Part shown: piece after piece, positions 1 through 64,000 of the stretch | How the letters are laid out: every line of letters begins with the position of its first letter | Numbering within the stretch: the first letter of the stretch is position 1 | Assembly (NCBI GenBank): GCA_965262235.1 | Contig: OZ253504.1 | Span: 3,361,684-3,425,683, forward strand | Reading direction: 5' to 3' | Length of the DNA: 64,000 bases | Source of the DNA: Dehalococcoidia bacterium | GTDB taxonomy: Bacteria > Chloroflexota > Dehalococcoidia > Bin125 | Translations under genes and position numbers: made by a program | The notes under the pieces: generated by a model | What the model saw: only the letters and a program-made list of their open reading frames with translations | Databases searched by the model: none | What the model was told of the DNA's origin: nothing

Positions 1-106
1 CGCGACAGCTCCCCCGCGGGGGGAGCAGTGGATCCCTCTCTACCGCGCGAATCATGAAACAGGCTCCGAACGCGAGCGTGACGGGAAGTCGCGATACGCT
101 GAGGTC

Positions 107-253
107 ATGCGTCGCGTGCTGTTCATCACCGTCGGCAGCGTCCTGTTTGTGCTGCTGATGATCATTCTGTTGCAGACGGGGCTCGGCGTGGACAGCGACG
201 TGACGATCACCGACCGCAACCGACCTGAGATCGTCGGCAACGACGACGACTAG
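107..253 (+). CDS. Putative small membrane protein (48 aa). It falls below the ORF-track size cutoff.
   Basis: ATG at 107 and TAG at 251-253. Translation MRRVLFITVGSVLFVLLMIILLQTGLGVDSDVTITDRNRPEIVGNDDD has one hydrophobic helix. Codon usage is like the neighbouring genes. Confidence 0.25.
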   Translation: MRRVLFITVGSVLFVLLMIILLQTGLGVDSDVTITDRNRPEIVGNDDD

Positions 254-274
254 CCAACCTGCGGAGCTGCGCCC

Positions 275-622
275 ATGGCCCGTCCCTCGGAAGCGCTGAT
301 GAACGAAGCCGGTGAGTGGATCGCGGAGATGCTCTCGGAGGAGGGGCTGATGGTGACGGGTGGGTTTGTGGACCTCGTGCTCGACATGGAGTGGACGGCG
401 ATCGAGGGGGGCGCGCCGGTTGACGATCGGCCGGCGCTGGTGGAGGCGATCGTGGGGCGGATGCGGGAAGAGAACGTGATGGTGGGGCCGCCGCCGGAGA
501 CGATCTCGACGGACGGGATCGACACGTCGCAGATTCGCCCGGTGCCGCGCGGATTCATCGAGCAGGTGCTCTCCTGGGAGGACGACTTCCTCGGCTTCGC
601 GGGCATCAAGCGCAGCGGCTGA
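275..622 (+). CDS. Hypothetical protein with no cysteines.
   Basis: ORF with GC3-rich codon usage and no recognisable motif. It ends at a TGA immediately followed, in the same frame, by the ferredoxin-like ORF. Confidence 0.4.
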   Translation: MARPSEALMNEAGEWIAEMLSEEGLMVTGGFVDLVLDMEWTAIEGGAPVDDRPALVEAIVGRMREENVMVGPPPETISTDGIDTSQIRPVPRGFIEQVLSWEDDFLGFAGIKRSG

Positions 623-625
623 CCG

Positions 626-955
626 GTGGCCGCGGCTTCGCTGAGCGTCCACACTGTCACCGTCGAGCCGTCGGGCCTGGAAGTGGCGGTGGCCGACGGC
701 GAGAATCTGATGCAGTCGGCGCGCAACCTGGGCATGTGGTGGCCGAACCAGTGCGACATGCAGGCCCGCTGCACGGGGTGTTTCGTGATGGTGGTTGAGG
801 GCGGGGAGCATCTGTCGTCGATGGGCCGCGCGGAGCGCGAGGCGCTGCTCAATCAGCGCGGACGCAACGCGCTCGACCAGCCGGTGCGGCTGGCCTGTCA
901 GCTGGGCATCTACGGCGACGTGACGGTGCGCAAAACCGGCGTGCGCGCGGGCTGA
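626..955 (+). CDS. 2Fe-2S ferredoxin-like protein.
   Basis: Translation SVHTVTVEPSGLEV...NQCDMQARCTGCFVMV has the plant-type 2Fe-2S fold pattern (C-x4-C-x2-C plus a later C). It lies directly upstream of the LysR gene and probably starts at an alternative GTG. Confidence 0.5.
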   Translation: MAAASLSVHTVTVEPSGLEVAVADGENLMQSARNLGMWWPNQCDMQARCTGCFVMVVEGGEHLSSMGRAEREALLNQRGRNALDQPVRLACQLGIYGDVTVRKTGVRAG

Positions 956-958
956 GCG

Positions 959-1894
959 ATGACGCAGAGCCACATCGAAGACCGGGCGCTGCACGACATC
1001 GGGATTCCGCGACTGGAGGCGTTCATCGCCGTGGCGACGGAGCATTCGTTCACACGCGGGGCGCTGTCGATTTCGCTGACGCAGCCGACCGTCTCGGCGC
1101 GAGTGGCGGCGCTGGAGCGCGACCTTGGGGTGGCTCTGTTCGAGCGGCTGGGGCGCGACATCCGGCTGACCGACGCCGGCAACGCGCTGCTGCCGCACGC
1201 GCGGCGGACGGTGCATGCAGCGCGGGACGCGGCTGAGGCGATCCGGGCGCTGCGTGTGGGGGGCGGCGGCAGCGTGCTGATCGGCACTGCCCCGACGTTC
1301 GGGACGTACGTGTTGCCGGACCTGCTGCAGCGCTTCGACGCGGCGTATCCCGATGTGGAGATCACGATCCGCACCGGGCGCTCGCTCGAGGTGTCGCAGA
1401 TGATCCTCGACGACGTGGTGCAGATCGGCTTCGAGCGGCGGCTGGGGCACCCGGAGATCGCGGCGATCACGCTCTACGAGGACGACATCATGCTGATGGC
1501 GAGCCCGGCGCACGCGATCGCACAGCGTCGGCGTGCGCCGGTGTCGGACATTGCGCGGGAGTCGATCGTGTTCTTCGATACGGGCTCCTCGTATCACGCG
1601 CTGAGCCACGCGGTGTTTCGGGAGTCGGAGATCGCGCCGCGTCATGCGCTTGATGTGGACAGTCTGGAGATGGCGAAGCATCTGGTGCTGCGCGGTCTGG
1701 GGCTGGCGTTTCTGCCGCGCGTGGCGGTGGAGCGGGAGTTGGCGTCGGGCGAGCTGGTGCCGATTCGGATCGAGGGCGCGGAGCCGATCAGCCGGAGTAT
1801 CTCGGTGATTTATCGGCGGCGGCGCTCGATGTCGGACGCGGCGCTGGCGTTCCTGGAGCTGGTCAAGGATGCCTACGGGGTGGGCGCCGACTAG
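959..1894 (+). CDS. LysR-family transcriptional regulator.
   Basis: N-terminal HTH (LEAFIAVATEHSFTRGALSISLTQPTVSARVAALERDLGVALFER) followed by a LysR substrate-binding domain, 311 aa. Confidence 0.85.
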   Translation: MTQSHIEDRALHDIGIPRLEAFIAVATEHSFTRGALSISLTQPTVSARVAALERDLGVALFERLGRDIRLTDAGNALLPHARRTVHAARDAAEAIRALRVGGGGSVLIGTAPTFGTYVLPDLLQRFDAAYPDVEITIRTGRSLEVSQMILDDVVQIGFERRLGHPEIAAITLYEDDIMLMASPAHAIAQRRRAPVSDIARESIVFFDTGSSYHALSHAVFRESEIAPRHALDVDSLEMAKHLVLRGLGLAFLPRVAVERELASGELVPIRIEGAEPISRSISVIYRRRRSMSDAALAFLELVKDAYGVGAD

Positions 1895-1949
1895 GAAAGC
1901 TCTGAACTGTTCTCCCACCGCTCGGCAGGTGGGGAGATTGGGTCCGGAT

Positions 1950-2420
1950 CCCCTCTCCCCCCGCTCTGCGGGGGGAGATGTCACGGAGTGACAGAAGGGG
2001 GCTCCCTTCCCCGCGCGGGCGCCAGCGTACCGCGCGGGGGTGGGGTGGGTGCAGGGAGCGCGGCGTGAGTGGTGGGGGGCCGTCGCTGATCTGGGGCGCT
2101 GACGGGAAGCTTGAGGTCGCATGGATTCCTGCCTGCGCAGGAATGACGGAAAGGAGGGGCAGGAACGACGGGGAGGGCAAGACCGAGGGGTGGGGTGGGT
2201 GAAGGGAACGTGGCGCGAGGGGTGGGGGGCCGTCGCTGATCTGGGGGGCTAACGGAAAGCTTGTGGTCGCATGGATTCCTGCCTGCGCAGGAATGACGGA
2301 AAGGAGGGGCAGGAATGACGGAAAGGAGGGGCAGGAATGACGGAAGAGAGGGGCGGGAACGAGGGGAGGGCAAGACCGAGGGGTGGGGCGCTGCTGGTGT
2401 GACGGAGGAGCGGCGTGTGG
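1950..2420. repeat. Cluster of palindromic repeat elements with two tandem copies of a ~170-bp unit.
   Basis: CTCTCCCCCCGCTCTGCGGGGGGAGATGTCACGGAGTGACAGA at 1953. The unit ...CGCATGGATTCCTGCCTGCGCAGGAATGACGGAAAGGAGGGGCAGGAA... repeats at ~2041-2210 and ~2211-2395. The same modules recur at 15.8-17.3 kb, 22.0-22.4 kb, 35.7 kb, 39.1 kb and 50.2-50.5 kb. Confidence 0.75.
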
Positions 2421-2432
2421 GGTGGGCTTAGG

Positions 2433-3332
2433 TCAGTCTGCGGGAGGGGCGGGGGTTTCGGGGAGGTTGGGGTCGTCGCGGAGGGCGCGGAGGATCTCGA
2501 GGTCGGCCTGGCCGGGGCCGTCGCTCTCGTAGCCGGGGACTTCGAGCAGCCAGACAGCCTTGCGCAGCAGGCGATTGCGGACCATACGGCGGAAGGCGCG
2601 CATGCCGATGTGGCCCTGGCCGATGTTTTCGTGGCGGTCGCGGCCGGAGCCGAGCTGGGTCTTGCTGTCGTTGGCGTGGACGGCCACGAGCTGGTCGTCG
2701 CTGAACTCGGCGCGGTAGGCCTGAACCACCTCACGCAGGCCGCGCTCGGTGGCGACGTCGTAGCCGGCCGCGTGCAGGTGGCAGGTGTCGAGGCAGAGGC
2801 GCACGCGGTCGTTGTGGACGCCATCGATCATCGCGGACAGCTCCGCGAACGTGGAGCCGACGCTGCGGCCCGCGCCGGCGTTGTTTTCGAGGCAGAGCCA
2901 GACATCGTCGGGCGAGTCGTCGAGCGCGGATTGCATGCCGGCCACCATCCGGGGCAGCTGGGTCTCGAAGCCTGCGCCCATGTGCGAACCGACGTGGACG
3001 ATCACGCCTTCGACGCCGAGCTGGGAGCCGAGGCGCAGCTCGGCCGTCAGCGCCGCGATGCTCTTGGCGAGCAGCTCGTCGTCGGGGCTGGCGAGGTTGA
3101 TCAGGTAGATCGCGTGGATGAAGGTGGGGCCGAGCTTGACCGCCTTCGCGTCGGCGCGGAAGCGGCGGATGTCGTCGCCGTGGTCCTTGCGTCGCCACTG
3201 CTGAGGGGCGGCGCCGAAGATCTGGATCGCCTCGGCGCCGATCTTCTCGGCGCGTTCGACGGCCTTGTAGATGCCGCCGGAGGCGGAGACGTGCGCGCCG
3301 ACGGCGGGGTTGCGGCCGCGTCGCCTAGGCAC
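2433..3332 (-). CDS. nfo: Endonuclease IV (deoxyribonuclease IV, AP endonuclease).
   Basis: GAHVSASGG...HxxYLINLAS...HLHAAGYD signature of the Nfo/xylose-isomerase-like TIM barrel, 299 aa. Confidence 0.85.
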   Translation of the reverse strand: MPRRRGRNPAVGAHVSASGGIYKAVERAEKIGAEAIQIFGAAPQQWRRKDHGDDIRRFRADAKAVKLGPTFIHAIYLINLASPDDELLAKSIAALTAELRLGSQLGVEGVIVHVGSHMGAGFETQLPRMVAGMQSALDDSPDDVWLCLENNAGAGRSVGSTFAELSAMIDGVHNDRVRLCLDTCHLHAAGYDVATERGLREVVQAYRAEFSDDQLVAVHANDSKTQLGSGRDRHENIGQGHIGMRAFRRMVRNRLLRKAVWLLEVPGYESDGPGQADLEILRALRDDPNLPETPAPPAD

Positions 3333-3627
3333 CGGCGAGCCTGCTCAGTTTGGTGAGCCAGCGGCGGCCGCGGGGCAGGAAGACGGTCGATTGGACGGCG
3401 GCGACCCAATCGGCATCGCTGCCGGCGGTCAGCCGGACGCGGGCTTCGCCGGTTTCGAGCGAGCAGTCGGCGGACTCGACGCCGGGGAGCTCGGCCAGGG
3501 CCGACTGGACACGGCCCGCGCAGATGCCGCAGACGAGGCCGTCCACGGCGAGGTGGACTTCGGAATCGGAGGCGCTGAGGATGCGCGCCTCGGGGGTGAT
3601 CAGCAGGTTCTTCGGTCGCAGTTTCAC
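3325..3627 (-). CDS. Heavy-metal-associated (HMA) domain protein, a copper-chaperone-like protein.
   Basis: LAVDGLVCGICAGRVQSALAELPGV matches the HMA MxCxxC metal-binding loop (here C-G-I-C) within a ferredoxin-like fold. The exact start is uncertain. It overlaps the nfo start by 8 bp. Confidence 0.45.
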   Translation of the reverse strand: MKLRPKNLLITPEARILSASDSEVHLAVDGLVCGICAGRVQSALAELPGVESADCSLETGEARVRLTAGSDADWVAAVQSTVFLPRGRRWLTKLSRLAGA

Positions 3628-3652
3628 TGCGGATCTCCAGTCATGCGCCGGG

Positions 3653-5113
3653 TCATGCGCCGGTCGGCTGCGCCGGCCAGCCGAGCCAGTCGAGGTAGCG
3701 GCGGACCGCGGTCGCGCAGGATTCGATCGACTGGTAGCAGGCGACGCCGGCCTCGTTGAGGGAGCGCTGGAGCTTGATGCCTTTCTCGAAGCCCTCGACG
3801 CTGTTGGGCTCGCGGATCACCACGGCGATCGGGCGGCTGAGCTTGGGGGCGAGCTTGCCGATCCGGTCCGCGAACTGCTCTTCGAAGCCGTCGCGGTCGC
3901 GCCGGCTGTTTCCGCGGAAAGCCATATCCATCCCCGTGTGGACCATCATCCAGTCGATCGATTCGTCTTCGGCGACGGCGGTCAGCGCGGCCTCGACGCC
4001 TTCGCCCTCGAACATGAAGCCGGCGTCGAGCGGGTTGCGCACCGAGGTGCCGGCGATCGGAGTGAATTTGCTGAGCCGCTGCTGGGTGGTCTTGCTGAAC
4101 CAGGGGACGGGGATGCCGGCGCGGTCGCAGATGTCGGCGGCGAGCACCGAAACGCCGCCGCCGCCGCCGAGCACCGCAGCGCGCGGGCCCGCGAGGTGGG
4201 GCATTCGCTGGACGGTGACCGCGAGGTCGAGCAGCTCGTCGACGCTCTCGGCGCGCATGAAGCCGGCCTGACGCTGGACGGCGTTCCAGATCTGGGCGGA
4301 GCCGGCGAGCGAGCCGGTGTGTGAGCTGGCGGCTCGCGAGCCGGCCTCGGTCAGGCCGCCCTTGAGCACTGCGAGTGGTCGCTTGCCGGCCATCGAGCGG
4401 GCGACGCGCAGGAAGCGAGGGCCGTCGCGGATGCCCTCGATGTAGGCGAGCACGATGTCGGTGTCGGGATCGTTGGCGAGGAACTGGAGATAGTCGGCCT
4501 CGTTGAGGTCGGAGGCGTTGCCGAACGAGGCGACGTTGGAGAACTCAATCCCGCGGCGCGGGCCGTGGCCGAGCGCCTCGCTGGCGTTCATCCCGCTCTG
4601 CGAGAGCATGGCGACGCGGCCGGGGGTGGGGGAGGCGGAGTCGCTGAAGGAGACGCCGCCGCGGGTCGAGTGGATGCCCAGGCAGTTGGGGCCGATCAGG
4701 CGGATGCCGCCAGCGTCGAGGCGCTTGAGCACCTCGCGCTCGAGCTCGGTGCGTTGCTCGTCGCCGGTTTCAGAGAAGCCGGCCGTGAAGAGGTGGATGA
4801 CGCGCACGCCCTTGGCTACGCAGTCATCCACGAGGCTCAGGATCGCCGAGGCGGGCACGGAGGAGATGACGTAGTCAACCTCGCCCGGCGCCTCAACCAG
4901 CGAGCGGTAGATCGGCGTGCCGTCCTGCAGCTTGCCGCCCTTCGGGTTGATGCAGTAGACGTGTTCGAGCCGGTCGAGGTTGCGGATGCCGCGCAGGAAG
5001 GACTGTCCGCCGCCCCAGCCGACGTTGGAGGCTGAGACGCCGGCGATAGCCACCGAGCGCGGCGCGAAGGCGACGCCGAGGGCGTCCTGTCCGTCGCGTT
5101 CACGGGCGGTCAT
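3653..5113 (-). CDS. CoA-binding-domain protein of the NDP-forming acyl-CoA synthetase type (acetyl-CoA synthetase, ADP-forming alpha-domain family).
   Basis: MTARERDGQDALGVAFAPRSVAIAGVSAS...GPNCLGI...SQSG... has the CoA-binding and succinyl-CoA-synthetase-like flavodoxin domains. The start is taken at the ATG giving MTAR (5113); the ORF extends further upstream without homology. Confidence 0.7.
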   Translation of the reverse strand: MTARERDGQDALGVAFAPRSVAIAGVSASNVGWGGGQSFLRGIRNLDRLEHVYCINPKGGKLQDGTPIYRSLVEAPGEVDYVISSVPASAILSLVDDCVAKGVRVIHLFTAGFSETGDEQRTELEREVLKRLDAGGIRLIGPNCLGIHSTRGGVSFSDSASPTPGRVAMLSQSGMNASEALGHGPRRGIEFSNVASFGNASDLNEADYLQFLANDPDTDIVLAYIEGIRDGPRFLRVARSMAGKRPLAVLKGGLTEAGSRAASSHTGSLAGSAQIWNAVQRQAGFMRAESVDELLDLAVTVQRMPHLAGPRAAVLGGGGGVSVLAADICDRAGIPVPWFSKTTQQRLSKFTPIAGTSVRNPLDAGFMFEGEGVEAALTAVAEDESIDWMMVHTGMDMAFRGNSRRDRDGFEEQFADRIGKLAPKLSRPIAVVIREPNSVEGFEKGIKLQRSLNEAGVACYQSIESCATAVRRYLDWLGWPAQPTGA

Positions 5114-5214
5114 CCGGTCTGTCGTGTTGCCCGGCAGGTCGGTCAAGAGCGCGCAGCCTTCCCCGGCGCGAGCCGCGCTCGCGCAGCGCCAGCGTAGCAA
5201 GCGTCGTGCTGAAG

Positions 5215-6606
5215 TCAGAGGGGTGGAGGCCGCCAGCCGCCGAGCGCGGACTCGAGCAGGGCGGCGAGGGCGAGGCAGATGTCCTCGCGCCACGGTGCGG
5301 CGACGATCTGTAGGCCGATCGGGAGTCCCTCGTCCGACGTGCCGCAGCGCACCACGACGGCCGGCCAGCCGGCGATGTTGTAGGGGCTGGTGAACGACCC
5401 GCTGCGGCTGGCTGGCTCGGGATATGCGCCTGGCGCCGTCGCTGGCGCGGCGTTGACCGGGGCGATGATCGCGTCGTAGTCGGCGATGAACTTCAACATG
5501 TCGGCGCGGAAGCGGTCCTGGGCTTCGAGGGCGGCCGTAAAGTCGGCGACCGGAACGGGGCTGGGGTCGGCGAACTCGCGGGCGATCTGGTGCGACGGGT
5601 GTTCCGTGCCGACGCGCTCGAGCAGACGCTGCATCCAGACGCCACCATCGCCGCGGTCGACGCGTTTCCAGAGATCGACGCTACGTGCGAGCGGCTCGGG
5701 CGTACGTTGCTCGATTGAAGCGACCAGGTCTCGGAGCGCGGCCACGGCCGCGCTGATGGCGCGGCGGGTAGCGTCGCTCGGCGTGGCGTGAAGTTCGATG
5801 TCGCAGTACCAGGCGAGGCGTAGTCGCCGGACGTCGACCGCGGCGGGATCGCCGAGCGGCACCGGGTGAATATCGGGATCGATGCCGTCTGGACCACTGA
5901 TGATTGGGAGGGTGAGCGCGAGGTCTTCGACGTGGCGAGCGATTGGGCCCAGCACGGTCCAGCCGCCGATCGCACCGAGTCCCCAGGAGACGATGTGGCC
6001 GCTGCGCGGCACGCGGCCGGCGGTCGGCTTGAGACCGGCAACGCCGCAGAAGTGCGCCGGGCCGCGGATGCTGCCGCCTGTATCGCTGCCGATGTCCAGT
6101 GGCGAGCCGCAGGCGGCGACGATCGCGGCCGAGCCGCCGCTGGAGCTGCCCGGGCTGCGCGTGAGGTCATACGGATTGTGCGTGGGACCGAACAGGTCGT
6201 TGTCGATCTGCGCAGCCAGCGTGCACTCGGGCGTGTTGGTCTTGCCGATCACGATCGCGCCGGCGTCGCGCAGCCGGGCGACGACGGTCGAATCGCGCGA
6301 GGGCACGTGATCGCGGCGACCGACAGTGCCGCCGGTCGTGCGGAGTCCCGCGGTGTCATGCGAGTCTTTGAGTGTGATCGGCACGCCGTGCAGTGCGCCG
6401 AGCGTCGCGCCGCGCGCTACGGCTCGGTCGGCGGCCGCAGCCTCTGCGAACGCGCGGTCGTCGCATCGGGTAACGACGGCGTTGAGCTCGCCGTTGACCT
6501 GATCGATGCGCTCGAGATGCGCCTGGACCAGCTCGACTGCTGAGACCTCTCGCGCGCGGACGAGCTGCGCCATTGCCGCGGCGGACGAGTGCAGCAGCTC
6601 ACCCAT
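5215..6606 (-). CDS. Amidase (amidase-signature family), paralog 1.
   Basis: GKTNTPECTLAAQ...GGSSGGSAAIVAA...GSDTGGSIRGPA is the AS-family Ser-cisSer-Lys signature, 463 aa. Confidence 0.85.
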   Translation of the reverse strand: MGELLHSSAAAMAQLVRAREVSAVELVQAHLERIDQVNGELNAVVTRCDDRAFAEAAAADRAVARGATLGALHGVPITLKDSHDTAGLRTTGGTVGRRDHVPSRDSTVVARLRDAGAIVIGKTNTPECTLAAQIDNDLFGPTHNPYDLTRSPGSSSGGSAAIVAACGSPLDIGSDTGGSIRGPAHFCGVAGLKPTAGRVPRSGHIVSWGLGAIGGWTVLGPIARHVEDLALTLPIISGPDGIDPDIHPVPLGDPAAVDVRRLRLAWYCDIELHATPSDATRRAISAAVAALRDLVASIEQRTPEPLARSVDLWKRVDRGDGGVWMQRLLERVGTEHPSHQIAREFADPSPVPVADFTAALEAQDRFRADMLKFIADYDAIIAPVNAAPATAPGAYPEPASRSGSFTSPYNIAGWPAVVVRCGTSDEGLPIGLQIVAAPWREDICLALAALLESALGGWRPPPL

Positions 6607-6609
6607 GGA

Positions 6610-8001
6610 TCACAGCGGGGGGCGCTGCCAGCCGCCGAGGGCGGATTCGAGGGCGGCGGCGAGGGCGAGGCAGATGTCCTCGCGCCACGGCTTGGCGAGG
6701 ATCTGGACGCCGATTGGCAGGCCCTCGGCCGAGGTTCCGCAGCGCACCACCGCGCCGGGCCAGCCGGTGATGTTGTACGGGCCGGTGTAGAACATGGTGC
6801 GATTGTCGCCCTCGTAGGTCGCGCCGTGGGTGGGCGCGGGCTGCGAGGCGACGGGCGCGACGACGGCGTCGTAGTCCTGGACCCAGCCGAGCATCTCGCT
6901 GCGGAACTGGTCCTGGGCTTCGAGCGCCGCGGTGTACTCGGCGGTGGTAGTGGGCTCGGTTCGCGCGAAGCCCTTCTCGATGAAGGGGGAGACCTCGGTG
7001 GTGCCCCACTTCTCCAGCATGCGGTCGACCCAGGCGCGGCCGTCGCCCCCGCCGACGCGGGCCCAGAGGTCGACGTACTTGCTGATTGGGGGCGGCGCGT
7101 CCTGCTCAACCGACTGCACGAGCTCGGCGAGGGCGGTGACGGCCGCGGAGAGCGTGGCCTGGGTGTCGTCGGTGGCGCGCTGGTAGCCGTCGACGTCGGA
7201 GTAGTAGGCGATGCGCAGACCGCTGATGTCGACATCGGCGGGGTCGCCGAGCGGCACCGGGAAGATTGCAGGGTCGACACCGTCGGGGCCGGAGATGATC
7301 GGCAGGGCGAGGACGAGGTCCTCGACGTAGCGGGCCATCGGACCGATCGTGGTCCAGGCGTCGAGCGCGCCCATGCCCCAGGGGACGATGTGCCCGGTGC
7401 GGGGGACACGGCCGGCGGTCGGCTTGATGCCGGCGATGCCGCTGAAGTGGGAGGGCAGGCGGATGCTGCCGCCGGTGTCGCTGCCCATGTCGAGCGGGGA
7501 GCCGCCGGCGCAGATGATCGCGCCCGCGCCGCCGCTCGAGCCGCCGGGGGTGCGGGTGAGGTCGAACGGGTTGCGCGTCTGGCCGTAGACGAGGTTGTCG
7601 GTCTCGCCGGAGAGGGTCAGCTCGGGGGTGTTGGTCTTGCCCATCAGGATCGCGCCGGCGCCGCGCAGGCGGGCTGTCACGGTCGAGTCGGCCTCGGGCA
7701 CGAAATCTTTGCGGCCGAGCGTGCCGCCGGTGCTGATGACGCCGGCGGTGTCGTGCGAGTCCTTGAGCGTGATCGGGACGCCGTGGAGCGGGCCGAGCTC
7801 GTCGCCGCGGGCGATCGCGGCGTCGGCGGCTGCGGCCTCTTCGCGGGCGCGCTCGGCGCAGAGTTGGACGACTGCATTGAGGTCGCCGTTGACCTCGTCA
7901 ATGCGGGCCAGATGGGCTTCGAGCACCTCGGAGGAGGAGACCTCCCCGGCGCGGATCGCATCCGCGATGGTGACAAGCGAGGAATAGGTGAGGTCGTCCA
8001 T
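6610..8001 (-). CDS. Amidase (amidase-signature family), paralog 2.
   Basis: Same AS signature (GKTNTPELTLSGE...GGSSGGAGAIICAG...GSDTGGSIRLPS). It is 463 aa, in tandem and in the same frame as paralog 1, separated by 3 nt. Confidence 0.85.
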   Translation of the reverse strand: MDDLTYSSLVTIADAIRAGEVSSSEVLEAHLARIDEVNGDLNAVVQLCAERAREEAAAADAAIARGDELGPLHGVPITLKDSHDTAGVISTGGTLGRKDFVPEADSTVTARLRGAGAILMGKTNTPELTLSGETDNLVYGQTRNPFDLTRTPGGSSGGAGAIICAGGSPLDMGSDTGGSIRLPSHFSGIAGIKPTAGRVPRTGHIVPWGMGALDAWTTIGPMARYVEDLVLALPIISGPDGVDPAIFPVPLGDPADVDISGLRIAYYSDVDGYQRATDDTQATLSAAVTALAELVQSVEQDAPPPISKYVDLWARVGGGDGRAWVDRMLEKWGTTEVSPFIEKGFARTEPTTTAEYTAALEAQDQFRSEMLGWVQDYDAVVAPVASQPAPTHGATYEGDNRTMFYTGPYNITGWPGAVVRCGTSAEGLPIGVQILAKPWREDICLALAAALESALGGWQRPPL

Positions 8002-8072
8002 GTGTGGAGCTCCGTTTGCGGATTGATGCGTACTGGCAAGCTAACGCGGCGGATAGGCTGCGCGTCGCGATC

Positions 8073-8708
8073 ATGTCCCTCAAGATCATCGTTCCCTCGC
8101 GCGCCGGCCCGATTGACGCCATGTGGTGCCAGCCCGAGGGGGTCGCGCGCGGGTCGGTGTTGTGCGTTGGCGGCTTCGACGGCGGGTTTGAGGGGCCGGC
8201 GAACGGGATCTTCGCGGCCTTGGCCGACTTCCTGCCGGACATCGGGATTGGCGTGCTGCGGCTGGACTTCCGGATCAAAACGTCGCCGGGGCCGATTGAT
8301 TCGGGGACGGATGATGTGTTGGCTGGTCTGGAGTGGCTCGCGGAGCAGGAGGCTGCGCCTGTCGCGCTGATTGGGCACTCATATGGGGGCGCGATCGTGA
8401 TCCGCGCGGGAGCGCGGTCGGAGCACGCCGGGTCGGTGGCGGCGCTGTCGACGCAGACGGCCGGGATTGAGCTGGAGGATCTCCAGCGTCTGCCGCCGCG
8501 ACCGTTGCTGCTGGTGCATGGGGCCGCGGATTGGCGTCTGCCGCCGCGGTTGTCGGAGTGGGTCTACTCGCAGGCGCTGGAGCCGAAGGCGCTGCAGATC
8601 CTGCCGGAAGCGACGCACTCGCTGCGCCAGCGGCGCGACGAGCTGTGGGAGATTCTGACCGAGTGGGTGGAGGCGTCGCTGACCACGCATGACAGGCTGC
8701 AGGAATGA
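8073..8708 (+). CDS. Alpha/beta hydrolase (dienelactone-hydrolase-like).
   Basis: GHSYGG nucleophile elbow and a C-terminal His region. The start is taken at MSLKII; the ORF extends to 8004. Confidence 0.6.
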   Translation: MSLKIIVPSRAGPIDAMWCQPEGVARGSVLCVGGFDGGFEGPANGIFAALADFLPDIGIGVLRLDFRIKTSPGPIDSGTDDVLAGLEWLAEQEAAPVALIGHSYGGAIVIRAGARSEHAGSVAALSTQTAGIELEDLQRLPPRPLLLVHGAADWRLPPRLSEWVYSQALEPKALQILPEATHSLRQRRDELWEILTEWVEASLTTHDRLQE

Positions 8709-8721
8709 CGAGGCAGGCCTG

Positions 8722-9507
8722 CTAACGGCCCTGGAACTTGGCTTCGCGCTTCTCGGCGAAGGCGGTCGTGCCTTCGCGGGAGTCGGCGGTCTCCATGATT
8801 TCGGAGTAGAGACGGCTCTCGACGGCCATGCCCTCGGCGAAGCCGCTGGGATTGAGTACGCCCTCGTAGGCGGCGCGCTTGGCGGCGCGGACAGCGAGCG
8901 GTGCGTTGGAGGCGATCTCCTCGGCCATCGCACGGGCCGCGGGCAGGAGCTCTTCAGGCGTGGTGACGGCGTTGGCGAGGCCGATGCGATGAGCTTCGTG
9001 GGCGTCGATGTGGTTGGCGCGCATGAGGATTTCGAGCGCGACTCCGAAGGGGACGTAGCGGGCGAGTCGCTGGACCTGACCGCCGCCGGGCAGCAGGCCG
9101 CGTTTGGGCGCCATGCTGCCGATTCGCGCACCCTCGGCCATGATCCTGATGTCGCAGGCGAGGGCGAGCGCGAAGCCGCCGGCGAGGCACCAGCCGTTGA
9201 TCGCGGCGATCACCGGTTTCGCTGTCGCACCGGGTCCCCAACTGCCGAGGCCTGCCGCGTCTGCGGCGCTGCGTTTGGCGCGGTCGCGCTCGTCGTCGTG
9301 GGCGGCGTCGCGGACCAGGTCGCGGCCGGAGCAGAAGGCGCGACCGGCGCCGGTGATGATCGCGACGTGGAGATCGTCATCGCCTTCGAACTCGCGCCAG
9401 AAGGCCTCGAGTTCGCGGCCCATTTCGGGTGAGATGGCGTTCATCCGCTCGGGGCGGTCGAGGGTGACGGTGGCGATCTTGCCGGAGTGGTCGATCAGCA
9501 GTGGCAT
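8722..9507 (-). CDS. Enoyl-CoA hydratase/isomerase (crotonase family).
   Basis: ATVTLDRPERMNAIS...AIITGAGRAFCSGRDL...GGG crotonase fold motifs, 261 aa. Confidence 0.85.
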   Translation of the reverse strand: MPLLIDHSGKIATVTLDRPERMNAISPEMGRELEAFWREFEGDDDLHVAIITGAGRAFCSGRDLVRDAAHDDERDRAKRSAADAAGLGSWGPGATAKPVIAAINGWCLAGGFALALACDIRIMAEGARIGSMAPKRGLLPGGGQVQRLARYVPFGVALEILMRANHIDAHEAHRIGLANAVTTPEELLPAARAMAEEIASNAPLAVRAAKRAAYEGVLNPSGFAEGMAVESRLYSEIMETADSREGTTAFAEKREAKFQGR

Positions 9508-9702
9508 GGTGCGATCATACGCGGACGACGCGGGAGGGTCACCCGGGCGGGGCAGGCAGCGTTCCTCGGCTGGGGAGTCGTCGCGTCCTACGCCGAGTTG
9601 GAACTCGTGACGAAGGGCGCCCGACGGCTGTCGGGCGCCCTCCTGCAGGCGAGGCCTCAGGCGCCGCGCCAGCGTTCGCGGGGCGGCTACCGCGGGCGCC
9701 CG

Positions 9703-10968
9703 CTACTCGTCGTTCGCCGCGCTATCGGACGGAGGGTTGAAGCGCCGCGCGTTCGCGCTCAGGATGCTGATCCGGTCGATTGCCTCTTGCGGCGTCGAGA
9801 GGATCGGCGCCTCGAGCGTGATTTGCAGCTGGGGCTGGAAGCCCGCCGGGTCAACGCCGTAATCGGCGAGCAGGTTTCGATAGGCGGCGACCGCGGCGCG
9901 CAGGGCGCTGAGGACCAGCCAACTCTGGTGGTAGGGATTGGTGTTGACGGTGAACAGCAACTTGCCGTCGCGCAGCGCCTCGAGAGCGGCGATGTTGATA
10001 TCGAACGTGGCGAGCACGGCGCTCGACGCTTCTGTATCGATCGCGGCGAGTGCGGCGAGACTGATCCGTGCGTTGAGGGTGATCACGCCGGCAACGGGAG
10101 TCTGGCCTGAGTCAGCGCGCAGCCGTCCCGCGATGGACGCCTGCGTTGCCGCCAGGTCGCTGACGCCGGTCTCGTTGACGGTGAACCGTTCAAGCTGGCC
10201 TGGGTAGCCGCTCTCGAAGCCGTTGCAGCGCTCCTCGAGGCCGATGTTCTCTTCTTCGTGGATGACGCAGAGCACGGTGCCGGTGATGCCGGCGTCGACG
10301 AACCGCTGTGCGGCCCGGCTGCCAAGCCGGTGCTCGTCGACGCTGACGTGGAACAGCGAGCCGACGCGCCTGAAGTCATCGCGGCCCGAGTTGAAGGACG
10401 CCACGACGACGCCGGCCTCCCTGGCTTCGGCGAGCGCGTCGGCGAGTGCGTCGGGCGCGGCGAGGGTGGTGGCGATGGCGCCGGCGCCGGCGGCGACGCA
10501 GTCGCGCACGAGCTGAGCCTGCCCGCTGGGCACGGGGTTGGCCACCACGCGGACGTCAATGCCGAGGCCGTCAACGCTCCAGCGCCTCGACGATGCGGCC
10601 CTGCGGACGGTGTTCCAGAACGCTTCGTCGCCGGGGTGTTCGTGGGTGACGAGGCACCAGAGCTCGTCTTCGGACTCGGCGACGGTCTCGGTGGCTGCCT
10701 GGTCGCTCTCGGTGGGAGCCAACGCGACGGCGCTGCTGCTGTGCCAGCGGCCCGGGGCGGCATCGGCAGGGAGGAAGCGGCTGTCGGGCAGGCTGCGTTC
10801 GCCCCATTCGCCGCCGGCGCTCTGTTGAATCGCGACTTCGACGCGACCGTCGTCGAGGCGTCGGGCCTGGACGCGCAGCTCGTCGTCGCCGCCGGCGGCC
10901 ATTGCCAGGCCCAGCGTGATCGCGGCCACGACGAATCCGGCCACGAACGTCATGGTGGTCTTGAGCAT
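9703..10968 (-). CDS. Membrane-anchored periplasmic-binding-protein-like (type I PBP / sugar-binding-like) substrate-binding protein.
   Basis: N-terminal TM helix followed by two alpha/beta lobes resembling the LacI/RbsB-type PBP fold. There is no adjacent transporter gene. Confidence 0.45.
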   Translation of the reverse strand: MLKTTMTFVAGFVVAAITLGLAMAAGGDDELRVQARRLDDGRVEVAIQQSAGGEWGERSLPDSRFLPADAAPGRWHSSSAVALAPTESDQAATETVAESEDELWCLVTHEHPGDEAFWNTVRRAASSRRWSVDGLGIDVRVVANPVPSGQAQLVRDCVAAGAGAIATTLAAPDALADALAEAREAGVVVASFNSGRDDFRRVGSLFHVSVDEHRLGSRAAQRFVDAGITGTVLCVIHEEENIGLEERCNGFESGYPGQLERFTVNETGVSDLAATQASIAGRLRADSGQTPVAGVITLNARISLAALAAIDTEASSAVLATFDINIAALEALRDGKLLFTVNTNPYHQSWLVLSALRAAVAAYRNLLADYGVDPAGFQPQLQITLEAPILSTPQEAIDRISILSANARRFNPPSDSAANDE

Positions 10969-11208
10969 TCGAGGTCCCCTTCGGATTTGAATACTGCCCG
11001 GTACGGCGGATACCTGGGAACGTTAGACCTATGTGCATCCGACATGCAGCACGCAAGCGCGGGGTGCTTGGGCGATCGGGTGGCGCCACGGCGTGGCGGT
11101 GACGGCAGAAGAACGATCGGCGCCGGCGACTGTCAGGCGTCGATTGTGCGGGCGATCGATCGGGAGCGGCGCCGCCGGTGGCGAACTCCTACTGGCGTGG
11201 GTTCGGGT

Positions 11209-11502
11209 TTAGCGGCGCGGCGCGTCTGAGCCACCGGCGACGGCGGGGACGATGCTGACTTCGTCGCCGTCGCCGATCGCAGTGGCCATGCCCTCGAGGA
11301 AGCGGATGTCCTCGCCGTTGACGAAGACGTTGACGAAGCGGCGCAGCTCGCCGCCGTCGTCGACGAGACGCTCGCCCATCCCGGGGTACTGGCGCTCGAG
11401 CTCGACGACGAGGTCGCCGAGCGATCCGGGTGCCCCGTCCACCACATCCTGGTCGCCGGTGAGGCCGCGCAGCGGCGTCGGGATTCGCACAACGATGCTC
11501 AT
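11209..11502 (-). CDS. MoaD/ThiS/CysO-family ubiquitin-like sulfur carrier protein with a C-terminal extension after Gly-Gly.
   Basis: 97 aa with a beta-grasp-like sequence ending ...VSIVPAVAGGSDAPRR. The GG is followed by 6 extra residues. Confidence 0.55.
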   Translation of the reverse strand: MSIVVRIPTPLRGLTGDQDVVDGAPGSLGDLVVELERQYPGMGERLVDDGGELRRFVNVFVNGEDIRFLEGMATAIGDGDEVSIVPAVAGGSDAPRR

Positions 11503-11632
11503 CTGGCCCAGCTCAACTCTCCGCGTCTGGCTGCGTCTGTCTCGTGCCGTCCTGTGCCCGCCCTGTTGAGGCGCTCCAGCGAGCCTATCGCGTCGCTGGG
11601 TTTAGGCGGGGTTTAGGCGGGGTTTGGGCGGG

Positions 11633-11899
11633 CTACGCCTCGTCCTTGGGATCGTCGGCCTCCCAGAGTTCCTGGCAGACGTGACAGACGAGGGCTGAGA
11701 TGACCTCAGTGCCCTCTTCGACCATCTCGTATTCAAGCTCGCACTCCTGGCCGCACTCGGGGCAGAGCGGGCGGAGGGCGTAGTCGAACTCGCCGCTGGT
11801 CAGGGAGCTGCGGTGCAGCAGCGTGTCGATATCGACCCACTCCTCGAAGGGGAGGGTGTGGACCTTGTAGCTGGCGAGGTCTCCGGGGGTGGCGCTCAC
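11633..11899 (-). CDS. Small Zn-ribbon protein (four-Cys).
   Basis: CPECG...CHVC pairs within an 88-aa acidic protein. No homology could be assigned from memory. Confidence 0.4.
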   Translation of the reverse strand: MSATPGDLASYKVHTLPFEEWVDIDTLLHRSSLTSGEFDYALRPLCPECGQECELEYEMVEEGTEVISALVCHVCQELWEADDPKDEA

Positions 11900-11948
11900 T
11901 GCGGCAGTCTATCGCGCGGCTGCGCGAGCGCAGTCGGGCGGCGCCGGG

Positions 11949-12212
11949 CTAGCGATGGCGGGCACGGTGGCCGCGCATCGAGCTGAGCGCCTGTTCGATG
12001 TCGCTCTCGCTGCTCTCGGAGACGGGCTCGTGGCCGCGCCGACCGCGGCCGCCGAAGATGTCTGAATTGTTGGTCCGCTCGAGATCGGGGAATGAGTTCG
12101 CGAAGCGGCGGCACTCGCCGCACTTCTGGCATTCGCCGGGGCTCGTGGACCCGTTCGGTGTGGCGAGCACCCAGTTATGCGCGCAGTGTCCCTCGGAGAC
12201 TTGCGTAACCAT
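11949..12212 (-). CDS. Small Cys-rich hypothetical protein.
   Basis: HCAHNW...CQKCGEC cluster in an 87-aa protein with a basic C-terminus. Confidence 0.35.
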   Translation of the reverse strand: MVTQVSEGHCAHNWVLATPNGSTSPGECQKCGECRRFANSFPDLERTNNSDIFGGRGRRGHEPVSESSESDIEQALSSMRGHRARHR

Positions 12213-12376
12213 GGGTCGACTCCCGGAGGAGCCCGTGCGCCGCCACGGCGCTAAGCGGTCCAGCTCTGTATAGCTGCAGAACGGTCGCTGCGCGGGTTAT
12301 TGTCGAGCACCGGCCGAGCGGTTGCAACGTTCTTTACAGCGTGTTTACCGGGTGTCTAGTGGATGCCTGGCGACAT

Positions 12377-12844
12377 CTACGACGCGGCTTCAGCGAGCGC
12401 CTGGACGTGTTTGAGCGAATCTTCGGCGTGCAGCGCGAAGTCGCGCGGGGCGTCGACGATGTGGCGGACGATGCCTTCGGCGTCGATCACGTAGGTCGTG
12501 CGGGCGGTGATCCCACGCTCTTCATTGAAGATGCCCCAGACCTTGCCGGTGCGGGCGAAGGGGAAGTCGCCGAGCAGCGGGAAGCTGAGGCCGAGCTCGC
12601 GTGCGTAGGCTCCGGCGGCGAAGGGTGAATCGACACTGACGCCCAGGACCTGGGCTCCAGCCGCCTCGAACTCGTCATGGAGTTCCTGGAAGCGGCTCAG
12701 TTCGTTCGTTCAACCACCGGTGAAGGCGAGCACGTACCAGGCGACGACGACGGTCCGGCCGCGGTACTCGCTGAGCTGATGCTCGCGGCGGTCGCCGTCC
12801 ATCAGCGTGAAATCGGGGGCCTGTTGTCCAACTTCCACGGCCAT
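12377..12844 (-). CDS. AhpE/Bcp-like 1-Cys peroxiredoxin with an in-frame TGA (candidate selenocysteine) at the peroxidatic position.
   Basis: I translated the whole frame by hand. It reads MAVEVGQQAPDFTLMDGD...VVVAWYVLAFTGG-[TGA at 12710-12712]-TNELSRFQELHDEFEAAGAQVLGVSVDSPFAAGAYARELGLSFPLLGDFPFARTGKVWGIFNEERGITARTTYVIDAEGIVRHIVDAPRDFALHAEDSLKHVQALAEAAS-TAG (12377). LAFTGG-U-TNEL aligns residue-for-residue with the AhpE motif LAFTGI-C-QGEL. The peroxiredoxin fold continues for 110 codons after the TGA with no frameshift. Confidence 0.65.
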
Positions 12845-12981
12845 GCGCCGCTCCCTTCGGTGCGGCGCGGGCGCGCCGCCGGGTCCTGCGGCCTGCATGG
12901 TACGCCTCCGCGGGAAGGTGCATGGGGCCGCATCGGGCGGCGCAACCAGGTGTCGGGAGGAGTGGATATAGACTCTGGGGT

Positions 12982-13521
12982 ATGACTTCCTCCGCCGAAT
13001 GGGACCTCGGCGCTGCCACCGCGCTCGAAGCTGAAGCGATCGGAGAGCCCGGTCAGCGTCGGTTCCGGCTGCGCGTGACCGCGGGAGACGTGACGGCTGC
13101 GATCTGGTGCGAGAAGGAGCAGGTGAACTCGCTGGCCACCGCGGTCCAGCAGATTCTCGCGCGGCACCGGCGCGACGAGGAACGACGGCGTCCGATCGCG
13201 CTGGACCTGATCGGCTTCCCGCTGACGCCGACGCACGAGTTCCAGGCCGGGCGCATTGCGCTCGGCTACGACGAGGATGCGCACACCCTGACGCTCTACG
13301 CGACGGATATCGACGCGCAGAGCGATCGTCCGACGCTGCGCGTCGACTTCAGTCGCGAGATCGCGCGCGCCTTCACGGTCCAGGCCGAGCTGGCTGTGGC
13401 CGGTGGACGGCCCTCGTGTCCGCTGTGTAAGCAGCCGTTGGAGGGCGACGCGCATCTCTGTCCGCAGACCAACGGGCATGGCGAAAGCTCGCTGGCAGGC
13501 ATCGGCCCACCGGAGTTCTGA
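12982..13521 (+). CDS. DUF3090-like protein with a C-terminal CPxC...HxC.
   Basis: MTSSAEWDLGAATALEAE... ending ...GRPSCPLCKQPLEGDAHLCPQTNGH. The architecture resembles the actinobacterial DUF3090 family. The start is taken at the internal ATG. Confidence 0.4.
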   Translation: MTSSAEWDLGAATALEAEAIGEPGQRRFRLRVTAGDVTAAIWCEKEQVNSLATAVQQILARHRRDEERRRPIALDLIGFPLTPTHEFQAGRIALGYDEDAHTLTLYATDIDAQSDRPTLRVDFSREIARAFTVQAELAVAGGRPSCPLCKQPLEGDAHLCPQTNGHGESSLAGIGPPEF

Positions 13522-13763
13522 CCGTTTCCGCGCGCACGCCGCTCACGCACGCCGCCTGGACCGCGCGCTCAGCCCCCCAGAGGATTGTCAACGGCGTCAT
13601 CGACGCGGCGCTGCTGCTGGGCGGCCCACGGCGGCCGCTCTGGACGCCGCAGTATCTGTTCACGCTGGCGGGCACGTTCAGCTTCTTCGCCTGTTTCTTC
13701 TACCTGACCACCACGCTGCCGGCCGAGCTTGGCGACCGCGGCGCGGGCGTCTTCGAGGTCAGC

Positions 13764-14828
13764 GTGATCGTGGGCGGCTACGCCGTGATCCCGATCCTGC
13801 TGCGCCCGTTCGTGGGGCGCTGGAGCGATGCAGGCCGGCGGATTCGGCTGATGCGGATCGGCCTGCTCTCCTTCGCGGTTTCGTTCGCGCTGATGATCTT
13901 CACCGAATCGATCTGGGTGTTCTTTGCGCTGCGTTGCGTGCAGGGCATCGGGATGGCCGCCTACCCGACGGCGGCCGGCTCGTTTATCGCGGAGATCGTG
14001 CCGCCGCGCCGGCGCGGCGAGGGGCTGGGCTTCTTCGGGTTGGCGACCAGCGGGTCGCAGATGATCACGCCGCTGGTCGGCGGGCTGGTGGTGGCTCACT
14101 TTGGCGGCTTCGATGCGGTGCTGGTGCTCGGCGTTGCGACGGCTGGTCTGGCGCTCGCGCTGACGGTGCTGCAGCGGGAGCCGACCCACTCGGGCCACCC
14201 GGCGCCGCCGATGAGCCTGCGCGCGCTGGTGCCGCCGGCGGCGGTCTTTCCGATGCTGGTCTTCCTGAGCATCACGCTGACGTTCAGCGCGGCGGCCACC
14301 TTCCTGCCCGCCTTCGAGGACGCCGACCCCAATCGAGACCTCGGAGGCGTGACGGGGTTGGGGCTGTTCTTCGTGTTTGGCGGGGCGGCCGCGATGATCA
14401 CGCGGCCGATTGCGGGGCGGATCTCCGACCGGTTGGGGCGCGTGCCGGTGATCATTCCGGGGCTGATCGCGACGATCGCCGGGCTGGTGGTGCTGACGCA
14501 GGCGCAGGTACCGGAGATGCTCTGGATCGCCGGAGCGCTGACCGGGGTCGGGATGGGCGGCGCTCATACGGGGCTGCTGGCGCTGGCGGTTGACCGCGTG
14601 GCGCCGACTCAGCGCGGCGGCGCGACCGCGACGTTCCAGCTCGCCTGGGATATCGGCGGGTTTGTCGGTGGCGGGCCCGTGTTGGGGCTGGTGGGCGGCG
14701 TGCTCTCGGTCGAGATGGTGTTCTGGGCGGCGGCGGTCGCCGCTGTGGTCGCGTTGGGCGCGTTGCTGGTTGGCCGGGCGATGGGCTGGACGCGCCCGCA
14801 CGCATCGTTCGTGGACGCGAGCACGTAG
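13764..14828 (+). CDS. MFS transporter whose N-terminus is unresolved.
   Basis: MFS motif A GRWSDAGRRIRLMRIG and about 10 TM helices. The same frame stays open back to a TAA at 13428-13430 and encodes TM1-like sequence (YLFTLAGTFSFFACFFYLTTTLP), but contains no ATG/GTG/TTG upstream of 13764. Confidence 0.7.
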   Translation: MIVGGYAVIPILLRPFVGRWSDAGRRIRLMRIGLLSFAVSFALMIFTESIWVFFALRCVQGIGMAAYPTAAGSFIAEIVPPRRRGEGLGFFGLATSGSQMITPLVGGLVVAHFGGFDAVLVLGVATAGLALALTVLQREPTHSGHPAPPMSLRALVPPAAVFPMLVFLSITLTFSAAATFLPAFEDADPNRDLGGVTGLGLFFVFGGAAAMITRPIAGRISDRLGRVPVIIPGLIATIAGLVVLTQAQVPEMLWIAGALTGVGMGGAHTGLLALAVDRVAPTQRGGATATFQLAWDIGGFVGGGPVLGLVGGVLSVEMVFWAAAVAAVVALGALLVGRAMGWTRPHASFVDAST

Positions 14829-14836
14829 CCGGCGCC

Positions 14837-15346
14837 ATGTCTCGATCGCCAGATCCTGGATCGGAGTTCGACACTCGGGGCGGTCGCACGGAGCTGCGCG
14901 AGCTCGCCCGCGAGGAGCAGCGCGAGCCGCTTGATCGGCGCCGGATCGCCGTGGCGTTCGCGGCCGGCGTGGTGTTCGTGCTGGCGATCGGCTTCGCGAC
15001 CGACCTGTTTCAGACGGGCCCGACGCGGGCCGATGTGGACGGCGCGTATCAGCGCGGCGCGGAGCGTGGCGCGAGCGTGGTTGAGTCGGACTGGCAGGAC
15101 GAACTCGTGCGCCGCGAGCGGATCGGCTTTGCCCGCGGGCGCAGCGAGGCGTCGACGCTGACCGCGGACGAGATTGCCCGTTTTCGTTACGGGTTCACCT
15201 ACGAGGCCGCGTACGACCTGGCGCTACAGCTGGCCGAGCGGGGGCTGACCGAATCCTGGGACGCGGGCTGGTGGAAGGGCTATCGCACCGCGTGGGAGCA
15301 GGTGCGAGGAGCGCCGCCGAGCGGTCCGGTTGAGGGGCCGCCATGA
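14837..15346 (+). CDS. Hypothetical membrane-anchored protein, paralog A.
   Basis: Single N-terminal TM helix, then GPTRADVD...W..GWWKGY motifs. It overlaps the next gene by ATGA. Confidence 0.45.
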   Translation: MSRSPDPGSEFDTRGGRTELRELAREEQREPLDRRRIAVAFAAGVVFVLAIGFATDLFQTGPTRADVDGAYQRGAERGASVVESDWQDELVRRERIGFARGRSEASTLTADEIARFRYGFTYEAAYDLALQLAERGLTESWDAGWWKGYRTAWEQVRGAPPSGPVEGPP

Positions 15347-15753
15347 ACCGGAATGTCGCCCTCGTGATTGCGTTCATCGTCGGCGCGCTCGCAATGGGGC
15401 TGGCCGGAAGCCTGAGCGGCGTGTTCGACCGCGGGCCAACGCAGCAGGACGTGGTCGCGAGCCGCGAGGCCGGCTACGCCGCGGCGGAGGAGGCGACGGC
15501 CCAACGGATGCAGCTGGAAGCCGACCGCAAGGAGTCGGAGGGCTACCAGCGCGGGCTGTTGGCGACTGAGGCCGCGCCGCTGCTCGACTATCTGCCCAAC
15601 CCGTCGGGTCTGATCGCCGGCGCCATCGCGGGGCGGGAGGACCTCGACGAAGGGTATGCGCAGCTCACCCAGGACGCGTGGGACGACGGCTGGGTAGTGG
15701 GGTACGACGTCGGGATTCACCATGCGTGGTTTGATCTGGGCGGGGGACGTTAA
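15343..15753 (+). CDS. Hypothetical membrane-anchored protein, paralog B.
   Basis: Same architecture as paralog A: TM helix, GPTQQDV, then ...WDDGWVVGY. Confidence 0.45.
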   Translation: MNRNVALVIAFIVGALAMGLAGSLSGVFDRGPTQQDVVASREAGYAAAEEATAQRMQLEADRKESEGYQRGLLATEAAPLLDYLPNPSGLIAGAIAGREDLDEGYAQLTQDAWDDGWVVGYDVGIHHAWFDLGGGR

Positions 15754-15779
15754 CAAGCTGCTGAAAGAGTCCGCCGGTT

Positions 15780-16960
15780 GGCGCTCGCCTCTCTTCCCCT
15801 GCCTTGCGGGGGGAGATGCCGAAGGCAGAGGGGGGTCAATCGGTTGGGGAGCGGGGGGGGGCTTGTATGTTCGCGCTGGCTCGGGAGCCGTTGGTGGCTG
15901 AGTCGAACCGGGGTGCGGCAGACCGATTCCCCCCTTCATTCTTGCGCCGCCTCCGTCATTCTTGCGCCGCCTCCGTCATTCCTGCGCCGCCTCCGTCATT
16001 CCTGCGCCGCCTCCGTCATTCTTGCGCCGCCTCCGTCATTCCTGCGCCGCCTCCGTCATTCTTGCGCCGCCTCCGTCATTCCTGCGCAGGCAGGAATCCA
16101 TGCGGTCTGTGGGGGTCAAGGGCACTCTCAAAGTTCGACGGCGCCCGATCACCCACGGCGCGCTGGGAGCTGTGGTGGGCCGTCGGGCGGATTGAGGCTC
16201 GTCGCACGGTTGGACGGTCGCATGGATTCCTGCCTCCGCAGGAATGACGGAAGGGGCGGATGTGACGGACAGGGCGGGTGTGACGGAAGGAGGCGAGTGT
16301 GAGGTACAGGGCGGGTGTGAAGGAAGGAGCGGGTGCGGCAGACCGGTGCCCCCTCTCCGTCATTCCTGCGCCGCCTCCGTCATTCCTGCGCAGGCAGGAA
16401 TCCATGCGGTCTGTGGGGGTCAAGGGCACTCCCAATGTTCGACGGCGTCCGATCACGCGCGGCGCGCTGGGAGCTGTGGTGGGCCGTCGGGCGGATTGAG
16501 GCTCGTCGCACGGTTGGGCGGTCGCATGGATTCCTGCCTGCGCAGGAATGACGGAAGGGGCAGGGGTGACGGACAGGGCGGGTGTGACTGAAGGGGCGGG
16601 TGTGACGGACAGGGCGGGTGTGAAGGAAGGAGCGGGCGCGGCAGACCGGTGCCCCCTCTCCGTCATTCCTGCGCCGCCTCCGTCATTCCTGCGCAGGCAG
16701 GAATCCATGCGGTCTGTGGGGGTCAAGGGCACTCCCAATGTTCGACGACGCCCGATCACGCGCGGCGCGCTGGGAGCTCTGGTGGGCCGTCGGGCGGATC
16801 GAGGCTCGTCGCACGGTTGGGCGGTCGCATGGATTCCTGCCTGCGCAGGAATGACGGAAGGGGCAGGGGTGACGGACAGGGCGGGTGTGACGGAAGGGGC
16901 GGGTGTGACGGACAGGGGCGGGTGTGAGGGACAGGGCGGGTGTGACGGACAGGGCGGGCG
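15780..16960. repeat. Nested tandem-repeat array built from hairpin repeat modules.
   Basis: 7 tandem copies of a 20-bp unit TCATTCYTGCGCCGCCTCCG at 15936-16075. Then 3 copies of a ~305-bp unit starting at 16076, 16380 and 16683. Each unit is bounded by the inverted hairpins TCATTCCTGCGCAGGCAGGAATCCATGCG and CGCATGGATTCCTGCCTGCGCAGGAATGACGGA. The units are separated by short ~20-bp GGGCGGGTGTGACGGACAG repeats. Confidence 0.8.
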
Positions 16961-17250
16961 TGACCAGCTGCTGCGCAGCGTGCCGGGCGTGGGTGAGCAG
17001 CTCTCACTGACGCTGCTGGCCGAGCTGCCGGAGCTGGGCCGGCTGAACCGTCGTCAGGTCGCCGCCCCTGGTCGGCGTGGCGCCCTTCAACCGCGACAGC
17101 GGCAGACGCACGACCTGGGGCGGGCGCGCCCCGCAAGCCCAAGAGGCTGGCCCTTACCGCCTGCATGTGCAAGCTGCTCGTGATCTTCAACGCGATGCTC
17201 AAACACCACACACCCTGGCGCGATTTGAGCCCCGACAGCGCCCACTGAGT
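16958..17250 (+). pseudogene. IS110-family transposase remnant: the C-terminal part only, with frameshifts.
   Basis: LLRSVPGVGEQLSLTLLAELPELGRLNRRQVAA, then ...VGVAPFNRDSGRRTTWGGRAP... in a second frame, then KRLALTACMCKLLVIFNAMLKHHTPW in a third frame. These match the conserved C-terminal block of IS110-family transposases. The 5' portion is replaced by the repeat array. Confidence 0.6.
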
Positions 17251-17345
17251 TGATCCTCAACACAGTTGCTCTGTCACTCCGTGACATCTCCCCCCGCTGC
17301 GCGGGGGGAGAGGAAGACGGGACACGGTGACTCTTCAGCAGCCTG

Positions 17346-17996
17346 CTACGGCGTGCGCTGGCCCCAGGCGTTCCAGTGGACGACCTCGGAGAGCGGGACT
17401 CGCGGGGCCGGCTTGAAGTCTTCGCCGGTGAAGTAGGCCATCGGGAAGAGCACGGTCTGGGTGACATCGTCGGGGATGCCGAGCAGCTCGGCGACGTCGG
17501 CCTCGTGGCGTAGGTGAATCGTGGTCCAGGCCATCCCGATGCCGCGCTCGCGGGCAGCGAGCATGAACGACCAGGCGCCGGGCAGGATCGAGCCGTAGAC
17601 GCCCGCGTGCGCGGTGGCGGGCAGCTGCTCGATGCGGCCGTTGATGCAGGCGATCAGCATCGCGGGGCAGCGGTGCATCTCCGCCGCGAGGTACATCGCC
17701 GACTTGGTCACCTTCTCGGACTGGTGGGTGCGGCTGTCGTCCGCGCCGTAGGCGGGCCGCTGCTCGGGCGGGCGGTCGGTCAGGACCTGGAACGACTTGC
17801 GGTAGATGTCGGCGACGGCGGAGATTTTGTCGGGGTCGGTGATCACGACCCACTGCCACTGTTGGCTATTCGAAGCGGTTGGAGCCTGCAGCGCGACATC
17901 GAGGCATTCTTCGATGACGGCGGGGTCGATCGGGCGCTCGAAGTCGAGGCGCAGGCGCACCGAGCGGGTGGTTCGCAGTACGTGGTCGGCATCCAT
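17346..17996 (-). CDS. Nitroreductase-family protein.
   Basis: MDADHVLRTTRSVR...SNSQQWQWVVITDP...P matches the NADH oxidase/flavin reductase fold. The start is set at the internal ATG (17996). Confidence 0.75.
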   Translation of the reverse strand: MDADHVLRTTRSVRLRLDFERPIDPAVIEECLDVALQAPTASNSQQWQWVVITDPDKISAVADIYRKSFQVLTDRPPEQRPAYGADDSRTHQSEKVTKSAMYLAAEMHRCPAMLIACINGRIEQLPATAHAGVYGSILPGAWSFMLAARERGIGMAWTTIHLRHEADVAELLGIPDDVTQTVLFPMAYFTGEDFKPAPRVPLSEVVHWNAWGQRTP

Positions 17997-17998
17997 TG

Positions 17999-18940
17999 TC
18001 AGGCTCCATGTGGTCTGTGGGCGGGGTCGTTGGACGTGTGTTTGGGCACGTGCTGGGCCACGCGGACGATCTGCACGCGGCCGGCGCTGCTGCGACCATA
18101 CCGCCGCACCAGCCCGGCCATCGCGTTGCCGGGGCCGAGGGTGAGGTAGCGCTCGACGCCGTGGCGGTCGAGCGTCTCGATCACGCGCAGCCACTCGACG
18201 GGACGTGAGTACTGGCCGCGCAGCTCGGCCCTGAGCTGCTCTGCGGTCTCGATCAGCTGGCCGGCTGCGTTGCCGACCATCGGGGTGAACCGGTCGGCGA
18301 TCTTAAGTTCGTCGATCCAGCGCTCGTTGCGACGGTCGGAGGCGGCGAAGTCGTCGGTGTGGAAGGCGCCGGCGACGCGCAGCTCGACGGCTTGCGCCTC
18401 GGCCGCCTGCACCTCCCTGAGCGCCGCCCTCAGCGCCGCCTGCGGACCGCCGAGGACGGTCTGGTCGCTGGCGTTGTGGTTGGCCAGCACGGCGCCGGTG
18501 CGAGCGGCGAGCGCCTCGGCCTGCTCGCGATTCGCGCCGACCAGCGCCATCATGCCGCCCGCGCCGACGGCACAGGCCTGGTCCATCTCACGGCCGCAGG
18601 CGTAGGCGAAGCGGAGGCCTCGCTCGAGCGTGACGGCCCCGCTGAGCACCATCGCGGCGTTGAGGCCGGAGGAGTGGCCGGTGACGAAGTCGACGCGCTC
18701 GTCGAGCCGGGCGGCGCGCCATTCGGCGACGGCCCAGCAGACGAGGTAGGGCTGGAGGCGGGAGGGCCGCCGAAGCTCGATTTCAGCCTCGCGCGATTCG
18801 TCGAGGCCGAGCTTCCAGAGGTCAACGCCCGCGATCGCTGAGGCGGCGTCGAATACGTCCTGCGCAGCGGCAGGGAGGTCGGCGAGTCCGCCGACGCGCT
18901 GCGCGCCCTGACCGGGGCAGATCAGCGCCGCTGCGGCCAT
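17999..18940 (-). CDS. Malonyl-CoA:ACP transacylase-like acyltransferase (FabD family).
   Basis: CPGQGAQ...GHSSGLNAA (GHSxG) acyltransferase motifs. The stop lies 2 nt from the nitroreductase start, suggesting an operon. Confidence 0.7.
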   Translation of the reverse strand: MAAAALICPGQGAQRVGGLADLPAAAQDVFDAASAIAGVDLWKLGLDESREAEIELRRPSRLQPYLVCWAVAEWRAARLDERVDFVTGHSSGLNAAMVLSGAVTLERGLRFAYACGREMDQACAVGAGGMMALVGANREQAEALAARTGAVLANHNASDQTVLGGPQAALRAALREVQAAEAQAVELRVAGAFHTDDFAASDRRNERWIDELKIADRFTPMVGNAAGQLIETAEQLRAELRGQYSRPVEWLRVIETLDRHGVERYLTLGPGNAMAGLVRRYGRSSAGRVQIVRVAQHVPKHTSNDPAHRPHGA

Positions 18941-18971
18941 CGTGGCTCGGGTAACGGCGCTACGGCTCGGA

Positions 18972-19379
18972 TTAGCCCCCGGCCGCCTGCATGAGGTACT
19001 GCGGGCCCATGTCGGTCAGCTCGATGATGTTGCCGTCGGGGTCCTTGCAGAAGGCGGCCCAGATGTCGTCGATTTCGCGGTGGTTGGGCTCAACCATGAC
19101 CTCGACGCCGGCCTCGCGCAGGCGCTCGACCTCACTGTGGAAGTCCTCGCGGGGGATGTAGAGCGCGAAGTGCGGGCCGATGCCCTCGCCAGCGCCGGCG
19201 TCGTTCTCGCGCTGCATCAGGTGCAGCTGCAAGGTGCCGACGACGTACCACTCGCCGGGGAAGCCGAAGTCGGGGCGATTGACGGTCTCCAGGCCCAACT
19301 GCTCTCCGTAGAAGTGGCGCGACTCTTCGACGTTCGACACACAGATCGCGACGTGACTGTATCCGGCTACGGCTGCCAT
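18972..19379 (-). CDS. VOC/glyoxalase-family protein.
   Basis: HVAICVSNVEESRHFYGEQLGL...HFALYIP...GVEVMVEP is the paired beta-alpha-beta-beta-beta VOC fold. The start is at the ATG giving MAAVAGY. Confidence 0.7.
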   Translation of the reverse strand: MAAVAGYSHVAICVSNVEESRHFYGEQLGLETVNRPDFGFPGEWYVVGTLQLHLMQRENDAGAGEGIGPHFALYIPREDFHSEVERLREAGVEVMVEPNHREIDDIWAAFCKDPDGNIIELTDMGPQYLMQAAGG

Positions 19380-19522
19380 CTCGAACCTCCTCCGCGCCCG
19401 TGCGCGTGCGCTGTTGAATCGGCTGGCATGGTACAGCTTCTGCACGTGGGCGATCGGCGACTTTACGCGCGATTGGTAGGCTGACCTCGCGGCAGCGAGC
19501 GCCGCGAACGTCAGGCGAGCCG

Positions 19523-21121
19523 ATGTCCGAGGCCCTCCCGCCGCCCCCGCCGTTCGACCCGAGCGGCGCAACGTCGTCCGGCGTCCCGTCCGCGCCGCCG
19601 CCAGCCAGCGCGGGCCCGCCGGTACCGCCGCCGCCGCCCGCGCCATCGCTTCAGCCGAGCGAGCCAGATGGGCCACAGGTTCCGCATGAGCCACGGGTTT
19701 CACGGGGGCCGCGTCGCAGCGTGGTGGGGCTGTTGATGCTGGTGATGCTGCTCGCGGCCTTTGCGTTGGGCGGGGGCGTGTTACGAATCGTTGATCCGCC
19801 GGACGACGGCAGCGCGTTCCTGCGCAGCACGCGCGGCGGCGTGGCGGTGGCCGCGCCGGCGACGGACGAGCCCAGCCCCCGAGCCACGGCCGCACCCGTC
19901 GTCGCGCGCGACTCGCGCTTCGCGATCCTCGACGAGGTCTACGACGTGCTCGACCGCGACTTCGTCGAGCCGGAGACGTTCGAATCGACCGACCTGCGGC
20001 GCGCGGCGATCAATGGGATCATCGACGCGCTCGGGGACCCGCACATGGCGTTCATCGACGCCGAGACCTACCGGCTCTCGTCAGAGGACATCGGCGGCTC
20101 GTTCGAGGGGATCGGCTGCACGGTCAACGACTTTGACGGGGAGATCACGATCGTGACGGTGTTCGCGGGATCGCCGGCGCAGGACGCCGGCGTGCGCAAC
20201 GGCGACGTGATTCTCGAGGTCGATGGCGAATCGATCGATGACTGGAGCCTGCAGGAGGCAGTGCAGCGGATTCGCGGGCCCTCGGGCACGATCGTCGAGC
20301 TGCTCGTGCGGCACACCGACCAGACCGAGGAGTTGCTGCCGATCACGCGCGACCGGATCGTGGTGCCGAGCGTGCGCTCCCTCCCGATCACCGATCGCGA
20401 CGGGAACCCGGTGGCAGACATCGGCTTCATCTGGATTTCGCAGTTCACCGAGGACACGCGGCCGGAGATCGTCAGCCTGCTCGAGGCGGCGCAGACGGCG
20501 GGGCTGTCGAAGATCATCATCGACCTGCGCAACAACCCGGGCGGCCTGCTGCGGGCGACGGTCGAGACGACGGGCGAGTTCGTTGATCAAGAGATCATCC
20601 TGCGCGAGATTCACCGCGACGGGGAGGAACAGATCTTCCGCGACGAGCCTGGCGGTGAGGGTCTCGAGATGGAGATCGTGATCCTGCTCAACGGGGCGTC
20701 GGCATCTGGCTCGGAAGTGATGGCGGCTGCGCTGCGCGACCACGGACGAGCGGTGCTGATCGGCCAGGTGACATCGGGTAAGGGCACGGTCAACGTGCCG
20801 CGGCGGCTCTCGGATGGCAGCGTGCTTTATGTCAGCACCGCGCGCTGGATCTCGCCGGACGGCACGCTGATCGAGGGGATCGGCGTGATTCCCGACATCG
20901 AGGTTGCGCAGCCGGACACCGGCTTCGAGGCGGGCATCGACGTGCAGTTGATGACGGCGATCGATTATCTGCGCGGCGAGTGGCAGCCAGGGGGCGCAAC
21001 CAGCGATGATGAGTCGGATGGGGAGTCCGACGAACCGGCCGAGGATGGGGAGTCCGACGCCACGCCGGATGCCGACAGCCCCGAGGCGAACACACCTGAG
21101 GATCAGCAATCAGAGGAATGA
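19523..21121 (+). CDS. ctpA: Carboxyl-terminal processing peptidase (S41 family) with a PDZ domain and a Pro-rich N-terminus.
   Basis: PDZ (GIGCTV...GSPAQDAGVRNGDVILEVDG) plus S41 catalytic region (IIDLRNNPGG...NGASASGSEVMAAALRD...GKG). N-terminal TM helix and acidic C-terminal tail. Confidence 0.85.
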   Translation: MSEALPPPPPFDPSGATSSGVPSAPPPASAGPPVPPPPPAPSLQPSEPDGPQVPHEPRVSRGPRRSVVGLLMLVMLLAAFALGGGVLRIVDPPDDGSAFLRSTRGGVAVAAPATDEPSPRATAAPVVARDSRFAILDEVYDVLDRDFVEPETFESTDLRRAAINGIIDALGDPHMAFIDAETYRLSSEDIGGSFEGIGCTVNDFDGEITIVTVFAGSPAQDAGVRNGDVILEVDGESIDDWSLQEAVQRIRGPSGTIVELLVRHTDQTEELLPITRDRIVVPSVRSLPITDRDGNPVADIGFIWISQFTEDTRPEIVSLLEAAQTAGLSKIIIDLRNNPGGLLRATVETTGEFVDQEIILREIHRDGEEQIFRDEPGGEGLEMEIVILLNGASASGSEVMAAALRDHGRAVLIGQVTSGKGTVNVPRRLSDGSVLYVSTARWISPDGTLIEGIGVIPDIEVAQPDTGFEAGIDVQLMTAIDYLRGEWQPGGATSDDESDGESDEPAEDGESDATPDADSPEANTPEDQQSEE

Positions 21122-21133
21122 GCAGGAACTGAA

Positions 21134-21979
21134 ATGACAACTGGCGACGGCTGGGCCCGACCTGAGCTGCTGTGCGACACCGACTGGCTCGCGGAGCACA
21201 TTGACGACGATGACGTGGTGGTGCTGGACTGCGATGTGCTGCCCTCGTATCAGCGGCTGCACATCCCCGGATCGATCTGGTCGCTCTCGCGCTACTGGAA
21301 GACCGACCCGAAGGACGATTCGCAGATCTACGGGATGGACGACCCGGCGCAGTTTGCGGCGCTGCTCTCCGGGATGGGGATCACGCCCGACACGCAGGTG
21401 GTCGCCTACGACGCGTCGGGCTGCCTCTACGCGGCGCGGGTGTGGTGGACGTTTGAGCGGTTCGGACACACCAACTTCAGGATTCTCGATGGCGGCCTGG
21501 ACAAGTGGTACGCGGAGGGCCGGCCGCTGGCCAACGACAACCCGCGAGCGGTGCGCAGCGAGTACCCGGCGCCGGCGGCGGCGCGCAGCGACTCGGTCTG
21601 CAGGCTCGACGACATCCCCGCGCTGATCGAGGACGAGAACCACGTCTTCTGGGACGTGCGCTCGGACGGCGAATGGACGGGCGCGAACAAGCGCGGCACG
21701 CAGCGCGGCGGGCGCATCCCGGGGGCGGTGCATCTGGAGTGGCTGCACACGCTGGAGTCGCCGGTGCGGACGCTGAAGTCGCCCGCGGTGCTGCGCGAGA
21801 TGCTCGGCGAGCTGGGGATCACGCCGGACAAGCGCGTGACGACGTATTGACAGGGCGGCATCCGTGCGGCGCACGGATACTTCCTGCTGCGACTGCTCGG
21901 CTGGGACCACGCGGCGAACTATGACGCCTCGTGGCACGAGTACGGCAACGCGCTCGAGCACCCGATGGAGACCGAGTAG
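21134..21979 (+). CDS. Two-domain rhodanese (thiosulfate/3-mercaptopyruvate sulfurtransferase-like) with an in-frame TGA (candidate selenocysteine) at the catalytic-Cys position.
   Basis: Annotated ORF 21134..21850 ends ...KRVTTY-TGA (21848-21850). The same frame continues QGGIRAAHGYFLLRLLGWDHAANYDASWHEYGNALEHPMETE-TAG (21977-21979). TY-U-QGGIRAAH aligns with the rhodanese active-site loop TY-C-R.G.R..H. The tail matches the conserved ...NYDGSWxEWG... C-terminus. A perfect 7-bp hairpin ATCCGTG-cggcg-CACGGAT lies at 21860-21878, 10 nt after the UGA. Confidence 0.65.
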
Positions 21980-22059
21980 GCGGGGCGCTCGGATCGACCC
22001 GGTGCGCGCCTGAGTCGATGGGCTGGGCCGCCGAGGCGAGCGGCGTTCGGAATCCTCTG

Positions 22060-22400
22060 AACAAGTCGGATCCCCTCTCCCCCCGCTTCGCGGGGGGAGA
22101 TGTCACGGAGTGACAGAGGGGGGCAGCCCCAGTTGGCCAGATACAGCCACGCCGGTGAGTCGGGACCGCAGCCCCCCTCTGCTCCCTGCCTGTGCGGGGG
22201 CAGGCTGCGGCATCTCCCCCTCAGAGACCTGCGCGTAAGTCCCACTGCTCCGACCTTCCCTGCCGATGGCGGTGTCACGAAGTGAAGGTGGGGAGCTTCC
22301 GTTATCTGGTGAGGGCGCGCCCGGAGCCCCCCTCTGCCTGTGGCATCTCCCCCCGCGGAGCGGGGGGAGAGGGGAAATGGAGATTACGCGCAGGTCTCCT
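22060..22400. repeat. Cluster of palindromic repeat elements.
   Basis: GGATCCCCTCTCCCCCCGCTTCGCGGGGGGAGATGTCACGGAGTGACAGAGGGGGGCAGCC ... CATCTCCCCCCGCGGAGCGGGGGGAGAGGGG. Same family as at 1950, 35700, 39150 and 50250. Confidence 0.7.
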
Positions 22401-22480
22401 CGGGCGGCGACATTGTGACAGGGATCGGATGCCCCTGACGAGATTGAGCGGTCAGGGGATCCGGCTTGCTCAGAGCTTTG

Positions 22481-23638
22481 CTAGCTGCGCTCGAGCGCGG
22501 CAACGAGCGCGGCTTCGATTTCTTCGATTGGGGCGAAGGCTTCGAAGCGGGCGACCACCTGGCCGTCACCGTTGACGATGAACGTCCATTCGTCGGTGTG
22601 GAGCCCCCACTCTTCGAGCAAGGGGGTCCGCTGGGGCGGCTCGCCGCGGCGCACGTTGAGCGGGTTTTCGTAGAGATCGACGTGGATGTAGCGAACGCCG
22701 GCGGGATACAGCAGGCGCAGCTCGCTGAGCACTTCGACCTGCGGGCCGCAGAACGCGTTGGTGCAGAAGCCGGGGCTGGCGAAGACGACGACGAACGGTT
22801 CGCCGTTCTCAAGCGCCTCGGCGATCGTGAGTTCGTAGAGCATCGCGTCGGGCTCGGCGGCGGTCGAGAGCTCCTCGGCGCCGGCGACATCGCGCAGGGT
22901 GCGGTTGATCGATGCCGGCGGCTGCTCGCCGACGGAGGGCGCGAGCGTGTTCTCGCGCACGGTGATCGCGATTGGGATGTCGATGAAGCCATCGAGGCTC
23001 GGGGTGCGGATGTTGATCACCCAGTCGCCGGCCTGGCCGAACGTCAGCTGCGCGACATGGAAGCCGCGGATGCCGTCGGGGAAGAGCGTGTAGGCGGCGA
23101 GCGCATCGCTGGCCGACTCAGGGCCGGTGGCGACGGGCCAGTAGCTGAGCGCCAACGCGGGGAACTCGACGAGGCCGTCGTCGCTCTCCACCACGACGCT
23201 GACGCGGTTTTGACCAAGGCCGAGGTCGGGCGTTCCAAGTGAGACGGAGAACCCCTCGGGGCTGAGGTAGACGGGGTAGCCGCCGTCGGTCAGCAGCGCC
23301 AGGCGCGGGCTGAGCTCGTCCACGGGGACGGGCTGCAGCGCGTTGACCGTGGAGACTGTCGCGTCGCCGGACTGCTCGGCGGCGGTCTGCGACTGGTCGG
23401 CCTGCGAGTCGTGCTGTTGGGCGGCCTGCTGCGCGGCGGGCTGGTCAGCGTCAGCCGCTTCGGCTGGGGTTTGCTGCTGTGCCTGGTCCTGGGACTGTTG
23501 GGCCTCCGGCGCGGCGGGAGCGGAGGAGGCCGCTTGTTGCGGATCATCGCCGCCGCTGCCGCAGGCGGCGAGCAGCAGGCCCACGACGAGCGCGCCACCG
23601 ATCAGCGCGCCACCAATCGGGAATCGCAGAGACATCAT
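22481..23638 (-). CDS. Thioredoxin-fold lipoprotein (TlpA/redoxin-like) with a Gln-rich linker.
   Basis: Lipobox LLLAACGSGG and a low-complexity AQQ-rich linker. C-terminal ...FVVVFASPGFCTNAFCGPQ (CxxxC in a thioredoxin-like beta-alpha context). Confidence 0.55.
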   Translation of the reverse strand: MMSLRFPIGGALIGGALVVGLLLAACGSGGDDPQQAASSAPAAPEAQQSQDQAQQQTPAEAADADQPAAQQAAQQHDSQADQSQTAAEQSGDATVSTVNALQPVPVDELSPRLALLTDGGYPVYLSPEGFSVSLGTPDLGLGQNRVSVVVESDDGLVEFPALALSYWPVATGPESASDALAAYTLFPDGIRGFHVAQLTFGQAGDWVINIRTPSLDGFIDIPIAITVRENTLAPSVGEQPPASINRTLRDVAGAEELSTAAEPDAMLYELTIAEALENGEPFVVVFASPGFCTNAFCGPQVEVLSELRLLYPAGVRYIHVDLYENPLNVRRGEPPQRTPLLEEWGLHTDEWTFIVNGDGQVVARFEAFAPIEEIEAALVAALERS

Positions 23639-25152
23639 TCACCGCCCAGGTAGGAACCGAACGTGAAGGCGAAGATCGCCAGTTGGTTGGAGTTCGAGCG
23701 CAGTTTCAGTTCGTGGGTGCTCCACTCGGGCAGCTTCACGAGGCGAAAGAGATCGTTCTTCGTGACGCGCACGAAGGAGCGCCCGTCGCCATCGAAACTG
23801 ATGTCGTCGCCCGCCTCGGCGGGCTCGAGCCAGCGGCCGTCCATCTCGATCAAGACATCGAAGGGCTGCGCGCCGTCTTCGAGTGTCAGCACGACGTTGA
23901 CGGTGCGCGCGGTGAACGTGAAGGCGAGGTAGTCCTCGAGATCGTTGGTGTTGCGCGCATGCACGATCGCTTCGGCGGTGTTGCGCCAGAGGCCCTGCAG
24001 GTACCACTTGTTGGCCTGCCGTCCGCTGGCGTCCTCGATGTCGGTGTACTGCTGGGCGACGTTGGAGGTGAGGTAGAACTCGGGCTGCGCGGCGTACTGG
24101 ATGCGGCCGTAGTTGCGGTCGGTGCCGCCGTAGAGCTCGCGGGTCTGGTTCAGCGAGACGGGGTCGCGCTGGGGGGCCACGGCGGAGGTGCCCTCCTCGA
24201 CGCCGCTCAGGTCCCAGCCGGCTTCCTCGAGGAGCTCGCGGATCGCCCGCTCGGTTTCGAGATAGTCGCCTTCGCCGAAGTGCTGGTAGCGGACGCTCAT
24301 GTCCGGGGCGATCAGATATTTGGCCGGCCAGTAGCGATTGTTGAAGGCGCGCCAAGTGCGGAAGTCGTTGTCCTGCGCGACCACGTACTCGATGCCGTAC
24401 TGCTCGATCGCTTGCTCGACGTTGGCGCGCACTTTCTCGAACTCGAACTCGGGCGAGTGCACGCCGATGATCGTGAGGCCGCGGTCGCCGTACTTCGCCT
24501 GCCATTCGACGAGGAAGGGCAGGGTGCGGATGCAGTTGACGCAGGTGTAAGTCCAGAAGTCGATCAGGACGACGTTGCCCTTGGCGAGCTCGAGCGCGAT
24601 TGAGGTCTCCTCGCCGTTGAGCCAGGCGTTGACGCCGCGCAGGTCGCTGACGGAGGCATCGGCGGCGATCTCTTCGGCACGCAATCGCAGTCGCTCGGCT
24701 TCGTCGGGGGCGACCTCCTGCTCGGCCTGCATTTCGGCCTCGTCTTCCGCCTGCGCTTCTGCTTGCTCTTCTTCCTGCAGATCGTCCTTGCTGGGCTGCG
24801 CGGCCTGCTGCTGGGTTCCGTCGTCGTCGTCGGAGTCCACGGTCGCGGCCGACTGCGCGTCGTCGTCTGCCGCGTCCTCTTGCTGCGCCGTCTGCTGCGC
24901 GGCTTGCTCCTGGCGGTCGTCGTCGGCCGGTTGCTCGGCGGCCGTTTGCTGCGACCGTTGTGCGGTTTGCTCCTGGCTGTCGGCGGCGGCCGGTTGCTCG
25001 GCGACCTGTTGTTGCTGCGTCTGCGCGGCCACCGCTGGCGTCGCGCTCTGCTGCGCCTGTTGATCGGCGTCCGACCCGCAGGCGGCCAGCGCGAGCGCGC
25101 CGATCACCAGTGCCGTTACGCCTGCAATCGCCCGAATCAGAAGTGGTTTCAT
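23635..25152 (-). CDS. DipZ C-terminal-domain-like thiol:disulfide oxidoreductase (thioredoxin-like CxxC plus a C-terminal beta domain).
   Basis: Lipoprotein signal LALAACGS, Gln/Asp-rich linker, then VVLIDFWTYTCVNCIRTLPFL...GVHSPEFEFEK, typical of the DipZ/ResA-like thioredoxin domain. It overlaps the downstream gene by 4 nt. Confidence 0.6.
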   Translation of the reverse strand: MKPLLIRAIAGVTALVIGALALAACGSDADQQAQQSATPAVAAQTQQQQVAEQPAAADSQEQTAQRSQQTAAEQPADDDRQEQAAQQTAQQEDAADDDAQSAATVDSDDDDGTQQQAAQPSKDDLQEEEQAEAQAEDEAEMQAEQEVAPDEAERLRLRAEEIAADASVSDLRGVNAWLNGEETSIALELAKGNVVLIDFWTYTCVNCIRTLPFLVEWQAKYGDRGLTIIGVHSPEFEFEKVRANVEQAIEQYGIEYVVAQDNDFRTWRAFNNRYWPAKYLIAPDMSVRYQHFGEGDYLETERAIRELLEEAGWDLSGVEEGTSAVAPQRDPVSLNQTRELYGGTDRNYGRIQYAAQPEFYLTSNVAQQYTDIEDASGRQANKWYLQGLWRNTAEAIVHARNTNDLEDYLAFTFTARTVNVVLTLEDGAQPFDVLIEMDGRWLEPAEAGDDISFDGDGRSFVRVTKNDLFRLVKLPEWSTHELKLRSNSNQLAIFAFTFGSYLGGE

Positions 25153-25188
25153 CTGCTCACCGTATCGCGATGCGGGCCGATGGGGGCC

Positions 25189-26145
25189 CTAGCCCGACGA
25201 CACCGCCCAGGCTCGAATGAGGGTATGCGCGATCGCCATGGGTCCCGGGAGCGAGAGCGCTCCGCCGCGCGCGGGCTCGCCGACGATGCTCGCCGGCGGG
25301 CCCTCCAGCGCTTCCATGATTTCGTCGCGGGTGAACCACTGCACGTCGTCCATCTCGAACTCGTCCATATTGATGGCCGAGGTCTCGGCGTCGGCGTGGC
25401 AGCCGATCATTAGCGACGCGGGGAAGGGCCAGGGCTGCGACGAGTGATAGTGGATGGCTTTCACTTCGATGCCGGCCTCCTCGCGAACCTCGCGGCGTAC
25501 GGCGTCCTCGATCGATTCGCCATGGTCGATGAATCCGGCCAGTGCGGAGAACATCCCCGCGGGCCAGCTCGCCTGTCGTCCGAGTAAGCATCGCCGTCCG
25601 TCGTTGACGACCGTGATCACGACTGGATCGGTTCTTGGAAAATGTTCGGCTGAACACTCGACGCACTTGCGCGAGATGCCGCCCTGGACGGGCGCGCTGC
25701 GTGCGCCGCAGACGGCGCAATGGCGATTGCGCGAATGCCAGTCGATCAGCGAGCGGGCCTGGGCGGCGATCCCCGCGTCGTCGGCGTCGAGGGTGACGGA
25801 GGCTTCGCGCAGGTCGGCGAACGCGGCCCCATCAGGGAGGTCCAGCGCGACCGATGGGTCGGCGGCGCCCGAGACGTTGATCGCGAAGCGGGCCGCGCCG
25901 CTCTCGTCGTCGACGCCGAGCAGCACGGGGAAGCTCTCGGGGTCGGCGTCTTCGAGGTCGCTGACGGGCGCCCAGGCGAGTCGCAGCGTGCCGGCGTCGT
26001 CGACGATCGGCACGGTCAGCCGGTACAACGGCAGCAGGCGGGTGGAATCGTCGGCGAGGCGGCTGCGAATCCAGTCCTCGTCGCGGCGTTGCGCGGCGAC
26101 CCGATCGAGCGGGTTGCCGGCGAAAGTGTTGCGCTGCTCGGGCAT
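25189..26145 (-). CDS. nudC: NAD+ diphosphatase (NADH pyrophosphatase), a NUDIX hydrolase with a Zn ribbon.
   Basis: Zn ribbon CAVCGARSAPVQGGISRKCVEC followed by the Nudix box GFIDHGESIEDAVRREVREEAGI. Confidence 0.8.
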   Translation of the reverse strand: MPEQRNTFAGNPLDRVAAQRRDEDWIRSRLADDSTRLLPLYRLTVPIVDDAGTLRLAWAPVSDLEDADPESFPVLLGVDDESGAARFAINVSGAADPSVALDLPDGAAFADLREASVTLDADDAGIAAQARSLIDWHSRNRHCAVCGARSAPVQGGISRKCVECSAEHFPRTDPVVITVVNDGRRCLLGRQASWPAGMFSALAGFIDHGESIEDAVRREVREEAGIEVKAIHYHSSQPWPFPASLMIGCHADAETSAINMDEFEMDDVQWFTRDEIMEALEGPPASIVGEPARGGALSLPGPMAIAHTLIRAWAVSSG

Positions 26146-26173
26146 TGAGTGACCCCTTGAGCTAATCAGTCAG

Positions 26174-27799
26174 CTAGTCGGTGGGCAATCCGTCGCCGAT
26201 CGCGAACTGGGTCGCGGCGGGTTCGCGCGGCAGGCCAGGCATGGTCATGATCTCGCCGGAGATGATCACGACGAAGCCCGCCCCGGCGGCGGGCCGGACC
26301 TCGCGGATCGTGAACTCGTGATCACGCGGACGGCCGAGCAGGGCGGGATCGTCGGAGAGCGAATACTGCGTCTTGGCCATGCAGATCGGCCAGGCCTCCA
26401 TGCCGAGGCGCCGGGCGCGGCGGAGCGTCAGCTCGGCGCGGCGCAGGTAGACGACCGAGCCCGCGCCGTAGACCTGGCGGGCGACCTTCTCGATCTTTTC
26501 GTGGAGCGGATCGTCGAGTTCATAGAGCGGTTGGAGCTGCGAGTCGCCGGCGTCAAGCGCGTCGCGGACGGTCTCGGCCAGTTCGGCGCAGGCTGCCGCG
26601 CCGCCGCCGTAGGGGTCGGCCACCGCCGCGCGGGCGTTGCGCGCGCGGCAGTGCGCGAGCACCGCGTCGACCTCCGCCTGGGTATCGCTGGGGAAGCGGT
26701 TGACCGCGACGACCGGGGTGACACCGTGGCGCTCGACGTTGTCGATGTGCGCGTCGAGGTTGACGAGGCCGGCCTCGAGCGCGGTGACATCCTCGATCTC
26801 CAGCTCTCGCGGGCCGCGGCCGCCGTGGCGCTTGATCGCGCGCGCAGTCGCGACGATCACGGCGACCTGCGGCTCGAAGCCGCCGACGCGGGTGACGACG
26901 TTGAAGAACTTCTCCGCGCCGAGGTCGGAGCCGAAGCCGGCCTCGGTGACGGTGATGTCGCTGGTCGCCAGCGAGGCGCGGGTGGCGGCGATGCTGTTGC
27001 AGCCAAGCGCGATGTTGGCGAACGGGCCGCCGTGGACGAAGGCGGGGCCGCCGTCGAGCGTCTGGACCAGGTTGGGCCGAATTGCCTGCTCGAGCAGCAC
27101 CGCCATCGCGCCGTCGACCTGGAGGTCGCGGCAGTGCACGGGCTGGATATCGCGCGTGTAGCCGACGATCACGTCGCCGAGGCGGCGGTGCAGGTCCTGG
27201 AGGTCGGAGGCGACCGAGAGGATCGCCATGACCTCGGAGGCGGGCGTGATGTCGAACGACTCCTCGCGGGGGATGCCGTCGGTCGTGCCGCCGAGACCGA
27301 TCACCGCGCCGCGCAGCGCGCGGTCGTTCATGTCGATGCAGCGATGCCAGGCGATTCGGCGCGGGTCGATCTGGTGCGGGTTGCCGTGGAAGATCGAGTT
27401 GTCAATTGCCGCGGCGAGCAGGTTGTTCGCGGCCGTCACGGCGTGCAGGTCGCCGGTGAAGTGCAGGTTGATGTCGTCGGACGGCTCGATGATCGAGAGC
27501 CCACCGCCGGTGCCGCCGCCCTTGATCCCGAAGACGGGCCCCATCGAGGGCTCGCGCAGGGCGACGGTCGCGCGCGCGCCGCCGGCGCGCAGCGCCTGGG
27601 TCAGCCCGATCGCCGTGGTCGTCTTGCCCTCGCCCGCGGTGGTCGGGGTCATGCCGGTCACGAGCACGAGTTTGCCCTGCGGCGCGTCGGCCAGGTTGGC
27701 CAGCGCGTCGGGCGTCAGCTTGGCCTTCGACTGCCCGTAGAGCTCGAGGTCGTCTTCGGCCAGGCCGAGGTCCGCCGCCACGTCCACAATCCGCCGCAT
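26174..27799 (-). CDS. fhs: Formate--tetrahydrofolate ligase (formyl-THF synthetase).
   Basis: LVTGMTPTTAGEGKTTTAIGLTQAL P-loop and overall FTHFS family conservation, 541 aa. Confidence 0.9.
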   Translation of the reverse strand: MRRIVDVAADLGLAEDDLELYGQSKAKLTPDALANLADAPQGKLVLVTGMTPTTAGEGKTTTAIGLTQALRAGGARATVALREPSMGPVFGIKGGGTGGGLSIIEPSDDINLHFTGDLHAVTAANNLLAAAIDNSIFHGNPHQIDPRRIAWHRCIDMNDRALRGAVIGLGGTTDGIPREESFDITPASEVMAILSVASDLQDLHRRLGDVIVGYTRDIQPVHCRDLQVDGAMAVLLEQAIRPNLVQTLDGGPAFVHGGPFANIALGCNSIAATRASLATSDITVTEAGFGSDLGAEKFFNVVTRVGGFEPQVAVIVATARAIKRHGGRGPRELEIEDVTALEAGLVNLDAHIDNVERHGVTPVVAVNRFPSDTQAEVDAVLAHCRARNARAAVADPYGGGAAACAELAETVRDALDAGDSQLQPLYELDDPLHEKIEKVARQVYGAGSVVYLRRAELTLRRARRLGMEAWPICMAKTQYSLSDDPALLGRPRDHEFTIREVRPAAGAGFVVIISGEIMTMPGLPREPAATQFAIGDGLPTD

Positions 27800-27866
27800 T
27801 CCATCACCCCTCTGCCCGGCGCGTGAGGCCGAGAGCCTGCGCTGCGGCGCTTAATCTACCCCACGC

Positions 27867-28310
27867 TCAGCGCTCCACCGTGACCTTCACATCGTTGACC
27901 TTGCGGGAGTTGACGATCAGGGCGATGTTCCAGTCGCCGGGCTGGGAAATGCTGAGCGGGATCGCGGCGACATCCCAGGGCGGGATGAGATCCTCGAAGC
28001 GGTAATCCTGGACCTCGAAGTAGGAGCGGCCGCCGACATCCAGCTCGAAGCGCACGAGCACGTGGTCGGCCTCGGTCGGGCTGGCGAGGTCGAGGCGCAC
28101 CCAGAACGGTTCGTCGACGCCGAGCTTGCGTTCGAGCGGGACGAGCACGCCTTTGTCGGGGTCCTGCAGGTCGAGCTCCAACGCCGCCTCCGCGCTGTGA
28201 CCGGCGCCCCAGGTTGAACAGCCCGTCAGTGCGAGTGCGGCGAGACATAGAATCAGCAGAACGCCCGGGGGCGAGTAGGTTGCGCGACACGCGGCGAGGA
28301 TTCGGTAGAT
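27867..28310 (-). CDS. Hypothetical lipoprotein.
   Basis: Signal plus lipobox LAALALTGCS. The start is uncertain. Confidence 0.4.
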   Translation of the reverse strand: MYRILAACRATYSPPGVLLILCLAALALTGCSTWGAGHSAEAALELDLQDPDKGVLVPLERKLGVDEPFWVRLDLASPTEADHVLVRFELDVGGRSYFEVQDYRFEDLIPPWDVAAIPLSISQPGDWNIALIVNSRKVNDVKVTVER

Positions 28311-28312
28311 CG

Positions 28313-29569
28313 ATGACACAATTCGACGATACCCGCAGGGCGCCGGACGATGAGGTCGTTGTCTCGATCCGCGGCCTCTACAAGATCTTCGGCGATGCTG
28401 CCGATGAGGCCATGGCGATGGCGCGCAATGGTGGCTCAAAGGAGCAGATTCAGGAGACGACGGGCGCTGTGGTTGCGCTGTCCGACGTGAGCTTCGATAT
28501 CCGGCGCGGCGAGATCTTCGTCGTCATGGGCCTCTCGGGCTGCGGCAAATCGACGTTGGTGCGCTGCATCAACCGATTGATCGACGCGACCGCGGGCGAG
28601 GTTTGGATCGGCGGTCGCGAAGTCACCGCGATGGATGACGCCGCGCTGCGCGAGCTGCGCCGTCGCGAAGTCGCGATGGTCTTCCAGCACTTCGGGCTGC
28701 TGCCGCACCGCAACGTGATCGAGAACGTCGCCTGGCCGCTCGAAGTGGCCGATGTCGACCGCCGCGAACGGCTGCGCCGCGCCGCCGAGTCGCTCGAGCT
28801 GGTTGGCCTCGGCGACTGGCACACATCGATGCCGCAGCAGCTCTCCGGCGGCATGAAGCAGCGCGTCGGCCTCGCCCGCGGGCTCGCGCTCAATACTCCG
28901 GTGCTGCTGATGGACGAGCCGTTCTCTGCGCTCGACCCGGTGATCCGCCGCGATCTGCAGGACGAGCTGTTGCAGCTACAGGAGTCGGTCCACAAGACGA
29001 TCGTGTTCATCACCCACGATCTCAACGAAGCCGTTCGCGTGGGCGACCGGATCGCGATCATGCGCGACGGGCTCGTGGTCCAGGAAGGCACGCCGAACGA
29101 GGTCGTGCTCTCGCCGGCGAATGCCTTCGTGCGCGAATTCACCCGGGATGTGCGCCTGCACGCGATGGTCAACGCCGGCTCGATCATGGACGAGCCCGCG
29201 CTGGCGCTGCCGGACTCGATGATGGCCTCGATCGCGGCCGCCGCGATGGAGTCGCAGCAGCAGACGCATTGCTGCGTCGTCGATGATCAGCGCCGTTACG
29301 TCGGCACGGCTTATCTCGCCAACGTGCTGACCAGAATCCGCACGGGCGACTGCGCGCTCGCTGCGGCGCCGCTGATCACCGACGGGCGAGTCCTGCAAGA
29401 CACCGTGCTCGATGATCTGGTCCCGGCCGGCCTCCGATCGCAGCACCCGTTGGTCGTGCTCGATGCAAACGGCGTGCTGGTCGGCGAAATCCCACTGGAC
29501 CGCCTGGCGGCCGCGATGGTCTCCGACGAGGCTGCGGTCGCGGCGGCCGGCGAAGGCGCGGAAGGGTAG
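28313..29569 (+). CDS. proV: Glycine betaine/proline ABC transporter ATP-binding protein with tandem C-terminal CBS domains.
   Basis: Walker A GLSGCGKST, signature LSGGMKQRVGLARGL, Walker B LLMDEPFSALD, then a CBS pair. This is the OpuAA/ProV architecture. Confidence 0.85.
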   Translation: MTQFDDTRRAPDDEVVVSIRGLYKIFGDAADEAMAMARNGGSKEQIQETTGAVVALSDVSFDIRRGEIFVVMGLSGCGKSTLVRCINRLIDATAGEVWIGGREVTAMDDAALRELRRREVAMVFQHFGLLPHRNVIENVAWPLEVADVDRRERLRRAAESLELVGLGDWHTSMPQQLSGGMKQRVGLARGLALNTPVLLMDEPFSALDPVIRRDLQDELLQLQESVHKTIVFITHDLNEAVRVGDRIAIMRDGLVVQEGTPNEVVLSPANAFVREFTRDVRLHAMVNAGSIMDEPALALPDSMMASIAAAAMESQQQTHCCVVDDQRRYVGTAYLANVLTRIRTGDCALAAAPLITDGRVLQDTVLDDLVPAGLRSQHPLVVLDANGVLVGEIPLDRLAAAMVSDEAAVAAAGEGAEG

Positions 29570-29575
29570 TCGCGA

Positions 29576-30583
29576 GTGCCGCCGACACCGCTGGCGCTGC
29601 TGCGCGCGACCGTGCGCCTCTTCGTCGGTTCCGAAGGCTCGCAGCCGCTGCCGGCCAGATGGTGGATCGCGCCGTTCATCGTCGTGCTGATGGCGGTCGC
29701 GTTCGTCCTGTCCAGCCTCGCCGCGGGCGAGGAATTTCCCCTCGACATCGGACGCGCCGTGGGCCTCTTCATCGATGAGATCGTGGACTGGCTGACGGAG
29801 AACGTCTCCTGGTTCTTCCAGGCGATCAAGGATGTGCTGACCTGGTTCCTGGTCGCGCTGGAAGACGCGCTGTTCTGGATGCCCTGGCCCGCGTTCATCG
29901 TCACCGTCACGCTGACCGCATGGTTGTTGGTCAGCTTTCGGATGGCGATCTTTTCGGTCGCCGCGCTCCTCCTGGTGGGCGCGTTCGGACTCTGGGAGAG
30001 CACGATGGAGACGGTCGCGCTGATCGTCGTCACTGTGGCGCTGTCGATCCTGGTCGCCGTGCCGATGGGCGTCTGGGCGTCGCAGAACGACCGGCTCGAC
30101 ACCCTGGTACGCCCGATCCTCGACGCGATGCAGACGATGCCGAGCTTCGTCTACCTCGTGCCCGCGATCGCGTTCTTCAGCCTCGGCAACGTCCCGGCGG
30201 TCATCGCCACCCTGATCTACGCCGTGCCGCCCGGCGTGCGCCTGACCAACCTGGGCATCCGCCAGCTGCCGGCGGAGACGGTGGAGGCGGCCGAATCGTT
30301 CGGGACCACCCCCATGCAGCTGCTGCTGAAGGTCAAGATTCCGCTGGCGATCCCGACGATCATGGCGGGCGTCAACCAGACCACGTTGATGGCGCTCTCG
30401 ATGGTCGTGATCGCCTCGCTGGTCGGGGCCGGCGGGCTCGGCCAGGACGTCAATCGTGCGCTGGGTCGGATCGAACCGGGCAACGCCTTCCTGGCCGGGC
30501 TCGGGATCGTGTTCCTGGCGATCATCATCGACCGCATCACCCAGGCGCTGGCGCGCCGCCAGCAGGACGCGGTCGGCGGCTGA
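29576..30583 (+). CDS. proW: Glycine betaine/proline ABC transporter permease.
   Basis: ProW/OpuAB family; EAA-like region ...ESFGTTPMQLLLKVKIPLAIPTIMAGVNQT.... Confidence 0.85.
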   Translation: MPPTPLALLRATVRLFVGSEGSQPLPARWWIAPFIVVLMAVAFVLSSLAAGEEFPLDIGRAVGLFIDEIVDWLTENVSWFFQAIKDVLTWFLVALEDALFWMPWPAFIVTVTLTAWLLVSFRMAIFSVAALLLVGAFGLWESTMETVALIVVTVALSILVAVPMGVWASQNDRLDTLVRPILDAMQTMPSFVYLVPAIAFFSLGNVPAVIATLIYAVPPGVRLTNLGIRQLPAETVEAAESFGTTPMQLLLKVKIPLAIPTIMAGVNQTTLMALSMVVIASLVGAGGLGQDVNRALGRIEPGNAFLAGLGIVFLAIIIDRITQALARRQQDAVGG

Positions 30584-30819
30584 TGCAGCGACGACCCAAC
30601 CCACTGCAGCTCGGGACCGAGCGGCTGGCGCGCCTCCGCGGCCTCGCCGCGATCAGCGTGGCCGTGCTGTGCTGGGTCGTGACCGCGTTCGCGCTGATGG
30701 ACAGCGAACTCTCGCCGGGCGCGTTCCTCGGCGGCGCGAAGGCGCTGTTCGTTGTGCTGGCGGTGCTGATGACGCTCGTTGCGGGCTTCAGAGCGCGCGT
30801 ATTCCGGCGGCGCGGATAG
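30584..30819 (+). CDS. Small two-TM membrane protein (hypothetical).
   Basis: Overlaps the proW stop (ATGA). Two hydrophobic helices. Confidence 0.3.
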
Positions 30820-30964
30820 CTCGCGCGACAGTTCACTTGTGGCGCGCCGAATCGGGTCTCAGCGTGGCGCGGGTGTGGCGCGGGTTCGGTCTTGGACACA
30901 CGCTCCGCAGCGGTTATGGTGGCGCGGTCAGTCCGAACGGGCTGCGCGGGGATTAGGGGCGAGT

Positions 30965-32215
30965 ATGCGATTCGGATCAGGACAAGGGAAACGGCTGGGC
31001 CTGCGGATCACGGCGCTGCTCGCGCTGTGCGCCGTGGTTTGGGTTGCGTTGGCGGCCTGTTCGTCGGACGACGACCAGCCGCAGCAACAGGCGGCGCCGG
31101 TCGCCGCCGCGGAACAGCAGCAGCAGCAAGAGCAACCGGCCCCGGCCGTGCAGCAGCAAGAGCAGCAGCAAGATCAGCAGCAAGCGGTCGCGCAGCAGCA
31201 GGAGCAACAGGAGCAGCAGGCGCCGCCGCCGGCCGCGCAGCAGCAGCAGCAGCAAGAGCAACAGCAGGCGGTCGCGCAGCAGCAGCAACAGGCTGAACCG
31301 CAGGCTGAGGTCGAGGCGGCCGTCAAAGAGGTCATCGTCTTCTCCAACCTCAACTGGCTCTCGGCCGAAGTCCAGACTCGGATCGTCTCCTTCATCGTCG
31401 AGCACGGCTACGGCTACCCGACCGACCTGATCGACGGCGACACGGTCTCGCTCTGGCAGGGCCTGATCAACGACGACACGCAGGTGACGCTGGAGATCTG
31501 GCCGTCGCAGCAGAAGTGGATCGATGACCTCGAACCGGGCGTGATTGAACTGCTCGGCGACAGCCTGGACGAGAACTGGGAGGGCTGGGTCATCCCGCAG
31601 TACATCAAGGATGAGAATCCCGGGCTCGTCTCGGTCACCGACCTGCCTGACTACCAGGATCTGTTCGTGACGGCCGACTCGCGCGGCAAGGCGCGCTTGG
31701 TGGGCTGTATCGCCGGCTGGATGTGCGAGGAGACCAACGCCAACAAGATCGTCGCCTACGGGCTGGAAGACGTCATTGACCTGATCGACCCGGGCAGCGG
31801 CGCGGCGCTGTTCGCCGACCTCGAAGCCGCCTACGCACGCGGCGACGCGTGGCTGGGCTACATATGGGGTCCGACACAGCCAACCGCGACACTCGACCTC
31901 TACCGGCTGGAGGAGCCCGAGTGGACCCAGGACTGCTGGGACGGCGATCAGGGCTGCGCGTATCCGAGCTCCGAAGTGCGGATCGCGGTCAATACGAGCC
32001 TGGTCGATCGCGCGCCCGAGGTGATCACGTTCCTACGCGCCTGGGACTACTCAGCCGCGCAACAGGTCGCCACCGAGATTTGGATGGGCGAGAACAACGA
32101 GACACCCGACGCGGGCGGGATCTGGTACCTACGCAACAATCGCGATGTCTGGAGCCAGTTCATCCCCGCCGATGTCGCCGAGCGCGTCGACGCGGCCCTG
32201 GCCGAGGAGAGCTAG
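30965..32215 (+). CDS. proX: Glycine betaine ABC transporter substrate-binding lipoprotein.
   Basis: Lipobox LAACSS, a long Gln-rich linker, then an OpuAC/ProX-type binding domain (...FSNLNWLSAEVQ...GWVIPQY...WLGYIWGP...). Confidence 0.8.
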   Translation: MRFGSGQGKRLGLRITALLALCAVVWVALAACSSDDDQPQQQAAPVAAAEQQQQQEQPAPAVQQQEQQQDQQQAVAQQQEQQEQQAPPPAAQQQQQQEQQQAVAQQQQQAEPQAEVEAAVKEVIVFSNLNWLSAEVQTRIVSFIVEHGYGYPTDLIDGDTVSLWQGLINDDTQVTLEIWPSQQKWIDDLEPGVIELLGDSLDENWEGWVIPQYIKDENPGLVSVTDLPDYQDLFVTADSRGKARLVGCIAGWMCEETNANKIVAYGLEDVIDLIDPGSGAALFADLEAAYARGDAWLGYIWGPTQPTATLDLYRLEEPEWTQDCWDGDQGCAYPSSEVRIAVNTSLVDRAPEVITFLRAWDYSAAQQVATEIWMGENNETPDAGGIWYLRNNRDVWSQFIPADVAERVDAALAEES

Positions 32216-32311
32216 CTCGGGGCTAGCTCTGGACGCCACAGCGGCGTCAGACGTTCGTTGGCGGTGGCGCCAATCGAGCGTGCTGGCGCCGCGCTGACGC
32301 CGGGGCGCGGA

Positions 32312-32941
32312 TCACGCATCGCCGACGGCGTCGAGCACTCCGGTGGCCGCTCGTCGGCGCTGGGCCCGCGCCACCTCATGGCTGAGGATGACCAGGTCGT
32401 GCTTGCGGCCATCGCGGTCCTTGACGTGTTGTTTGAGGACCGCCTCCGGCTCGAAGCCGAGCGAGCGGAAGACAGTGATCGCCTGCTGCTGGTCGATGGT
32501 CATCTGGGCGATGACCTTTTCCACGTTCATCTCCAGCGCGATCCGAAACGCTTCTTCGGTCAGCAGTCGACCCGCGCCCCGTCCGCGCAGCTCGGGCGCG
32601 ACCAGCGCGCGGAGTTCGGCGACATGCGGCGACCAGGGCAGATCGTTTCGGTCGACCGTCGCATAGCCCCGGATCTCGCCGCCCTCGTCGATCAGCAGGA
32701 GCGACGTCGCGAGGCCGGCCTCAATTCGCTGTAGCCAGATTTCGACCTGTGCCGGGTCGGTGATGTCGCGGCGCAGGAAGAGCAGATCGTGGGGCGGCAG
32801 CTGGCGCGCGAAGGCGACCATCGCCGCGGCGTCGTCGCGGTCCATGAGACGCAGCGTGACGCGGGCGTTGGCGATGGTGGCGGCGGCGGGATAGCGGGTG
32901 TCGTGATTCATTGCAGTTAGACCGAACGCGCTGAGAGCCAT
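32312..32941 (-). CDS. GNAT-family N-acetyltransferase.
   Basis: Acetyl-CoA binding motif RGRGAGRLL in a GNAT fold. Confidence 0.75.
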   Translation of the reverse strand: MALSAFGLTAMNHDTRYPAAATIANARVTLRLMDRDDAAAMVAFARQLPPHDLLFLRRDITDPAQVEIWLQRIEAGLATSLLLIDEGGEIRGYATVDRNDLPWSPHVAELRALVAPELRGRGAGRLLTEEAFRIALEMNVEKVIAQMTIDQQQAITVFRSLGFEPEAVLKQHVKDRDGRKHDLVILSHEVARAQRRRAATGVLDAVGDA

Positions 32942-34089
32942 TGGTCGAGCTTGGGCCAGAGCCGGTATTTGGCGTTGCCTCCGGCGACCAGGCTGGCGTG
33001 GCCGCCGCGCATCACGATCGCCTCGGTGTCCTCCGACTGCACCGCGTCGAGCAACGGCTTGGCTGCTTCGTAGGGCACGACATGGTCATGTTCGGCCATG
33101 GCGTGGATGATCGGGAGCTTGATCGATCCGAGGTCAACGCGCTTGCCGCCCAGCTCCAGCGTGCCTTCGAGCATCGCGTTCTTCCAGTAGAGCTCTTTGA
33201 TCATCTGCCGGAAGGCCTCTCCGGCGAACGGAATCTGATCCGCAGCCCAGCGGTCGACCATCATGAATGACTGGACATACTTGTCGTCGCGGATGCGATC
33301 GAGCACCTGGATCGGGCTCGTGAGGCGGCCGGTGGGCCGCAGCATGTCGAACGCGGAAAGCAGCATCTCGCCGGGCACGTTGCCCAGCGAGTCGACGATG
33401 CGGTCGACATCGAAGTAGCGCTGATCGGTCCACTGCGTGAACAGGCCCATGCCTTTGAAGTTCACGGGGGTCGTGAGGCAGGCAGCGTGGCGGACCGGAG
33501 CATCGGGGTGGGTGGCCAGGTAGAGCATGCCCAGGGTGCCGCCCAGGCAGTAGCCAAGTATGTTCAGTTCGGACTCGCCGGAGTCCTGCTTGATCCGTTC
33601 GATGCAGGCCGGGATGCGCGACAGCGCGTAGTCGTCGAGGGTGAGCGAACTCTCCTCGGGAAGTGGCGCGCCCCAGTCGATCAGGTAGACGTCGTAGCCC
33701 TGCTCGACGAGGAACTCCACCATGCTCTGACCCGGTGTGAGGTCGAGGATGTAGGGCTTACTGACGAGCGAGGTGATCACCAGCAGCGGGAGGCGGTAGA
33801 CCTCTGCCGTCTTGGGACGGTAGTGATACAGCTTCATCGAGCCCTCGCTCAGGATCGTGTCCTTGGGCGTCGAGCCGGGCTGTGGGTCGTCGAGCGAGAT
33901 GTACTCAAGGCCGACGAGTCCGCGACGCAGCACGGTCTCGACGGTCGAGCGGACCTGACTGGCGACGTCATCAGCCACGTCGCCAGGGAAGTCCGCGGGT
34001 GCAATTTCGGGGGTTGAATCATCGGACGCGACGGAAGCGAGCGAATCGGATTGGGGCTCAGCTACGACTGTCGTCAATGTGGACTCCAC
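32917..34089 (-). CDS. phaC: Poly(3-hydroxyalkanoate) synthase, class III/IV PhaC.
   Basis: Lipase box ILGYCLGG (G-x-C-x-G), alpha/beta-hydrolase core, about 390 aa as in class III/IV PhaC. Confidence 0.8.
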   Translation of the reverse strand: MESTLTTVVAEPQSDSLASVASDDSTPEIAPADFPGDVADDVASQVRSTVETVLRRGLVGLEYISLDDPQPGSTPKDTILSEGSMKLYHYRPKTAEVYRLPLLVITSLVSKPYILDLTPGQSMVEFLVEQGYDVYLIDWGAPLPEESSLTLDDYALSRIPACIERIKQDSGESELNILGYCLGGTLGMLYLATHPDAPVRHAACLTTPVNFKGMGLFTQWTDQRYFDVDRIVDSLGNVPGEMLLSAFDMLRPTGRLTSPIQVLDRIRDDKYVQSFMMVDRWAADQIPFAGEAFRQMIKELYWKNAMLEGTLELGGKRVDLGSIKLPIIHAMAEHDHVVPYEAAKPLLDAVQSEDTEAIVMRGGHASLVAGGNAKYRLWPKLDQWLSARSV

Positions 34090-34193
34090 TGTTCGCAGGA
34101 CGCACGCGTGAAGGCAGTGCTGGTCAGTTCCATCGTGACGCGCGTGGGCACGGACGGGTTACGCGCGAGTTAAGGGCGCGCGAGGCTGAACAC

Positions 34194-34604
34194 TCAGTCT
34201 GTATCCGGCGTTGCAGGCCGTACTGCGGGCCGTGTTGCGGCCCGTTTGGTGCGCGCCGGCTTGGGGCTGGGCTGATCGCTTGCGCCCTTCGCCAGGTCGG
34301 CCTGCAGCACAGAGAGGTTCGCCTCGATCGCGGCCAGCCGATTCTCGATGGCCTGCAGGCGGTCGCCGAGGGTCAGCACGTCGGTGCGGGTGGGCACGTT
34401 CAGCGCCGTGAGATACGGGCCCATCGCCTCGCTCATCGTCTTCTGGAAGTGCAGGAAGACATCCAGGTTGCGGCCCAGAGACTGGCTGAATTCGTCGGTG
34501 CCCATCATCTCGTTGAAGAATTCGTTCCACTGGCGCTCGGACTGGGTGGCCCAGTCACGCCAAACGGCTGAGATGTCCGGGGGTGTGGTCTCGGTCTTGC
34601 TCAT
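34194..34604 (-). CDS. Putative PHA synthase partner subunit (PhaE/PhaR-like) with a coiled coil.
   Basis: 136-aa protein immediately upstream of phaC with a C-terminal heptad region (LGDRLQAIENRLAAIEANLSVLQADL). The role is inferred from position. Confidence 0.4.
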   Translation of the reverse strand: MSKTETTPPDISAVWRDWATQSERQWNEFFNEMMGTDEFSQSLGRNLDVFLHFQKTMSEAMGPYLTALNVPTRTDVLTLGDRLQAIENRLAAIEANLSVLQADLAKGASDQPSPKPARTKRAATRPAVRPATPDTD

Positions 34605-35026
34605 CAGGCTTGTTCTCCGGTGCTCGTGTCATCGGTGGCCGCCGCCGCTTCTTCGAAGCGGTCGATGGCGCCCGTGAGCACGGCGTGATAGTGATCCAGC
34701 GTGTCGATCCAGGTGCGGAGGAAGATCTCCCCGGCGGCGGTCAACGAATACATGCGCCGCGCGGGGCCCTGGTCGGACGTGTCCCAGAACGAAGAGACGA
34801 ACCCGCTGCTCTCCATCTGGCGCAAGGCGCGATAGACGGTGCCGCTGTCGGAGCGGGGCAGGCCGGCCTCGCTCAGTTGTTGACTGAGCTGGTAGCCGTA
34901 GGCATCGCAGCCCTTCAGAAAGGCGAGCAGTCCCGTGGCCAGCATCTCGCCGTGCAGGCGGGGCTGGGCGGTCGTGCGCTTGCGCCCGCGGCCCGCTGGC
35001 ATGTCTTCTGGCGCGTCATTTGGCAT
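34604..35026 (-). CDS. PadR-family transcriptional regulator.
   Basis: Winged HTH ...LAFLKGCDAYGYQLSQQLSEAGLPRSDSGTVYRALRQMESSGFVSS.... Confidence 0.75.
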   Translation of the reverse strand: MPNDAPEDMPAGRGRKRTTAQPRLHGEMLATGLLAFLKGCDAYGYQLSQQLSEAGLPRSDSGTVYRALRQMESSGFVSSFWDTSDQGPARRMYSLTAAGEIFLRTWIDTLDHYHAVLTGAIDRFEEAAAATDDTSTGEQA

Positions 35027-35139
35027 GACTGCATTCTGCCGCTATGTGTGAACCGATGCAAGATGCGTATTGCACATAGCTGCATCCCTCCCTACATTCG
35101 TCCCATCAGACCACCAGCGACGCACACGGAGCGAACACC

Positions 35140-35658
35140 ATGACCGAGCAGACCGCGACCGAGCAGGACGCCGCCGAGCAGGCTCCGACCGACGAGTATT
35201 TCGACGCCCTGCTGGCCAGCTACGACGCGCTGGCCCAAGCGATCGAGCAGGCCAGCGAGCGCGGCGTCCGGTTGTCCCGCCAACTGCTCACCGATGTGTC
35301 CGCAGCGCAGCGCAAGGCGCTCGAGCTGGCGCGGCAGGTTGCGGCCGACCCGAGCGACACGGCCGACGCGTACTCGGCGATCATGGAATCCGCCGTGGCC
35401 GCTCAGAGCCAGGCGCTCGACTTCACCCAGATGGCCTACAAAGAGGCCATGGCTGCGGGAACCGAGGGTCGCGAGGCGCTCGATGCCGTGCTCAGCGCCA
35501 GCCGCACCGCCGCCGAGGCGGCGCTCGCGATCTCGCGTGACTGGCAGAGCACGAATCCCTGGGCGGCATTCGTGCAGAGCAGCCTGCGCAAGGGCATGGA
35601 GACCTTCACGACGGCCGCCAACGGCGCGACCAAGGAACCCGCCGACACCAAGGCCTAA
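35140..35658 (+). CDS. Phasin-family PHA-granule-associated protein.
   Basis: Ala/Glu-rich, fully helical 172-aa protein divergent from PadR and beside phaC. The composition is typical of phasins. Confidence 0.55.
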   Translation: MTEQTATEQDAAEQAPTDEYFDALLASYDALAQAIEQASERGVRLSRQLLTDVSAAQRKALELARQVAADPSDTADAYSAIMESAVAAQSQALDFTQMAYKEAMAAGTEGREALDAVLSASRTAAEAALAISRDWQSTNPWAAFVQSSLRKGMETFTTAANGATKEPADTKA

Positions 35659-35659
35659 G

Positions 35660-35840
35660 AATCCTCTGAGCGAATCGGACCTCATCTCCCCTCGCTCCCC
35701 GGGCGGAGATGTCACGGCGTGACGGCGGGCCGCGCGCGCCCCGCTCGGGCAGATACCGCCACGCCGGTGAGTCGGGACCGCTGCCCCCCTCTGCCTTCGG
35801 CATCTCCCCCCGCTTTGCGGGGGGAGAGTTATTCCGAGCA
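35660..35840. repeat. Palindromic repeat elements.
   Basis: GAATCCTCTGAGCGAATCGGACC...GGAGATGTCACGGCGTGAC ... CATCTCCCCCCGCTTTGCGGGGGGAGAG. Confidence 0.7.
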
Positions 35841-35843
35841 CTC

Positions 35844-36656
35844 CTAGTTTCTGGCCTGGCCCTGCCGCTCGCGGGGCGTGTCGGCCAACAGTTCGGCGAC
35901 CGCCTGATACGCCGCGCTGCTGTAGATGATCCCGTAGTGGCTCGTGTCGATCGCCACGTTGTACTCGGGCTCGTTCTCCATGCAGCTCTCGGGCACCACC
36001 AGCCCGTCACGTTTGGCGTAGAGCGCATAGCGGCGAAACGTCGGTTGCTGCGGGCGCATGATGTTCTCGGTGAAGGGGCAGGTGCAGTGTCCGCTGTAGC
36101 AGGCCGGCGCGACGTCCCAGGTCAGATGCGAGCCGGCCTGCCGGCGCACGGCAGCCATCGCCTCGATCAGCGCCGGATGCACGTGGGCGATGTCGTTGAA
36201 CGGCGCCGCCAGCGAGATCAGCAGATCGACCAGCTCAGGATGCCGGAACGCCACACTTCGGGCGATCAGCGCGCCGAGGCTGTGACCGATCAGGTGGACG
36301 AGGGCGCCGGTCTCCTGCGCGGCCCGCTTGACGACGCTCAGAACCACGTCTGAGGCGACATCGGGGCAGTTCACGTTGAGGCCGAGGCCCGAGTAGTAGG
36401 GCTGGTAGCCGATCCGGGCGAGCCACCAGTAGAGCTCCATCATCGACAGGTCGGTGCCCATGAAACCCGGCACCACCACGACCGCTTCGCCGCGCCCGTG
36501 TGGCAGGCCCCAGCCGTAGTACGCGGGAGTGCTCCGCAGGTTCAGCCACTCGCAGAAGAAGCCGAGCTCGTTCTGGATCGGCGTCCGGGCCGGCTGAATG
36601 GAATGGTCGTCGAGATACAGGCCCGAAAACGGCGGCGGAGCGCCCGTGGACGGCAT
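35844..36656 (-). CDS. Alpha/beta hydrolase (lipase/esterase-like); possibly a PHA depolymerase, inferred only from context.
   Basis: GHSLG nucleophile elbow (LIGHSLGALIA). The start is at the ATG giving MPSTGAPP. Confidence 0.6.
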   Translation of the reverse strand: MPSTGAPPPFSGLYLDDHSIQPARTPIQNELGFFCEWLNLRSTPAYYGWGLPHGRGEAVVVVPGFMGTDLSMMELYWWLARIGYQPYYSGLGLNVNCPDVASDVVLSVVKRAAQETGALVHLIGHSLGALIARSVAFRHPELVDLLISLAAPFNDIAHVHPALIEAMAAVRRQAGSHLTWDVAPACYSGHCTCPFTENIMRPQQPTFRRYALYAKRDGLVVPESCMENEPEYNVAIDTSHYGIIYSSAAYQAVAELLADTPRERQGQARN

Positions 36657-36793
36657 CTGCGACACGTGCTCCAGATGTGCATGCGCGGATTGATTCAGCC
36701 TACAAGGGCGAGCTTCGCCGCCCCCGGGTGGTGGTACCTTCGCCCTGACTCGGCCCCGCCACCGACCTGCCACCGACCTGCTCAGGAGCCATC

Positions 36794-38170
36794 ATGGTCC
36801 GCCTCTCCGACCTCCACCCCGAAGAAGCGGAGCATCTGAGGAGCTGGCCGCCGCTTCAGATCGAGCCGGGGGAGTGGATCACGCCCAAGCCGCTGCGCGA
36901 GTCGACGATCGCTCTGATCACCACCGCGGGCCTGCATCGGCGCGATGACGTGCCGTTCGCGTCGGGCGCGGTGGACTATCGGATCATCCCCGGCGACGCT
37001 GACTTCGCGGATGTCATCTCCTCGCACTTGAGTTCCAACTGGGACCGCTCGGCGCTCGCGCAGGATCTGAACGTCGTGCTGCCGATCGAGCGCCTCAGGG
37101 AGTTGGCTGCGGCGGGCGAGATCGGCGGCGTGGCACGCTGGCACTACTCGTTCATGGGCGGGGTCCCGCGCGCCGATCGGCTGGAGCCGTACGCCCGCGA
37201 GGTGGCGGGCCTGCTCAAGCGCGACGGCGTCGACGCCGCCGTGCTCATACCCGTTTGACCGGCCTGCACGCGCGCCGTCGGCGCGCTCGGCCACTACATC
37301 GAGCGTGAGGGCGTGGCCACGACCAGCATCTCGCTGGTCCGCGAGCACAGCGAATACATGAAGCCGCCGCGCGCGCTGTGGGTGCCGTTCTACCTCGGCC
37401 GCCCGTTCGGCGTGCCCGACGACCCCGACTTCCAGCGCGACGTGCTGCGCGCCGCGCTCGACCTGCTACCGACGCTGACCGAGCACGGCATCGTCGACTA
37501 TCCAGTCGAGGCGCCCGACGACTCGTTCTCCCACACGTGGGCCTGCCCGGTCTCGTTCGAGGCGTCGGACGCCGACTCGTTGGGCGCCCGCCTGCGCGGC
37601 GAGGCGCAGCGGCTCGCGCCCTGGTGGCGCGAGACGCACCGGGCTCGCGGACGCACCCTGGTGGGTGCGAGCGCGCCGCTGCCAGACGGACCAGACCGCG
37701 AAGTGACCGTGCCGCAGCACGTCGACACGCTGGCCGCCGCGCTTGTGGACGTCGCGGAGGGCGCGCCGCTCGACACGCCGCCTGTGATCGAGCGGCCGGC
37801 CGGCTCGAACCCCGCCGAAGCGGCAAATGAGCTTGCCTGGTCGCACCCGATGCCCTTCCTGCTGCGTCACCTCGTGCAGGACCTGCGCTGCTTCTATCAG
37901 GAGGCCGCGGCGGGGCAGCCGGGCGCGCAGGCGCCGTCGCATCGCGCGTTGAACGAATGGATCTTTGGCGAGACCGTGCTCGGCGAGGCGATCATCGAGA
38001 TGGGCCGCCGGCTCACCGAGGCCGGCGATCCACGCCTGCGCGCCTTGCGCTTCTGGTCGATCCCCGAAGGCTTCTGGCCCGATGACGACGAGGTTGTCAC
38101 CGCTGCGAGCATGACCGACTCACTCGCGCGCGCCGACGCCGCCAACAAGCTGTTCGCGCCGCGCCAATAG
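36794..38170 (+). CDS. Glycine/betaine/sarcosine/D-proline reductase family 'selenoprotein B' (GrdB-like) homolog with an in-frame TGA (candidate selenocysteine) in a U-x-x-C motif.
   Basis: Track ORFs 36794..37258 and 37313..38170 are in the same frame and separated only by the TGA at 37256-37258. Read-through gives ...DGVDAAVLIPV-U-PACTRAVGALGHYIEREGVATTSISLVREHSEYMKPPRALWVPFYLGRPFG.... The U-P-A-C-T motif resembles the UxxC redox motif of GrdB/PrdB-family proteins. A GC-rich hairpin (GGCC..GCGCGCC-GTC-GGCGCGC..GGCC) lies at 37261-37292. Confidence 0.55.
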
Positions 38171-38258
38171 CGACGCACAATTGAGGCGTTGTCGGAGGCG
38201 TTGTCGGGGCGGCGACCGACTAACTTGCGGACGAACGCACTGGTGAGGACCAACCCAC

Positions 38259-39098
38259 ATGACACAGCGAACCGACGCCTACCCCGAGCTTGACCGCGAC
38301 CTGCGCTTCTTTCCGCTCGGCGTCGAGCAGCCGCGGCAGCTCAGCGCGGAGCAGATTCAGCAGTACAACGACAAGGGCTACATCTTCCCGATCGACATCT
38401 TCTCGAAGTCCGAGATCGAAGTGATCCGCGGCTACTTCGACGATCTGCTGCCCAAAGCGATGGACGCCGGCTGGAACAACTACGAGCTGACCAACTGGCA
38501 CAAGCACTGCCGCGGCGTCTGGGATGTCGTCACCGACAGCCGGATCATCGACGTGATGGAGGACATGCTGGGCGAGACGGTGATCCTGCGCCACAGCCAT
38601 CTGTTCGCCAAGCTGCCCGGCGACGGCATGCGAGTCAGCTGGCACCAGGACGCGTCGTACTGGCCGCTCTCGCCCAGCAAAGTCGTCTCCGCCTGGCTGG
38701 CGCTCGATGATGTCGACCTGGGCAACGGCGCGATGCAGGTGATCCCCGGCTCGCACCACAACGCGCAGGTCGCCTTCCAGGACAGCGCTGCCGACGAGCA
38801 CAACGTGCTCAACCAGACCGTGCCCAATCCTGAGGACTACGGCGACCCGCCGGTCGCGCTGGAGCTGCGCGCCGGCCAGATCTCGCTGCACAGCGACTGG
38901 ATGCTGCACGGCTCCGAGCCCAACGAATCGAACCGCCGCCGCTGCGGCCTGGCGATGCGCTACCTGTCATCCGATGTGCGCGCCTACAACGGCTGGAACG
39001 CGCACTCAATCGTCTGCCGCGGCTCCGAGCCGACCGGTCACTGGGCCAATCACCCGCGCCCGGACGGTGAGTTGATTCCCGTCAAGAGCGCCGAATAA
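38259..39098 (+). CDS. Phytanoyl-CoA dioxygenase (PhyH) family Fe(II)/2-oxoglutarate oxygenase.
   Basis: WHQDASYW...D...H...R motif layout of the PhyH family, 279 aa. Confidence 0.8.
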   Translation: MTQRTDAYPELDRDLRFFPLGVEQPRQLSAEQIQQYNDKGYIFPIDIFSKSEIEVIRGYFDDLLPKAMDAGWNNYELTNWHKHCRGVWDVVTDSRIIDVMEDMLGETVILRHSHLFAKLPGDGMRVSWHQDASYWPLSPSKVVSAWLALDDVDLGNGAMQVIPGSHHNAQVAFQDSAADEHNVLNQTVPNPEDYGDPPVALELRAGQISLHSDWMLHGSEPNESNRRRCGLAMRYLSSDVRAYNGWNAHSIVCRGSEPTGHWANHPRPDGELIPVKSAE

Positions 39099-39139
39099 GC
39101 GGCCGCATCGCAAGGTCACCAGTGGTCGCCTGCGGAAGC

Positions 39140-39200
39140 TCTGAATAACTCTCCCCCCGCCATGCGGGGGGAGAGGGGATCCGACTTGTTTAGAGGATTC
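39140..39200. repeat. Palindromic repeat element.
   Basis: CTCTCCCCCCGCCATGCGGGGGGAGAGGGGATCCGACTTGTTTAGAGGATTCC. Confidence 0.7.
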
Positions 39201-39291
39201 CCAAGCTCGCCCACCAACGCTCTGCATCCTGAGCACGCTTCATGACCGTGAGTCTATGAACGGCGACCCCACTCCCACATACACTCCGTGA

Positions 39292-39825
39292 ATGGCGACG
39301 ACATCACGAGCCAAGGCGAAGCGCAATGCGCGGGCCGCGCGGCGCGCGGAACAGACCGACCCCGAGCGGGCGAACAACCGCGTGCTCGCGCGCAACCGCC
39401 GCGCGACCTGGCAATACGAGATCACGCAGCGGATCGAGGCCGGGATCGAGCTGCGCGGCAGCGAGATCAAATCGCTGCGCATGGGCCGCGGCTCGATCGC
39501 TGAGGCCTACTGCCGCCCGCGCGGCGGACAGCTGTGGCTGATCGGCGCGCACATCGCGCGCTACGAGCCGGCCGGCGAGCAGAACCACGAGCTGACCCGC
39601 GACCGTCGGCTGCTGGTCCATCGCCGTGAAATCCACCAGCTGGAGGCGGCGTTCGAGCAGCGCCGGCTGACCCTGGTGCCGCTGCGCCTGTACCTGAAGC
39701 ACGGCCTCGTCAAGCTGGAGATCGGCGTGGCCCGCGGCAAGCGCGAGCACGAGAAGCGCCAGCGCATTCGCGAGCGCGAGACCAACCGCGAAATCGCCCG
39801 CGTCCTCCGCCAAAACAACGTCTGA
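39292..39825 (+). CDS. smpB: SsrA-binding protein SmpB.
   Basis: ...NRVLARNRRATWQYEITQRIEAGIELRGSEIKSLR...LLVHRREI...LKHGLVKLEIGVARGKREHEKR is canonical SmpB with a basic N-terminal extension. Confidence 0.85.
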   Translation: MATTSRAKAKRNARAARRAEQTDPERANNRVLARNRRATWQYEITQRIEAGIELRGSEIKSLRMGRGSIAEAYCRPRGGQLWLIGAHIARYEPAGEQNHELTRDRRLLVHRREIHQLEAAFEQRRLTLVPLRLYLKHGLVKLEIGVARGKREHEKRQRIRERETNREIARVLRQNNV

Positions 39826-39837
39826 GCCGCGCTGGCG

Positions 39838-40030
39838 GCCCGCAGTCCGCGCATGCCGACACGGGCCGCGTCAAGCGTCGCACGGTCGTCGATCCCGCGA
39901 CGCCCGAGGACGTGGATGCGATGCGGAATCTGATCGAGGGCACCGACATATTCTCGCAGGCGTGCAGCGCGGAGAGTCTCGCGCGCCACGGGGCAGACAC
40001 GCTAGAGTTCACAGAACTTCCCTCAGGAGC
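39838..40030 (+). pseudogene. Fragment of a family III CoA-transferase paralog (internal ~60 codons only).
   Basis: PQSAHADTGRVKRRTVVDPATPEDVDAMRNLIEGTDIFSQACSAESLARHG is clearly homologous to QSAQADTGHGKRRAFVDLETPEGVDAMWHLIEGADVFSQSYRAESLARRG of the intact gene at 43126-44562. No start codon and no flanking domains. Confidence 0.5.
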
Positions 40031-40036
40031 GGCCTC

Positions 40037-41194
40037 ATGGCGAGTCCAGCCACACATGCCACACGTGGCGAAGAACCATCGTTCACCCCCGAGTTCCTGC
40101 CCGTTGGGGAGCTTCACCTTGACGGTAAGAATCCGCGCATCCAGCAGGTCGGAGTGGACCTCGACCAGGAGCGCATTCTCAAGATCCTTTGGGAGGAGTA
40201 CTCCGTAGACGAAGTGGCGCTGTCCATTGCGCAAAACGGCTTCTTCCCTCACGAGCCCTTGTTCGCCATCGAGGAGGGTGGCAGGCTCGTGGTCGTAGAG
40301 GGCAATCGCAGGCTCGCGGCTGTCCGATTACTCCGTGAGCCCGACCTCCGGGAACGCCTTCGTGGAGAAGCGTTGCCCACGATATCCGTAGAAGCGATCG
40401 CCAAGCTCGACTTCGTTCCTGTCATCCGCTGCAAGCGCGAAGGGATTTGGCAATACATCGGCTTCAAGCACGTGAACGGACCACAGGCATGGACATCCCT
40501 TGCCAAAGCCGAGTACGTCGCTTGGGTGAAGAACGAAATCGGCACTTCTCTTGAGGACATCGCCCGCACCATCGGTGACTACCACTCGACAGTCACGCGG
40601 CTATACCGAGCATACATGGCCCTGAAGCAGGCAGAAGATGAGGGCGTCTACGATCGCAAGTGGCGGACTCGGAAACACTTCTCATTCTCACACCTCTACA
40701 CCGGCCTGGACTACCAAGGCATACGGGATTTCACCCGTATCGCCGATCTCGACCCGCCCAAGGCGAGGCCGATCCCCAAGAGCAGACTCAAGGAGTTTGG
40801 TGAGCTGTGCGTCTGGCTGTGGGGGGACACGACACATAACACAGTTCCTCTAATCAAGAGCCAGAATCCCGACCTCCGCGATCTTGATGGAGCCCTCCAG
40901 AAGAAGGCCGGGCTAAGTGCTCTCCGCGCTGGCTATGGCATCTCTGTCGCGGTCGATATCGCCCGTGGCGACACCGCACTCTTCCGGGAGGCGTTGCTCA
41001 AGTCAAAGCAGTCGCTCCAGAATGCCCGCGCGAAGGTAGCAACTGGATTTGAGGGCGAAAAGGATTTGTCAAGGGAGATGGAAGAAATCCTCGTCATCGC
41101 CGATGCCCTTGACGACGACATGCGGACGATCGCGATAGACCCCCTACAGAGGCAGCGAGATAGGCGACGACGCCGGAGAGCCCAGAGGACATAG
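40037..41194 (+). CDS. ParB/Srx-fold (ParB-like nuclease domain, DUF262-like) protein.
   Basis: N-terminal ...LHLDGKNPRIQ...GRLVVVEGNRRLAAVRLL matches the ParB N-terminal domain motif. SD-like AGGAGC sits 7 nt upstream of the ATG. This is the first gene of a low-GC three-gene block. Confidence 0.55.
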   Translation: MASPATHATRGEEPSFTPEFLPVGELHLDGKNPRIQQVGVDLDQERILKILWEEYSVDEVALSIAQNGFFPHEPLFAIEEGGRLVVVEGNRRLAAVRLLREPDLRERLRGEALPTISVEAIAKLDFVPVIRCKREGIWQYIGFKHVNGPQAWTSLAKAEYVAWVKNEIGTSLEDIARTIGDYHSTVTRLYRAYMALKQAEDEGVYDRKWRTRKHFSFSHLYTGLDYQGIRDFTRIADLDPPKARPIPKSRLKEFGELCVWLWGDTTHNTVPLIKSQNPDLRDLDGALQKKAGLSALRAGYGISVAVDIARGDTALFREALLKSKQSLQNARAKVATGFEGEKDLSREMEEILVIADALDDDMRTIAIDPLQRQRDRRRRRRAQRT

Positions 41195-41200
41195 CGGCGG

Positions 41201-42181
41201 ATGGTAGGTCTCATCGTTCCGCCGGCGTCCGCCGACGCAACGGAACACGCTGACTGGCTTGAGTTGACGGCGGCGGTCACATCTGACGCCACTCGTTCAA
41301 GGCAGCATCTAATCGCAGCGATCCGAAGAACGGGCTCAATCGATGGGACTCCCTCCACCGAGGACCTAGACGATGAACCGCTTGATGAGCTGGTTGAGCG
41401 GGAGGATGAAGAGCTTGAGGGAATCGCCGACGCCGCCTTCGAACAACTGGCGAGGCGCGAGAGCTACCTCGGCGCGCACTACCCGTTTGCCGTTGGCGGG
41501 ACGGTGCAAGCCAAGGATGGTGCTCTGGCCTCGCCCTATCTCTTCCTGACGGCGCTGACGAAGTTCAACCCGACGCTGAGGGCATCGGAAGAGAGCGGCG
41601 CCTCGCTCTTTGAACGCGTTAGCAGGACTGCTCTGGTGGAATACCTCGGCGGCGTAGAAACCGTGCGCTCCTACGACTTTGGGTTTCCCCGACGCGACGG
41701 CCCGAAGGCGTTCTACGATGCTCTTGAGGCTCTGTGCCAGCAAATGGGTGAGGGGCTTGGCTGCAAGGTGAAAAGGCCCAAGACAGCCAGCGTCAAGGAC
41801 GCGAAGCTTGACCTCGTGGCATGGCTACCGTTCGAGGATGGCCGTGACAATCAACTTAGCGTATTCGGACAGTGTGCAGCGGGGATGGACTGGTCTGAGA
41901 AGGTCAATGAGCTTCAGCCAGTTGACTTTTGCCGCATATGGTTGAAGGAATCCCCGGCGATGAGTCCCCTTCTCGCTTTCTTCGTGCCCCGGCAGGTTGA
42001 GGAACGCCGCTGGTTTCAGGTTAGCGTTGGGGAGCGACGCATTTTCTTCGACCGGCTCAGGATCGCCCGCTTTCTCGGCAGGCTCGACAAGGACCTCGCC
42101 AAGCGCTGCGAGTCGTGGACGGCGGCAGCTATCGCAGTGGGTGACGCGGCCGGCGCCCCCGTTGCTGACGCGACATCCTAG
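41201..42181 (+). CDS. Hypothetical protein, middle gene of the island.
   Basis: 326 aa, tightly coupled between the ParB-like and Dam genes. The N-terminus is acidic. I recognise no motif with confidence. Confidence 0.4.
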   Translation: MVGLIVPPASADATEHADWLELTAAVTSDATRSRQHLIAAIRRTGSIDGTPSTEDLDDEPLDELVEREDEELEGIADAAFEQLARRESYLGAHYPFAVGGTVQAKDGALASPYLFLTALTKFNPTLRASEESGASLFERVSRTALVEYLGGVETVRSYDFGFPRRDGPKAFYDALEALCQQMGEGLGCKVKRPKTASVKDAKLDLVAWLPFEDGRDNQLSVFGQCAAGMDWSEKVNELQPVDFCRIWLKESPAMSPLLAFFVPRQVEERRWFQVSVGERRIFFDRLRIARFLGRLDKDLAKRCESWTAAAIAVGDAAGAPVADATS

Positions 42182-42183
42182 GC

Positions 42184-43038
42184 ATGAGGTTCGCGAGCCC
42201 GCTTCGCTACCCAGGCGGGAAGGCAGCCATGACGGGCATCCTGCGCACCATCAGGACCTTAAACGGCTTCAACGGTCATGCTGTGGCCGAACCGTTCGCG
42301 GGTGGGGCTGGTGCCGCGCTTACGCTTCTCTATTCTCGGGAGACGCATAAGGTACACATAAACGATCTCGATCCCGCCATCCACGCCTTTTGGTTCTCGG
42401 CGGTTCACGACAGCGAGGCGTTGCTTAATCTCCTCGATCAGACGCCGGTGTCCGTCGAGGAGTGGAAGCGTTGGAGGGATGTCTACCGAAGTGGCCGCGC
42501 CTCGCCTCTTGAACTGGGGTTTGCCACTTTCTACCTCAACCGCTGCAATCGGTCAGGAATCATTCAGAACGGCGGCGTCATAGGTGGGATCGAGCAGAGG
42601 GGGCGTTGGAAAATCGATGCCCGGTTCAACAAGCTTGCCTTGAGGCAGCGGCTTGAACGAATCGCGGAGGAGTGCGACCGAATAGCGGTGTCGAACCTTG
42701 ATGGCATCGACTTCATCGACACGTTAGATGCGGAATCGACGCTCTACTTTGTGGACCCGCCCTACTTCAGAAAAGGGCCCCTGTTGTATCTGAATAGTCT
42801 TAGTGATGACTATCACTCCAGTCTCGCTGAGAAGCTCCAGAGCATTGAGGAAGCGGCATGGGTTCTGACCTACGACGACTGTTCTGAGATCCGCGAGCTG
42901 TATGGAGAGTGGGCGGCGATTCATCCTTTCTCGCTTCGCTACTCGGCACGTGAGCGGCAGCAGGGACGGGAGGTCTTGATCACGCCTCGGTGGATGCACT
43001 TGCCAGAGGCCGTGAGTGAGGCTGCGGTGAGCTGGTGA
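42184..43038 (+). CDS. DNA adenine methyltransferase (Dam/D12-class N6-adenine MTase).
   Basis: N-terminal LRYPGGK (AdoMet motif I), Glu/Asp motif II, and catalytic DPPY (FVDPPYF) motif IV in Dam order. Its ATG immediately follows the upstream stop. Confidence 0.8.
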   Translation: MRFASPLRYPGGKAAMTGILRTIRTLNGFNGHAVAEPFAGGAGAALTLLYSRETHKVHINDLDPAIHAFWFSAVHDSEALLNLLDQTPVSVEEWKRWRDVYRSGRASPLELGFATFYLNRCNRSGIIQNGGVIGGIEQRGRWKIDARFNKLALRQRLERIAEECDRIAVSNLDGIDFIDTLDAESTLYFVDPPYFRKGPLLYLNSLSDDYHSSLAEKLQSIEEAAWVLTYDDCSEIRELYGEWAAIHPFSLRYSARERQQGREVLITPRWMHLPEAVSEAAVSW

Positions 43039-43125
43039 GCCGCGCTGGCGGCGCGCTCGCGGAGTTCCAGTGGCTGGGCGACCAGGCCGAAGCCCGGCAT
43101 CGGGCATGACTTATCTTCGGCTGAT

Positions 43126-44562
43126 GTGACGGTTCGGGACACGTTTGGACCCCTCATGCAGCGCGCCGACCTTGAAGCGATTTCGGAAGCCGCCGGGGTG
43201 CCGGCGACGACCACCCCGATCGAGTTCACGGGGCCCGACGATCCGACCTACCCCTCGCCGCTGCGGCTGGGCGAGGGGACGGCGGCGCTGCTCGCGAACG
43301 TCGCCGGCGCAGTCAGCGACATCACAGCCGCGACCGGCGGAACGCCGCAGTCGGCGCAGATCGATGTCGGCCATGCGCTCGTCTCGATCTCCAGCATGTG
43401 GGTGCTGCGGGTCAACGGCGTGCTCGCGGGCGAGGCGCTGGCCGACGAGATGGCCCCCGGCCAGGGCATCTTCCCGACCCGCGACGGCCGGCATCTCTAT
43501 CTGCTCAGCGGCTTCGCGCACATCGTTGAGCGGACGCTCGAGGCGATCGGCTGCCATGACGTGACGCGCCTCGCCGAGCACGTCGCGGAGCGCGACTCCG
43601 CCGAGCTTGAGGCGGCGCTGGTCGAGGCGCAGCTGACCGGCGTCGTGCTGCGCGACGCGGAGCAGTGGTCAGCCCACCCACAGGGGCGGCTGCTCGCGCA
43701 GTCGCCGGCGGTGCGGGTCGAGCGGATCGGCGACGCCCCGCCCACGCCGCTGCCGGAGGGCGCGCAACCGCTCGCAGGACTGCGCGTGCTCGATTCGACG
43801 CGCGTGCTGGCCGGGCCGACGATCTCGCGCACGCTCGCCGGTCTCGGCGCCGATGTCCTGCACGTCGGCTCGCCGCACGTGCCCGACCTGCAGTCCGCGC
43901 AGGCCGACACGGGCCACGGCAAGCGTCGCGCGTTCGTCGATCTGGAGACGCCCGAGGGCGTGGACGCGATGTGGCACCTGATCGAGGGCGCCGACGTGTT
44001 CTCGCAGTCGTACCGCGCGGAGAGTCTGGCGCGGCGCGGGCTGGGCCTCGAGGCGGTGGCGGCGCGGCGGCCGGGCATCATCTATGTCTCCGAGAACGCC
44101 TACGGCCAATCGGGGCCGTGGCGCGAGAAGCGCGGCTTCGACGGCAACGTGCAGGCCGCCAGCGGGATCGCAGCGCTGCACCAGCGGTCCGACCAGTTCG
44201 CGCCGGCGGGCCCGGCGATGGCGATGAACGACTACTGCACGGGCTACTGGGGCGCGTACGGCGTGCTGGAAGCGCTCAAGCGCCGCGCGACCGAGGGCGG
44301 CTCGTGGCACGTGACGGTCTCGCTCGGCCAGACCGCGGCCTGGTTCCTGCGGATGGGCACGCCGCACGAGATCGGCGCGGATCATCCCGCGCGCGATCCG
44401 GAGATCGGCTATCGGCTGGCCGCGCAGTTCTCGGAGGATGTCGAGTCGGACTACGGGACGCTGACGCGTCTGAAGTTCCCGATCAGCTTTTCCGACACCG
44501 AGCCCGCCTGGTCGCGCACCGTCAAGCCCGGCGCCCACGCCCCGGAGTGGCTGCCGCGCTAA
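43126..44562 (+). CDS. CoA-transferase family III (CaiB/BaiF-like) domain protein with a ~200-aa N-terminal extension.
   Basis: LAGLRVLDSTRVLAGPTISRTLAGLGADVLHV..ESLARRGLG...GFD are family III CoA-transferase motifs starting near residue 205. Confidence 0.7.
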   Translation: MTVRDTFGPLMQRADLEAISEAAGVPATTTPIEFTGPDDPTYPSPLRLGEGTAALLANVAGAVSDITAATGGTPQSAQIDVGHALVSISSMWVLRVNGVLAGEALADEMAPGQGIFPTRDGRHLYLLSGFAHIVERTLEAIGCHDVTRLAEHVAERDSAELEAALVEAQLTGVVLRDAEQWSAHPQGRLLAQSPAVRVERIGDAPPTPLPEGAQPLAGLRVLDSTRVLAGPTISRTLAGLGADVLHVGSPHVPDLQSAQADTGHGKRRAFVDLETPEGVDAMWHLIEGADVFSQSYRAESLARRGLGLEAVAARRPGIIYVSENAYGQSGPWREKRGFDGNVQAASGIAALHQRSDQFAPAGPAMAMNDYCTGYWGAYGVLEALKRRATEGGSWHVTVSLGQTAAWFLRMGTPHEIGADHPARDPEIGYRLAAQFSEDVESDYGTLTRLKFPISFSDTEPAWSRTVKPGAHAPEWLPR

Positions 44563-44732
44563 CCCGTGCCCCTCGGTCGGTGTCCTGCGACCTGCTCGAC
44601 GAGCTGTTCGCCGCCGTGAATCTGAAAGCGAGCTGAGCAACGCTCGGGCCTGAGCGCGATGCCCGGTCCGGCCGCGCGATGCTGGGATTCGGATAGGATG
44701 GCGCTGCGCAACGATGCGCGAAGACAACACGT

Positions 44733-45091
44733 GGGGACGAAAGGGATCGACAGCGGCCGACTGATCTGTGGCTGCGCGCCGAGGTGGCGTTCCTCGCTAA
44801 TCCGCGCCAACCTTTCCTTAACTGGCGAAACCAAGGAATTCGCACTCGCCGCTTAACCGCGGCGACGTCGCCTCCCGACTGCCGCCGAACCGGTGGGAGT
44901 GCGGCGCCATCAGTTTGGCCGCTCGCCGCGGGATGACGGGACCGCAGCGCTAAGACCATTCCGGATCACCTGGTCGTAACGGCTGGCCGACGCGCCGGCG
45001 ACCGGGGAAAACTTAAGCGACGGCTACGCGCGTAGAGGCTGCGGGGAGCGACCGACTGGACGGGGAGTTCGATTCTCCCCCGTCTCCACCA
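44733..45091 (+). ncRNA. ssrA: tmRNA (ssrA).
   Basis: 5' GGGGACGAAAGGGATCGACAGCGG... The 3' tRNA-like end is GGACGGGGAGTTCGATTCTCCCCCGTCTCCACCA, giving T-arm GGGAG/CTCCC and acceptor 5'-GGGGACG pairing 3'-CGTCTCC, then ACCA. The internal tag ORF ends ...GETKEFALAA-TAA (44854-44856), the canonical ...ALAA degradation tag. Confidence 0.7.
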
Positions 45092-45142
45092 CCACACCAT
45101 CCAGACGCGCCCTGCGCGTCGCCGGATCCGGGGAGCGCAGCG

Positions 45143-45580
45143 ATGGCCGACCCCGCTCCGCTGGTGCTGCCGCGCGGCGTGCTGCCACCCGCGCGGCCGG
45201 CCCCGCCGCCCTCGGGCGCGCCGTTCGATCGCCGCTTCTTCGAGGCCGTCCTGCCCGGCGCGGTCAGCGCCTACTGCACCCAGGTCGCCTGCACGATTCC
45301 GCTCGTGCAACTGTTCACCTCCGACGGGGCGCGCCACTACATCCGCGCGATCTCGGCCGTGTCCGACAGCTGGGTGGCGCTGCATACGCAGGCCGAGAAG
45401 AACGAGCAGCCGATTCAGGTCTTCATCCCCTACCCGGCGATCATGCGGGTCGAGATTCATCCCGATCTGAGCCCCGAGCTGCGCCGCTTCGGCTTCCTCA
45501 CGGCGACCTCCGAGCTGAGCCCGCACGAGCTGGCCGCAGCGGCGCAAGCGGCCGCGGCCGACACTGCTACGCACGGCTGA
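45143..45580 (+). CDS. Hypothetical protein.
   Basis: 145-aa ORF with typical codon bias and a Pro/Ala-rich N-terminus. No motif recognised. Confidence 0.4.
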   Translation: MADPAPLVLPRGVLPPARPAPPPSGAPFDRRFFEAVLPGAVSAYCTQVACTIPLVQLFTSDGARHYIRAISAVSDSWVALHTQAEKNEQPIQVFIPYPAIMRVEIHPDLSPELRRFGFLTATSELSPHELAAAAQAAAADTATHG

Positions 45581-45709
45581 ACTATTCGCCAACTCGCGGA
45601 TGACTCTATCGACGCACTTGGGTAGGCTGCGTCAATCAGCCGCGTGCGCGTGAGCCACGCCAGCCGCGGCATACCCAGCGGGCGACAGCCCAACAGGAGG
45701 ATCAGACCC

Positions 45710-47602
45710 ATGCAAGAGCGAAACTACTGGAGTCGAATGCGGCGACAGCGACTCTCACGCCGCACCCTGCTGGGCGCCTCCGCACGCGTCGGCGTCGGCG
45801 CCGCCGGGCTCGCCCTGGTCGGCTGTGGTGACGACGACGACGACGGCCAGCAGGCCGCCGCCCAGGTTCAGCAGGCCCGCCAACAGTCCGCCGCCGAGCA
45901 GCCGTCCGCCGCCGAGCAACAGGCCCAGCAGGCCAGTCAGCAGGCGGGATCCACGCCAGCGCAGGACCAGGACTCGCCGGCAGCCGTCGCGGACGCCGGC
46001 GGGATCAAGACGGGCGGCATCTGGGACACCACCTACGTCGGTCTGTCCTCGGCCAACCCGCCGACGCTCGACCCGATGGCGAACCTGAGCTACCTGTCGC
46101 AGATTCCCTCCGGCTATCACTACAGCCGGCTGCTCAAGTACATCCGCGGCGACGAGGGCGTCGATCCGCTCAACTACGGCGAGTACGAAGGCGACGCGTC
46201 CTCGAGCTTGCCCGAGATCCCCGACGCGACGACTTACATCTACACGATCCGCGAGGGCATGACCTGGCACGACGTCGACCCGATGAACGGTCGCGACCTG
46301 ACCGTGGACGACGTGCTCTACACGCAGGACCGCTTCCTCTCGCTGGCCGACTCGAACGGCAACGCGCAGTCCTGGTCGGGCGTCGTCAGCTCCTTCGAGG
46401 GCGTTGAGGACCGGCAGATCAAGATCGGCCTGCACCGCCCCTACGCGCCCTTCCTGAACTTCTCTGCGTCGCCCTCACACCTCTGGATCATCCCCCGTGA
46501 GATCGTCGAGGACGGCACGGTCGAGTCGCGCCCGGTCGGCTCCGGCCCCTGGATCTTCGACACCTATGAGCCGGACGTGCGGCTGGTCTGGAAGCGCAAC
46601 CCCAACTGGTACGAGCCGGAGTGGAACGGCGCCAAGCCACCGTTCGCGGACGGCATCCAGGCCTCGCTGATCAACGACCCCAACGTGATCATCCCCAACC
46701 TGGCTTCGGGAGCCATCGATCTCTCGCTGCTGGACCCCTCGATCTACGGTCGGCTGACCGAGGAAGTGCCCGACGCCACCTACCGCTTCAACCAGAGCAC
46801 GGTGCCCAACGGCTTCGGCTTCAACTTCTCGATCGAGCCCTGGAACGACATCCGGATGCGCCAGGCGCTGTCGCTGTCGCTGGACCGCCAGGCGATCCTC
46901 GAGGCGGTCGACGACACCAAGCAGGGCGCCTGGCAGACGGCGCTCTCGCCGCTCGCCCCGTTCTATCTCGATCCGCGCGACAAGGAAGGGTTCGGCGAAA
47001 ACGTCGAGTACTTCCACCGCGACCTGCAGCGGGCTCACGAGCTGATGGACGCCGCCGGCTACCCGGACGGCATCGATGTCGTGGTGCACGGCAACTCCGA
47101 CCGCTACGGACCGGCCTGGGTCAACTACATGGAAACCGTGATGGTCTCCGCGGCCGAACTCGGGATTCGCTACTCCTTCCAGTTCACCGAGTACGCCGCC
47201 TACATCGCGACCGCCTTCCGCGGCGACTTCGACGAGGGCATCTTGCTCGGACCGTTCATCGTCCCGGTCGAGCCCGACGACATCCTGTTCACCGTCTACC
47301 ACCCCGACAGCGGGCGTCACAACTGGGGCGCCGGCCCCGGCGACCCGGCCTCCGACCCGACCTTCGTCGCGATGCTCGACGCGCAGCGCGCCGAGGTTGA
47401 CGCGGAGGCGCGGCTCAACCTGATCCACGACATCCAGCGCTACATGGCCGAGAAGATGTACATCATCCCGACGCCGCGCGGCGCCAGCGTCTACGGCTTC
47501 AACCCCAACGTGCGGCACTTCGACAACGAGGTGCCCTGGCACAAGGGCGGTTACGCCTGGGGCACCGAGTTCATGCCGTACATCTGGGACGCCGACGCCT
47601 AG
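45710..47602 (+). CDS. ABC transporter substrate-binding protein, family 5 (peptide/nickel, DppA/OppA-like), a Tat-signal lipoprotein.
   Basis: Twin-arginine SRRTLLGASA, lipobox LALVGCG, Gln-rich linker, then a family-5 SBP domain. Confidence 0.8.
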   Translation: MQERNYWSRMRRQRLSRRTLLGASARVGVGAAGLALVGCGDDDDDGQQAAAQVQQARQQSAAEQPSAAEQQAQQASQQAGSTPAQDQDSPAAVADAGGIKTGGIWDTTYVGLSSANPPTLDPMANLSYLSQIPSGYHYSRLLKYIRGDEGVDPLNYGEYEGDASSSLPEIPDATTYIYTIREGMTWHDVDPMNGRDLTVDDVLYTQDRFLSLADSNGNAQSWSGVVSSFEGVEDRQIKIGLHRPYAPFLNFSASPSHLWIIPREIVEDGTVESRPVGSGPWIFDTYEPDVRLVWKRNPNWYEPEWNGAKPPFADGIQASLINDPNVIIPNLASGAIDLSLLDPSIYGRLTEEVPDATYRFNQSTVPNGFGFNFSIEPWNDIRMRQALSLSLDRQAILEAVDDTKQGAWQTALSPLAPFYLDPRDKEGFGENVEYFHRDLQRAHELMDAAGYPDGIDVVVHGNSDRYGPAWVNYMETVMVSAAELGIRYSFQFTEYAAYIATAFRGDFDEGILLGPFIVPVEPDDILFTVYHPDSGRHNWGAGPGDPASDPTFVAMLDAQRAEVDAEARLNLIHDIQRYMAEKMYIIPTPRGASVYGFNPNVRHFDNEVPWHKGGYAWGTEFMPYIWDADA

Positions 47603-47711
47603 TCGCCGATCTCGTTCGCTCGCGATCCGATCAAGCGGGGCGGTCGTCTGCGCGGACGACCGCTTCGCTCGCTCAGCGCGACGCCGGTGCAGAAATTCGG
47701 ACGGTTGAGCC

Positions 47712-48677
47712 ATGCGCGAGTACGCCATCCGCCGCCTGCTGCTGGTGGTACCGACGATCATCGGCATCACGATCGTGGTCGTGGGACTCGTCCGGCTGTT
47801 GCCAGGCGACGCCGTTGACGCGTTCGCCGACGAGTACCGCGGCACGGAAGAGGAGATCGAGGAGGTCAAGGCCAACCTGCGCGCGCAGCTGGGGCTCGAC
47901 CGCAGCTTCCCCGAACAATGGGCGGCCTGGTTCTGGTCACTGCTGCAGGGCGACCTCGGCTACTCATTCCACGGGCGCGAACGGACCGTCTGGCGGGATA
48001 TCCGTGAACGCATCCCGGTGACCTTCGAGCTCGGCGTGCTCGCGATGATCGTCGGTCTCGTGATCGCGATGCCGGTCGGGATCTACTCCGCCGTGCGCCA
48101 GGACACGACCGGCGACTACGTGGCGCGCGGCATCTCGATCCTGTTCCTCGCGGTGCCGTCCTTCTGGCTGGCGATCCTGATGATCTCGATCGTCTTTCCC
48201 CGCCTGGGCTTACCACCGTTACCGATCGTCTATCGCTCACCGACCGAGGATCTGCTCGAGAACCTGCGCCAGATGTACGTCCCGGCGATCGTCCTCGGCC
48301 TCTCCCTGGCCGGTCCCGTGATGCGGCTGACGCGCGCGCAGATGCTCGAGGTGCTGCGCCAGGACTACATCCGCACCGCGCGCGCCAAGGGTCTGCGTGA
48401 AGGCGTCGTGATCAACGGGCACGCCCTGCGCAACGCCTTGATCCCGGTCATCACGCTGGTCGGACTACAGGTCGGCGTCGTGATCGGCGGCTCCGTGATC
48501 ATGGAGACGATCTTCGTGCTGCCCGGCATGGGCAAGCGCATGCTCACGGCGCTCGGCGCGCGCGACACGCCCGTCGTGCTCGGGATCATGTTCGTGATCG
48601 CCACCGTCGTCGTGCTCGCCAACCTGCTCGTCGACATGACCTACTCGGTCGTCGATCCGCGCATCCGCTACCAGTAG
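47712..48677 (+). CDS. ABC transporter permease (DppB/OppB-like).
   Basis: Six TM helices with an EAA loop ...YIRTARAKGLREGVVINGHALRNALIP.... Confidence 0.85.
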   Translation: MREYAIRRLLLVVPTIIGITIVVVGLVRLLPGDAVDAFADEYRGTEEEIEEVKANLRAQLGLDRSFPEQWAAWFWSLLQGDLGYSFHGRERTVWRDIRERIPVTFELGVLAMIVGLVIAMPVGIYSAVRQDTTGDYVARGISILFLAVPSFWLAILMISIVFPRLGLPPLPIVYRSPTEDLLENLRQMYVPAIVLGLSLAGPVMRLTRAQMLEVLRQDYIRTARAKGLREGVVINGHALRNALIPVITLVGLQVGVVIGGSVIMETIFVLPGMGKRMLTALGARDTPVVLGIMFVIATVVVLANLLVDMTYSVVDPRIRYQ

Positions 48678-48691
48678 AAACCGAGTAGCCG

Positions 48692-50173
48692 ATGAGCCAG
48701 CCACCCGAGGTCAGCCCGGTCGCGCCACGCCGCCGCGTCTCAATCTCCCCACGAGATCTCTGGGAGCAGCTGGTTGATCGCTCACTCTCGAGTCCGCTCG
48801 GATTCGTCACCGGCGTCGCCTTCGGCATCTTCGCCGCCACGATCGGCTTCTTGATCGCCACGCTGATCATGCCCGTCTGGCTCTGGCGCCGGCGCAAGAT
48901 CATGGGCGTGGTCGGCGCGCTGATCCTGCTCGTCTCGGTCCTCGTCGCGATGCTGGCCCCGCTGATCCAGCCGACCGATGTCTCGAACTTCCCCAATCCG
49001 GCCTATCTCAAGGGCTCGCTCGCCGCCGAGGACCGCTTCAATCCGCCGTCGGTTGATCACGTCTTCGGCACCGATCGCAAGGGCCAGGATGTTGTCACGC
49101 GGATCATCTACGGCTCCGAGGTGACCGTGCTGGTCGGCCTCGGGACGGTCATTCTGACTGCGATCATGGCGACCACGCTGGGCATCATCTCCGGCTTCTT
49201 CGCCGGTGAATCGATCGCGATCACAGTTGCCGTGCCGCGCCGTCTGGCGCTGCTCAACGCGCCCTCGGCGTCGCTCGCGGCGCGCGCGCTGGGCCTGCCG
49301 CTGAGCCTGCTCTTCATCGCCGCGTCCGCCGGGTTCGGGCTGATCGTGCGTGCGATCGATCTCGTGATCCTCGCGATCGCGGAGCTCGTGGCGCTGCCGA
49401 TGCAGATCGCGGCGTTCTTCACGCGCCTGGCCGGCCGGCGGACATCGCATCTGGACGAGACCGCGAGCGGGCTGCTGCAGACGGCCGGGGCGCCGCTGGC
49501 GCGCTCGCTGGAGCTGCGCACCGGCGCGCTGCCGCGGATCAAGATCCCCGTGCCCAACATCGATATCGCGCTGCAGCGCGTGATCGATGTCTGGATCGCG
49601 TTCCCGGCGATCTTCCTGATCCTCGCGATCGTGGCGATCCTCGGCTCCGGCGGCGACGGCCTGTTCGGGCTCGGGCGCGGGCCCAACTGGGGCCCGCAGG
49701 CGACCAACTCGTCGGAGTGGTTGTGGGAGGTCTTCCCGCGCACCACCGTGGTCATCGTCACGCTCGCCGTGGTGCTGGCGGCCGGCAACACACGCGTGAT
49801 TCGCGGCGCCGTGCTGGCGATCAAGGCCGAGCAGTACGTCGACGCGGCGCGCTCACTGGGCGCGCCGAACACCCGGATCATGGCCGCCCACATCCTGCCC
49901 AACGTGGTCCCGGTCGTGATCATCCTGGCCTCGCTCAACCTCGGCATCGCGGTCCTGGCCGAGGCGGCGATCTCCTTCCTCGGCTACGGCGTGGCCCCGC
50001 CCTACCCGACCTGGGGGCGCGACCTCGGCGGCCTGACGCTGGTCGACGCCCCGCAGGCCTGGTGGATCGCCGTCTTCCCCGGCTTCGCGATCACGATCGC
50101 CGTGTTCGGCTTCAACATGATGGGCGACGCCCTGCGCGACATCCTCGACCCGCGCCTACGCGGCACCCAATAG
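48692..50173 (+). CDS. ABC transporter permease (DppC/OppC-like) with a long internal insertion.
   Basis: C-terminal ...YVDAARSLGAPNTRIMAAHILPNVVPVVII... EAA region. 493 aa versus ~300 aa typical. Confidence 0.8.
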   Translation: MSQPPEVSPVAPRRRVSISPRDLWEQLVDRSLSSPLGFVTGVAFGIFAATIGFLIATLIMPVWLWRRRKIMGVVGALILLVSVLVAMLAPLIQPTDVSNFPNPAYLKGSLAAEDRFNPPSVDHVFGTDRKGQDVVTRIIYGSEVTVLVGLGTVILTAIMATTLGIISGFFAGESIAITVAVPRRLALLNAPSASLAARALGLPLSLLFIAASAGFGLIVRAIDLVILAIAELVALPMQIAAFFTRLAGRRTSHLDETASGLLQTAGAPLARSLELRTGALPRIKIPVPNIDIALQRVIDVWIAFPAIFLILAIVAILGSGGDGLFGLGRGPNWGPQATNSSEWLWEVFPRTTVVIVTLAVVLAAGNTRVIRGAVLAIKAEQYVDAARSLGAPNTRIMAAHILPNVVPVVIILASLNLGIAVLAEAAISFLGYGVAPPYPTWGRDLGGLTLVDAPQAWWIAVFPGFAITIAVFGFNMMGDALRDILDPRLRGTQ

Positions 50174-50229
50174 CGCCGCCACGCCACGCCGCAGGCCGCG
50201 CGATCCCCCGCCCGGGCGGTCGCGGCTGA

Positions 50230-50500
50230 CTGCCGCCGCGCGCAATGCTCAGGATCACTCTCCCCCCGCTCGGCGGGGGGAGATGCCGCAGGCAGAGGGG
50301 GGCTCCCGCGCGTGACGCCGGCTGACCGCGACCCACTCCCCCTCTGCCTTCGGCATCTCCCCCTCAGGGGGCGATATTGGGAGGGGATTGGATCTCGCGG
50401 GCCGCGTTGAGTCGCAGGCGCGGGGAGCCCCCCTCTGTCACTCCGTGACATCTCCCCCCGCTTTGCGGGGGGAGAGTGGATTGCACAGGGCGGCGGAGGG
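50230..50500. repeat. Cluster of palindromic repeat elements.
   Basis: CACTCTCCCCCCGCTCGGCGGGGGGAGATGCCGCAGGCAGAGGGGGGCTCCC ... CTGTCACTCCGTGACATCTCCCCCCGCTTTGCGGGGGGAGAGTGG. Confidence 0.75.
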
Positions 50501-50526
50501 GCGGTCCGACTCGTTCAGCGCTGCGG

Positions 50527-52569
50527 CTAGCTGCGGCCGAACTCGCGGAGCAGATCCGCGGCGGCGATCTCGACCAGCGTGGGGCGTCCGTGCGGGCACG
50601 AATGCGGGTCCGCGCAGGCCTCCAGCTGGCGCAGCAGCGCGACCATCGCCGGCGCGTCGAGTACGACCCCGCGGCGCACCGAGCCGTGACAGGCGACCGA
50701 GGCCGCGACCCGATCGAAGCGCTGCTCGGTGGCGCGCCGCGTGTCGCCGCCCAGCTCGGCCAGCACGTCGCGCAGCCAGCGCTCGGCGCCGGCGGCCGTC
50801 AGCTCGCCGCTCGGCGCCCCGTGCGCCTCGCTGAGCCCCGGCCCGGCCGGGACCGCGCGCAGCCGCAGCGCGCGCTCGCCCCACTCGTCCAGCTCGAAGC
50901 CCAGAGCGGCCAGCTGCTCGGCCGCCTGCGACCAGACCGCCGACTCGGCCGCGTCGAGCGCCACGACCGGCGGATCGAGCAGCGGCTGGCGGGCGCCTTG
51001 GTCCGCTGCGCCCGGGCGCCCGGCCACGGAGCGCGCCGCGAGCAGCCGTTCGTAGACGACCCGCTCGTGCGCCGCGTGCTGGTCGACCAGCACCAGCCCC
51101 TGCTCGCCCTCGGCGATCACGAACGTGCGGTGCAGCTGGCCAACCATCCGCAGCGGCGCCAGTCCGCGCCGCCGCGAGCGCGAAACCGAGCCCGGCAGCG
51201 GCTCAGCCGCGCCGGTCGGCGGGGAACCGGTCGTCGGTCCGGATGCCGCGCCGGGCAGCACGGTTCGCACCTCGTCTGGCATTACGTCTGTCATCGCGTC
51301 CGGCGCTGTGGGCGGGGACGCCGCTGCGGCGCGCGGCAGCGCGCGGCGCGGATCCGCGGCCGCCGCGGCGGGCCGCGCGCCGGCGCTCTCGATCCGACCC
51401 TGCAGCGCGCCCGCGTCCGGTGCGATCGGGCCATCCGCGATCCCGCTGTCCGCCTGCGGCGCCCACTCGAGGTCCCGGTCGGGCCGGCGCAGCCGCAGCG
51501 TCGAGCTCGAGGCCTGTCCGGCCAGGGCGGCGCGCAGCGCGCGCTGCAGCAGACTGAACGCGCGCGCCGGCTCGCGCAGCTGCACCTCGGCCTTGGTCGG
51601 ATGCACGTTGACGTCGACCTGGTCGGGCGGCACGCTCAGCCGCGCCACGACCAGCGGGAAGCGGCCGGCCGGCAGCCAGCCGCGATAGGCCTCCTGCAGC
51701 GCCCAGGCCAGACTGCGGTCGCGCACCGGGCGTCCGTTGACGAACAGCCGCAGTCCCTCGCGTCCGCGCCGGCCGTCGCGCGGCGCCCCGGCCAGACCCT
51801 CCACGCGCAGCTCCGCGTCCTCGCCCGCCCACCAGATCGCCCGCTCGGCCGGCTCGGCGCCGAAGACCGACGCCCAGGCCTCGCGCAGCGCTGACTCAGC
51901 GCCGCCGCCGTCGCCGCCGTTCTCGCCCGCTGCGGGGTCGTGACGCAGCGTGACGCGGCCCTCCAGCTCGAGCCGCAGGCCCACGTCGGGACGCGCCAGC
52001 ACGGCGTCGGCCGCGACCCGCGTCAGCGCCGCCCGCTCCGAGCGCGGGCCGGGCAGAAACGAGCGGCGCGCCGGCTGCTGCGCGAACAGCTCCCAGAGCT
52101 CGACGCTGGTGCCGGGGCCGCGCGCGCAGCGCTCCAGGCCCTGTAGCCGTCCACCCGCGTAGCTGATCTGCGCCCCGACCGGCTGCTCGGCCGTCCGCGA
52201 GCTGGCCAGCAGCCTTCCCGCCGCGGCCGCGATCGCGGCCAGCGCCTCGCCGCGGAAGCCGTAGCCGTCGAGCGCCCAGAGCTGTTCGGCGCGCGACAGC
52301 TTGGAGGTCGCGTGGCGCCGGAAGGCCAGCTCCAGCTCCGCCGCGCGGATCCCCGCGCCGTCGTCGCGCACCGCCAAGCGTTCCAGCCCGGCCCCTTCGA
52401 GCTCGATCGTGATCCGCCGCGCGCCGCCGTCGAGCGCGTTCTCGAGCAGCTCCTTGAGCGCCGCGGCGGGCCGCTCGACGACCTCGCCGGCGGCGATCTG
52501 GCCCGCCACCGCGGCCGACAGCTCACGGATCCGGGCCGGCGCGTCGGCTGGCTGTTGCAGCGTGGTCAT
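50527..52569 (-). CDS. mutL: DNA mismatch repair protein MutL.
   Basis: GHKL ATPase motifs ...AAGEVVERPAAALKELLENALDGGARRITIEL...DDGAGI.... The start is taken at the ATG giving MTTLQQ. Confidence 0.85.
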   Translation of the reverse strand: MTTLQQPADAPARIRELSAAVAGQIAAGEVVERPAAALKELLENALDGGARRITIELEGAGLERLAVRDDGAGIRAAELELAFRRHATSKLSRAEQLWALDGYGFRGEALAAIAAAAGRLLASSRTAEQPVGAQISYAGGRLQGLERCARGPGTSVELWELFAQQPARRSFLPGPRSERAALTRVAADAVLARPDVGLRLELEGRVTLRHDPAAGENGGDGGGAESALREAWASVFGAEPAERAIWWAGEDAELRVEGLAGAPRDGRRGREGLRLFVNGRPVRDRSLAWALQEAYRGWLPAGRFPLVVARLSVPPDQVDVNVHPTKAEVQLREPARAFSLLQRALRAALAGQASSSTLRLRRPDRDLEWAPQADSGIADGPIAPDAGALQGRIESAGARPAAAAADPRRALPRAAAASPPTAPDAMTDVMPDEVRTVLPGAASGPTTGSPPTGAAEPLPGSVSRSRRRGLAPLRMVGQLHRTFVIAEGEQGLVLVDQHAAHERVVYERLLAARSVAGRPGAADQGARQPLLDPPVVALDAAESAVWSQAAEQLAALGFELDEWGERALRLRAVPAGPGLSEAHGAPSGELTAAGAERWLRDVLAELGGDTRRATEQRFDRVAASVACHGSVRRGVVLDAPAMVALLRQLEACADPHSCPHGRPTLVEIAAADLLREFGRS

Positions 52570-52573
52570 CGGC

Positions 52574-55500
52574 TCAGCCGCCCGCCGCCAGCCAGCTGAG
52601 CTCCTGCTGCGCCGCCGCCGGCGCGCCCGGCTGCATGCTCGGCTGCCCAATCTGTTGCACAATCGGCTGCATGGCGGGTCGCGGCGCGTCGCCGGCCAGG
52701 CGCGCCTGTTCACGCAGCGCGTAGAGCGCCGAGATCGCTTCCAGCGGGGTCAGCCCGTCGACATCGAGCGCGGCCAGCTCGTCCAGCAGCGCGGCGCCCG
52801 CCGCCCAGTCCTGATCCGCCGCTGCGCGCGCCGGCGGCGGGGCCAGCTCGAACAACGCCTCGGCGCCCGCCGCGCCCGACTCCAGCGCGGCCAGCAGCTC
52901 GGCGGCGCGCTCCAGCACGGGCCGCGGCAGACCGGCGATCGCGGCGACCTGCACGCCCCACGAGCGGTCCGCCGCGCCCGCCGCGACGCGGTGCAAAAAC
53001 CTGAGCCCGCCGCGGCCGTCCTCCTCGGCCGTGACCGCGGCGTTGGCGACCCGTTCGAGCGAGCCGGCCAGCGCGGTCAGCTCCTGGAAGTGCGTCGCGA
53101 ACAGCGTGCGCGGGCCGCTGCGGCCGGCCACGAGCCGCTCGGCGACCGCCTGCGCGATCGCCAGGCCGTCCCAGGTGCTGGTCCCGCGCCCGACCTCGTC
53201 GAGCAGCACCAACGAACGCTCGCCGGCGCCGTGCAGCAGCCGCGCCGTCTCCAGCATCTCGACCAGGAAGGTCGAGCGGCCCGCGGCGAGGTCGTCCTGC
53301 GCGCCGACCCGCGCGAAGATGCGGTCGACCAGACCGATCCGCGCCGCCGCCGCGGGCACGAAGCAGCCGGCCTGGGCGAGGATCACGATCAGCGCCGCCT
53401 GGCGCAGGTAGGTGCTCTTGCCCGACATGTTCGGCCCGGTCAGCAGCAGCAGCTGCGGCGCGCCGGCGCCGCCCGCGTCGAGCTCGAGGTCGTTGGCCAC
53501 GAACGCGGCCGGATCGCCGCCGGCCTCGACGATCGGATGCCGGCCGGCCTCGATCCGCAGGCCCAGCCCGGCGTCCAGCCGCGGCCGCCGCCAGTCGCGC
53601 TCGGCCGCCAGCTCGGCCAGCGCGGCCGCCGCGTCAAGCCGCGCCAGCGCCCCGGCGCAGCCCCGAATCGCTGCAGCCTCGGCGGACAGCGCAAGGGCCA
53701 GGCGCTCCACGCAGCCGCGCTCGGCCGCGCTCAGCTCGCGCTCGGCGTCGGCCAGTTCGTCGGCCAGGGCGCGCAGCCGCGGCTCCGAGAAGCGCTCAGA
53801 GGCGCGCAGACTCTGGCGCCGCTCCCAGCCGGCCGGCACGGCGTCGGGCTGGCCGGGCTGGGCCAGCTTGCCCAGCTGACCGCGCGTGACCTCGATGTAG
53901 TAGCCCCAGCTGCGGTGATAGCCCAGCTTCAGCGCGGCCAGCCCGCTCTCGGCGCGCAGCGTCGTCTCCAGCACGGCCAGCCGCGCGCGGCCGGCCGTGC
54001 GCCGCGCCGCGGCGGCGTCAACCGCCGCGTCGACCCCGGCGCGCAGCACGCCGCCGCCGTAGGCCGCTTCGGGCTGCTCGAGCAGCGCCGCGGCCAGCCT
54101 GTGCGCCGCCGCCGGCGCCGGCCCCAGCCGCTGCGCCAGCGCCGCCAGGGCCTCCACTGGCCCCGAGGCCGCCACATTCCCCGAGGCAGAATGTCCGCCT
54201 CCTTCGCCCGCCTCGCCCGCTGCGCCTACATCGGCGCGGATCCGCTCGGCCAGCGCTGCGGCCGCGAGCAGACCGCGGGCCAGCGCCGCCAGCTCGGCGG
54301 GCCGCGCCAGACCGGCGGCCAGCCGCGCCAGCAGCCGCTCGAGGTCGGGCGCCTCGCGCGCGGCCGCGCGGACCGCGCGGCGCAGCGCAGCGCGTTCGCG
54401 CAGCGCCGCGATCCGGTCCAGCCGGGTCTCGATCCGTCGCTGATCGAGCAGCGGGGCCAGCAGCGCGGCGCGCAGCCAGCGCCGGCCCGCCGCGCTGCCG
54501 CAGCGGTCGAGCGTCTGCAGCAGCGTGCGCGGCGCGTCCGACCCGCGGCCGGCGCCGCCCGGCGCGTCGTCGACGATCGCCAGCGCGCGCTGCGTCGCCG
54601 CGTCCCACTGCAGCCGCGCGCCCGGCTCCAGCAGCCGCGGCGGCGCCAGATGCGCCAGCCGGTCCACCGTCCGACCCTCGCCCGCCGCTGGACCGCCTGC
54701 TTCATCGTCTGTCCCACCGTCTACTGCGCCCTCCGCGTCCGCGGGCAGCGCCGCCGCGGCCAGCTCCAACACGCCGCCCAGCGCCGCCAGCGCGGCCGGG
54801 CGCTCCTCCAGACCGAGCGCCGCGGCCGGTTCGCGGCCCAGCTCGCCGCCCCAGCGCGCCGCCAGCGCGCGGCGCGCCTGCGCGGCGCCGAAGCCGCGCG
54901 CCTGCAGCCCGGCCTGCCCGTCGCGCCGATCCTGCCCCGTGCGCCGCAGTGGCAGCCCATCCAGCTCGGCGCCGACCAGCTTCCAGCGCTGCTCGCCGAG
55001 GCCGGGACCGAGCAGCAGTTCGCGCACGCCCAGCCGGGCCAGCTCGGCGGCCAGCGGCGCGGCCAGCTCGGGCAGCGCCGCGGCGCGCAGCTCCAGCGCG
55101 TGACAGGCGCCGGTGCTGAGGTCCAGCGCGGCCAGACCGAGCAGCCACGCGCCGCCGCCCGGGGCGCCGCGGCCGGGGGCGCCGCCGCCGCGGGCGGGCT
55201 CGCGCTGCAGCGTCAACGCCGCGCAGGCCGAGGGCTCGCCGGCCTCCAGCAGCGCCGGCTCCAGCGCGGTGCCCGGTGAGAGCACGCGCACCACGCCGCG
55301 CCGCACCAGCCCGCGCGCGGCGCGCGGATCCTCGAGCTGCTCGCAGATCGCGACCCGGTGACCGCGCGCGACCAGCCGCGCCAGGTGCGATTCGACGTGC
55401 GCGACCGGCACCCCGGCCAAGGGCGCGCGCAGGCCGCCGCCCATCGGCTTCGAGGTCAGCGTGATGCCCAGCTCGGCGGCCACGAGCTTGGCGTCGTCAT

Positions 55501-55606
55501 CGAACGTCTCGTAGAAATCGCCCAGCCGAAAAAACAGGATCGCGTCGGGCTGACGCGCCTTCTGCTCCAGATACTGGCGCCGCATCGGGGTGGTCACGCC
55601 GCCCAC
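52574..55606 (-). CDS. mutS: DNA mismatch repair protein MutS (1010 aa, with low-complexity insertions).
   Basis: N-terminal ...PMRRQYLEQKARQPDAILFFRLGDFYETFDDDA and C-terminal Walker A ...LLLLTGPNMSGKSTYLRQ...LLDEVGRGTST.... Confidence 0.85.
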   Translation of the reverse strand: MGGVTTPMRRQYLEQKARQPDAILFFRLGDFYETFDDDAKLVAAELGITLTSKPMGGGLRAPLAGVPVAHVESHLARLVARGHRVAICEQLEDPRAARGLVRRGVVRVLSPGTALEPALLEAGEPSACAALTLQREPARGGGAPGRGAPGGGAWLLGLAALDLSTGACHALELRAAALPELAAPLAAELARLGVRELLLGPGLGEQRWKLVGAELDGLPLRRTGQDRRDGQAGLQARGFGAAQARRALAARWGGELGREPAAALGLEERPAALAALGGVLELAAAALPADAEGAVDGGTDDEAGGPAAGEGRTVDRLAHLAPPRLLEPGARLQWDAATQRALAIVDDAPGGAGRGSDAPRTLLQTLDRCGSAAGRRWLRAALLAPLLDQRRIETRLDRIAALRERAALRRAVRAAAREAPDLERLLARLAAGLARPAELAALARGLLAAAALAERIRADVGAAGEAGEGGGHSASGNVAASGPVEALAALAQRLGPAPAAAHRLAAALLEQPEAAYGGGVLRAGVDAAVDAAAARRTAGRARLAVLETTLRAESGLAALKLGYHRSWGYYIEVTRGQLGKLAQPGQPDAVPAGWERRQSLRASERFSEPRLRALADELADAERELSAAERGCVERLALALSAEAAAIRGCAGALARLDAAAALAELAAERDWRRPRLDAGLGLRIEAGRHPIVEAGGDPAAFVANDLELDAGGAGAPQLLLLTGPNMSGKSTYLRQAALIVILAQAGCFVPAAAARIGLVDRIFARVGAQDDLAAGRSTFLVEMLETARLLHGAGERSLVLLDEVGRGTSTWDGLAIAQAVAERLVAGRSGPRTLFATHFQELTALAGSLERVANAAVTAEEDGRGGLRFLHRVAAGAADRSWGVQVAAIAGLPRPVLERAAELLAALESGAAGAEALFELAPPPARAAADQDWAAGAALLDELAALDVDGLTPLEAISALYALREQARLAGDAPRPAMQPIVQQIGQPSMQPGAPAAAQQELSWLAAGG

Positions 55607-55625
55607 CTCTCCAACATCCGCTCCG

Positions 55626-55643
55626 TAGCCTACACGGTACCGT
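55626..55643. promoter_or_regulatory. Perfect 18-bp palindrome immediately upstream of mutS; candidate operator.
   Basis: CTACACGGTACCGTGTAG at 55626-55643, 20 bp upstream of the mutS start on the opposite coordinate side. Function unknown. Confidence 0.3.
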
Positions 55644-55871
55644 GTAGCGCAACGCTCCGCCCGTCGTCAGGCGCACAGACAGGTTATCAATTGACCCAAC
55701 CGGCTTCCGGGTCCCGCGCCGCTCCGTTCCGTCGAGCCGCGCGCTCCGATCCGCCCAGCGCCGCCGGTCGCGGGCAGGCCGCGGATGTGCGACGACCCGG
55801 CCCTGAAGTCGGCGGGCGCGAATCCGGTGGAGCGCTGCTCGGAAAGGACTGTCAGACGCGCAGCGGTCCGG

Positions 55872-57794
55872 CTAGGCGTCGACCGGGGTCAGCAGCGCGA
55901 GGAAGCGGTCTTCGACGCGCACCGCGTCGGGCGCCAGCTCGCGGCAGACGTCACAGCGGATGCAGGCCGAATCGTCGATCCGCCAGCCGCTCGGCCGCTC
56001 CGCCGGATCGTCATCGTCGTCGGCCGGCTGCGCGCGCGGCACGATCGCGTTGGTCGGGCAGAGCTCAGCCGCTTCGGCCAGCTCCGGCGCCTCGGGATCG
56101 GTCAGCACGTAGCGAATCAGCCCCGGCGCGACCTTCGCGGGATCGCGCTTGTGGTCGATCTGGGTGTCCAGCTCGTCGCGGAAGTAGTTGACCAGACCGC
56201 GCACCGCGTACGGCGTGAACTGGCCGTGCAGACAGTTGGAGTTCTGCAGCGTGCGATCCAGCACGCCGATCCGTTCGATGTCCTCGCGGCGTCCGCCGCC
56301 CTCCGTGATCCGCTGCAGCAGCTCGACCAGCCGCTGCGATCCGCCGTGACAGGTCGTGCAGCGGCCGCATGACTCGTCCTCGCAGAACTCCGAGAAGTAG
56401 AGCGTCAGGTCGACCGCCGAGGCGCGCTCGTCGAACAGGATCAAGCCGCCCGAGCCGAGCAGCACGCCGCGCTCGGTGAAGGGCGGACGCTCCAGCAGCA
56501 GGCCCAGGTCGGAGGCCGGCAGCAGACCGCCCAGCGGCCCGCCGGGCTGGATGCCCTTGGCCGTGTGGCCGGCCTCGGGGCCGCCGCCGGCGTCGAGCAG
56601 CAGCTGGTCCATGCGCAGGCCGAACGGCACCTCGAGGATGCCGGGCCGGCGCAGCGAACCGGTGATGCTGAACATCTTGGTGCCCGGGTCCGACTCCGTG
56701 CCGAACTCGCGGTACCAGGCGGAGCCGTGCTCGACGATCAGCGGCACGTTGGCGTAGGTCTCGGTGTTATTGACGTTCGAGGGCATGTCGAAGACGCCGC
56801 GCTGGGCGGGGAAGGGCGGGCGAATCTTGGGCATCCCGCGCAGCCCCTCGACCGAGGCGATCAGCCCGGTCTCCTCGCCGCACACGTAGGAGCCGGCCCC
56901 GCGCGTGATCTCCAGCTCGAAGGCGAGGTCGCTGCCCAACACCGCGTCACCGAGCAGCCCCAGCGCGCGCGCCTGGCTGAGCGCCAGCTCCATCCGCTCG
57001 ATCGCCAGCGGGTATTCGTCGCGGATGTAGATGAAGCCGCGCGCGGCGCCGGTCGCGCGGCCGGCGATCACCATGCCTTCGACGACCAGATGCGGGTCGG
57101 ATTCCATCAGCACGCGGTTGACGAACGCGCCGGGGTCGCCCTCGTCGGCGTTGCAGACCAGATACTTGGTCGGACCCGGCGCGCCCAGCAGGAACTTCCA
57201 CTTGCGGCCCGCCGGAAAGCCGCCGCCGCCGCGTCCGCCCACGCCCGCCGCCTCGACCAGGTCGCAGATCTCGATCGGCTCGAGCGTCAACGCGCGGTCC
57301 AGCGCCGCGTAGGCGCCGTCCGCGATCGCCTCGCTGATCCGCTCCGGATCGATCACGCCCATCCGCCGCATCAGGCGGCGCTCTTGCAGCGCCCAGAACG
57401 GACCGTCGGCGAGCGGCGCCGCGCCGTTGACCCGACCGCTGCGGCTGCCGATCAGCCAGCCGGCCGCCGCCTCGACCGGATCGTCCGCCAGCGCGGCCGC
57501 CAGCCACTGCGCCGCGTCGGCCGGCTCGAGCGGTCCGTAGACCAGCGCCGCGCCGCCGCGCTCGACTTCGACCACCGGCTCCAGCCAGGACATCCCCAGC
57601 GTGCCGACGCGGACCAGATCGACATCGTGTCCGGCGGCGGCGATCGCCGCCTCCAGCGCCTCCCAGAGCAGATCGGCGCCGGCCGCGATCGAGGAGGTGC
57701 TGAGGTCAACCCGCAGCAGCGGGCGCTCCGGCGCACGCCGCGGCGCCGCCTCCAGCTCGGCCGCCTCGCGCAGCGCCTCGTATGCAGCGCTCAT
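55872..57794 (-). CDS. NuoF-like NAD(H)-binding flavoprotein subunit (HoxF/FdsB-type) with C-terminal 2x[4Fe-4S] ferredoxin domains.
   Basis: NADH/FMN motifs GGRGGGGFPAGRKWKF...CNADEGDPGAF, 4Fe-4S ESCGRCTTCHGG, and C-terminal CPTNAI...CIRCDVC clusters. Confidence 0.8.
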   Translation of the reverse strand: MSAAYEALREAAELEAAPRRAPERPLLRVDLSTSSIAAGADLLWEALEAAIAAAGHDVDLVRVGTLGMSWLEPVVEVERGGAALVYGPLEPADAAQWLAAALADDPVEAAAGWLIGSRSGRVNGAAPLADGPFWALQERRLMRRMGVIDPERISEAIADGAYAALDRALTLEPIEICDLVEAAGVGGRGGGGFPAGRKWKFLLGAPGPTKYLVCNADEGDPGAFVNRVLMESDPHLVVEGMVIAGRATGAARGFIYIRDEYPLAIERMELALSQARALGLLGDAVLGSDLAFELEITRGAGSYVCGEETGLIASVEGLRGMPKIRPPFPAQRGVFDMPSNVNNTETYANVPLIVEHGSAWYREFGTESDPGTKMFSITGSLRRPGILEVPFGLRMDQLLLDAGGGPEAGHTAKGIQPGGPLGGLLPASDLGLLLERPPFTERGVLLGSGGLILFDERASAVDLTLYFSEFCEDESCGRCTTCHGGSQRLVELLQRITEGGGRREDIERIGVLDRTLQNSNCLHGQFTPYAVRGLVNYFRDELDTQIDHKRDPAKVAPGLIRYVLTDPEAPELAEAAELCPTNAIVPRAQPADDDDDPAERPSGWRIDDSACIRCDVCRELAPDAVRVEDRFLALLTPVDA

Positions 57795-58366
57795 CCGCCC
57801 GCCTCCGCTTGATCGAGTCGCTCATCAACATGTTCGGCGCCGTAGACCGCTTCGGCCTCGACGAAGACCGCCGGGGCGATCTTGATCGGACGCCTGGGCC
57901 ACTCCACTACATCCTCGCCGGCGCGAATCCGGCGCGCCAGTTTGACCGTCTCGACCATCGTCAGCGGACCGACCACGCGACCGTTGACCCAGATCATCGG
58001 AGCCCGCTCGCAGGTGCCGTTGCACTGGCCGAGCCACAGCCCGACCTCGTCCTGCGCGTCGTTCTGGCCCATCCGGCAGCCCAGCTCGACCTCCAGAATC
58101 CGCCGCATGCGGTCGCCGCCGACCACCCGGCAGCTCGGACCCGAGCACCAGGTCACCAGCGTCCTGGGCGGCGGCGAATGCCGGAACTCGGCGTAGAAGG
58201 TCGCCGCGCCGTAGACCTCGGCGTCGGACATGCGCAGATGCCGGCCGATCAGCCGGATCGCGTCCTTGGTGACCCAGCCGAGCTGCTCCTGGGCGAGATG
58301 CAGCGCGCGCAGCAGCTCGCCCTTGGCGCGCGGCAGCTGCTGCAGGAGGCCCGCGAACCGCTCCAT
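57791..58366 (-). CDS. NuoE-like 2Fe-2S thioredoxin-like subunit.
   Basis: C-x4-C...C-x3-C pattern (CSGPSC...CNGTC) of NuoE/HoxE. It overlaps the NuoF-like gene by 4 nt. Confidence 0.75.
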   Translation of the reverse strand: MERFAGLLQQLPRAKGELLRALHLAQEQLGWVTKDAIRLIGRHLRMSDAEVYGAATFYAEFRHSPPPRTLVTWCSGPSCRVVGGDRMRRILEVELGCRMGQNDAQDEVGLWLGQCNGTCERAPMIWVNGRVVGPLTMVETVKLARRIRAGEDVVEWPRRPIKIAPAVFVEAEAVYGAEHVDERLDQAEAGG

Positions 58367-58545
58367 CGTGTCGCCCCTCGATCAGACTCAGGCGCAGCCG
58401 CGACGCGTCGGCCCCAGCCGACGCGCAGGCTATCGCCGCAGCGCCAGCCGAACAAGCGCGGGCCCGAGCGCGCGGCGCAATGCGCTTGCTGAGGCGCTTG
58501 GTGATCGCCCGCGATCGAGCGTCGGCGCGCCCGTCAGCTCGCCCC

Positions 58546-59481
58546 TCAGTGTGCGTGGTGCAGCCGCAGGCCGGGGCGCGGCCAGTCGCAGGCGATCAGC
58601 CGGCCGCTGGTGGAGAGCGTGATGTAGGCGGTGCGCAGGTCCGCGCCGCCGAAGCAGATATTGGTCGTCAGCGGGTCGTCGCCGACCGCCACATGCTCGA
58701 CCGCCCCGCTGTCGGGATCGATCACGGTGATCCCGCCGGGCCCGATCGTGGCCACGCAGACGGCGCCGCCGGCCTCCACGGCCAGCGAATCGAACATCGT
58801 GTAGCCGCCGGCGTTGGCGATGAACGCAGCGAAACCCGCCGCCGGAGCGGCCGCGGCCAGCTGGCCGGGCGACGCGATCGCCCAGCCGAACAGCCGGCCG
58901 GTCGGCGTCTCAGCCGCGTACACGCGGTCGCCGGCCGGCGAGAGGCCGACCCCGTTGGGGCCGCCGGGGATCGGGTAGACGCACTCGCGGATCGATCCGC
59001 CGTCGAGCGTCGCGTAGTAGAGCCCGCCCAGATCGCGGTCGCGCTCACGATTCTTGCCCAGGTCGGAGAACCAGAAGCCGCCGGCCCCGTCCATCACGAT
59101 GTCGTTGGGCCCGCGCAGCTGATGTCCGTCGACCTCGCGGTAGACGTCTTCAACCGCGCCCGTGGCCAGGTCGACGCGCTGGATCGAGCCGCCCGCATAG
59201 TCGTCGCCCTGCGGACCGGGCAGCAGCCGGCCGCCCACCTCGCGCCAGCGGAAGCCGCCGTTGTTGGTGATCCAGACGCTGTGGTCGGGTCCCAGGGCCG
59301 CCCCGTTGGGGCCGCCGCCGGTTTCCGCCACGACCTCGACGCTGCCGTCGGGCTGCACCCGCGAGAGCGTGCCGCGGGCGATCTCGACCAGCAGCACGCT
59401 GCCGTCCGCCATCCAGATCGGGCCCTCGGGGAACAGCAGTCCGCTCGCCAGCTCGCGATACTCGACCATGTTCGGCTCCAT
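58546..59481 (-). CDS. SMP-30/gluconolactonase/LRE-family beta-propeller protein.
   Basis: ...YRELASGLLFPEGPIWMADGSVLLVEI...GPNG... repeated propeller blades. Confidence 0.7.
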   Translation of the reverse strand: MEPNMVEYRELASGLLFPEGPIWMADGSVLLVEIARGTLSRVQPDGSVEVVAETGGGPNGAALGPDHSVWITNNGGFRWREVGGRLLPGPQGDDYAGGSIQRVDLATGAVEDVYREVDGHQLRGPNDIVMDGAGGFWFSDLGKNRERDRDLGGLYYATLDGGSIRECVYPIPGGPNGVGLSPAGDRVYAAETPTGRLFGWAIASPGQLAAAAPAAGFAAFIANAGGYTMFDSLAVEAGGAVCVATIGPGGITVIDPDSGAVEHVAVGDDPLTTNICFGGADLRTAYITLSTSGRLIACDWPRPGLRLHHAH

Positions 59482-59646
59482 CCTCAGCAACCTCGATCGC
59501 GCGCCGCGCACCGTGCACGGCGCAAGGGGCGTCGCGGCGGCGTAGCGCGCAGGCTAGTCGGCTCGCCCACCGGCCAACATGCGGGCCAACGTGCGACCCA
59601 ACCTGCCCACCGAGCCTGGCTCGCAAGCGGCCCGGACACGCGGTGT

Positions 59647-59991
59647 TCAGCCGGCGACCGGCTGCAGCCAGAAGGTGCGACGGGCCGGCGGGCCGGTGAT
59701 GTGATCGATCCGCAGCGCCAGCTCAGCCTCGCGGCCGGCGCGCAGCACCACCTCGGGCTGGTTGGCGTGGAACAGCGCCTCCAGCGCGCCCGGCGGGGCC
59801 ACCTCGGTCAGCTTCAGCTCGTAGGCCTCGCCGACGTGCTCGGGCGCCCGGTCGGCCACCCGGCCGCGCGCCAGCAGCGCGCCGCTGCGGGTCAGAATCG
59901 CGCAACGCGTCGACTCGTTGGTCTGCGCTCGGGTCGCCTGCTGTGTGCCGGACAGCGCCGGCGTCTGCGTCCGCTCAATCGCCTGGATCAT
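59647..59991 (-). CDS. Hypothetical protein.
   Basis: ORF with typical codon bias and no recognisable motif. The start is uncertain. Confidence 0.35.
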   Translation of the reverse strand: MIQAIERTQTPALSGTQQATRAQTNESTRCAILTRSGALLARGRVADRAPEHVGEAYELKLTEVAPPGALEALFHANQPEVVLRAGREAELALRIDHITGPPARRTFWLQPVAG

Positions 59992-60066
59992 GTTGTGTTG
60001 CCCGCGCCCGTCGCCCGCCCCGACTCTGGAGCACAACTCCCCGTTTCGTCAAGTAGTGCGCTGCGA

Positions 60067-60585
60067 CTACGAACGCGCCAGCGCCGCGAAGCGATCGTCA
60101 TCCGCGTCCACCCAAGCAAGGACGCCCGTCAGGTCGGTCTTCGACAGGCTCCCGGCCCAGCGCTCGAACCGTGGGCCGTCGTTTCGCCATGACAGACGGA
60201 ATGTGCGGCGCACAACGAACGCGATCGACTCGTCGCGGTCGATTGTGCCGGCCGCCACTCCGAGGCTGAACTCGTACAGCTCGTCGTCGCCGACCGTTAG
60301 CGCAGCCCCATTGATGTCCAGGAAGTACTCCATCGCGGTGAGGGCGAACCGCTTGTTGCCGTCAACGAATGGGTGGTTCTGGTTGAGGTGGTAGTGCAAC
60401 ACCGCCGCCTTGCGCTGCAGCGTCCGGTGATGCGGCCATTGGGGCTGCGCCAGCGCGCTGGACAGCGCCGCCTGCCCCTCGTCGCCACGCAGCTGAAACG
60501 CCGGCGAGCCGGGAAAGACGCGCGCGGTCAGCTCAGTGACGACCCGACGCGCGTCGTTGTCGTCCAGATAGCGCAGCCGGGGCAT
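60067..60585 (-). CDS. doc: Doc/Fic-family toxin (death-on-curing).
   Basis: Fic/Doc motif HPFVDGNKR. Confidence 0.75.
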   Translation of the reverse strand: MPRLRYLDDNDARRVVTELTARVFPGSPAFQLRGDEGQAALSSALAQPQWPHHRTLQRKAAVLHYHLNQNHPFVDGNKRFALTAMEYFLDINGAALTVGDDELYEFSLGVAAGTIDRDESIAFVVRRTFRLSWRNDGPRFERWAGSLSKTDLTGVLAWVDADDDRFAALARS

Positions 60586-60603
60586 CGTGCATGGCTTCGT
60601 GGG

Positions 60604-60783
60604 TTAGTGGTCGGCGAGACGGATCAGCAGGTTGCGCCGGCGCTCGATCACATCCGCGAGCGACTCGGCCTTGGTCCGCCGGCGGCCACGCAGCCCTGCG
60701 GCGCTGCGGTTCGCGCGCTCAGCCGCGTGCGGCCGGGCCGCGTAGACGGGCGCGTCCTCGGCAACGCGGTTCTTGGCGGGCAT
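60604..60783 (-). CDS. Putative Phd-type antitoxin partner of Doc.
   Basis: ~59-aa basic ORF whose stop lies 16 nt upstream of the doc start. Assignment by position only. Confidence 0.35.
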   Translation of the reverse strand: MPAKNRVAEDAPVYAARPHAAERANRSAAGLRGRRRTKAESLADVIERRRNLLIRLADH

Positions 60784-60960
60784 GGCAGCGACCTTCCACA
60801 TTCGGCTCGATGCTTCGGCATCAAGCGGAAGTCTTCGTGTCGGCGACCGTATCAGATGGCGAGCATGCGACGCCTGAGCGCTGTAGCGCAGCGTCGGGCT
60901 GCCTGTATTCTGTCAGACATCAAGGCTGCGATTTCGCGCACAGATCAGAGGAGGACAACC

Positions 60961-61911
60961 ATGGCTGACCGACTGGCTGGACGGGTGGCGATCGTGACGG
61001 GCGCGGGACGCGGAATCGGCCGCGGACACGCCCTGCTGCTCGCCGAAGAGGGCGCATCGGTGGTCGTCAACGACTACGGCGGCGGCGCCGGCGGTGAGCT
61101 CGATGGCGAGGCCGGGCCGGCCGATGAAGTCGTCGCGGCGATCAAGGACGCCGGCGGCAACGCCGTCGCCAACTACGACTCCGTCGCCGACATGGCCGCG
61201 GGCGAGCGCATGGTCCAGCAGGCGCTGGACGGGTTCGGCCGGCTCGACATCCTGGTCAACAACGCCGGCATCCTGCGCGACCGGATGGTCTTCAACATGA
61301 CCGAGGAGGAGTGGGACGTGGTCGTCGCGGTCCACCTCAAGGGCCACTTCACGGTCACCAAGTTCGCCTCGCAGGTCTTCCGCCAGCAGCGCTCCGGGCG
61401 GATCGTCGGCACCTCCTCCGAATCCGGTCTGGGCAACATGGGCCAGGCCAACTACGCCGCGGCCAAGGAGGGCATCGTCGGCCTGACCCGCACGCTGGCG
61501 CGCGACCTCGGCCGCTACGGCGTCACCGCCAACGCGATCCGTCCACGCGCCGGAACCCGCCTGACCCTGACCGAGGAGCTGGCCGAAGCGCAGCGCCGCG
61601 CCCGCGAGGCCGGCCTGGCCTCGGGCGACGCCGGCGGTCTTGCGTTCGGCGGCGACCGTGAAGCGATGATGGCGCCGGAAAACGTCTCGCCCTTTGTGGT
61701 CTGGCTCTGCACCGACGCCGCGGCCAACGTCAACGGCCGCACCTTCCTCGTCTGGGGCAACGAGATCGGGATGTACAACGAGCCCCGGGTCGAGTCCTCG
61801 ATCTTCGCCACCGGACCGTCCTGGACGCTCGACGAGCTCGACCGCGCCGCCGCCCAGTCCTACCTCGCCAGCCAGACCAACCTCTGGCCGGTCCAGGCGC
61901 CCCGGACCTAA
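60961..61911 (+). CDS. Short-chain dehydrogenase/reductase (SDR).
   Basis: TGAGRGIGRG Rossmann motif, NNAG, and catalytic S...YxxxK (YAAAK). Confidence 0.85.
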   Translation: MADRLAGRVAIVTGAGRGIGRGHALLLAEEGASVVVNDYGGGAGGELDGEAGPADEVVAAIKDAGGNAVANYDSVADMAAGERMVQQALDGFGRLDILVNNAGILRDRMVFNMTEEEWDVVVAVHLKGHFTVTKFASQVFRQQRSGRIVGTSSESGLGNMGQANYAAAKEGIVGLTRTLARDLGRYGVTANAIRPRAGTRLTLTEELAEAQRRAREAGLASGDAGGLAFGGDREAMMAPENVSPFVVWLCTDAAANVNGRTFLVWGNEIGMYNEPRVESSIFATGPSWTLDELDRAAAQSYLASQTNLWPVQAPRT

Positions 61912-61951
61912 CTCCCCGACCCCACAGCGACAGCAGGGAAGTACGAGCACC

Positions 61952-62647
61952 ATGGCGATCCTGAACTACGAATACGTGACCTTCGCCGCCAACGGCGGCA
62001 GCGCCGGCGGCTACCTGGCGCGGCCCAGCGAGGGCGGCCCGTTCCCCGGCGTGGTCGTGATCCAGGAGTGGTGGGGGCTCAACCCGAACATCTGCGACAT
62101 CGCCAACCGCATCGCCGCGGAGGGTTATGTCGCGCTCGCGCCCGACCTCTATCACGGACAGATCACGGCCGAGCCCGGCGAGGCGGAGAAGATCATGATG
62201 GGCGTGCAGGAGCCGCAGGCGCTGCTCGACATGAGCGGCGCGGTCGCGGCGCTGCAGGCCCGCGCTGACGTGCGCGCCGACCGGATCGGCGTGACCGGTT
62301 TCTGCCTCGGCGGCGGGATGTCGCTGCTGCTCGCGATGCACAACCCCGCTGTCAGCGCCGCCGCGCCGTTCTACGGCGTCCCCGGCGAAGGCATGGCCGC
62401 GGCCTCCGGCATCGCCGGGGCGGTCTGCGGCTTCTTCGCGGGCAAGGACGGCTGGGTTAACGCCGAAGCCGTCGCGTCGATCCGCTCAGCGCTCGAAGCA
62501 AATGAAGTGCGGCATGAGCTGCATGTCTACGACGACGCTGACCACGGCTTCTTCAACGACACCAGCGCCGGCGTCTACCACCCGGACGCTGCCGCCGACG
62601 CCTGGAGCAAGCTGACCGCGTTCTTCGCCGCCGAACTTCAGGCCTGA
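61952..62647 (+). CDS. Dienelactone hydrolase family protein.
   Basis: ...GVVVIQEWWGLN...GFCLGGGMS...DDADHGF is the DLH catalytic triad layout. Confidence 0.8.
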   Translation: MAILNYEYVTFAANGGSAGGYLARPSEGGPFPGVVVIQEWWGLNPNICDIANRIAAEGYVALAPDLYHGQITAEPGEAEKIMMGVQEPQALLDMSGAVAALQARADVRADRIGVTGFCLGGGMSLLLAMHNPAVSAAAPFYGVPGEGMAAASGIAGAVCGFFAGKDGWVNAEAVASIRSALEANEVRHELHVYDDADHGFFNDTSAGVYHPDAAADAWSKLTAFFAAELQA

Positions 62648-62737
62648 CCAAATCTGAACGAATCCGACCAAGGCTGACCAGAGTCTGACCGCCGATCACC
62701 CGCGCGCCGCCAGCGCCGCGGCGCGTCAGCCGACCCG

Positions 62738-63070
62738 CTACAGCTCCAGCATGCCCGTCTCGCCGTGCTCGTCTTCGTCCTCGAGCTCCACGTCCGCGCC
62801 GATCCCCACGCCGATGTAGATGAACCCGCCGATGCCCAGCCCGATAAACAGGCCGGCGCCGACGATGATCCACAGCAGCCAGGCGTCGAACCCGCCGTTG
62901 GCGCTGCTGAGGTGCTGATTGCCCGCGCCGAGGTTGACCATGATCGCGTTCACCACGACGCCCAGCACGCCGCCCACCACCATGCCCGGCAACAACAGCG
63001 CCATCTGGATCAGCGGCGGAAGGTCTTTGATGAACTGCGGCAACAGGAACGAAGGAACCAGCGGCGGCAT
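62738..63070 (-). CDS. Small multi-TM membrane protein (hypothetical).
   Basis: Gly-rich hydrophobic helices and an acidic C-terminus. Confidence 0.35.
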   Translation of the reverse strand: MPPLVPSFLLPQFIKDLPPLIQMALLLPGMVVGGVLGVVVNAIMVNLGAGNQHLSSANGGFDAWLLWIIVGAGLFIGLGIGGFIYIGVGIGADVELEDEDEHGETGMLEL

Positions 63071-63198
63071 TGCACACTCCCCTGCGCTACGCGGGTCAGG
63101 CGCCGCCAGTATCGCAAGCAGCGCGCTGATGCGCCACCCTCATGCGCCAGCTCGCCGCCGCGGCTGCCCGAGCGCCGCTGGGCTGTAAGCTCACCGAA

Positions 63199-64000
63199 AT
63201 GCGAGGCACGCTCAGTCGACGCCGTTTGCTGCGCTCCGCCGCCACTGTCGGCCTCGGCGCAACCGCTCTCGCGCTGGTCGGCTGCAGCTCGGACGACGAT
63301 CCCGAACCTGACGACGCGCCGCAGCAGGCGCAGCAGCAGTCTCAACAGCAGGACCAGCCGTCCGCGGCGCAGCAACAGCAGCAGGAAGCGCCGGCCGCCG
63401 CGCAGGCTGAGCAGCCGGGCGCGCAGCAGCAGCAGCCCTCCGAGCAGGCCCCGCCGCTGCGCCCCACGCCCGGCGGGATCATGCGCAGCTACCTGCCGAT
63501 CGATCGCTTCGACACCTGGGACCCGCACCGCTCGCGCTATCGCTACGCGCAGAACATTCACAGCCTCGTCTACAGCCGCATCCTGCAGCCCGCCGACCCG
63601 CACACGGGCGAGCTGCAGGCCGACCTCTGCGGTCTCCCGGAGATGCCCGATCAGTCGACCTACGTCTTCACGCTGGACCCGCGCGCGACGTTTTGGGACC
63701 AGCCGCCGACCGACGGCCGGCCGGTCGGGGTCGACGACATCCGGCTCAACATCGAGCGTCAGCAGCAGGGGGTCGACGGCGGCGGCGCGCCCGATGTCTA
63801 CCTGTTCCGCCGCCGCGACTGGAATCGCGCCGCGTTCGCGCCTGGCGACGACGGCGCGTTCACACTTTCAGCGAACGAACTCGACGCGCCGTTCCTCGGC
63901 AGCGTTGTCGCCTCGCCCTTCGCCTGGATGATTAGCAGCGAGGCGATCGACGCCGCGGCCGGCTGGCGCGTCGACCCATTCGACCACACGCTCGTCTCGG
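63199..64000 (+). CDS. ABC transporter substrate-binding protein, family 5, a Tat-signal lipoprotein. It is partial and continues beyond the window.
   Basis: RRRLLRSAATVGLGATALALVGCSS plus a Gln-rich linker. It is a paralog of the 45710 gene. Confidence 0.7.
   Translation, partial: MRGTLSRRRLLRSAATVGLGATALALVGCSSDDDPEPDDAPQQAQQQSQQQDQPSAAQQQQQEAPAAAQAEQPGAQQQQPSEQAPPLRPTPGGIMRSYLPIDRFDTWDPHRSRYRYAQNIHSLVYSRILQPADPHTGELQADLCGLPEMPDQSTYVFTLDPRATFWDQPPTDGRPVGVDDIRLNIERQQQGVDGGGAPDVYLFRRRDWNRAAFAPGDDGAFTLSANELDAPFLGSVVASPFAWMISSEAIDAAAGWRVDPFDHTLVS

Follow-up and report, generated by a model that had tools for sequence, protein, structure and literature searches.

A predicted selenocysteine-encoding gene for an AhpE-like peroxiredoxin in sponge-associated Dehalococcoidia

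Does an in-frame UGA in a bacterial peroxiredoxin gene end the protein, or does it encode selenocysteine (Sec) at the active site? The question is raised by a locus in a 64,000-nucleotide stretch of the contig OZ253504.1 of a Dehalococcoidia bacterium, the whole of which is called the window here. On its minus strand, a reading frame for what looks like a complete peroxiredoxin contains a UGA where the peroxidatic Cys would be expected. The first-pass annotation, made from the letters of the sequence, had proposed a candidate Sec-peroxiredoxin of AhpE-like, 1-Cys type. We analyzed the gene, its relatives, the RNA structure downstream of the UGA, and the other UGA-containing genes of the window.

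Reading frame, protein family, and active site

The open reading frame runs on the minus strand from 12844 to 12377 and has 155 codons, which translate directly as MAVEVGQQAPDFTLMDGDRREHQLSEYRGRTVVVAWYVLAFTGG*TNELSRFQELHDEF...AEAAS*, that is, 154 residues (with codon 45 read as one) and a terminal stop. It begins with an ATG at 12844..12842, at the same Met with which the orthologues begin, and it ends with a TAG at 12379..12377. The only internal stop is the TGA at 12712..12710, codon 45 of the frame, which leaves a 5' piece of 44 amino acids. Translation thus reproduced the minus-strand frame, the TGA at 12710-12712, and the TAG at 12377 as they had been given in the first-pass annotation, and the length of 44 amino acids for the 5' piece was borne out as well. 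A Shine-Dalgarno-like sequence, AAGGGAG, can be read off the minus strand at 12851..12857. It lies 6 nt 5' of the ATG, which supports a start upstream of the TGA and not after it, and no ATG occurs 3' of the TGA in the window's open reading frame.

With a Cys put at codon 45, the product matches the Pfam family AhpC-TSA (PF00578) from end to end (profile positions 1-124 of 124, E = 2.3e-35). The best PDB match is AhpE of Mycobacterium tuberculosis (Rv2238c; E = 2e-23). In that alignment, LAFTGG-[U]-TNEL stands opposite LAFTGI-C-QGEL, with the TGA at the peroxidatic Cys, which confirms the position-for-position match to the AhpE motif noticed at first reading. AhpE-type sequences fill the first seven ranks among the PDB matches (E = 2e-23 to 2e-22), namely, six Rv2238c/MT2298 entries and 4xih, and behind them come BCP-like entries (3e-19) and Prx2 (3e-19). 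The entry 4xih is labelled merely "AhpC/TSA family protein." Among the full-length homologues that have a name, the closest come from actinobacteria and are annotated either as "mycoredoxin-dependent peroxiredoxin" or as "alkyl hydroperoxide reductase E." The 154-residue product has no Cys codon at all and hence no resolving Cys. By its closest relationship and by the absence of any other Cys, the product is, as far as its sequence can tell, an AhpE-like peroxiredoxin of the 1-Cys type (here, 1-Sec). Both halves of the earlier assignment therefore held, the first in the ranking of AhpE ahead of the BCP-like and Prx2 structures and the second in the lack of any further Cys.

The active-site motif V38-L-A-F-T42 (12719..12733, minus strand) is followed by G43-G44-U45, so that the TxxU motif is present as T42-G-G-U45 with the predicted Sec at the peroxidatic position. 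Arg115 (codon at 12500..12502, minus strand), the conserved active-site Arg of peroxiredoxins, forms an invariant column in two alignments. Of the general motif PxxxTxxC/U, Thr42 is kept and Val38 stands in for the Pro. This Pro is at least 90% conserved among 29 Cys homologues, and Val38 is found in the window, in its 41 orthologues from GTDB species, and in three further orthologues on JGI contigs. We considered the Pro-to-Val change as a Sec-linked adaptation and ruled it out. A more distant Sec form, on an ENA contig (L056), retains the motif Pro, and Val38 is therefore specific to the clade and not demanded by the use of Sec.

Conservation of the UGA and selection on both sides of it

Our GTDB scan, with one genome per species, gave 41 Dehalococcoidia/Chloroflexota loci (L001-L041) with 73-97% protein identity. 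The ENA contig (L056) and the three JGI contigs (L057-L059) complete the set of 45 orthologues, while the aligned clade of 42 sequences consists of the window and L001-L041. The codon at position 45 is TGA in all 45 orthologous loci, which come from independent assemblies made in different projects, and likewise in 42/42 sequences of the aligned clade. It is found at the same codon even in L056, which is 57% identical. Across 447 nt, the GTDB orthologues have no other stops and no indels. Homologues at 48% identity or below, which come from Anaerolineaceae, Planctomycetota, Acidobacteriota, and Actinomycetota, carry Cys there, and the TGA aligns with an invariant Cys (29 full-length homologues, L042-L050, L060-L068).

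By the method of Nei and Gojobori, dN/dS is 0.086 (dS 0.78) for codons 1-44 and 0.111 (dS 0.95) for codons 46-149. Such low values on both flanks of the TGA indicate that purifying selection acts on both halves and that both are read in this frame. The rival reading as a pseudogene, or as an artefact of assembly or sequencing, has the internal stop itself in its favor and nothing else, and it would have to account for the same TGA in 45 assemblies, for a dN/dS of about 0.1 on both sides, and for synteny that is kept in 39-41 of 42 loci. On this comparative evidence, we regard such an origin as excluded. Frameshifted pseudogenes at the homologous loci of relatives, which the first-pass annotation had named among the findings that would speak against its proposal, are absent; each of the 45 loci has a single in-frame TGA.

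A second alternative is that the TGA is a genuine stop of a split gene, which would yield the 44-aa peptide, a separately started C-terminal fragment of 105-110 aa, or both. Public gene calls all have this form. In a database of 5.8 billion protein clusters, the entries with at least 58% identity to the query are all fragments of 85-112 aa that cover 47-69% of it, and on L056 the gene call is split into a 46-aa gene and a 105-aa gene. These fragment-only entries of the clade are the footprint of gene callers that halt at the UGA. Against a split gene stand the position of the Shine-Dalgarno sequence, before the upstream ATG only, and the lack of an ATG past the TGA. The fragments, moreover, would be without the catalytic residue, and each would make up an incomplete thioredoxin fold. 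The stop is TGA in every orthologue, although 27 of the 54 predicted open reading frames in the window end with TAG or TAA, and the frame continues unbroken across it in every species. We therefore consider a split gene extremely improbable.

Hairpins downstream of the UGA

On the minus strand, the UGA is followed by two hairpins. Hairpin 1 (12697..12659) is a bulged stem of 15 bp, whose start lies 12 nt, and whose loop begins 30 nt, past the UGA. In the MFE fold, a lower stem of 9 bp (12697-12689 with 12667-12659) and an upper stem of 6 bp (12685-12680 with 12673-12668) are separated by the 3-nt bulge CAG (12688-12686) and closed by the loop CAUGAC (12679-12674). The MFE is -34.1 kcal/mol in a 76-nt fragment (z = -2.8). 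Hairpin 2 (12655..12641), with the sequence GCCCAG-GUC-CUGGGC, has a 6-bp stem and a G-U-N triloop; it lies 3 nt beyond hairpin 1, and its loop begins 60 nt after the UGA. The first-pass annotation had drawn one hairpin in this region, from the UGA-adjacent CGAACUG to GAGUUCG. Its 3' arm was correct, but the MFE fold and the 42 sequences give this arm a nearer 5' partner, GAACUC at 12685..12680. The second hairpin, at 12655..12641, was missing from that annotation.

When the 42 sequences were folded individually, hairpin 1 had the same architecture at the same place in every one of them, and both hairpins were found in all 42 as well as in L056. In the larger of the two clades, a one-codon shift of the 3' strand (EFQEAG versus EFEAAG) turns the 3-nt bulge of hairpin 1 into a 1x1 A.A internal loop, and the helix is kept. 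A two-hairpin model gives standard pairs in 97.3% of cells for the 34 clade-B sequences (96% in hairpin 1 and 100% in hairpin 2). RNAalifold applied to all 42 sequences returned a 5-bp core and a UGA-sequestering helix (columns 1-7 with 22-28), which we rejected as a register-shift artefact. The reduced core results from the one-codon shift of the 3' strand between the two clades and was resolved by the per-sequence folds and the clade-specific count.

The most stable 60-nt stretch of the gene begins 10-13 nt past the UGA, with -33.7 kcal/mol versus a typical value of about -17 kcal/mol (42-gene mean). Synonymous recoding of the same peptide, however, gave z values of only -0.2 to -2.9. Much of hairpin 1 is thus already dictated by the peptide, and MFE alone is weak evidence. 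As evidence for RNA constraint, we preferred a test of wobble invariance to the comparison of MFE values. In the 42 sequences, 7 of 20 wobble positions are invariant within the hairpins, compared to 1 of 100 elsewhere (Fisher p = 9e-6). The stem wobbles of hairpin 2 are fixed (GCC, CAG, CUG, and GGC) and the wobble of its loop, GUN, is free (H = 1.61 bits); the apical loop of hairpin 1 varies in sequence between species. The lone invariant wobble outside the hairpins belongs to the GGT codon of Gly44 (12713..12715, minus strand), which directly precedes the UGA and is the same in 42/42 sequences. Its possible roles are that of a UGA context or of an alternative pairing with 12697..12691. Judged from these positions, the hairpin element is clearly under selection at synonymous sites.

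The covariation analysis found 0 compensatory double changes, and column shuffles scored as high as the observed alignment. A search of Rfam returned no family match to the element, only chance hits with E values of at least 0.8. Hairpin 1 is absent from the Cys homologues, and the nearest of these, L042, has a degraded hairpin 2. Sec-to-Cys revertants, which would serve as a test of the hairpins, did not occur in the genome or metagenome scans.

The published model of the bacterial SECIS element (bSECIS) has a loop of 3-9 nt with a G among its first two nucleotides, a spacing of 16-37 nt between UGA and loop, and an MFE of -7.5 kcal/mol or less (PMC13188914). As in that model and in the E. 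coli fdhF element, a stable stem-loop lies within the coding sequence just 3' of the UGA. Hairpin 1 has a spacing inside the permitted range and an MFE far under the threshold, but its loop CAUGAC has no G at positions 1-2 and fails the G rule; the loop G is missing from these positions in about half of the species too. The loop of hairpin 2, GUC, fits the G[G|U] rule, yet it stands 60 nt away instead of 16-37 nt. Neither hairpin, then, combines all the bSECIS features. About 13% of accepted bacterial selenoprotein genes likewise fail the bSECIS model (PMC13188914; BSepDB). The SECIS prediction that had been suggested as a check on the first reading thus came out divided, with a conserved structure behind the UGA on one side and the departure from the published model on the other.

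The Sec trait, a proposed mechanism, and known Sec-peroxiredoxins

Two other genes of the window contain an in-frame TGA. In a two-domain rhodanese (21134..21979), the TGA at 21848-21850 occupies the catalytic Cys position (VTTY-U-QGGIRA), and in a PrdB/GRDB-like protein (36794..38170), the TGA at 37256-37258 is part of a U-x-x-C motif (IPV-U-PAC-T). Rhodanese (UxxG) and PrdB/GRDB-like proteins (UxxC) are listed selenoprotein families with the same motifs (PMC13188914). Both genes have canonical hairpins, whose triloops (GGC and GUC) follow the UGA at a distance of 17-18 nt. The earlier judgment that the peroxiredoxin hairpin is less canonical than that of the rhodanese was therefore sound, as the former fails the bSECIS model. 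TGA and hairpin of the rhodanese are kept in 34/34 cases (the window copy, 32 GTDB-species loci, and L056). When the 20-kb flanks of the peroxiredoxin loci were searched for further genes with in-frame TGA, the rhodanese alone recurred, and the rest were adjacent genes or noise.

No selA, selB, selD, or tRNA-Sec gene was found in the 64-kb window or in 42 flanks, which is uninformative since the chromosomes are about 3 Mb in size. One of the orthologues (L019) belongs to a symbiont of the sponge Aplysina aerophoba, Chloroflexi bacterium bin125 (MPNM00000000), whose genome was scored SelA = 1, SelB = 1, and SelD = 1 (Slaby et al. 2017, Table S4). SelA and SelB were reported to be enriched in sponge symbionts (Slaby et al. 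2017). The ten most selenoprotein-rich bacteria of BSepDB include two MAGs of Dehalococcoidia, for which 49 and 46 such genes are listed.

These data bear on a further alternative, in which a near-cognate tRNA, or a genetic code changed in this lineage, puts Cys, Trp, or Gly at UGA 45 and the product is a selenium-free thiol peroxiredoxin or an inactive one. In its favor is the fact that neither hairpin is a canonical bSECIS element. However, UGA is a normal stop here and ends 27 of the 54 predicted open reading frames in the window, including those of a Pfam-complete amidase, SmpB, and MutS, so that a reassigned genetic code is not the explanation. Were the codon read as Cys, a dS of about 0.8-1.0 should have let TGC or TGT appear in one or more of the 45 orthologues, and neither was seen. 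The in-frame UGAs of the window, moreover, all stand where a redox-active Cys would be, in three families of which Sec forms are known, and SelA, SelB, and SelD are present in bin125, a genome that bears an orthologue. Decoding as a standard amino acid is, in our judgment, very improbable.

We consider it very likely that the locus is a bona fide Sec-encoding gene for an AhpE-like peroxiredoxin of sponge-associated Dehalococcoidia, with Sec insertion predicted from comparative evidence. This reading is based on the conservation of the TGA, the selection on both of its flanks, the pairing of Cys and Sec forms, the synonymous constraint in the hairpins, the other UGA genes, and SelA, SelB, and SelD in bin125. 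The proposal of a candidate Sec-peroxiredoxin with UGA in place of the peroxidatic Cys has thus gained support from the 45/45 TGA codons, the dN/dS values, the Cys homologues, and the hairpins.

For the insertion of Sec, the hairpin bound by SelB, the chemistry, and the reductant, we infer a course of events along known lines. UGA codon 45 would be recoded to Sec by the standard bacterial pathway, in which SelA and SelD would make Sec-tRNA(Sec) and SelB, tethered to the mRNA structure just 3' of the UGA, would deliver it. Since hairpin 1 sets in 12 nt past the UGA, it should sit just outside the mRNA channel of the ribosome while the UGA is in the A site. In the protein, the selenolate of Sec45, activated by Thr42 and Arg115, would attack the peroxide and be converted to a selenenic acid. 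As the protein has no other Cys, the selenenic acid would have to be reduced by an external thiol partner.

The gene neighborhood gave no such partner. Prx(U), two small Cys-rich proteins, a ThiS-like protein, and enoyl-CoA hydratase are encoded codirectionally in 39-41 of 42 loci, with DUF3090 and an MFS transporter divergent and upstream of Prx(U). Because the genomes are closely related, this synteny by itself does not establish a functional link, and no recognizable redoxin was identified as a reductant among the conserved neighbors (the two Cys-rich proteins, the ThiS-like protein, and DUF3090).

The distance of hairpin 2 from the UGA suggests a more speculative model, which we rate as unlikely but worth stating. 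The recoding signal could represent a new architectural class of SECIS, in which hairpin 2 binds SelB and hairpin 1 acts as a rigid folded spacer. The intervening 39 nt, folded into a rigid helix at the mouth of the mRNA channel, would bring hairpin 2 within working range. What suggests this are the invariant stem wobbles and free loop wobble of hairpin 2, the variable apical loop of hairpin 1, and the resemblance of hairpin 2 to the canonical rhodanese and PrdB-like elements of the same genome.

Sec-peroxiredoxins as such are well known. The Sec-Prx family, with the motif PxxxTxxU, is experimentally established (Sohling et al. 2001, as cited in PMC13188914), and PrxU is its sole experimentally verified type. 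In 2006, the family had 12 members, and 5 Cys-to-Sec events were inferred among sequenced bacteria (Zhang et al. 2006, PMC1794560); GOS metagenomes later contributed 253 Sec-Prx sequences, which are common in marine microbes (PMC2398784). BSepDB screened 64,762 species genomes by homology for known selenoprotein families, and the clade of the window may already be catalogued in it. The locus accordingly falls in an already known, abundant selenoprotein class and is not of a new kind. With the Prx selenoprotein family it shares the PF00578 domain, the replacement of the peroxidatic Cys by Sec in a T-x-x-U motif, and Cys homologues that are far commoner. It differs from that family in that the clade has VxxxTxxU in place of PxxxTxxU, is AhpE-like, and is without a second Cys.

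PrxU of Eubacterium acidaminophilum, an anaerobic Firmicute, belongs to the Prx1/AhpC type. The protein described here resembles it in having its predicted Sec at the peroxidatic position, but the two are not orthologous. The PrxU equivalog model of NCBIfam, NF040737, has 233 positions versus 154 residues here and gave a score of 78.9 bits where 270 are required, and our protein stayed below the cut-off of every NCBIfam model. M. tuberculosis AhpE (Rv2238c; PDB 1XXU, 1XVW, and 4X0X), with 153 aa, is the nearest protein of solved structure. The two have in common the LAFTG-x-C/U-x-x-EL motif, a single catalytic chalcogen, and the conserved Thr and Arg. Unlike the window protein, to which it is about 40% identical, AhpE has Cys instead of Sec and keeps the Pro. 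The reductant of AhpE is the mycoredoxin-1/mycothiol system, which is not known from Chloroflexota.

Every database entry that we found for the Sec-peroxiredoxin gene wrongly gives it as a truncated fragment under the label "redoxin domain," and the annotations of the Sec-rhodanese and PrdB-like genes of the same window err in the same way. Such truncated calls imply that the selenoproteomes of sponge-symbiont Dehalococcoidia are under-called by standard pipelines. Bacterial selenoprotein genes with "no canonical SECIS" make up roughly 13% of the total, and the two-hairpin element offers a well-defined case in which to test them; if hairpin 1 did act as a folded spacer, a canonical minihelix presented from 60 nt away would be a distinct SECIS architecture. 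For peroxiredoxin enzymology, the clade and its relatives offer a natural comparison of U with C and of V with P; a secondary point is that a Sec active site would tolerate the loss of a near-universal Pro (VxxxTxxU). With the predicted protein, the Sec-peroxiredoxins gain an enzyme of the AhpE type that has just one catalytic residue, in aerobic host-associated bacteria for which peroxide stress is plausible.

The invariant glycine codon and the genes downstream of the peroxiredoxin gene

The codon directly 5' of the UGA of the AhpE-like peroxiredoxin gene (12713-12715, minus strand) encodes glycine and is GGT in all 42 species, the window copy included. This contrasts with the nearby glycine codons, where GGC is more common, and outside the two hairpins that lie 3' of the UGA it is the sole invariant wobble position. 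The invariance may be an effect of UGA context, or the codon may be part of an alternative helix; such a helix, with GGYGGUU paired to AGCCGCU, was proposed by RNAalifold.

On the same strand, 3' of the peroxiredoxin gene (11209-12212), two small Cys-rich proteins of 87 and 88 aa with CxxC-type motifs are encoded, followed by a ThiS/MoaD-like protein with a 6-residue extension past its C-terminal Gly-Gly (AVAGG-SDAPRR). The Cys-rich pair is syntenic with the peroxiredoxin gene in 40 to 41 of the 42 loci, and a Pfam search with both proteins returned no significant match.

Other features of the window

Besides the peroxiredoxin gene, a second, larger gene (23638-25152, minus strand) encodes a 505-aa protein with AhpC-TSA/Redoxin and Thioredoxin_10 domains, which is thiol-peroxidase-like or a thiol-disulfide oxidoreductase; it has no in-frame TGA. 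The intergenic, non-coding stretch at 15936-16964 is rich in repeats: a 20-nt unit repeated 7.6 times (TCATTCCTGCGCCGCCTCCG), a 303-nt unit repeated 2.9 times, and an 18-nt unit (TGACGGAAGGGGCGGGTG) that occurs in arrays. Three plus-strand ORFs (39962-43038), lying in the interval from smpB (39292-39825) to the tmRNA gene (44733-45091), have a distinctly low third-position GC of 0.70, compared with 0.83 to 0.94 in their neighbors. One is a D12-class N6-adenine DNA methyltransferase, while no Pfam match was found for the other two; the three may form a restriction-modification or defense island gained by horizontal transfer.

Two further genes with an in-frame TGA

A PrdB/GRDB-like protein is encoded at 36794-38170 (plus strand; Pfam PF07355, E = 3e-9), with a score of 115 bits, under the cutoff, against the NCBIfam D-proline reductase PrdB model. 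Its in-frame TGA (37256-37258) lies within a U-P-A-C (UxxC) motif. A hairpin of 7 bp capped by a GUC triloop occurs 18 nt further 3', and about 300 residues without assigned function are encoded 3' of the TGA. A glycine-betaine ABC transporter is encoded nearby (28214-32212).

The gene at 21134-21979 (plus strand) codes for a rhodanese/sulfurtransferase with two domains (Pfam PF00581, E = 2.6e-32). An in-frame TGA (21848-21850) occupies its catalytic Cys position (VTTY-U-QGGIRAAH), and 9 nt after this TGA comes a hairpin of 8 bp capped by a GGC triloop. Both TGA and hairpin are kept in 34 of 34 copies, namely, the window copy, 32 of the 41 GTDB-species loci, and L056, an ENA contig with a more distant peroxiredoxin orthologue. 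On L056, the predicted Sec-rhodanese gene, a DUF3090 gene, and the predicted Sec-peroxiredoxin gene are immediate neighbors. The window rhodanese fits the selenoprotein forms catalogued as "rhodanese-related sulfurtransferase, UxxG."

Follow-up and report, generated by a model that had tools for sequence, protein, structure and literature searches.

Selenocysteine (Sec)-containing peroxiredoxins (Prx; PF00578, with a TxxU motif) are known from Eubacterium acidaminophilum, as PrxU, and from the Prx selenoproteins of marine metagenomes. In the 2005 Sargasso Sea selenoproteome Prx was represented by 43 Sec genes, PrdB by 42 (to 1 with Cys) and the COG2897 rhodanese-related sulfurtransferase by 3 (PMC1088965), and the GOS survey of 2008 listed 253 Prx and 235 PrdB selenoproteins, with a single Sec-containing COG2897 sequence (PMC2398784); the last family was thus rare in both of these early marine data sets. 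A 2026 review names the Sec rhodanese family 'rhodanese-like forms 2 and 4'. Selenoproteomes that are poor in FdhA are the norm in marine metagenomes, and bacterial SECIS (bSECIS) elements are described as family-specific and lacking a shared consensus (PMC13188914). The published model places the hairpin loop 16-37 nt from the UGA (PMC13188914), with a loop of 3-9 nt, a stem of 4-16 bp and a G at loop position 1 or 2 (Zhang & Gladyshev; PMC13188914). Chloroflexota are barely mentioned in the selenium reviews consulted here.

Here we consider a 64-kb stretch of DNA (64,000 nucleotides, hereafter the window) from an uncultured, high-GC Dehalococcoidia bacterium (Chloroflexota; local GC content 68-70%), in which an initial annotation had pointed to three unrelated genes with a UGA codon in place of the catalytic Cys and a hairpin downstream. 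Comparison with homologous sequences makes it very probable that the three, encoding a Prx, a rhodanese and a PrdB-like protein, are independent and genuine selenoprotein genes in which Sec is specified by bSECIS recoding within the coding sequence. All are members of selenoprotein families known from ocean metagenomes for about twenty years, and what follows is an annotation fix and not new biology.

Three Genes with UGA at the Catalytic Position

The locus runs from the TAG stop of the Prx gene, at its low-coordinate end, to the stop of the PrdB-like gene (positions 12377-38170), and its features are collected in Table 1. Each gene contains one in-frame TGA, and in 3/3 families this codon occupies the position of the catalytic Cys in Cys homologues or solved structures. 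The TGA is retained in orthologues of 55% to 96% identity, and substitutions 3' of it are found mostly at third codon positions in all three genes. In a syntenic relative of 93-96% nucleotide identity, which has the true stop of both the Prx and the rhodanese gene in common with the window, the differences 3' of the TGA at the first, second and third codon positions number 2/1/11 for Prx, 0/0/1 for the rhodanese and 15/12/32 for the PrdB-like gene. In all three families, then, UGA-containing homologues occur in other organisms and coding constraint continues past the UGA. The Cys-to-UGA reading of the initial annotation is confirmed by these alignments, by TGA conservation and by the hairpins that follow at 17-30 nt, and the families are indeed unrelated.

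Table 1. Positions of the three genes, their UGA codons and candidate bSECIS hairpins in the window
Feature	Position	Strand	Basis
AhpE-type 1-Cys peroxiredoxin selenoprotein gene, 155 aa, Sec45 in VLAFTGG-U-TNE	12377..12844	minus	Pfam AhpC-TSA, 121.7 bits
Prx Sec-UGA codon, ...AFTGG-U-TNELS	12712-12710	minus	Sec/Cys alignment, orthologues
Prx candidate bSECIS hairpin	12659..12697	minus	MFE z = -3.05; kept in Sec forms
Two-domain rhodanese (SseA/COG2897-type sulfurtransferase) selenoprotein gene, 281 aa, Sec239 in TTY-U-QGGIRA	21134..21979	plus	Pfam Rhodanese x2, 111.8 bits
Rhodanese Sec-UGA codon, ...RVTTY-U-QGGIRAAH	21848-21850	plus	Alignment to Cys homologues
Rhodanese candidate bSECIS hairpin, AUCCGUGC-GGC-GCACGGAU	21860..21878	plus	Invariant core in Sec forms
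PrdB/GrdB-family selenoprotein gene, 458 aa, Sec155 in PV-U-PAC-TR	36794..38170	plus	Pfam GRDB, 37 bits
PrdB-like Sec-UGA codon, ...VLIPV-U-PACTRAVG	37256-37258	plus	Cys homologues, orthologues
PrdB-like bSECIS hairpin, GCGCGCC-GUC-GGCGCGC	37270..37286	plus	Covariation in 82 sequences

The Prx product scores far above the threshold of 26 bits for AhpC/TSA (PF00578), and among solved structures it comes closest to M. tuberculosis AhpE, where the Cys of LAFTGIC aligns with the UGA; from the conserved TxxC motif this residue is taken to be the peroxidatic Cys. The T42-x-x-U45 motif is present, and the Arg of ARTTYVID aligns with that of NRGTFVVD in AhpE. Orthologues L004, L005 and L085-L087 keep the TGA, down to 78% identity, and more distant homologues read FTGGCTNE. 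The usually conserved Pro of PxxxTxxC/U, present in the Cys homologues (FFPAAFTGGC or WFPKAFTGGC), is replaced by Val in the window gene and in L004 and L085-L087 (YVLAFTGGU). The PrxU equivalog model, NF040737, was rejected for this gene (78.9 bits vs a cutoff of 270).

Two PF00581 stretches make up the rhodanese, which aligns over its full length with PDB 1UAR such that the Cys of VVYCRIAERS, taken to be the catalytic residue of the active-site loop, lies at the UGA. Cys homologues have TYCQGGIRAA vs TY-U-QGGIRAA here, and all six Sec forms, at 55-100% identity, carry TGA. At least 45 rhodanese protein clusters are truncated at the Sec position (six confirmed as TGA), and the few that bear source names come from Dehalococcoidia or Chloroflexota.

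The PrdB-like protein consists of a PrdB-like domain (approximately residues 31-233) followed by a conserved helical C-terminal domain of ∼225 aa that contains an invariant second Cys, C251, in 'ACPVSF'. Its U155-P-A-C158 is a U-x-x-C motif, and P[VI]-U-P-x-C-[TS] recurs in 87/87 homologous copies from 82 related loci, every one with TGA, hosted by Dehalococcoidia (Chloroflexota), Acidimicrobiia (Actinomycetota) and Gamma- and Alphaproteobacteria MAGs; Cys homologues P0017 and P0068 have VCPxCTR (PVCPNCTR, PVCPLCTR) vs PV-U-PACTR here. The family is widespread in environmental and marine MAGs of Dehalococcoidia, Acidimicrobiia and Proteobacteria. The broad Pfam GRDB model (37 bits, threshold of 22) is the only one to pass. 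The gene, initially labelled GrdB-like, is closer to PrdB, with TIGR04483 as the best NCBIfam match (115 bits, under the cutoff of 300). GrdB TIGR01917 (39.4 vs 602) and subfamily TIGR01918 (46.4 vs 65.45) were both rejected. Its neighbors in the window encode an alpha/beta-hydrolase and a PhyH dioxygenase, and the commonest clustered neighbors at ∼80 loci are a 476 aa protein and one that, from its sequence, we take to be RecQ. PrdA, GrdA, GrdC and GrdE partners were found neither here nor among the clustered neighbors of those loci. Several paralogues occur per Dehalococcoidia genome, some in tandem (L047, L058, L060, L061, L063), and L007 and L045 derive from the same genome.

Hairpins Downstream of the UGA Codons

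All three hairpins resemble bSECIS elements in lying within the ORF just 3' of the UGA, with an apical loop of 3-6 nt and an upper stem of 6-8 bp. The loops begin 18 (PrdB-like; GUN in the family, GUC here), 17 (rhodanese; GGC) and 30 nt (Prx; CAUGAC) past the UGA. The PrdB-like and rhodanese hairpins have every feature of the consensus, including the early G, while that of Prx agrees in distance and stem but deviates from the G rule in its loop (ACGA in the relative). The Prx hairpin is two-tiered, with lower stem AGCCGCUUC/GAGGCGGCU and upper stem GGAACUC/GAGUUC; it is kept in Sec-form orthologues and absent in Cys forms, and it alone of the three stands above the shuffled background when taken by itself (0/200 shuffles). 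The rhodanese (z = -0.96) and PrdB-like (z = +0.31) hairpins are indistinguishable from shuffles at 68-70% GC.

Because two of the three are no better than shuffles, the evidence that the hairpins matter is comparative and not thermodynamic. For the PrdB-like element, 89.5% of cells are paired over 82 sequences as against 43-60% in slid controls, and there are 57 double-change cells compared with 19.9 ± 3.3 in shuffles (0/500). For the rhodanese stem the evidence is invariance rather than covariation: the core, CCGUGCGGCGCACGG, is unchanged in 6/6 Sec forms, synonymous sites and a rare CGU Arg codon included, and the nearest Cys-form gene has CGG and Gln-Ala, so that the stem cannot form. A covariance model built from the PrdB-like alignment scores 83.8 bits at its own site, finds nothing else credible in the window and misses the other two hairpins. 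The initial annotation had remarked on the lack of a shared consensus as a matter of interest for SECIS evolution; the three do share no sequence, but this is already how bacterial SECIS elements are ordinarily described.

Decoding of UGA

By analogy with the known bacterial mechanism, when a ribosome meets any of the three UGAs, the in-CDS hairpin 17-30 nt downstream, acting as bacterial SECIS element, would recruit SelB-GTP-Sec-tRNA(Sec), leading to insertion of Sec and not termination. The products would then have Sec as catalytic nucleophile, in the peroxidatic position of Prx, in the active-site loop of the rhodanese and in the U-x-x-C pair of the PrdB-like protein. None of selA, selB, selC or selD is present within the 64-kb window. 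The decoding system must therefore be encoded elsewhere in the genome and, because no sel genes were found for the organism, we ascribe Sec decoding to this particular lineage by inference. In related material tRNA-Sec adjoins the PrdB-like gene at two loci (L068, L075), and in Chloroflexota MAGs L076 and L083 the gene lies directly beside SelD and SelB (TIGR00476, 353 bits; TIGR00475, 234 bits for an end-truncated copy), with SelD itself containing Sec (SCAG-U-AGK).

Were UGA read here as a standard amino acid, either through genome-wide reassignment or by site-specific read-through as Cys or Trp, the lack of sel genes found for this organism would have a ready explanation. However, TGA is the commonest ordinary stop in the window (19/42 confident ORFs, two of the 19 being Sec sites), so that genome-wide reassignment, a possibility raised in the initial annotation, is not borne out; when those two sites are set aside it still terminates 17/40 confident ORFs and is in frame at three sites only. 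Conserved, family-specific hairpins at bSECIS spacing after these sites, and the Sec-containing SelD and SelB encoded beside the PrdB-like family in related MAGs, argue in the same direction, and we regard decoding as a standard amino acid as very improbable. Gene callers, for their part, treat the UGAs as real stops, and in related genomes they break all three genes, leaving 154 + 289 aa, a truncated 238 aa and a 62 aa fragment, much as the initial annotation had anticipated. Such a pattern would arise if the loci were pseudogenes, products of faulty sequencing or assembly, or split genes with separately working fragments, and two thermodynamically unexceptional hairpins would cause no surprise. 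Yet in each of three unrelated families it is precisely the catalytic residue that the TGA replaces. The codon is kept across independent assemblies and phyla (in every PrdB-like copy), the sequence beyond it remains in frame, and under purifying selection, as far as a true stop that is shared, and a rhodanese cut at Tyr238 would be without its active site. The reading as real stops is effectively refuted, its probability being close to nil.

Density of Selenoprotein Genes

Recoding at three sites does not of itself imply that their density is meaningful, as it would be if the genome had an exceptionally large selenoproteome or the genes formed a linked selenoprotein/redox island. Three Sec genes do lie within 26 kb, in an arrangement kept in the closest relative, with thiol-redox genes in between (22481-25188 encodes two lipoproteins of thioredoxin-like type; also counted among such neighbors is a ThiS-like gene, 11209-11502), and the multiple, sometimes tandem PrdB-like paralogues per Dehalococcoidia genome would enlarge the selenoproteome. 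With ∼20 Sec genes placed at random in 3.4 Mb, three per 26 kb would be rare (∼5e-4 per span by our own Poisson estimate), although this figure is open to selection bias since the window was chosen because it had been flagged. Against an island, the three do not share a strand, they are separated by unrelated housekeeping genes spanning 8-15 kb, their surroundings are those of an ordinary core genome, and they form no operon; the PrdB-like neighborhood differs in orthologues of 69-72% identity (L002, L003) and has no conserved partner across 80 loci. The rhodanese-FTHFS linkage also occurs with the Cys form (L106), which points to lineage synteny and not to Sec-specific clustering. Genes between the Sec genes include an MFS transporter, an S41 protease, a NUDIX protein, FTHFS, an ABC transporter and PHA synthase.

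Scanning the whole window by codon log-odds returned only five TGAs flanked on both sides by coding sequence, those at 620 and 6612 being boundaries between adjacent same-frame genes and the other three the Sec sites. Two looser scans of the window, for Sec near protein termini or within redox motifs, gave nothing convincing beyond these, so that the three scans together yield no fourth candidate in the 64 kb. The log-odds scan applied at about half the sensitivity to ∼445 kb of high-GC related loci recovered only the known rhodanese, Prx and PrdB-like sites, with no new Sec family in the flanks. A large selenoproteome or an island is therefore unlikely in our estimation. The initial description as a selenoprotein-rich lineage is not established by three genes in 64 kb and the related loci, nor is the selenoproteome atypical, all three families having been listed in the Sargasso Sea survey and once more in GOS.

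The known picture of bacterial selenoproteomes is unchanged by the three genes. Their practical value lies in annotation, since three enzymes are logged as fragments or 'hypothetical proteins' in this genome and in many related Dehalococcoidia genomes; with the catalytic residue lost, metabolic or redox inference from such MAGs is wrong at three loci. They also document that Sec is used by a lineage of uncultured Dehalococcoidia, alongside the Sec-containing SelD of related Chloroflexota MAGs.

Comparison with Known Systems

The Prx gene shares with known Sec peroxiredoxins the AhpC/TSA fold, a T-x-x-U motif in which the peroxidatic residue is Sec, and a bSECIS hairpin within the ORF, and departs from them and from PrxU in that its closest structure is the 1-Cys AhpE, in having Val for Pro and in a loop without the early G. 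The rhodanese is like the COG2897/SseA Sec sulfurtransferase, with tandem domains, Sec for the catalytic Cys and U-Q-G-G (UxxG); it is unlike the rare family of the early surveys in the number of truncated clusters.

With PrdB and the glycine/betaine/sarcosine reductase selenoprotein B (PF07355; TIGR04483, TIGR01917/8) the PrdB-like protein has in common the PF07355 domain and an equivalent U-x-x-C. It differs in falling under every curated NCBIfam cutoff, in the helical C-terminal domain, which is missing from the 238-position PrdB model, and in being encoded by a stand-alone gene. This uniform TGA usage, covarying SECIS, additional domain and want of reductase partners are data for the 'marine PrdB' puzzle. 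We tentatively put forward, at rather less than even chances, that the protein is not a proline or glycine reductase subunit but belongs to an uncharacterized, almost obligately Sec-dependent enzyme family. Because it adjoins Sec-containing SelD and SelB in some Chloroflexota, the evidence suggests that it could be among the genes sustaining the Sec trait in FdhA-poor lineages. A corollary, if this holds, is that one of the larger selenoproteomes could be found in this Dehalococcoidia clade, the anaerobic groups usually reported to have large ones set aside. Its hosts include Dehalococcoidia, Acidimicrobiia and Pseudomonadales MAGs, whereas PrdB/GrdB reductases have been characterized in amino-acid-fermenting clostridia, and its near-constant use of Sec over Cys mirrors that of the Sargasso Sea 'PrdB'.

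Genes Interrupted by TGA

Because raw ORF lists are swamped by spurious frames in GC-rich DNA (66-78% in the window, mostly 68-70%), we relied on codon-position GC together with a codon log-odds model trained on the long ORFs. The log-odds scan finds only five TGA triplets in 64 kb with coding-like sequence on either side, and three of these are the sites reported in the initial annotation, in genes for an AhpE-type peroxiredoxin (Prx), a two-domain rhodanese and a PrdB/GrdB-like protein (PrdB-like). Pfam assigns AhpC-TSA to the first (121.7 bits), two Rhodanese domains to the second (111.8 bits) and GRDB to the third (37 bits). The remaining two triplets are gene boundaries, TGA 620 (pair 620/623) between same-frame neighbours (an unknown gene, then a 2Fe-2S ferredoxin) and TGA 6612 (pair 6610-6612) between two amidases, not a selenoprotein. 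A scan of the window for same-frame pairs separated by TGA leaves the three reported genes standing, the other pairs being ordinary adjacent genes: a LysR regulator and its neighbour (953/956), an S41 protease followed by the rhodanese (21119), and NudC followed by a thioredoxin-like protein (25186). The amidases are tandem paralogues (464 and 476 codons) in the same frame with TGA alone between them, and such a pair mimics a gene with an in-frame TGA and is a false positive for same-frame ORF-pair selenoprotein scans. Relaxed scans for Sec near protein termini or in redox motifs yielded no fourth selenoprotein in the window.

Coordinates of features in the window and in related loci (L numbers; U, Sec)
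Sequence	Feature	Position	Strand	Remark
Window	Tandem amidase paralogues	5215-8040	-	
Window	Prx	12377-12844	-	TGA 12712-12710, VLAFTGG-U-TNELS
Window	Two-domain rhodanese	21134-21979	+	TGA 21848-21850, RVTTY-U-QGGIRAAH
Window	Linker-bearing lipoproteins/solute-binding proteins	22481-25188	-	
Window	Linker-bearing lipoproteins/solute-binding proteins	45626-47602	+	
Window	Linker-bearing lipoproteins/solute-binding proteins	63130-64000	+	
Window	PhaC-like	32917-34089		Class III PHA synthase block
Window	PhaE-like	34194-34604		Class III PHA synthase block
Window	GRDB-domain (PrdB-like) protein	36794-38170	+	TGA 37256-37258, VLIPV-U-PACTRAVG
Window	smpB	39292-39825		
Window	Lower-GC insertion	39962-43038	+	
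Window	CoA-transferase	43126-44562		
Window	tmRNA	44733-45091		
Window	mutL	50527-52749	-	
Window	mutS	52574-55666	-	
L068, alphaproteobacterial MAG	tRNA-Sec	205-299		Adjoins PrdB-like gene; SelD also
L075, alphaproteobacterial MAG	tRNA-Sec	837-931		Adjoins PrdB-like gene; SelB also
L076, Dehalococcoidia label	SelD and SelB	3001-7158		Directly flank PrdB-like gene
L083, Chloroflexia label	SelD and SelB	1-4158		Directly flank PrdB-like gene
L104, Dehalococcoidia contig	253 aa gene	3579-3714	-	3' of Sec-rhodanese

That the in-frame UGA codons replace Cys, as had been claimed, is borne out by alignment for all three genes. The best solved relative of Prx is AhpE of M. tuberculosis, a 1-Cys peroxiredoxin, and the UGA aligns with the Cys of its LAFTGIC segment, presumably the peroxidatic Cys of the TxxC motif; metagenomic homologues of 35-45% identity read AFTGGCTNE at this position. 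The rhodanese aligns end to end with the Thermus enzyme 1UAR, placing the Cys of the VVYCRIAERS loop at the UGA, and its full-length Cys homologues (44-61% identity) contain TTYCQGGIRAA. For the PrdB-like protein the rare full-length homologues, P0017 and P0068, carry PVCPNCTR and PVCPLCTR, respectively.

Translation beyond the UGA is indicated by comparison with a syntenic relative (ENA ERZ26167216, ctg495745, 2.81 Mb; loci L001 and L004), which retains the TGA in all three genes and has an identical true stop for Prx and the rhodanese. Differences downstream of the TGA are distributed over codon positions 1/2/3 as 2/1/11 (Prx), 0/0/1 (rhodanese) and 15/12/32 (PrdB-like), the pattern of a translated sequence. 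The TGA is likewise present in all rhodanese orthologues at 77, 66, 61 and 55% identity and in Prx orthologues at 78-79%. The initial annotation had also raised the alternative that UGA is decoded otherwise genome-wide; in the window, TGA is the commonest stop, ending 19 of 42 confident ORFs (two of the 19 ends are Sec sites), and it is not reassigned.

Candidate bSECIS Hairpins

Judged by folding energy, the Prx hairpin alone stands out (z = -3.05, 0/200 shuffles), while those of the rhodanese and PrdB-like genes (z = -0.96 and +0.31) are ordinary for such GC content, and single-sequence folding was therefore dropped as SECIS evidence for these two. Comparative data were used instead. In a gap-free alignment of 82 PrdB-like sequences (A3; 66 nt from the UGA onward) a 7 bp stem, columns 15-21 with 25-31, closes a GUN loop, and 89.5% of cells are paired, falling to only 43-60% when the 3' partner is slid by 1-3 columns. 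Double-side changes occupy 57 cells, as compared with 19.9 ± 3.3 in shuffles (0/500), and the covariation couples non-synonymous with synonymous positions (CGC...GCG, GGC...GCC, GGU ACC...GGU ACC). The rhodanese stem, AUCCGUGC-GGC-GCACGGAU, is invariant across 55-100% protein identity, a rare CGU Arg codon included; in the nearest Cys form (L106) IRAAQA is encoded via CGG/CAG and the stem cannot form. In Prx a two-tier hairpin from +16 to +54 persists among the Sec forms (-31 to -38 kcal/mol), whose changes are compatible with it, and is not retained in Cys forms.

Published rules for bSECIS elements place the loop 16-37 nt from the UGA, with G among its first two positions (PMC13188914). The distances here, 18 nt (PrdB-like), 17 nt (rhodanese) and 30 nt (Prx), all fall within this range, and the GUC and GGC loops of the PrdB-like and rhodanese genes obey the G rule, whereas the Prx loop, CAUGAC, breaks it. 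A covariance model of the PrdB-family hairpin recovers its own site alone in the window (83.8 bits), with no match to the Prx or rhodanese hairpins even at E ≤ 10, so that the three elements are without a shared consensus. This part of the initial annotation holds; the special interest attached to it does not, since the same is the general description of bSECIS elements (PMC13188914).

Sec Machinery and Genomic Context

No sel genes or tRNA-Sec lie within the 64-kb window, and Rfam and ARAGORN find only the tmRNA there, with neither tRNA-Sec nor a SECIS family. Nevertheless, Sec machinery is demonstrated in Chloroflexota and is physically linked to the PrdB-like family, as the loci in the table establish; we infer its presence in the organism of the window. 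The SelD of L076 scores 353 bits against TIGR00476 (cutoff 125), and its SelB, a copy cut by the locus end, 234 bits against TIGR00475 (cutoff 242). SelD of L076 and L083 is a selenoprotein itself (SCAG-U-AGK). In a search with the former, identity to the query is 62% or more in all 120 matches listed. Most of the closest of these are N-terminally truncated calls of 323 aa, which implies that Sec is common in the SelD proteins of this clade.

The three Sec genes lie on differing strands with unrelated genes between them, including DUF3090, an MFS transporter, a nitroreductase, an S41 protease, two thioredoxin-like lipoproteins, NudC, FTHFS, a betaine ABC transporter, PHA synthase and PadR. The rhodanese neighbourhood (S41 protease, NUDIX, FTHFS) is the same in relatives for Sec and Cys enzymes alike. 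In ∼445 kb of high-GC related loci the only Sec sites found were those of the known rhodanese, Prx and PrdB-like genes, at a sensitivity of about one-half because several known PrdB-like sites were missed. A sizeable selenoproteome in this Dehalococcoidia lineage is plausible. The 253 aa gene in L104 gives weak T4_deiodinase and AhpC-TSA matches; in marine datasets, proteins of this type frequently contain Sec.

The PrdB-like Family

The closest PrdB-like orthologues (92-93% identity) are on chromosomes of ∼3 Mb labelled 'MAG: Dehalococcoidia bacterium' (OZ250140.1 and OZ244584.1), other cluster members being labelled Chloroflexi or Chloroflexota. A scan of one genome per GTDB species gave at least 600 matches; the best 80 loci are from MAGs of Dehalococcoidia/Chloroflexota, Acidimicrobiia/Actinomycetota and Gamma- and Alphaproteobacteria. 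In this set together with L001-L003, every one of the 87 copies has the TGA, within the motif P[VI]-U-P-x-C-[TS]. Several Dehalococcoidia genomes contain multiple paralogues, some in tandem, each with its own TGA and its own hairpin; L047, L058, L060, L061 and L063 have two copies each, 1.4-1.7 kb apart, and the copies of L007 and L045 belong to one genome.

Clustering of neighbours across ∼80 loci gave no conserved operon partner, and no PrdA or GrdA/C/E partner occurs in the window or across these loci. RecQ and a 476 aa TPR-like-looking protein recur beside the gene within one paralogue clade only, and the neighbourhood already differs at 69-72% identity. In the window a class III PHA synthase, a PadR regulator and alpha/beta-hydrolases (32917-36773) separate the OpuAC betaine-binding and PrdB-like genes; in L001 a 71 aa ORF alone stands between them, and the PrdB-like gene there begins about 700 bp 3' of a glycine-betaine ABC transporter. 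For a Cys homologue, the AlphaFold model has generic Rossmann-like matches only.

Other Features of the Window

An insertion of ∼3.1 kb with 59.5% GC (as against ∼68%) lies between smpB and a CoA-transferase gene, near the tmRNA gene, and is missing from L001. Its three ORFs specify a ParB-like protein of 410 aa, an unknown one of 326 aa and a Dam-type methylase of 284 aa (motif FVDPPYF), and the insertion resembles a small mobile islet for restriction-modification or defence. The mutL/mutS region (50500-55700) is 77-78% GC, against ∼68% elsewhere, and antisense to the two genes the plus strand contains very long open frames of as many as 1004 codons. Long low-complexity linkers rich in Gln, Ala, Glu and Asp, e.g. 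QQAQQSATPAVAAQTQQQQVAEQP, follow the signal peptide in several predicted lipoproteins or solute-binding proteins, among them both thioredoxin-like proteins between the rhodanese and NudC.

Comparison with Known Selenoproteins

Taken together, the data argue with high confidence for SelB/bSECIS-dependent Sec insertion in three redox enzymes, a recoding step that we infer rather than observe. The overall interpretation in the initial annotation survives insofar as the three Sec genes are genuine and mis-annotated: database entries for PrdB-like proteins are nearly all C-terminal pieces, about 250-300 aa long and beginning right after the UGA. Correcting this systematic mis-annotation is the chief value of the analysis. 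The 'GrdB-like' protein has PrdB as its best curated match, yet it falls under every curated cutoff, and it differs from PrdB/GrdB type members in an extra helical C-terminal domain of ∼225 aa containing an invariant Cys251. Prx is AhpE-like and not PrxU (78.9 bits against the equivalog cutoff of 270), and its Sec clade departs from the PxxxTxxC/U motif, with Val for the usual Pro (YVLAFTGGU; window 12710-12735, minus strand, L004 and L085-L087), whereas Cys-containing homologues keep the Pro (FFPAAFTGGC, WFPKAFTGGC).

The description of the set as an atypical selenoproteome has to be abandoned. The Sargasso Sea survey of 2005 contained 43 Sec genes for Prx (TxxU), 42 for PrdB (UxxC) as against a single Cys homologue, and 3 for the COG2897 rhodanese-related sulfurtransferase (PMC1088965); the GOS data hold 253 Prx and 235 PrdB selenoproteins (PMC2398784); and the tables of a 2026 review contain all three families, with FdhA scarce in marine datasets (PMC13188914). 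The set is thus typical of environmental, marine-type selenoproteomes, and the three genes add new members, from a phylum that has been little studied, to selenoprotein families already known.

Follow-up and report, generated by a model that had tools for sequence, protein, structure and literature searches.

A tandem array of REP dimers inside a decayed IS110-family element of a Dehalococcoidia genome

Introduction

The 64,000-nt stretch of a Dehalococcoidia genome analysed here (the window) contains a tract of about 1.2 kb in which hairpins, short tandem repeats and longer repeated segments are nested within one another. What kind of element is this tract, and how did it come to be? The original prediction, made from the sequence alone, described a nested array built from hairpin modules beside an IS110 transposase gene, and proposed a MITE-like element that was amplified in place, a structured RNA or a protein-binding array. 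Two lines of earlier work bear on these proposals. Tagged REPs of the CGTC-1 family, which includes dRS3 of Neisseria and RPE-6 of Rickettsia, are defined by a CGTC tag (variants TGTC and CCTC) that is left unpaired at one end of the hairpin (Di Nocera, De Gregorio & Rocco 2013, PMC3733652). For the NIME arrays of Neisseria, repeated recombinase-driven stacking has been proposed as the dRS3-recombinase hypothesis (PMC1797815).

In this work, repeat finding, pattern searches, folding and family searches were combined with a comparison of related loci to determine the composition of the array, its surroundings and its probable origin.

Results

Architecture of the array

The array proper occupies positions 15936-16964 and is flanked on both sides by IS110 sequence (Table 1); the extent first given to it, 15780-16960, included at 15864-15935 what proved to be the left end (LE) of an IS. 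Tandem Repeats Finder (TRF) resolved a period of 20 bp at 15936-16087 (7.6 copies, 96% matches), a period of 303 bp at 16051-16940 (2.9 copies, 95% matches) and 18-bp arrays at 16245-16335, 16549-16636 and 16852-16964. The seven tandem 20-bp half-hairpin units of the original prediction were recovered as described, and so were its three long units bracketed by inverted hairpins, with a period of 303 rather than about 305 bp; its mini-repeats of about 20 bp are present as well, their actual period being 18 bp. Construction from hairpin modules was confirmed by pattern searches, in which the 29-nt hairpin occurred 8 times in the window (0.00 expected by chance), the half-REP 20-mer 10 times (0.03 expected) and the 18-bp mini-repeat 10 times (0.17 expected), and by a repeat search, in which each unit had inverted arms of 39-40 nt, 93-95% complementary and separated by 114 nt.

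Table 1. Features of the array, of the IS110-family element around it and of the second REP cluster, in window coordinates
Feature	Position	Strand	Details
Left flank of insertion site	15791..15863	.	Variant family-2-type palindrome (CTCTTCCCCTGCCTTGCGGGGGGAGATGCCGAAGGCAGAGGGGGG) and G/C-rich left half of IS target, ending ...GGGGGGGGGCT; inverted match
IS left end (LE), nt 1-72	15864..15935	+	TGTATGTTCGCG...GGGGTGCGGCAGACCGATTCCCCCCT; 5' part of putative bridge-RNA gene, through left target guide
Seven 20-bp half-REP units	15936..16075	+	TCATTCYTGCGCCGCCTCCG; each a tag-side hairpin arm with an 8-nt C-rich leader; TRF (96%), pattern search
REP dimer 1	16072..16251	.	HH type, CGTC tags outward; hairpin 16075-16100, 114-nt spacer 16105-16218, inverted hairpin 16219-16251
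18-bp mini-repeats, unit 1	16245..16329	+	TGACGGAMGGGGCGGGTG, ~4.7 copies; derived from outer flank of right-hand hairpin; TRF, pattern search
Linker, unit 2	16330..16354	+	Second copy of IS LE nt ~47-71 (GGGTGCGGCAGACCGGTGCCCCCT); 5' strand of target-loop stem and left guide (putative bridge RNA); 16331-16354 100% identical to L120 3391-3414
REP dimer 2	16376..16555	.	Preceded by one 20-bp half-REP unit, 16360-16379
18-bp mini-repeats, unit 2	16549..16636	+	TRF
Linker, unit 3	16633..16657	+	Third copy of IS LE fragment; 16634-16657 96% identical to L120 3391-3414
REP dimer 3	16679..16858	.	Preceded by one 20-bp half-REP unit, 16663-16682
18-bp mini-repeats, unit 3	16852..16964	+	TRF; joins transposase remnant via GCGTGAC microhomology; junction compared with L120 and L123
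IS110 transposase 3' remnant	16958..17248	+	C-terminal PF02371 domain from ...DQLLRSVPGVGEQ; frameshifts, internal deletion of ~30 codons; stop codon 17246-17248
IS right end and core CT	17249..17272	+	...TCAACACAGTTGCT; same end in L120, L123, L006, L092b, L139, L144, L145 and L152
Family-2 compound palindrome	17273..17315	.	GTCACTCCGTGAC ATCTCCCCCCGC TGCG CGGGGGGAGAGG; right half of IS target, identical to right half of empty site in L146/L149
Second cluster of the same REP	2054..2400	-	150-bp tandem repeat x2 with one hairpin each (2118-2146, 2268-2296) and three 22-bp half-REP units (2290-2355)

In each 303-bp segment, 24 nt of LE and one half-REP unit are combined with a dimer and with 18-bp repeats. 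Of the 303 positions, 286 are the same in units 2 and 3, and unit 1 carries its seven half-REP units in a T/C pattern. Identity is 95-98% among the window units against 89-94% between these and copies elsewhere, in agreement with the predicted amplification in place.

A CRISPR array, in which unique spacers would separate direct repeats of 24-48 nt and be of similar length to them, had also been dismissed by the original prediction and was rejected: the 20-bp and 18-bp units run head-to-tail with nothing between them, and in the 303-bp units the "spacers" are themselves repeated. Only two separators are present, a 114-nt core and a linker segment of ~110 nt, alternating as one repeated 303-bp unit. 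Rfam gave a single CRISPR match, which lies outside the array, is below threshold and was put down to chance. The long spurious ORFs noted earlier are indeed numerous, overlapping on both strands (66-227 aa), and translate into REP-derived peptides such as VIPAQAGIH and MDSCLRRNDG; a protein-coding reading was rejected as well. When spurious ORFs from the dimer were looked for, only two partial matches were obtained, one of them at locus L139.

Identity of the hairpin and of the dimer

With the structure CGTC-ATTCCTGC-GCAG-GCAGGAAT-CCA, the hairpin belongs to the CGTC-1 family of REPs. All eight hairpins in the window read CGTC-ATTCC; their 8-bp stems, which begin with AT, contain no mismatch in any of the eight copies, and the CCA tail is present in all of them. 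Within the 64 kb they lie in two clusters, always between genes; where they form dimers, these are of the HH type. Among 132 hairpin instances from other genomes, position -1 is G in 98%, position -2 is C or T and the tail A (+24) is kept in 95%, conservation ending at YG and at this tail A. The identical 24-mer hairpin was found in at least 12 phylum-level groups.

The basic module of the array is a 180-bp HH REP dimer, in which two inverted hairpins with outward tags enclose the conserved 114-nt spacer. Copies that are 88-93% identical occur at several loci of the Dehalococcoidia MAG OZ244584.1 and at L139; the unit is dispersed in related Dehalococcoidia genomes and is not unique to this locus, as the original prediction had anticipated. 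Free dimer copies are found at L094, at L092c and at the L120 target.

Dimer 1 folds as a single long hairpin (z = -8.5), and folds of the array region are very stable on both strands (z from -6 to -8.5), because the inverted REPs themselves supply this stability. Such folds, together with a location between convergent genes, which is typical for REPs (PMC3733652), and with a dimer spacer that is 89-94% conserved between genomes, could be taken as signs of function, the array serving as a structured non-coding RNA, as a terminator or mRNA-stabiliser block between the convergent genes, or as a set of protein-binding sites. We consider this extremely improbable. No Rfam family matched the array region above threshold; the promoter/terminator scan gave no promoter-like sites, and its sole terminator-like site sits within the transposase remnant and is no better than chance; the L094 spacer is only 70-74% identical; and the copy number ranges from 1 to 3. 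Moreover, the array is dispensable, since in close strains the site is either vacant or occupied by another REP dimer (see below). Thus, the structured RNA or protein-binding array of the original prediction found no support.

Half-REP units (GTCATTCCTGCGCC with 5-9 nt) also form minisatellites elsewhere. Those with the same breakpoint were found in three phyla (Chloroflexota, Planctomycetota and Betaproteobacteria), and three of 119 REP loci from other phyla carry half-REP arrays. An IS110 gene lies within 8 kb of only 2 of these 119 loci and is adjacent to neither, so that the association of the REP with IS110 is lineage-specific.

An IS110-family element around the array

The array lies inside a decayed IS110-family (bridge-RNA) element, which is a new observation. 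On the left, positions 15864-15933 are 91% identical to the non-coding LE of an intact IS (L120 3344-3413). On the right, the 3' part of the transposase gene and the right end (RE) at 16958-17280 share 80-92% nucleotide identity with the intact IS (L120 4105-4527). Only the C-terminal third of the transposase is left, in a remnant of 290 nt that matches Pfam PF02371 at E=0.002, below the curated cut-off; its intact relatives, with which a protein alignment was also made, have both the DEDD (PF01548) and the PF02371 domains. The end motifs are TGTATGTTCGCGCTGGCTCGGGAG for LE and CAACACAGTTGCTCT for RE. Hence, the original prediction was correct in that an IS110 gene is truncated, but the array does not simply abut it: it replaces the IS interior, with IS sequence on both sides and a 24-nt piece of the putative bridge-RNA gene recurring in every unit.

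The window copy of the IS is dead, as it has no DEDD domain and its putative bridge-RNA gene is truncated, and a recombinase gene was found neither in this copy nor elsewhere in the 64-kb window. Two further loci, P0024 and P0002, were suspected as parallel arrays from a start coinciding with that of the window remnant, and turned out to be frameshifted, otherwise complete IS copies. Scanning metagenomes for the 19-nt LE motif yielded 15 matches, all of them by chance inside unrelated coding sequence.

Target site and putative bridge RNA

The composite of IS and array occupies the site-specific target GCCCCC-CT-CTGTCAC in a second palindrome type, between two convergent genes. The insertion is scarless, with the CT core at both junctions, when the empty site of L146 and L149, GCCCCCCTCT/GTCACTCC, is compared with occupied sites; the junctions ...CT/TGTATG and GTTGCTCT/GTCAC are common to at least five insertions, in eight copies. 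The left flank aligns with this empty site and with the occupied sites of L144, L145 and L152. It has GGGGGGGGGCT in place of GCCCCCCTCT, and therefore either the flank has changed or a homopolymer was misread. Unoccupied targets in the window also read GCCCCCCTCT/GTCACTCC; unoccupied family-2 copies lie at 50428 and 22123, and the second REP cluster adjoins an unoccupied family-2 target at 1952-2001. The IS inserts at a C-rich leader followed by (C/T)GTCAY, a combination common to family-2 palindromes and to the tag ends of CGTC REPs. The REP tag ends in the array read CCGTCA, a mismatch to the guide.

Alignment and folding suggest that the LE encodes a putative bridge RNA, of which the window would keep only the 5' half. 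In the intact relatives L120 and L123, one loop segment of the LE resembles the left half of the target (GCCCCCU) and the other, GUGACAGAG, is a 9/9 complement of the core and right half; this strand logic agrees with that of published bridge RNAs (PMC11208160). Four aligned LEs, representing three guide types, have an invariant scaffold with three compensatory pairs and hypervariable loop segments, which, for two or more of these guide types, resemble the flanks of the element itself (as in L143; the match is loose for L140). The predicted LE fold comprises a stem, an internal loop and a cap hairpin, the whole-LE fold being no better than shuffles (z = -1.07). Against Rfam, no match of the intact IS loci reached the threshold; there were only weak ones to sX15, in the LE but on the wrong strand.

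States of the locus in related strains

Four states of the site were distinguished among related strains, whose low-coverage long-read assemblies (3x-21x) may err in detail in repeat counts and small indels: empty (L146, L149), a ~265-bp LE-dimer-RE miniature, about one (L144) or 1.5 units (L145), as in the strains closest to the window, and the three units of the window itself. The number of 20-bp half-REP units is one in L144 and seven in the window. The orthologous intergenic regions measure 252, 252, 282, 295, 325, 418, 475, 849, 910 and 1592 bp beside a flanking gene of 95-98% nucleotide identity, and the difference 1592-849 equals 2x303 + 6x20 + 17. Strains L147-L151 carry a different dimer, ATTCCCGCGAAGGCGGGAAT, at the same site. 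This series of states indicates that the array grew in place and that its copy number varies between strains, as the original prediction proposed to examine by comparing array lengths.

The repeat number could in principle be an artefact of long-read metagenome assembly, the true locus having a single unit. The related contigs do contain evident indel errors, and the left flank of the window has an odd G9 run where its relatives read GGGGGAGCCCCCC. The units, however, differ at specific positions, unlike a perfect repeat that has been collapsed or expanded, and independent assemblies give different but related states, which makes this explanation very unlikely; even so, it would change the count and not the nature of the array.

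The miniature arose by a further internal deletion of the composite (LE36-dimer-RE50). At L152, L006 and L092b it has identical internal junctions within unrelated flanks, and L092a is a fourth copy without RE. In one related genome it occupies three to four different target sites; the dimer can therefore travel as the cargo of a non-autonomous IS110 derivative.

These copies also bear on the idea that the dimer is an autonomous MITE or REPIN, mobilised through its own terminal inverted repeats and repeatedly transposed into itself. Copies with matching internal junctions end at IS ends, so that the mobile module is bounded by these and not, as had been predicted, by the hairpins. Units 2 and 3 include 24 nt of LE and the 18-bp repeats, from which it follows that a 303-bp chromosomal segment, and not the 180-bp dimer, was copied. 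The presumed terminal repeats are CGTC-1 REP hairpins that are found solitary in many phyla, and the free copy at L094 shows no target-site duplication, its flanks being unrelated (CCAACCA / GGGGGCT). No transposase has been reported to accompany CGTC REPs (PMC3733652), and RAYT substrates carry GTAG instead of the CGTC tag. Inverted termini of 33-40 nt, the long-hairpin fold, the several dispersed copies, free ones among them, and the published precedent of REPINs speak for such an element; on balance we regard it as highly improbable. A classical MITE was rejected on similar grounds: inverted termini are present, but the L094 flanks are unrelated and the shared-junction copies end at IS110 ends.

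Origin of the array

We think it probable that the locus is a REP dimer array tandemly copied inside the wreck of an IS110 element, that is, an intergenic repeat of a known type and no new system. A cellular function for the array need not be invoked. As we reconstruct it, ~690 nt from inside the IS (the DEDD domain and the remainder of the putative bridge-RNA gene) would have been replaced by a REP dimer with its flanks, through template switching or illegitimate recombination at two short-homology junctions, on the left exactly at the guide-encoding CCCCCC(T) and on the right in GCGTGAC. The left breakpoint may have fallen in guide DNA because this DNA must resemble the target of the element itself, here the C-rich leader of the REP. 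No intermediate was found in which the transposase is intact while the LE already holds a dimer. The 303-bp segment was then tandemly duplicated to three copies, with the duplication junction in a GGGTG microhomology, and the half-REP units may have grown from one to seven copies via unequal exchange or replication slippage at hairpins. The recurrence of the half-REP breakpoint in unrelated phyla is a point that plain slippage leaves unexplained.

A rival explanation, in favour of which this recurrence in three phyla also counts, is that the IS110 recombinase itself built the array. The guide DNA and the tag ends of the REPs, together with the C-rich leaders of the latter, would serve as full or half targets, and repeated bridge-RNA-guided recombination, including the half-match kind, would stack dimers and half-REP units. 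The left guide is followed directly by the junction between LE and array, within 1-2 nt of the predicted core, and each 20-bp and 18-bp unit consists of a right-half target with a C-rich leader similar to the left half. There are precedents in the half-match recombination reported for IS621 (bioRxiv 10.64898/2026.08.31.748434), in segmental amplification driven by ISPpu10 and in the published dRS3-recombinase hypothesis (PMC1797815). We nevertheless judge this route unlikely: the GGGTG junction of the 303-bp duplication and the GCGTGAC junction on the right are ordinary microhomologies, not target sites; the array tag ends mismatch the guide; the window holds no recombinase gene; and among the 119 REP loci of other phyla, half-REP arrays occur at three and nearby IS110 genes at two.

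A broader proposal, which appears rather doubtful, is that CGTC REP dimers are propagated as IS110 cargo, the ~265-bp miniature being mobilised in trans to REP tag ends and related palindromes. REP and IS would then reinforce each other and seed arrays similar to NIMEs, and half-REP minisatellites would be half-match footprints of the recombinase instead of products of slippage.

Discussion

The puzzling 1.2-kb repeat is explained as two known things stacked, a REP cluster and a REP-targeting IS110 element, and is therefore not to be pursued as a new system. Nonetheless, the locus adds Chloroflexota to the groups with dRS3-like CGTC REPs and with clustering of the NIME kind, and one exact 24-nt hairpin is now seen to be common to at least 12 phyla. 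The decay of a bridge-RNA IS into a miniature carrying a REP dimer is documented with an empty-site control and a strain series, and the locus may provide a natural example of guide-encoding DNA as a rearrangement breakpoint. If the miniature is mobilised in trans, CGTC REPs, for which the question of a mobiliser dates from 2013, could have spread by a route that is open to experiment.

With classical MITEs, e.g. Correia elements, the dimer shares its small size, its non-coding nature, inverted termini and multiple copies. It differs from them in the lack of target-site duplication at the hairpin ends, in termini that are generic REPs and in mobility via IS110 ends. As in REPINs with their RAYTs (PMC3116915) and in E. 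coli BIMEs, two inverted REPs form a long hairpin unit and the units lie in intergenic clusters; those systems, however, combine a GTAG tag with a cognate Y1 transposase (RAYT), whereas the hairpins here carry CGTC and are not known, nor were they seen, to be associated with a RAYT.

NIMEs (PMC1797815) are likewise intergenic arrays of ATTCC-N-GGAAT hairpins, with separators of ~50-150 bp and strain-variable length, and at their hairpin Nf prophages integrate by means of a recombinase of the IS110 family. The dRS3 consensus ATTCCC-N8-GGGAAT is replaced here by ATTCCT...AGGAAT, a compensated change: relative to the 20-bp NIME inverted repeat ATTCCCNNNNNNNNGGGAAT, the window hairpin ATTCCTGCGCAGGCAGGAAT has T/A and not C/G at positions 6/15 and thus falls outside the consensus, while the dimer of strains L147-L151 does fit the NIME/dRS3 inverted repeat. 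Furthermore, NIMEs are mosaics of many RS families, in contrast to the recent repetition of one 303-bp unit in another phylum.

The IS belongs beside the REP-targeting IS110 elements IS621 (PMC11208160, PMC11208158), ISPpu10 (bioRxiv 10.64898/2026.03.19.712850) and ISPpu9 with ssr9 (PMC12288879). The window copy is dead, and the cargo of the miniature is a REP dimer and not an sRNA gene. Its intact relatives share with these elements a recombinase of DEDD and PF02371 domains and a long non-coding left end, in which the two sides of a putative target loop would match the left and right target halves; the CT core and scarless site-specific insertion beside REP-type hairpins are also in common. 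Non-autonomous modules between IS ends also spread alone in both cases, as do the ssr9-only circles of ISPpu9.

Finally, the CGTC-1 family has been reported from five phyla, Chloroflexota not among them, whereas it is present here in a Dehalococcoidia-like genome; the 114-nt spacer slightly exceeds the usual 20-100 nt, and remains of an IS110 element surround the dimer. In other respects the repeat conforms to this family, having an unpaired CGTC/TGTC tag, an 8-bp stem beginning with AT, a 4-nt loop, a CCA tail and an extragenic location; the dimers seen are of the HH type with conserved spacers and lie in tandem clusters of dimer and flanking DNA, and no dedicated transposase is known.

Structure of the repeat array

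Three types of tandem repeats were detected by Tandem Repeats Finder (see the table): 20-bp half-REP units, each the tag-side arm of a short palindromic hairpin (REP) with its leader, 303-bp units, and 18-bp mini-repeats. In each 303-bp unit, a repeat search revealed a pair of 39-40-nt arms with 93-95% complementarity, separated by 114 nt, and a pattern search of the window counted 8 copies of the 29-nt hairpin, 10 of the 20-mer and 10 of the 18-mer, versus 0.00, 0.03 and 0.17 expected, respectively. These searches bear out the nested tandem array of hairpin modules proposed in the original prediction, with a mini-repeat period of 18 rather than about 20 bp and a later start, positions 15864-15935 being the left end of an insertion sequence (IS). 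The anticipated long spurious ORFs were also found: overlapping frames of 66-227 aa span the array on both strands and encode REP-derived strings, such as VIPAQAGIH and MDSCLRRNDG.

The hairpin pair of every 303-bp unit has its tags outward and thus forms an HH dimer. The predicted fold of the whole 206-nt stretch is one long, continuous hairpin, with an energy of -73 kcal/mol as DNA and z = -8.5; an Rfam search of the dimer and array region returned no matching family. The three dimers in the window are 95-98% identical among themselves and 89-94% identical to other copies. The unit is not unique to this locus, an outcome that would have counted against the original prediction: copies of the dimer with the same 114-nt spacer (88-93% identity) occur at several places in the Dehalococcoidia MAG OZ244584.1 (loci L006, L092a and L092b) and at locus L139, and a more distant relative (70-74% identity) is present at locus L094.

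A second, smaller cluster of the same REP, with two of the eight hairpins, comprises a duplicated segment of ~150 bp, with one hairpin per copy, followed by three 22-bp half-REP units (GGAATGACGGAAAGGAGGGGCA). Its neighbours are a gene that ends at ~1893 and a minus-strand gene, and an unoccupied IS target of family 2 (see below) is ~120 bp away. In other genomes, half-REP minisatellites (GTCATTCCTGCGCC plus 5-9 nt) are located on the tag side of the REP, and the hairpin is always broken at the same point. They are occasional, with three or more units at 5 of 189 REP instances.

Table. Coordinates of the array, the associated IS110 element and related features
Feature	Location	Details
20-bp units	window 15936-16087	7.6 copies, 96% matches
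303-bp units	window 16051-16940	2.9 copies, 95% matches
18-bp units, three blocks	window 16245-16335, 16549-16636, 16852-16964	
IS left end	window 15864-15933	91% identity to L120
Linkers of units 2, 3	window 16331-16354, 16634-16657	100%, 96% identity to L120 3391-3414
3' third of recombinase gene and right end	window 16958-17280	80-92% match to L120
Inverted repeat, 14-15 nt	window 15757-15771, 17329-17342	GCTGCTGAAAGAGTC / GACTCTTCAGCAGC
Second REP cluster	window 2054-2400	hairpins 2118-2146, 2268-2296; minus orientation
Unoccupied family-2 copies	window 1952-2001, 22074-22123 (also 22340-22372), 35682-35828, 50258-50285, 50428-50476	
Half-REP minisatellites, Pirellulaceae	L031 ~4900-5100; L066 ~3290-3410	
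Half-REP minisatellite, Comamonadaceae	L076 ~690-820	
Half-REP minisatellites, Dehalococcoidia	L092 7100-7236; L139 2990-3230	
Head-to-tail hairpin arrays	L018 2919-3144, 6560-6809	4 and 6 complete hairpins
Recombinase called as two ORFs	L120 3541-4495; L121 3508-4471; L123 221-1173; L140-L142 1962-2956; L143 1351-2313	
Sub-threshold sX15 (RF02234) matches	L120 3383-3532; L123 57-222	minus strand; E 0.026, 0.15

Identity and distribution of the hairpin

The exact 24-mer TCATTCCTGCGCAGGCAGGAATCC was scanned in 185,579 species genomes (596 Gb), where ~0.004 chance matches were computed, and at least 119 loci were found. Among the matches listed, these loci represent at least a dozen phylum-level groups by record titles (Planctomycetota, Bacteroidota, Chloroflexota, Pseudomonadota, Patescibacteria, Nitrospirota, Desulfobacterota, Spirochaetota, Cloacimonadota, Deferribacterota, Bdellovibrionota, Hydrogenedentota and others), with a G+C content of 30-70%, and include cultured isolates, e.g., Legionella parisiensis and Flagellimonas zhangzhouensis. 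IS110 genes are near the REP at 2 of the 119 listed loci and adjacent at neither, which indicates no general association.

In the 132 listed instances outside the window, position -1 is G in 98%, position -2 is C or T, and the base 3' of the match is A in 95%, with random bases farther out. Since conservation stops abruptly at these edges, the conserved object is YGTC-ATTCCTGC-GCAG-GCAGGAAT-CCA. It agrees with the CGTC-1 tagged REPs (PMC3733652) in the unpaired CGTC/TGTC tag, the AT-first 8-bp stem, the 4-nt loop and the CCA tail, and judged feature by feature from its sequence the hairpin is a member of this family. CGTC REPs occur mainly as HH dimers with outward tags and conserved spacers and have no dedicated transposase (Di Nocera et al., PMC3733652).

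The array within an IS110 element

In a protein search with the IS110 remnant to the right of the array, the best 120 matches were all short and contained PF02371 only. Such proteins represent the second ORF where the recombinase of an intact IS110-family element is called as two, DEDD (PF01548) followed by PF02371. In the closest intact copy (L120), the segment matched left of the array lies in the non-coding left end (LE), 130-200 nt upstream of the start codon, and the ~24-nt linkers of units 2 and 3 match the same LE. The residual recombinase fragment has frameshifts and a ~30-codon deletion, and about 690 nt (L120 scale), which comprise the DEDD domain and the remaining LE, are missing. 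The LE left of the array, the LE pieces in the linkers, and the 3' gene portion with the right end (RE) on the right therefore identify the composite at 15864-17272 as what appears to be a dead IS110 element with its interior exchanged for REP material.

The two-ORF call recurs in every assembly, and the split falls at about the same place (before ...LRQTLRxSPVWREKDDLL) with a frame relation that varies by copy (+1, +2, 0). It could reflect indel errors of low-coverage long-read assemblies, pseudogenes or a true split.

The same site in other strains

A gene flanking the site encodes a nitroreductase, and contigs with its orthologues (95-100% protein identity) were compared; all are long-read assemblies at 9x-21x in which indel errors are evident. 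Gene order is kept on both sides of the site, and the intergenic distances are 252, 252, 282, 295, 325, 418, 475, 849 and 910 bp versus 1592 bp in the window. Two strains (L146 and L149) have an empty site, ...GAGCGGGGGAGCCCCCCTCT|GTCACTCCGTGACATCTCCCCCCGCTGCGCGGGGGGAGAGGAAGACGGGACACGGTGACTCTTCAGC, with the right half identical to window 17273-17339. Four other close strains (L147, L148, L150 and L151) are without the IS; their CGTC-1 HH dimer is a different one, in which CGTCATTCCCGCGAAGGCGGGAATCTA and its inverted copy are 27 nt apart, and it exactly fits the Neisseria dRS3 consensus ATTCCC-N8-GGGAAT. The site is a hot spot where REPs of different types are found. A further contig (L152, from OZ244584.1) has a miniature element in which one dimer is placed between LE nucleotides 1-36 and the final ~50 nt of the IS.

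The closest strains, L144 and L145 (~98% nucleotide identity in the flanking gene), have the same outer junctions as the window and a single 20-bp unit each, and the number of 303-bp units rises from one in L144 through about 1.5 in L145 to three in the window. The length difference is accounted for by 1592-849 = 743 = 2x303 + 6x20 + 17. Subject to the indel errors of these assemblies, the series shows that the composite was inserted at a defined target, that the 303-bp and 20-bp repeats expanded in place, and that copy number is polymorphic between close strains.

The left IS flank at window 15849-15863 reads GAGCGGGGGGGGGCT versus GAGCGGGGGAGCCCCCCTCT in all related strains. This may be due to a homopolymer error in sequencing or to a genuine change that destroys the left target half. 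The inverted repeat enclosing the entire intergenic composite is not conserved in the empty-site strain L146 and is therefore probably fortuitous.

Target sites and the putative bridge RNA

The intact copies L120 and L123, the miniature copies and the window copy have common junctions, ...C-rich-CT|TGTATGTTCG...IS...ACAGTTGCTCT|GTCAY.... The right flank of L120 is a CGTC-1 REP (GTCATTCCTGCGCAGGCAGGAATCCA), and that of the other copies is a REP-like compound palindrome (family 2), GTCACTCCGTGAC-ATCTCCCCCCGC-NNNN-GCGGGGGGAGA. In its unoccupied copies, this palindrome is preceded by GCCCCCCTCT; those at window 50428 and 22123 read GCCCCCCTCT|GTCACTCC. Family 2 is the preferred target of the IS110 element. 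REPs are well known as IS110 insertion sites (PMC1525189, PMC11208160, PMC12288879, ISPpu10 preprint).

The left and right junctions overlap by CTCT; therefore, the target can be written as GCCCCC-CT-CTGTCAC with a CT core. The fold of the L120 LE comprises a stem (GGGGUGCGGCAG / GUCGCCGCACCCC), a small hairpin as its cap and an internal loop. This loop reads GCCCCCU on its 5' side, identical to the left target plus core, and GUGACAGAG on its 3' side, the perfect complement of CT-CTGTCAC. In an alignment of four LE sequences with three guide types, the scaffold stems and a second domain with GAACAGTTGCC, a motif resembling the conserved IS ends, are invariant. Two loop segments are hypervariable and resemble their own flanks (in relative L143, loop TGTTCTCCCG versus left flank ATGTTCCTCCCTT; the match in L140 is looser). 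The whole-LE fold is no better than shuffles (z = -1.07). Together, these observations are suggestive, not proof, of a putative bridge RNA encoded by the LE, with loops matching the target halves. The weak, sub-threshold Rfam matches to the Xanthomonadaceae sRNA sX15 overlap the left end of the IS, but the presumed bridge RNA is encoded on the other strand.

Miniature elements and the proposed origin of the array

The internal junctions ...GCTGGTT|CCGTCATTCC and ...GACAGGGCGCC|AACAGCGCC... are identical in the miniatures L152, L006 and L092b, which have IS ends at both borders, family-2 targets and unrelated outer flanks; a fourth copy, L092a, is without the RE. We infer that the ~265-bp miniature moved as a unit, with IS110 functions supplied in trans. 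Deletions at short homologies (CCG; GACAG-GCG) in a composite of the window type could produce both internal junctions. Another family-2 site, at L139, contains a ~130-nt 3' remnant and the RE of the same IS; the dimer joined to them is the same and is accompanied by 20-bp half-REP units and by local tandem repeats of ~100 bp of its own.

The left junction of the array immediately follows CCCCCC(T), the presumed guide-encoding stretch of the LE, and continues into the REP tag end (CCCCCCT|TCATTC in the window, CCCCCC|GTCATTC in L144, CCCCCT|CTCCGTCATTCC in units 2 and 3). A similar C-rich leader is found on free REP dimers (L094, GAGCCCCCTCC|GTCATTCC). As similarity to the left target flank is required of the guide, the LE has 6-8 nt in common with REP leaders, and this homology would be sufficient for template switching or illegitimate recombination at the left junction. 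Given that this junction is very close to the predicted core, a less likely rival is array formation driven by the recombinase through half-match recombination. The right junction lies in GCGTGAC, present in the recombinase gene as well as in the 18-bp repeat, and the junction of the 303-bp duplication lies in GGGTG, common to the 18-bp repeat and the LE. In the homology-based scheme, the most likely origin, the number of copies would shift by unequal exchange or slippage once two existed.

Comparison with known systems

The array is a cluster of CGTC-1 (dRS3-like) REP dimers that grew in place inside a decayed IS110 element, REP-targeting and of the putative bridge-RNA type, and both components are of known kinds. 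Judged by the closest orthologous loci, the host is a Dehalococcoidia-like member of the Chloroflexota. In Neisseria, the CGTC-1 family is dRS3, the hairpin of the NIME arrays (PMC3733652; PMC1797815). In the Dehalococcoidia MAG OZ241913.1 (L018), head-to-tail arrays are built from a slightly divergent hairpin (…GGAACCC) at intervals of 37-78 bp, with 14 hairpins in 8 kb; this cluster is NIME-like, but its architecture differs from that of the window array. A published parallel to the miniature element is the ssr9 module of ISPpu9 (PMC12288879). CGTC REPs were reported from five phyla, Chloroflexi not among them (PMC3733652), whereas the exact 24-nt hairpin occurs here in at least a dozen phylum-level groups. 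The new aspects are the phylum Chloroflexota for a CGTC-1 REP, the identity of the hairpin across phyla, a miniature element that derives from the IS and carries a REP dimer, and a strain series that includes the empty site.
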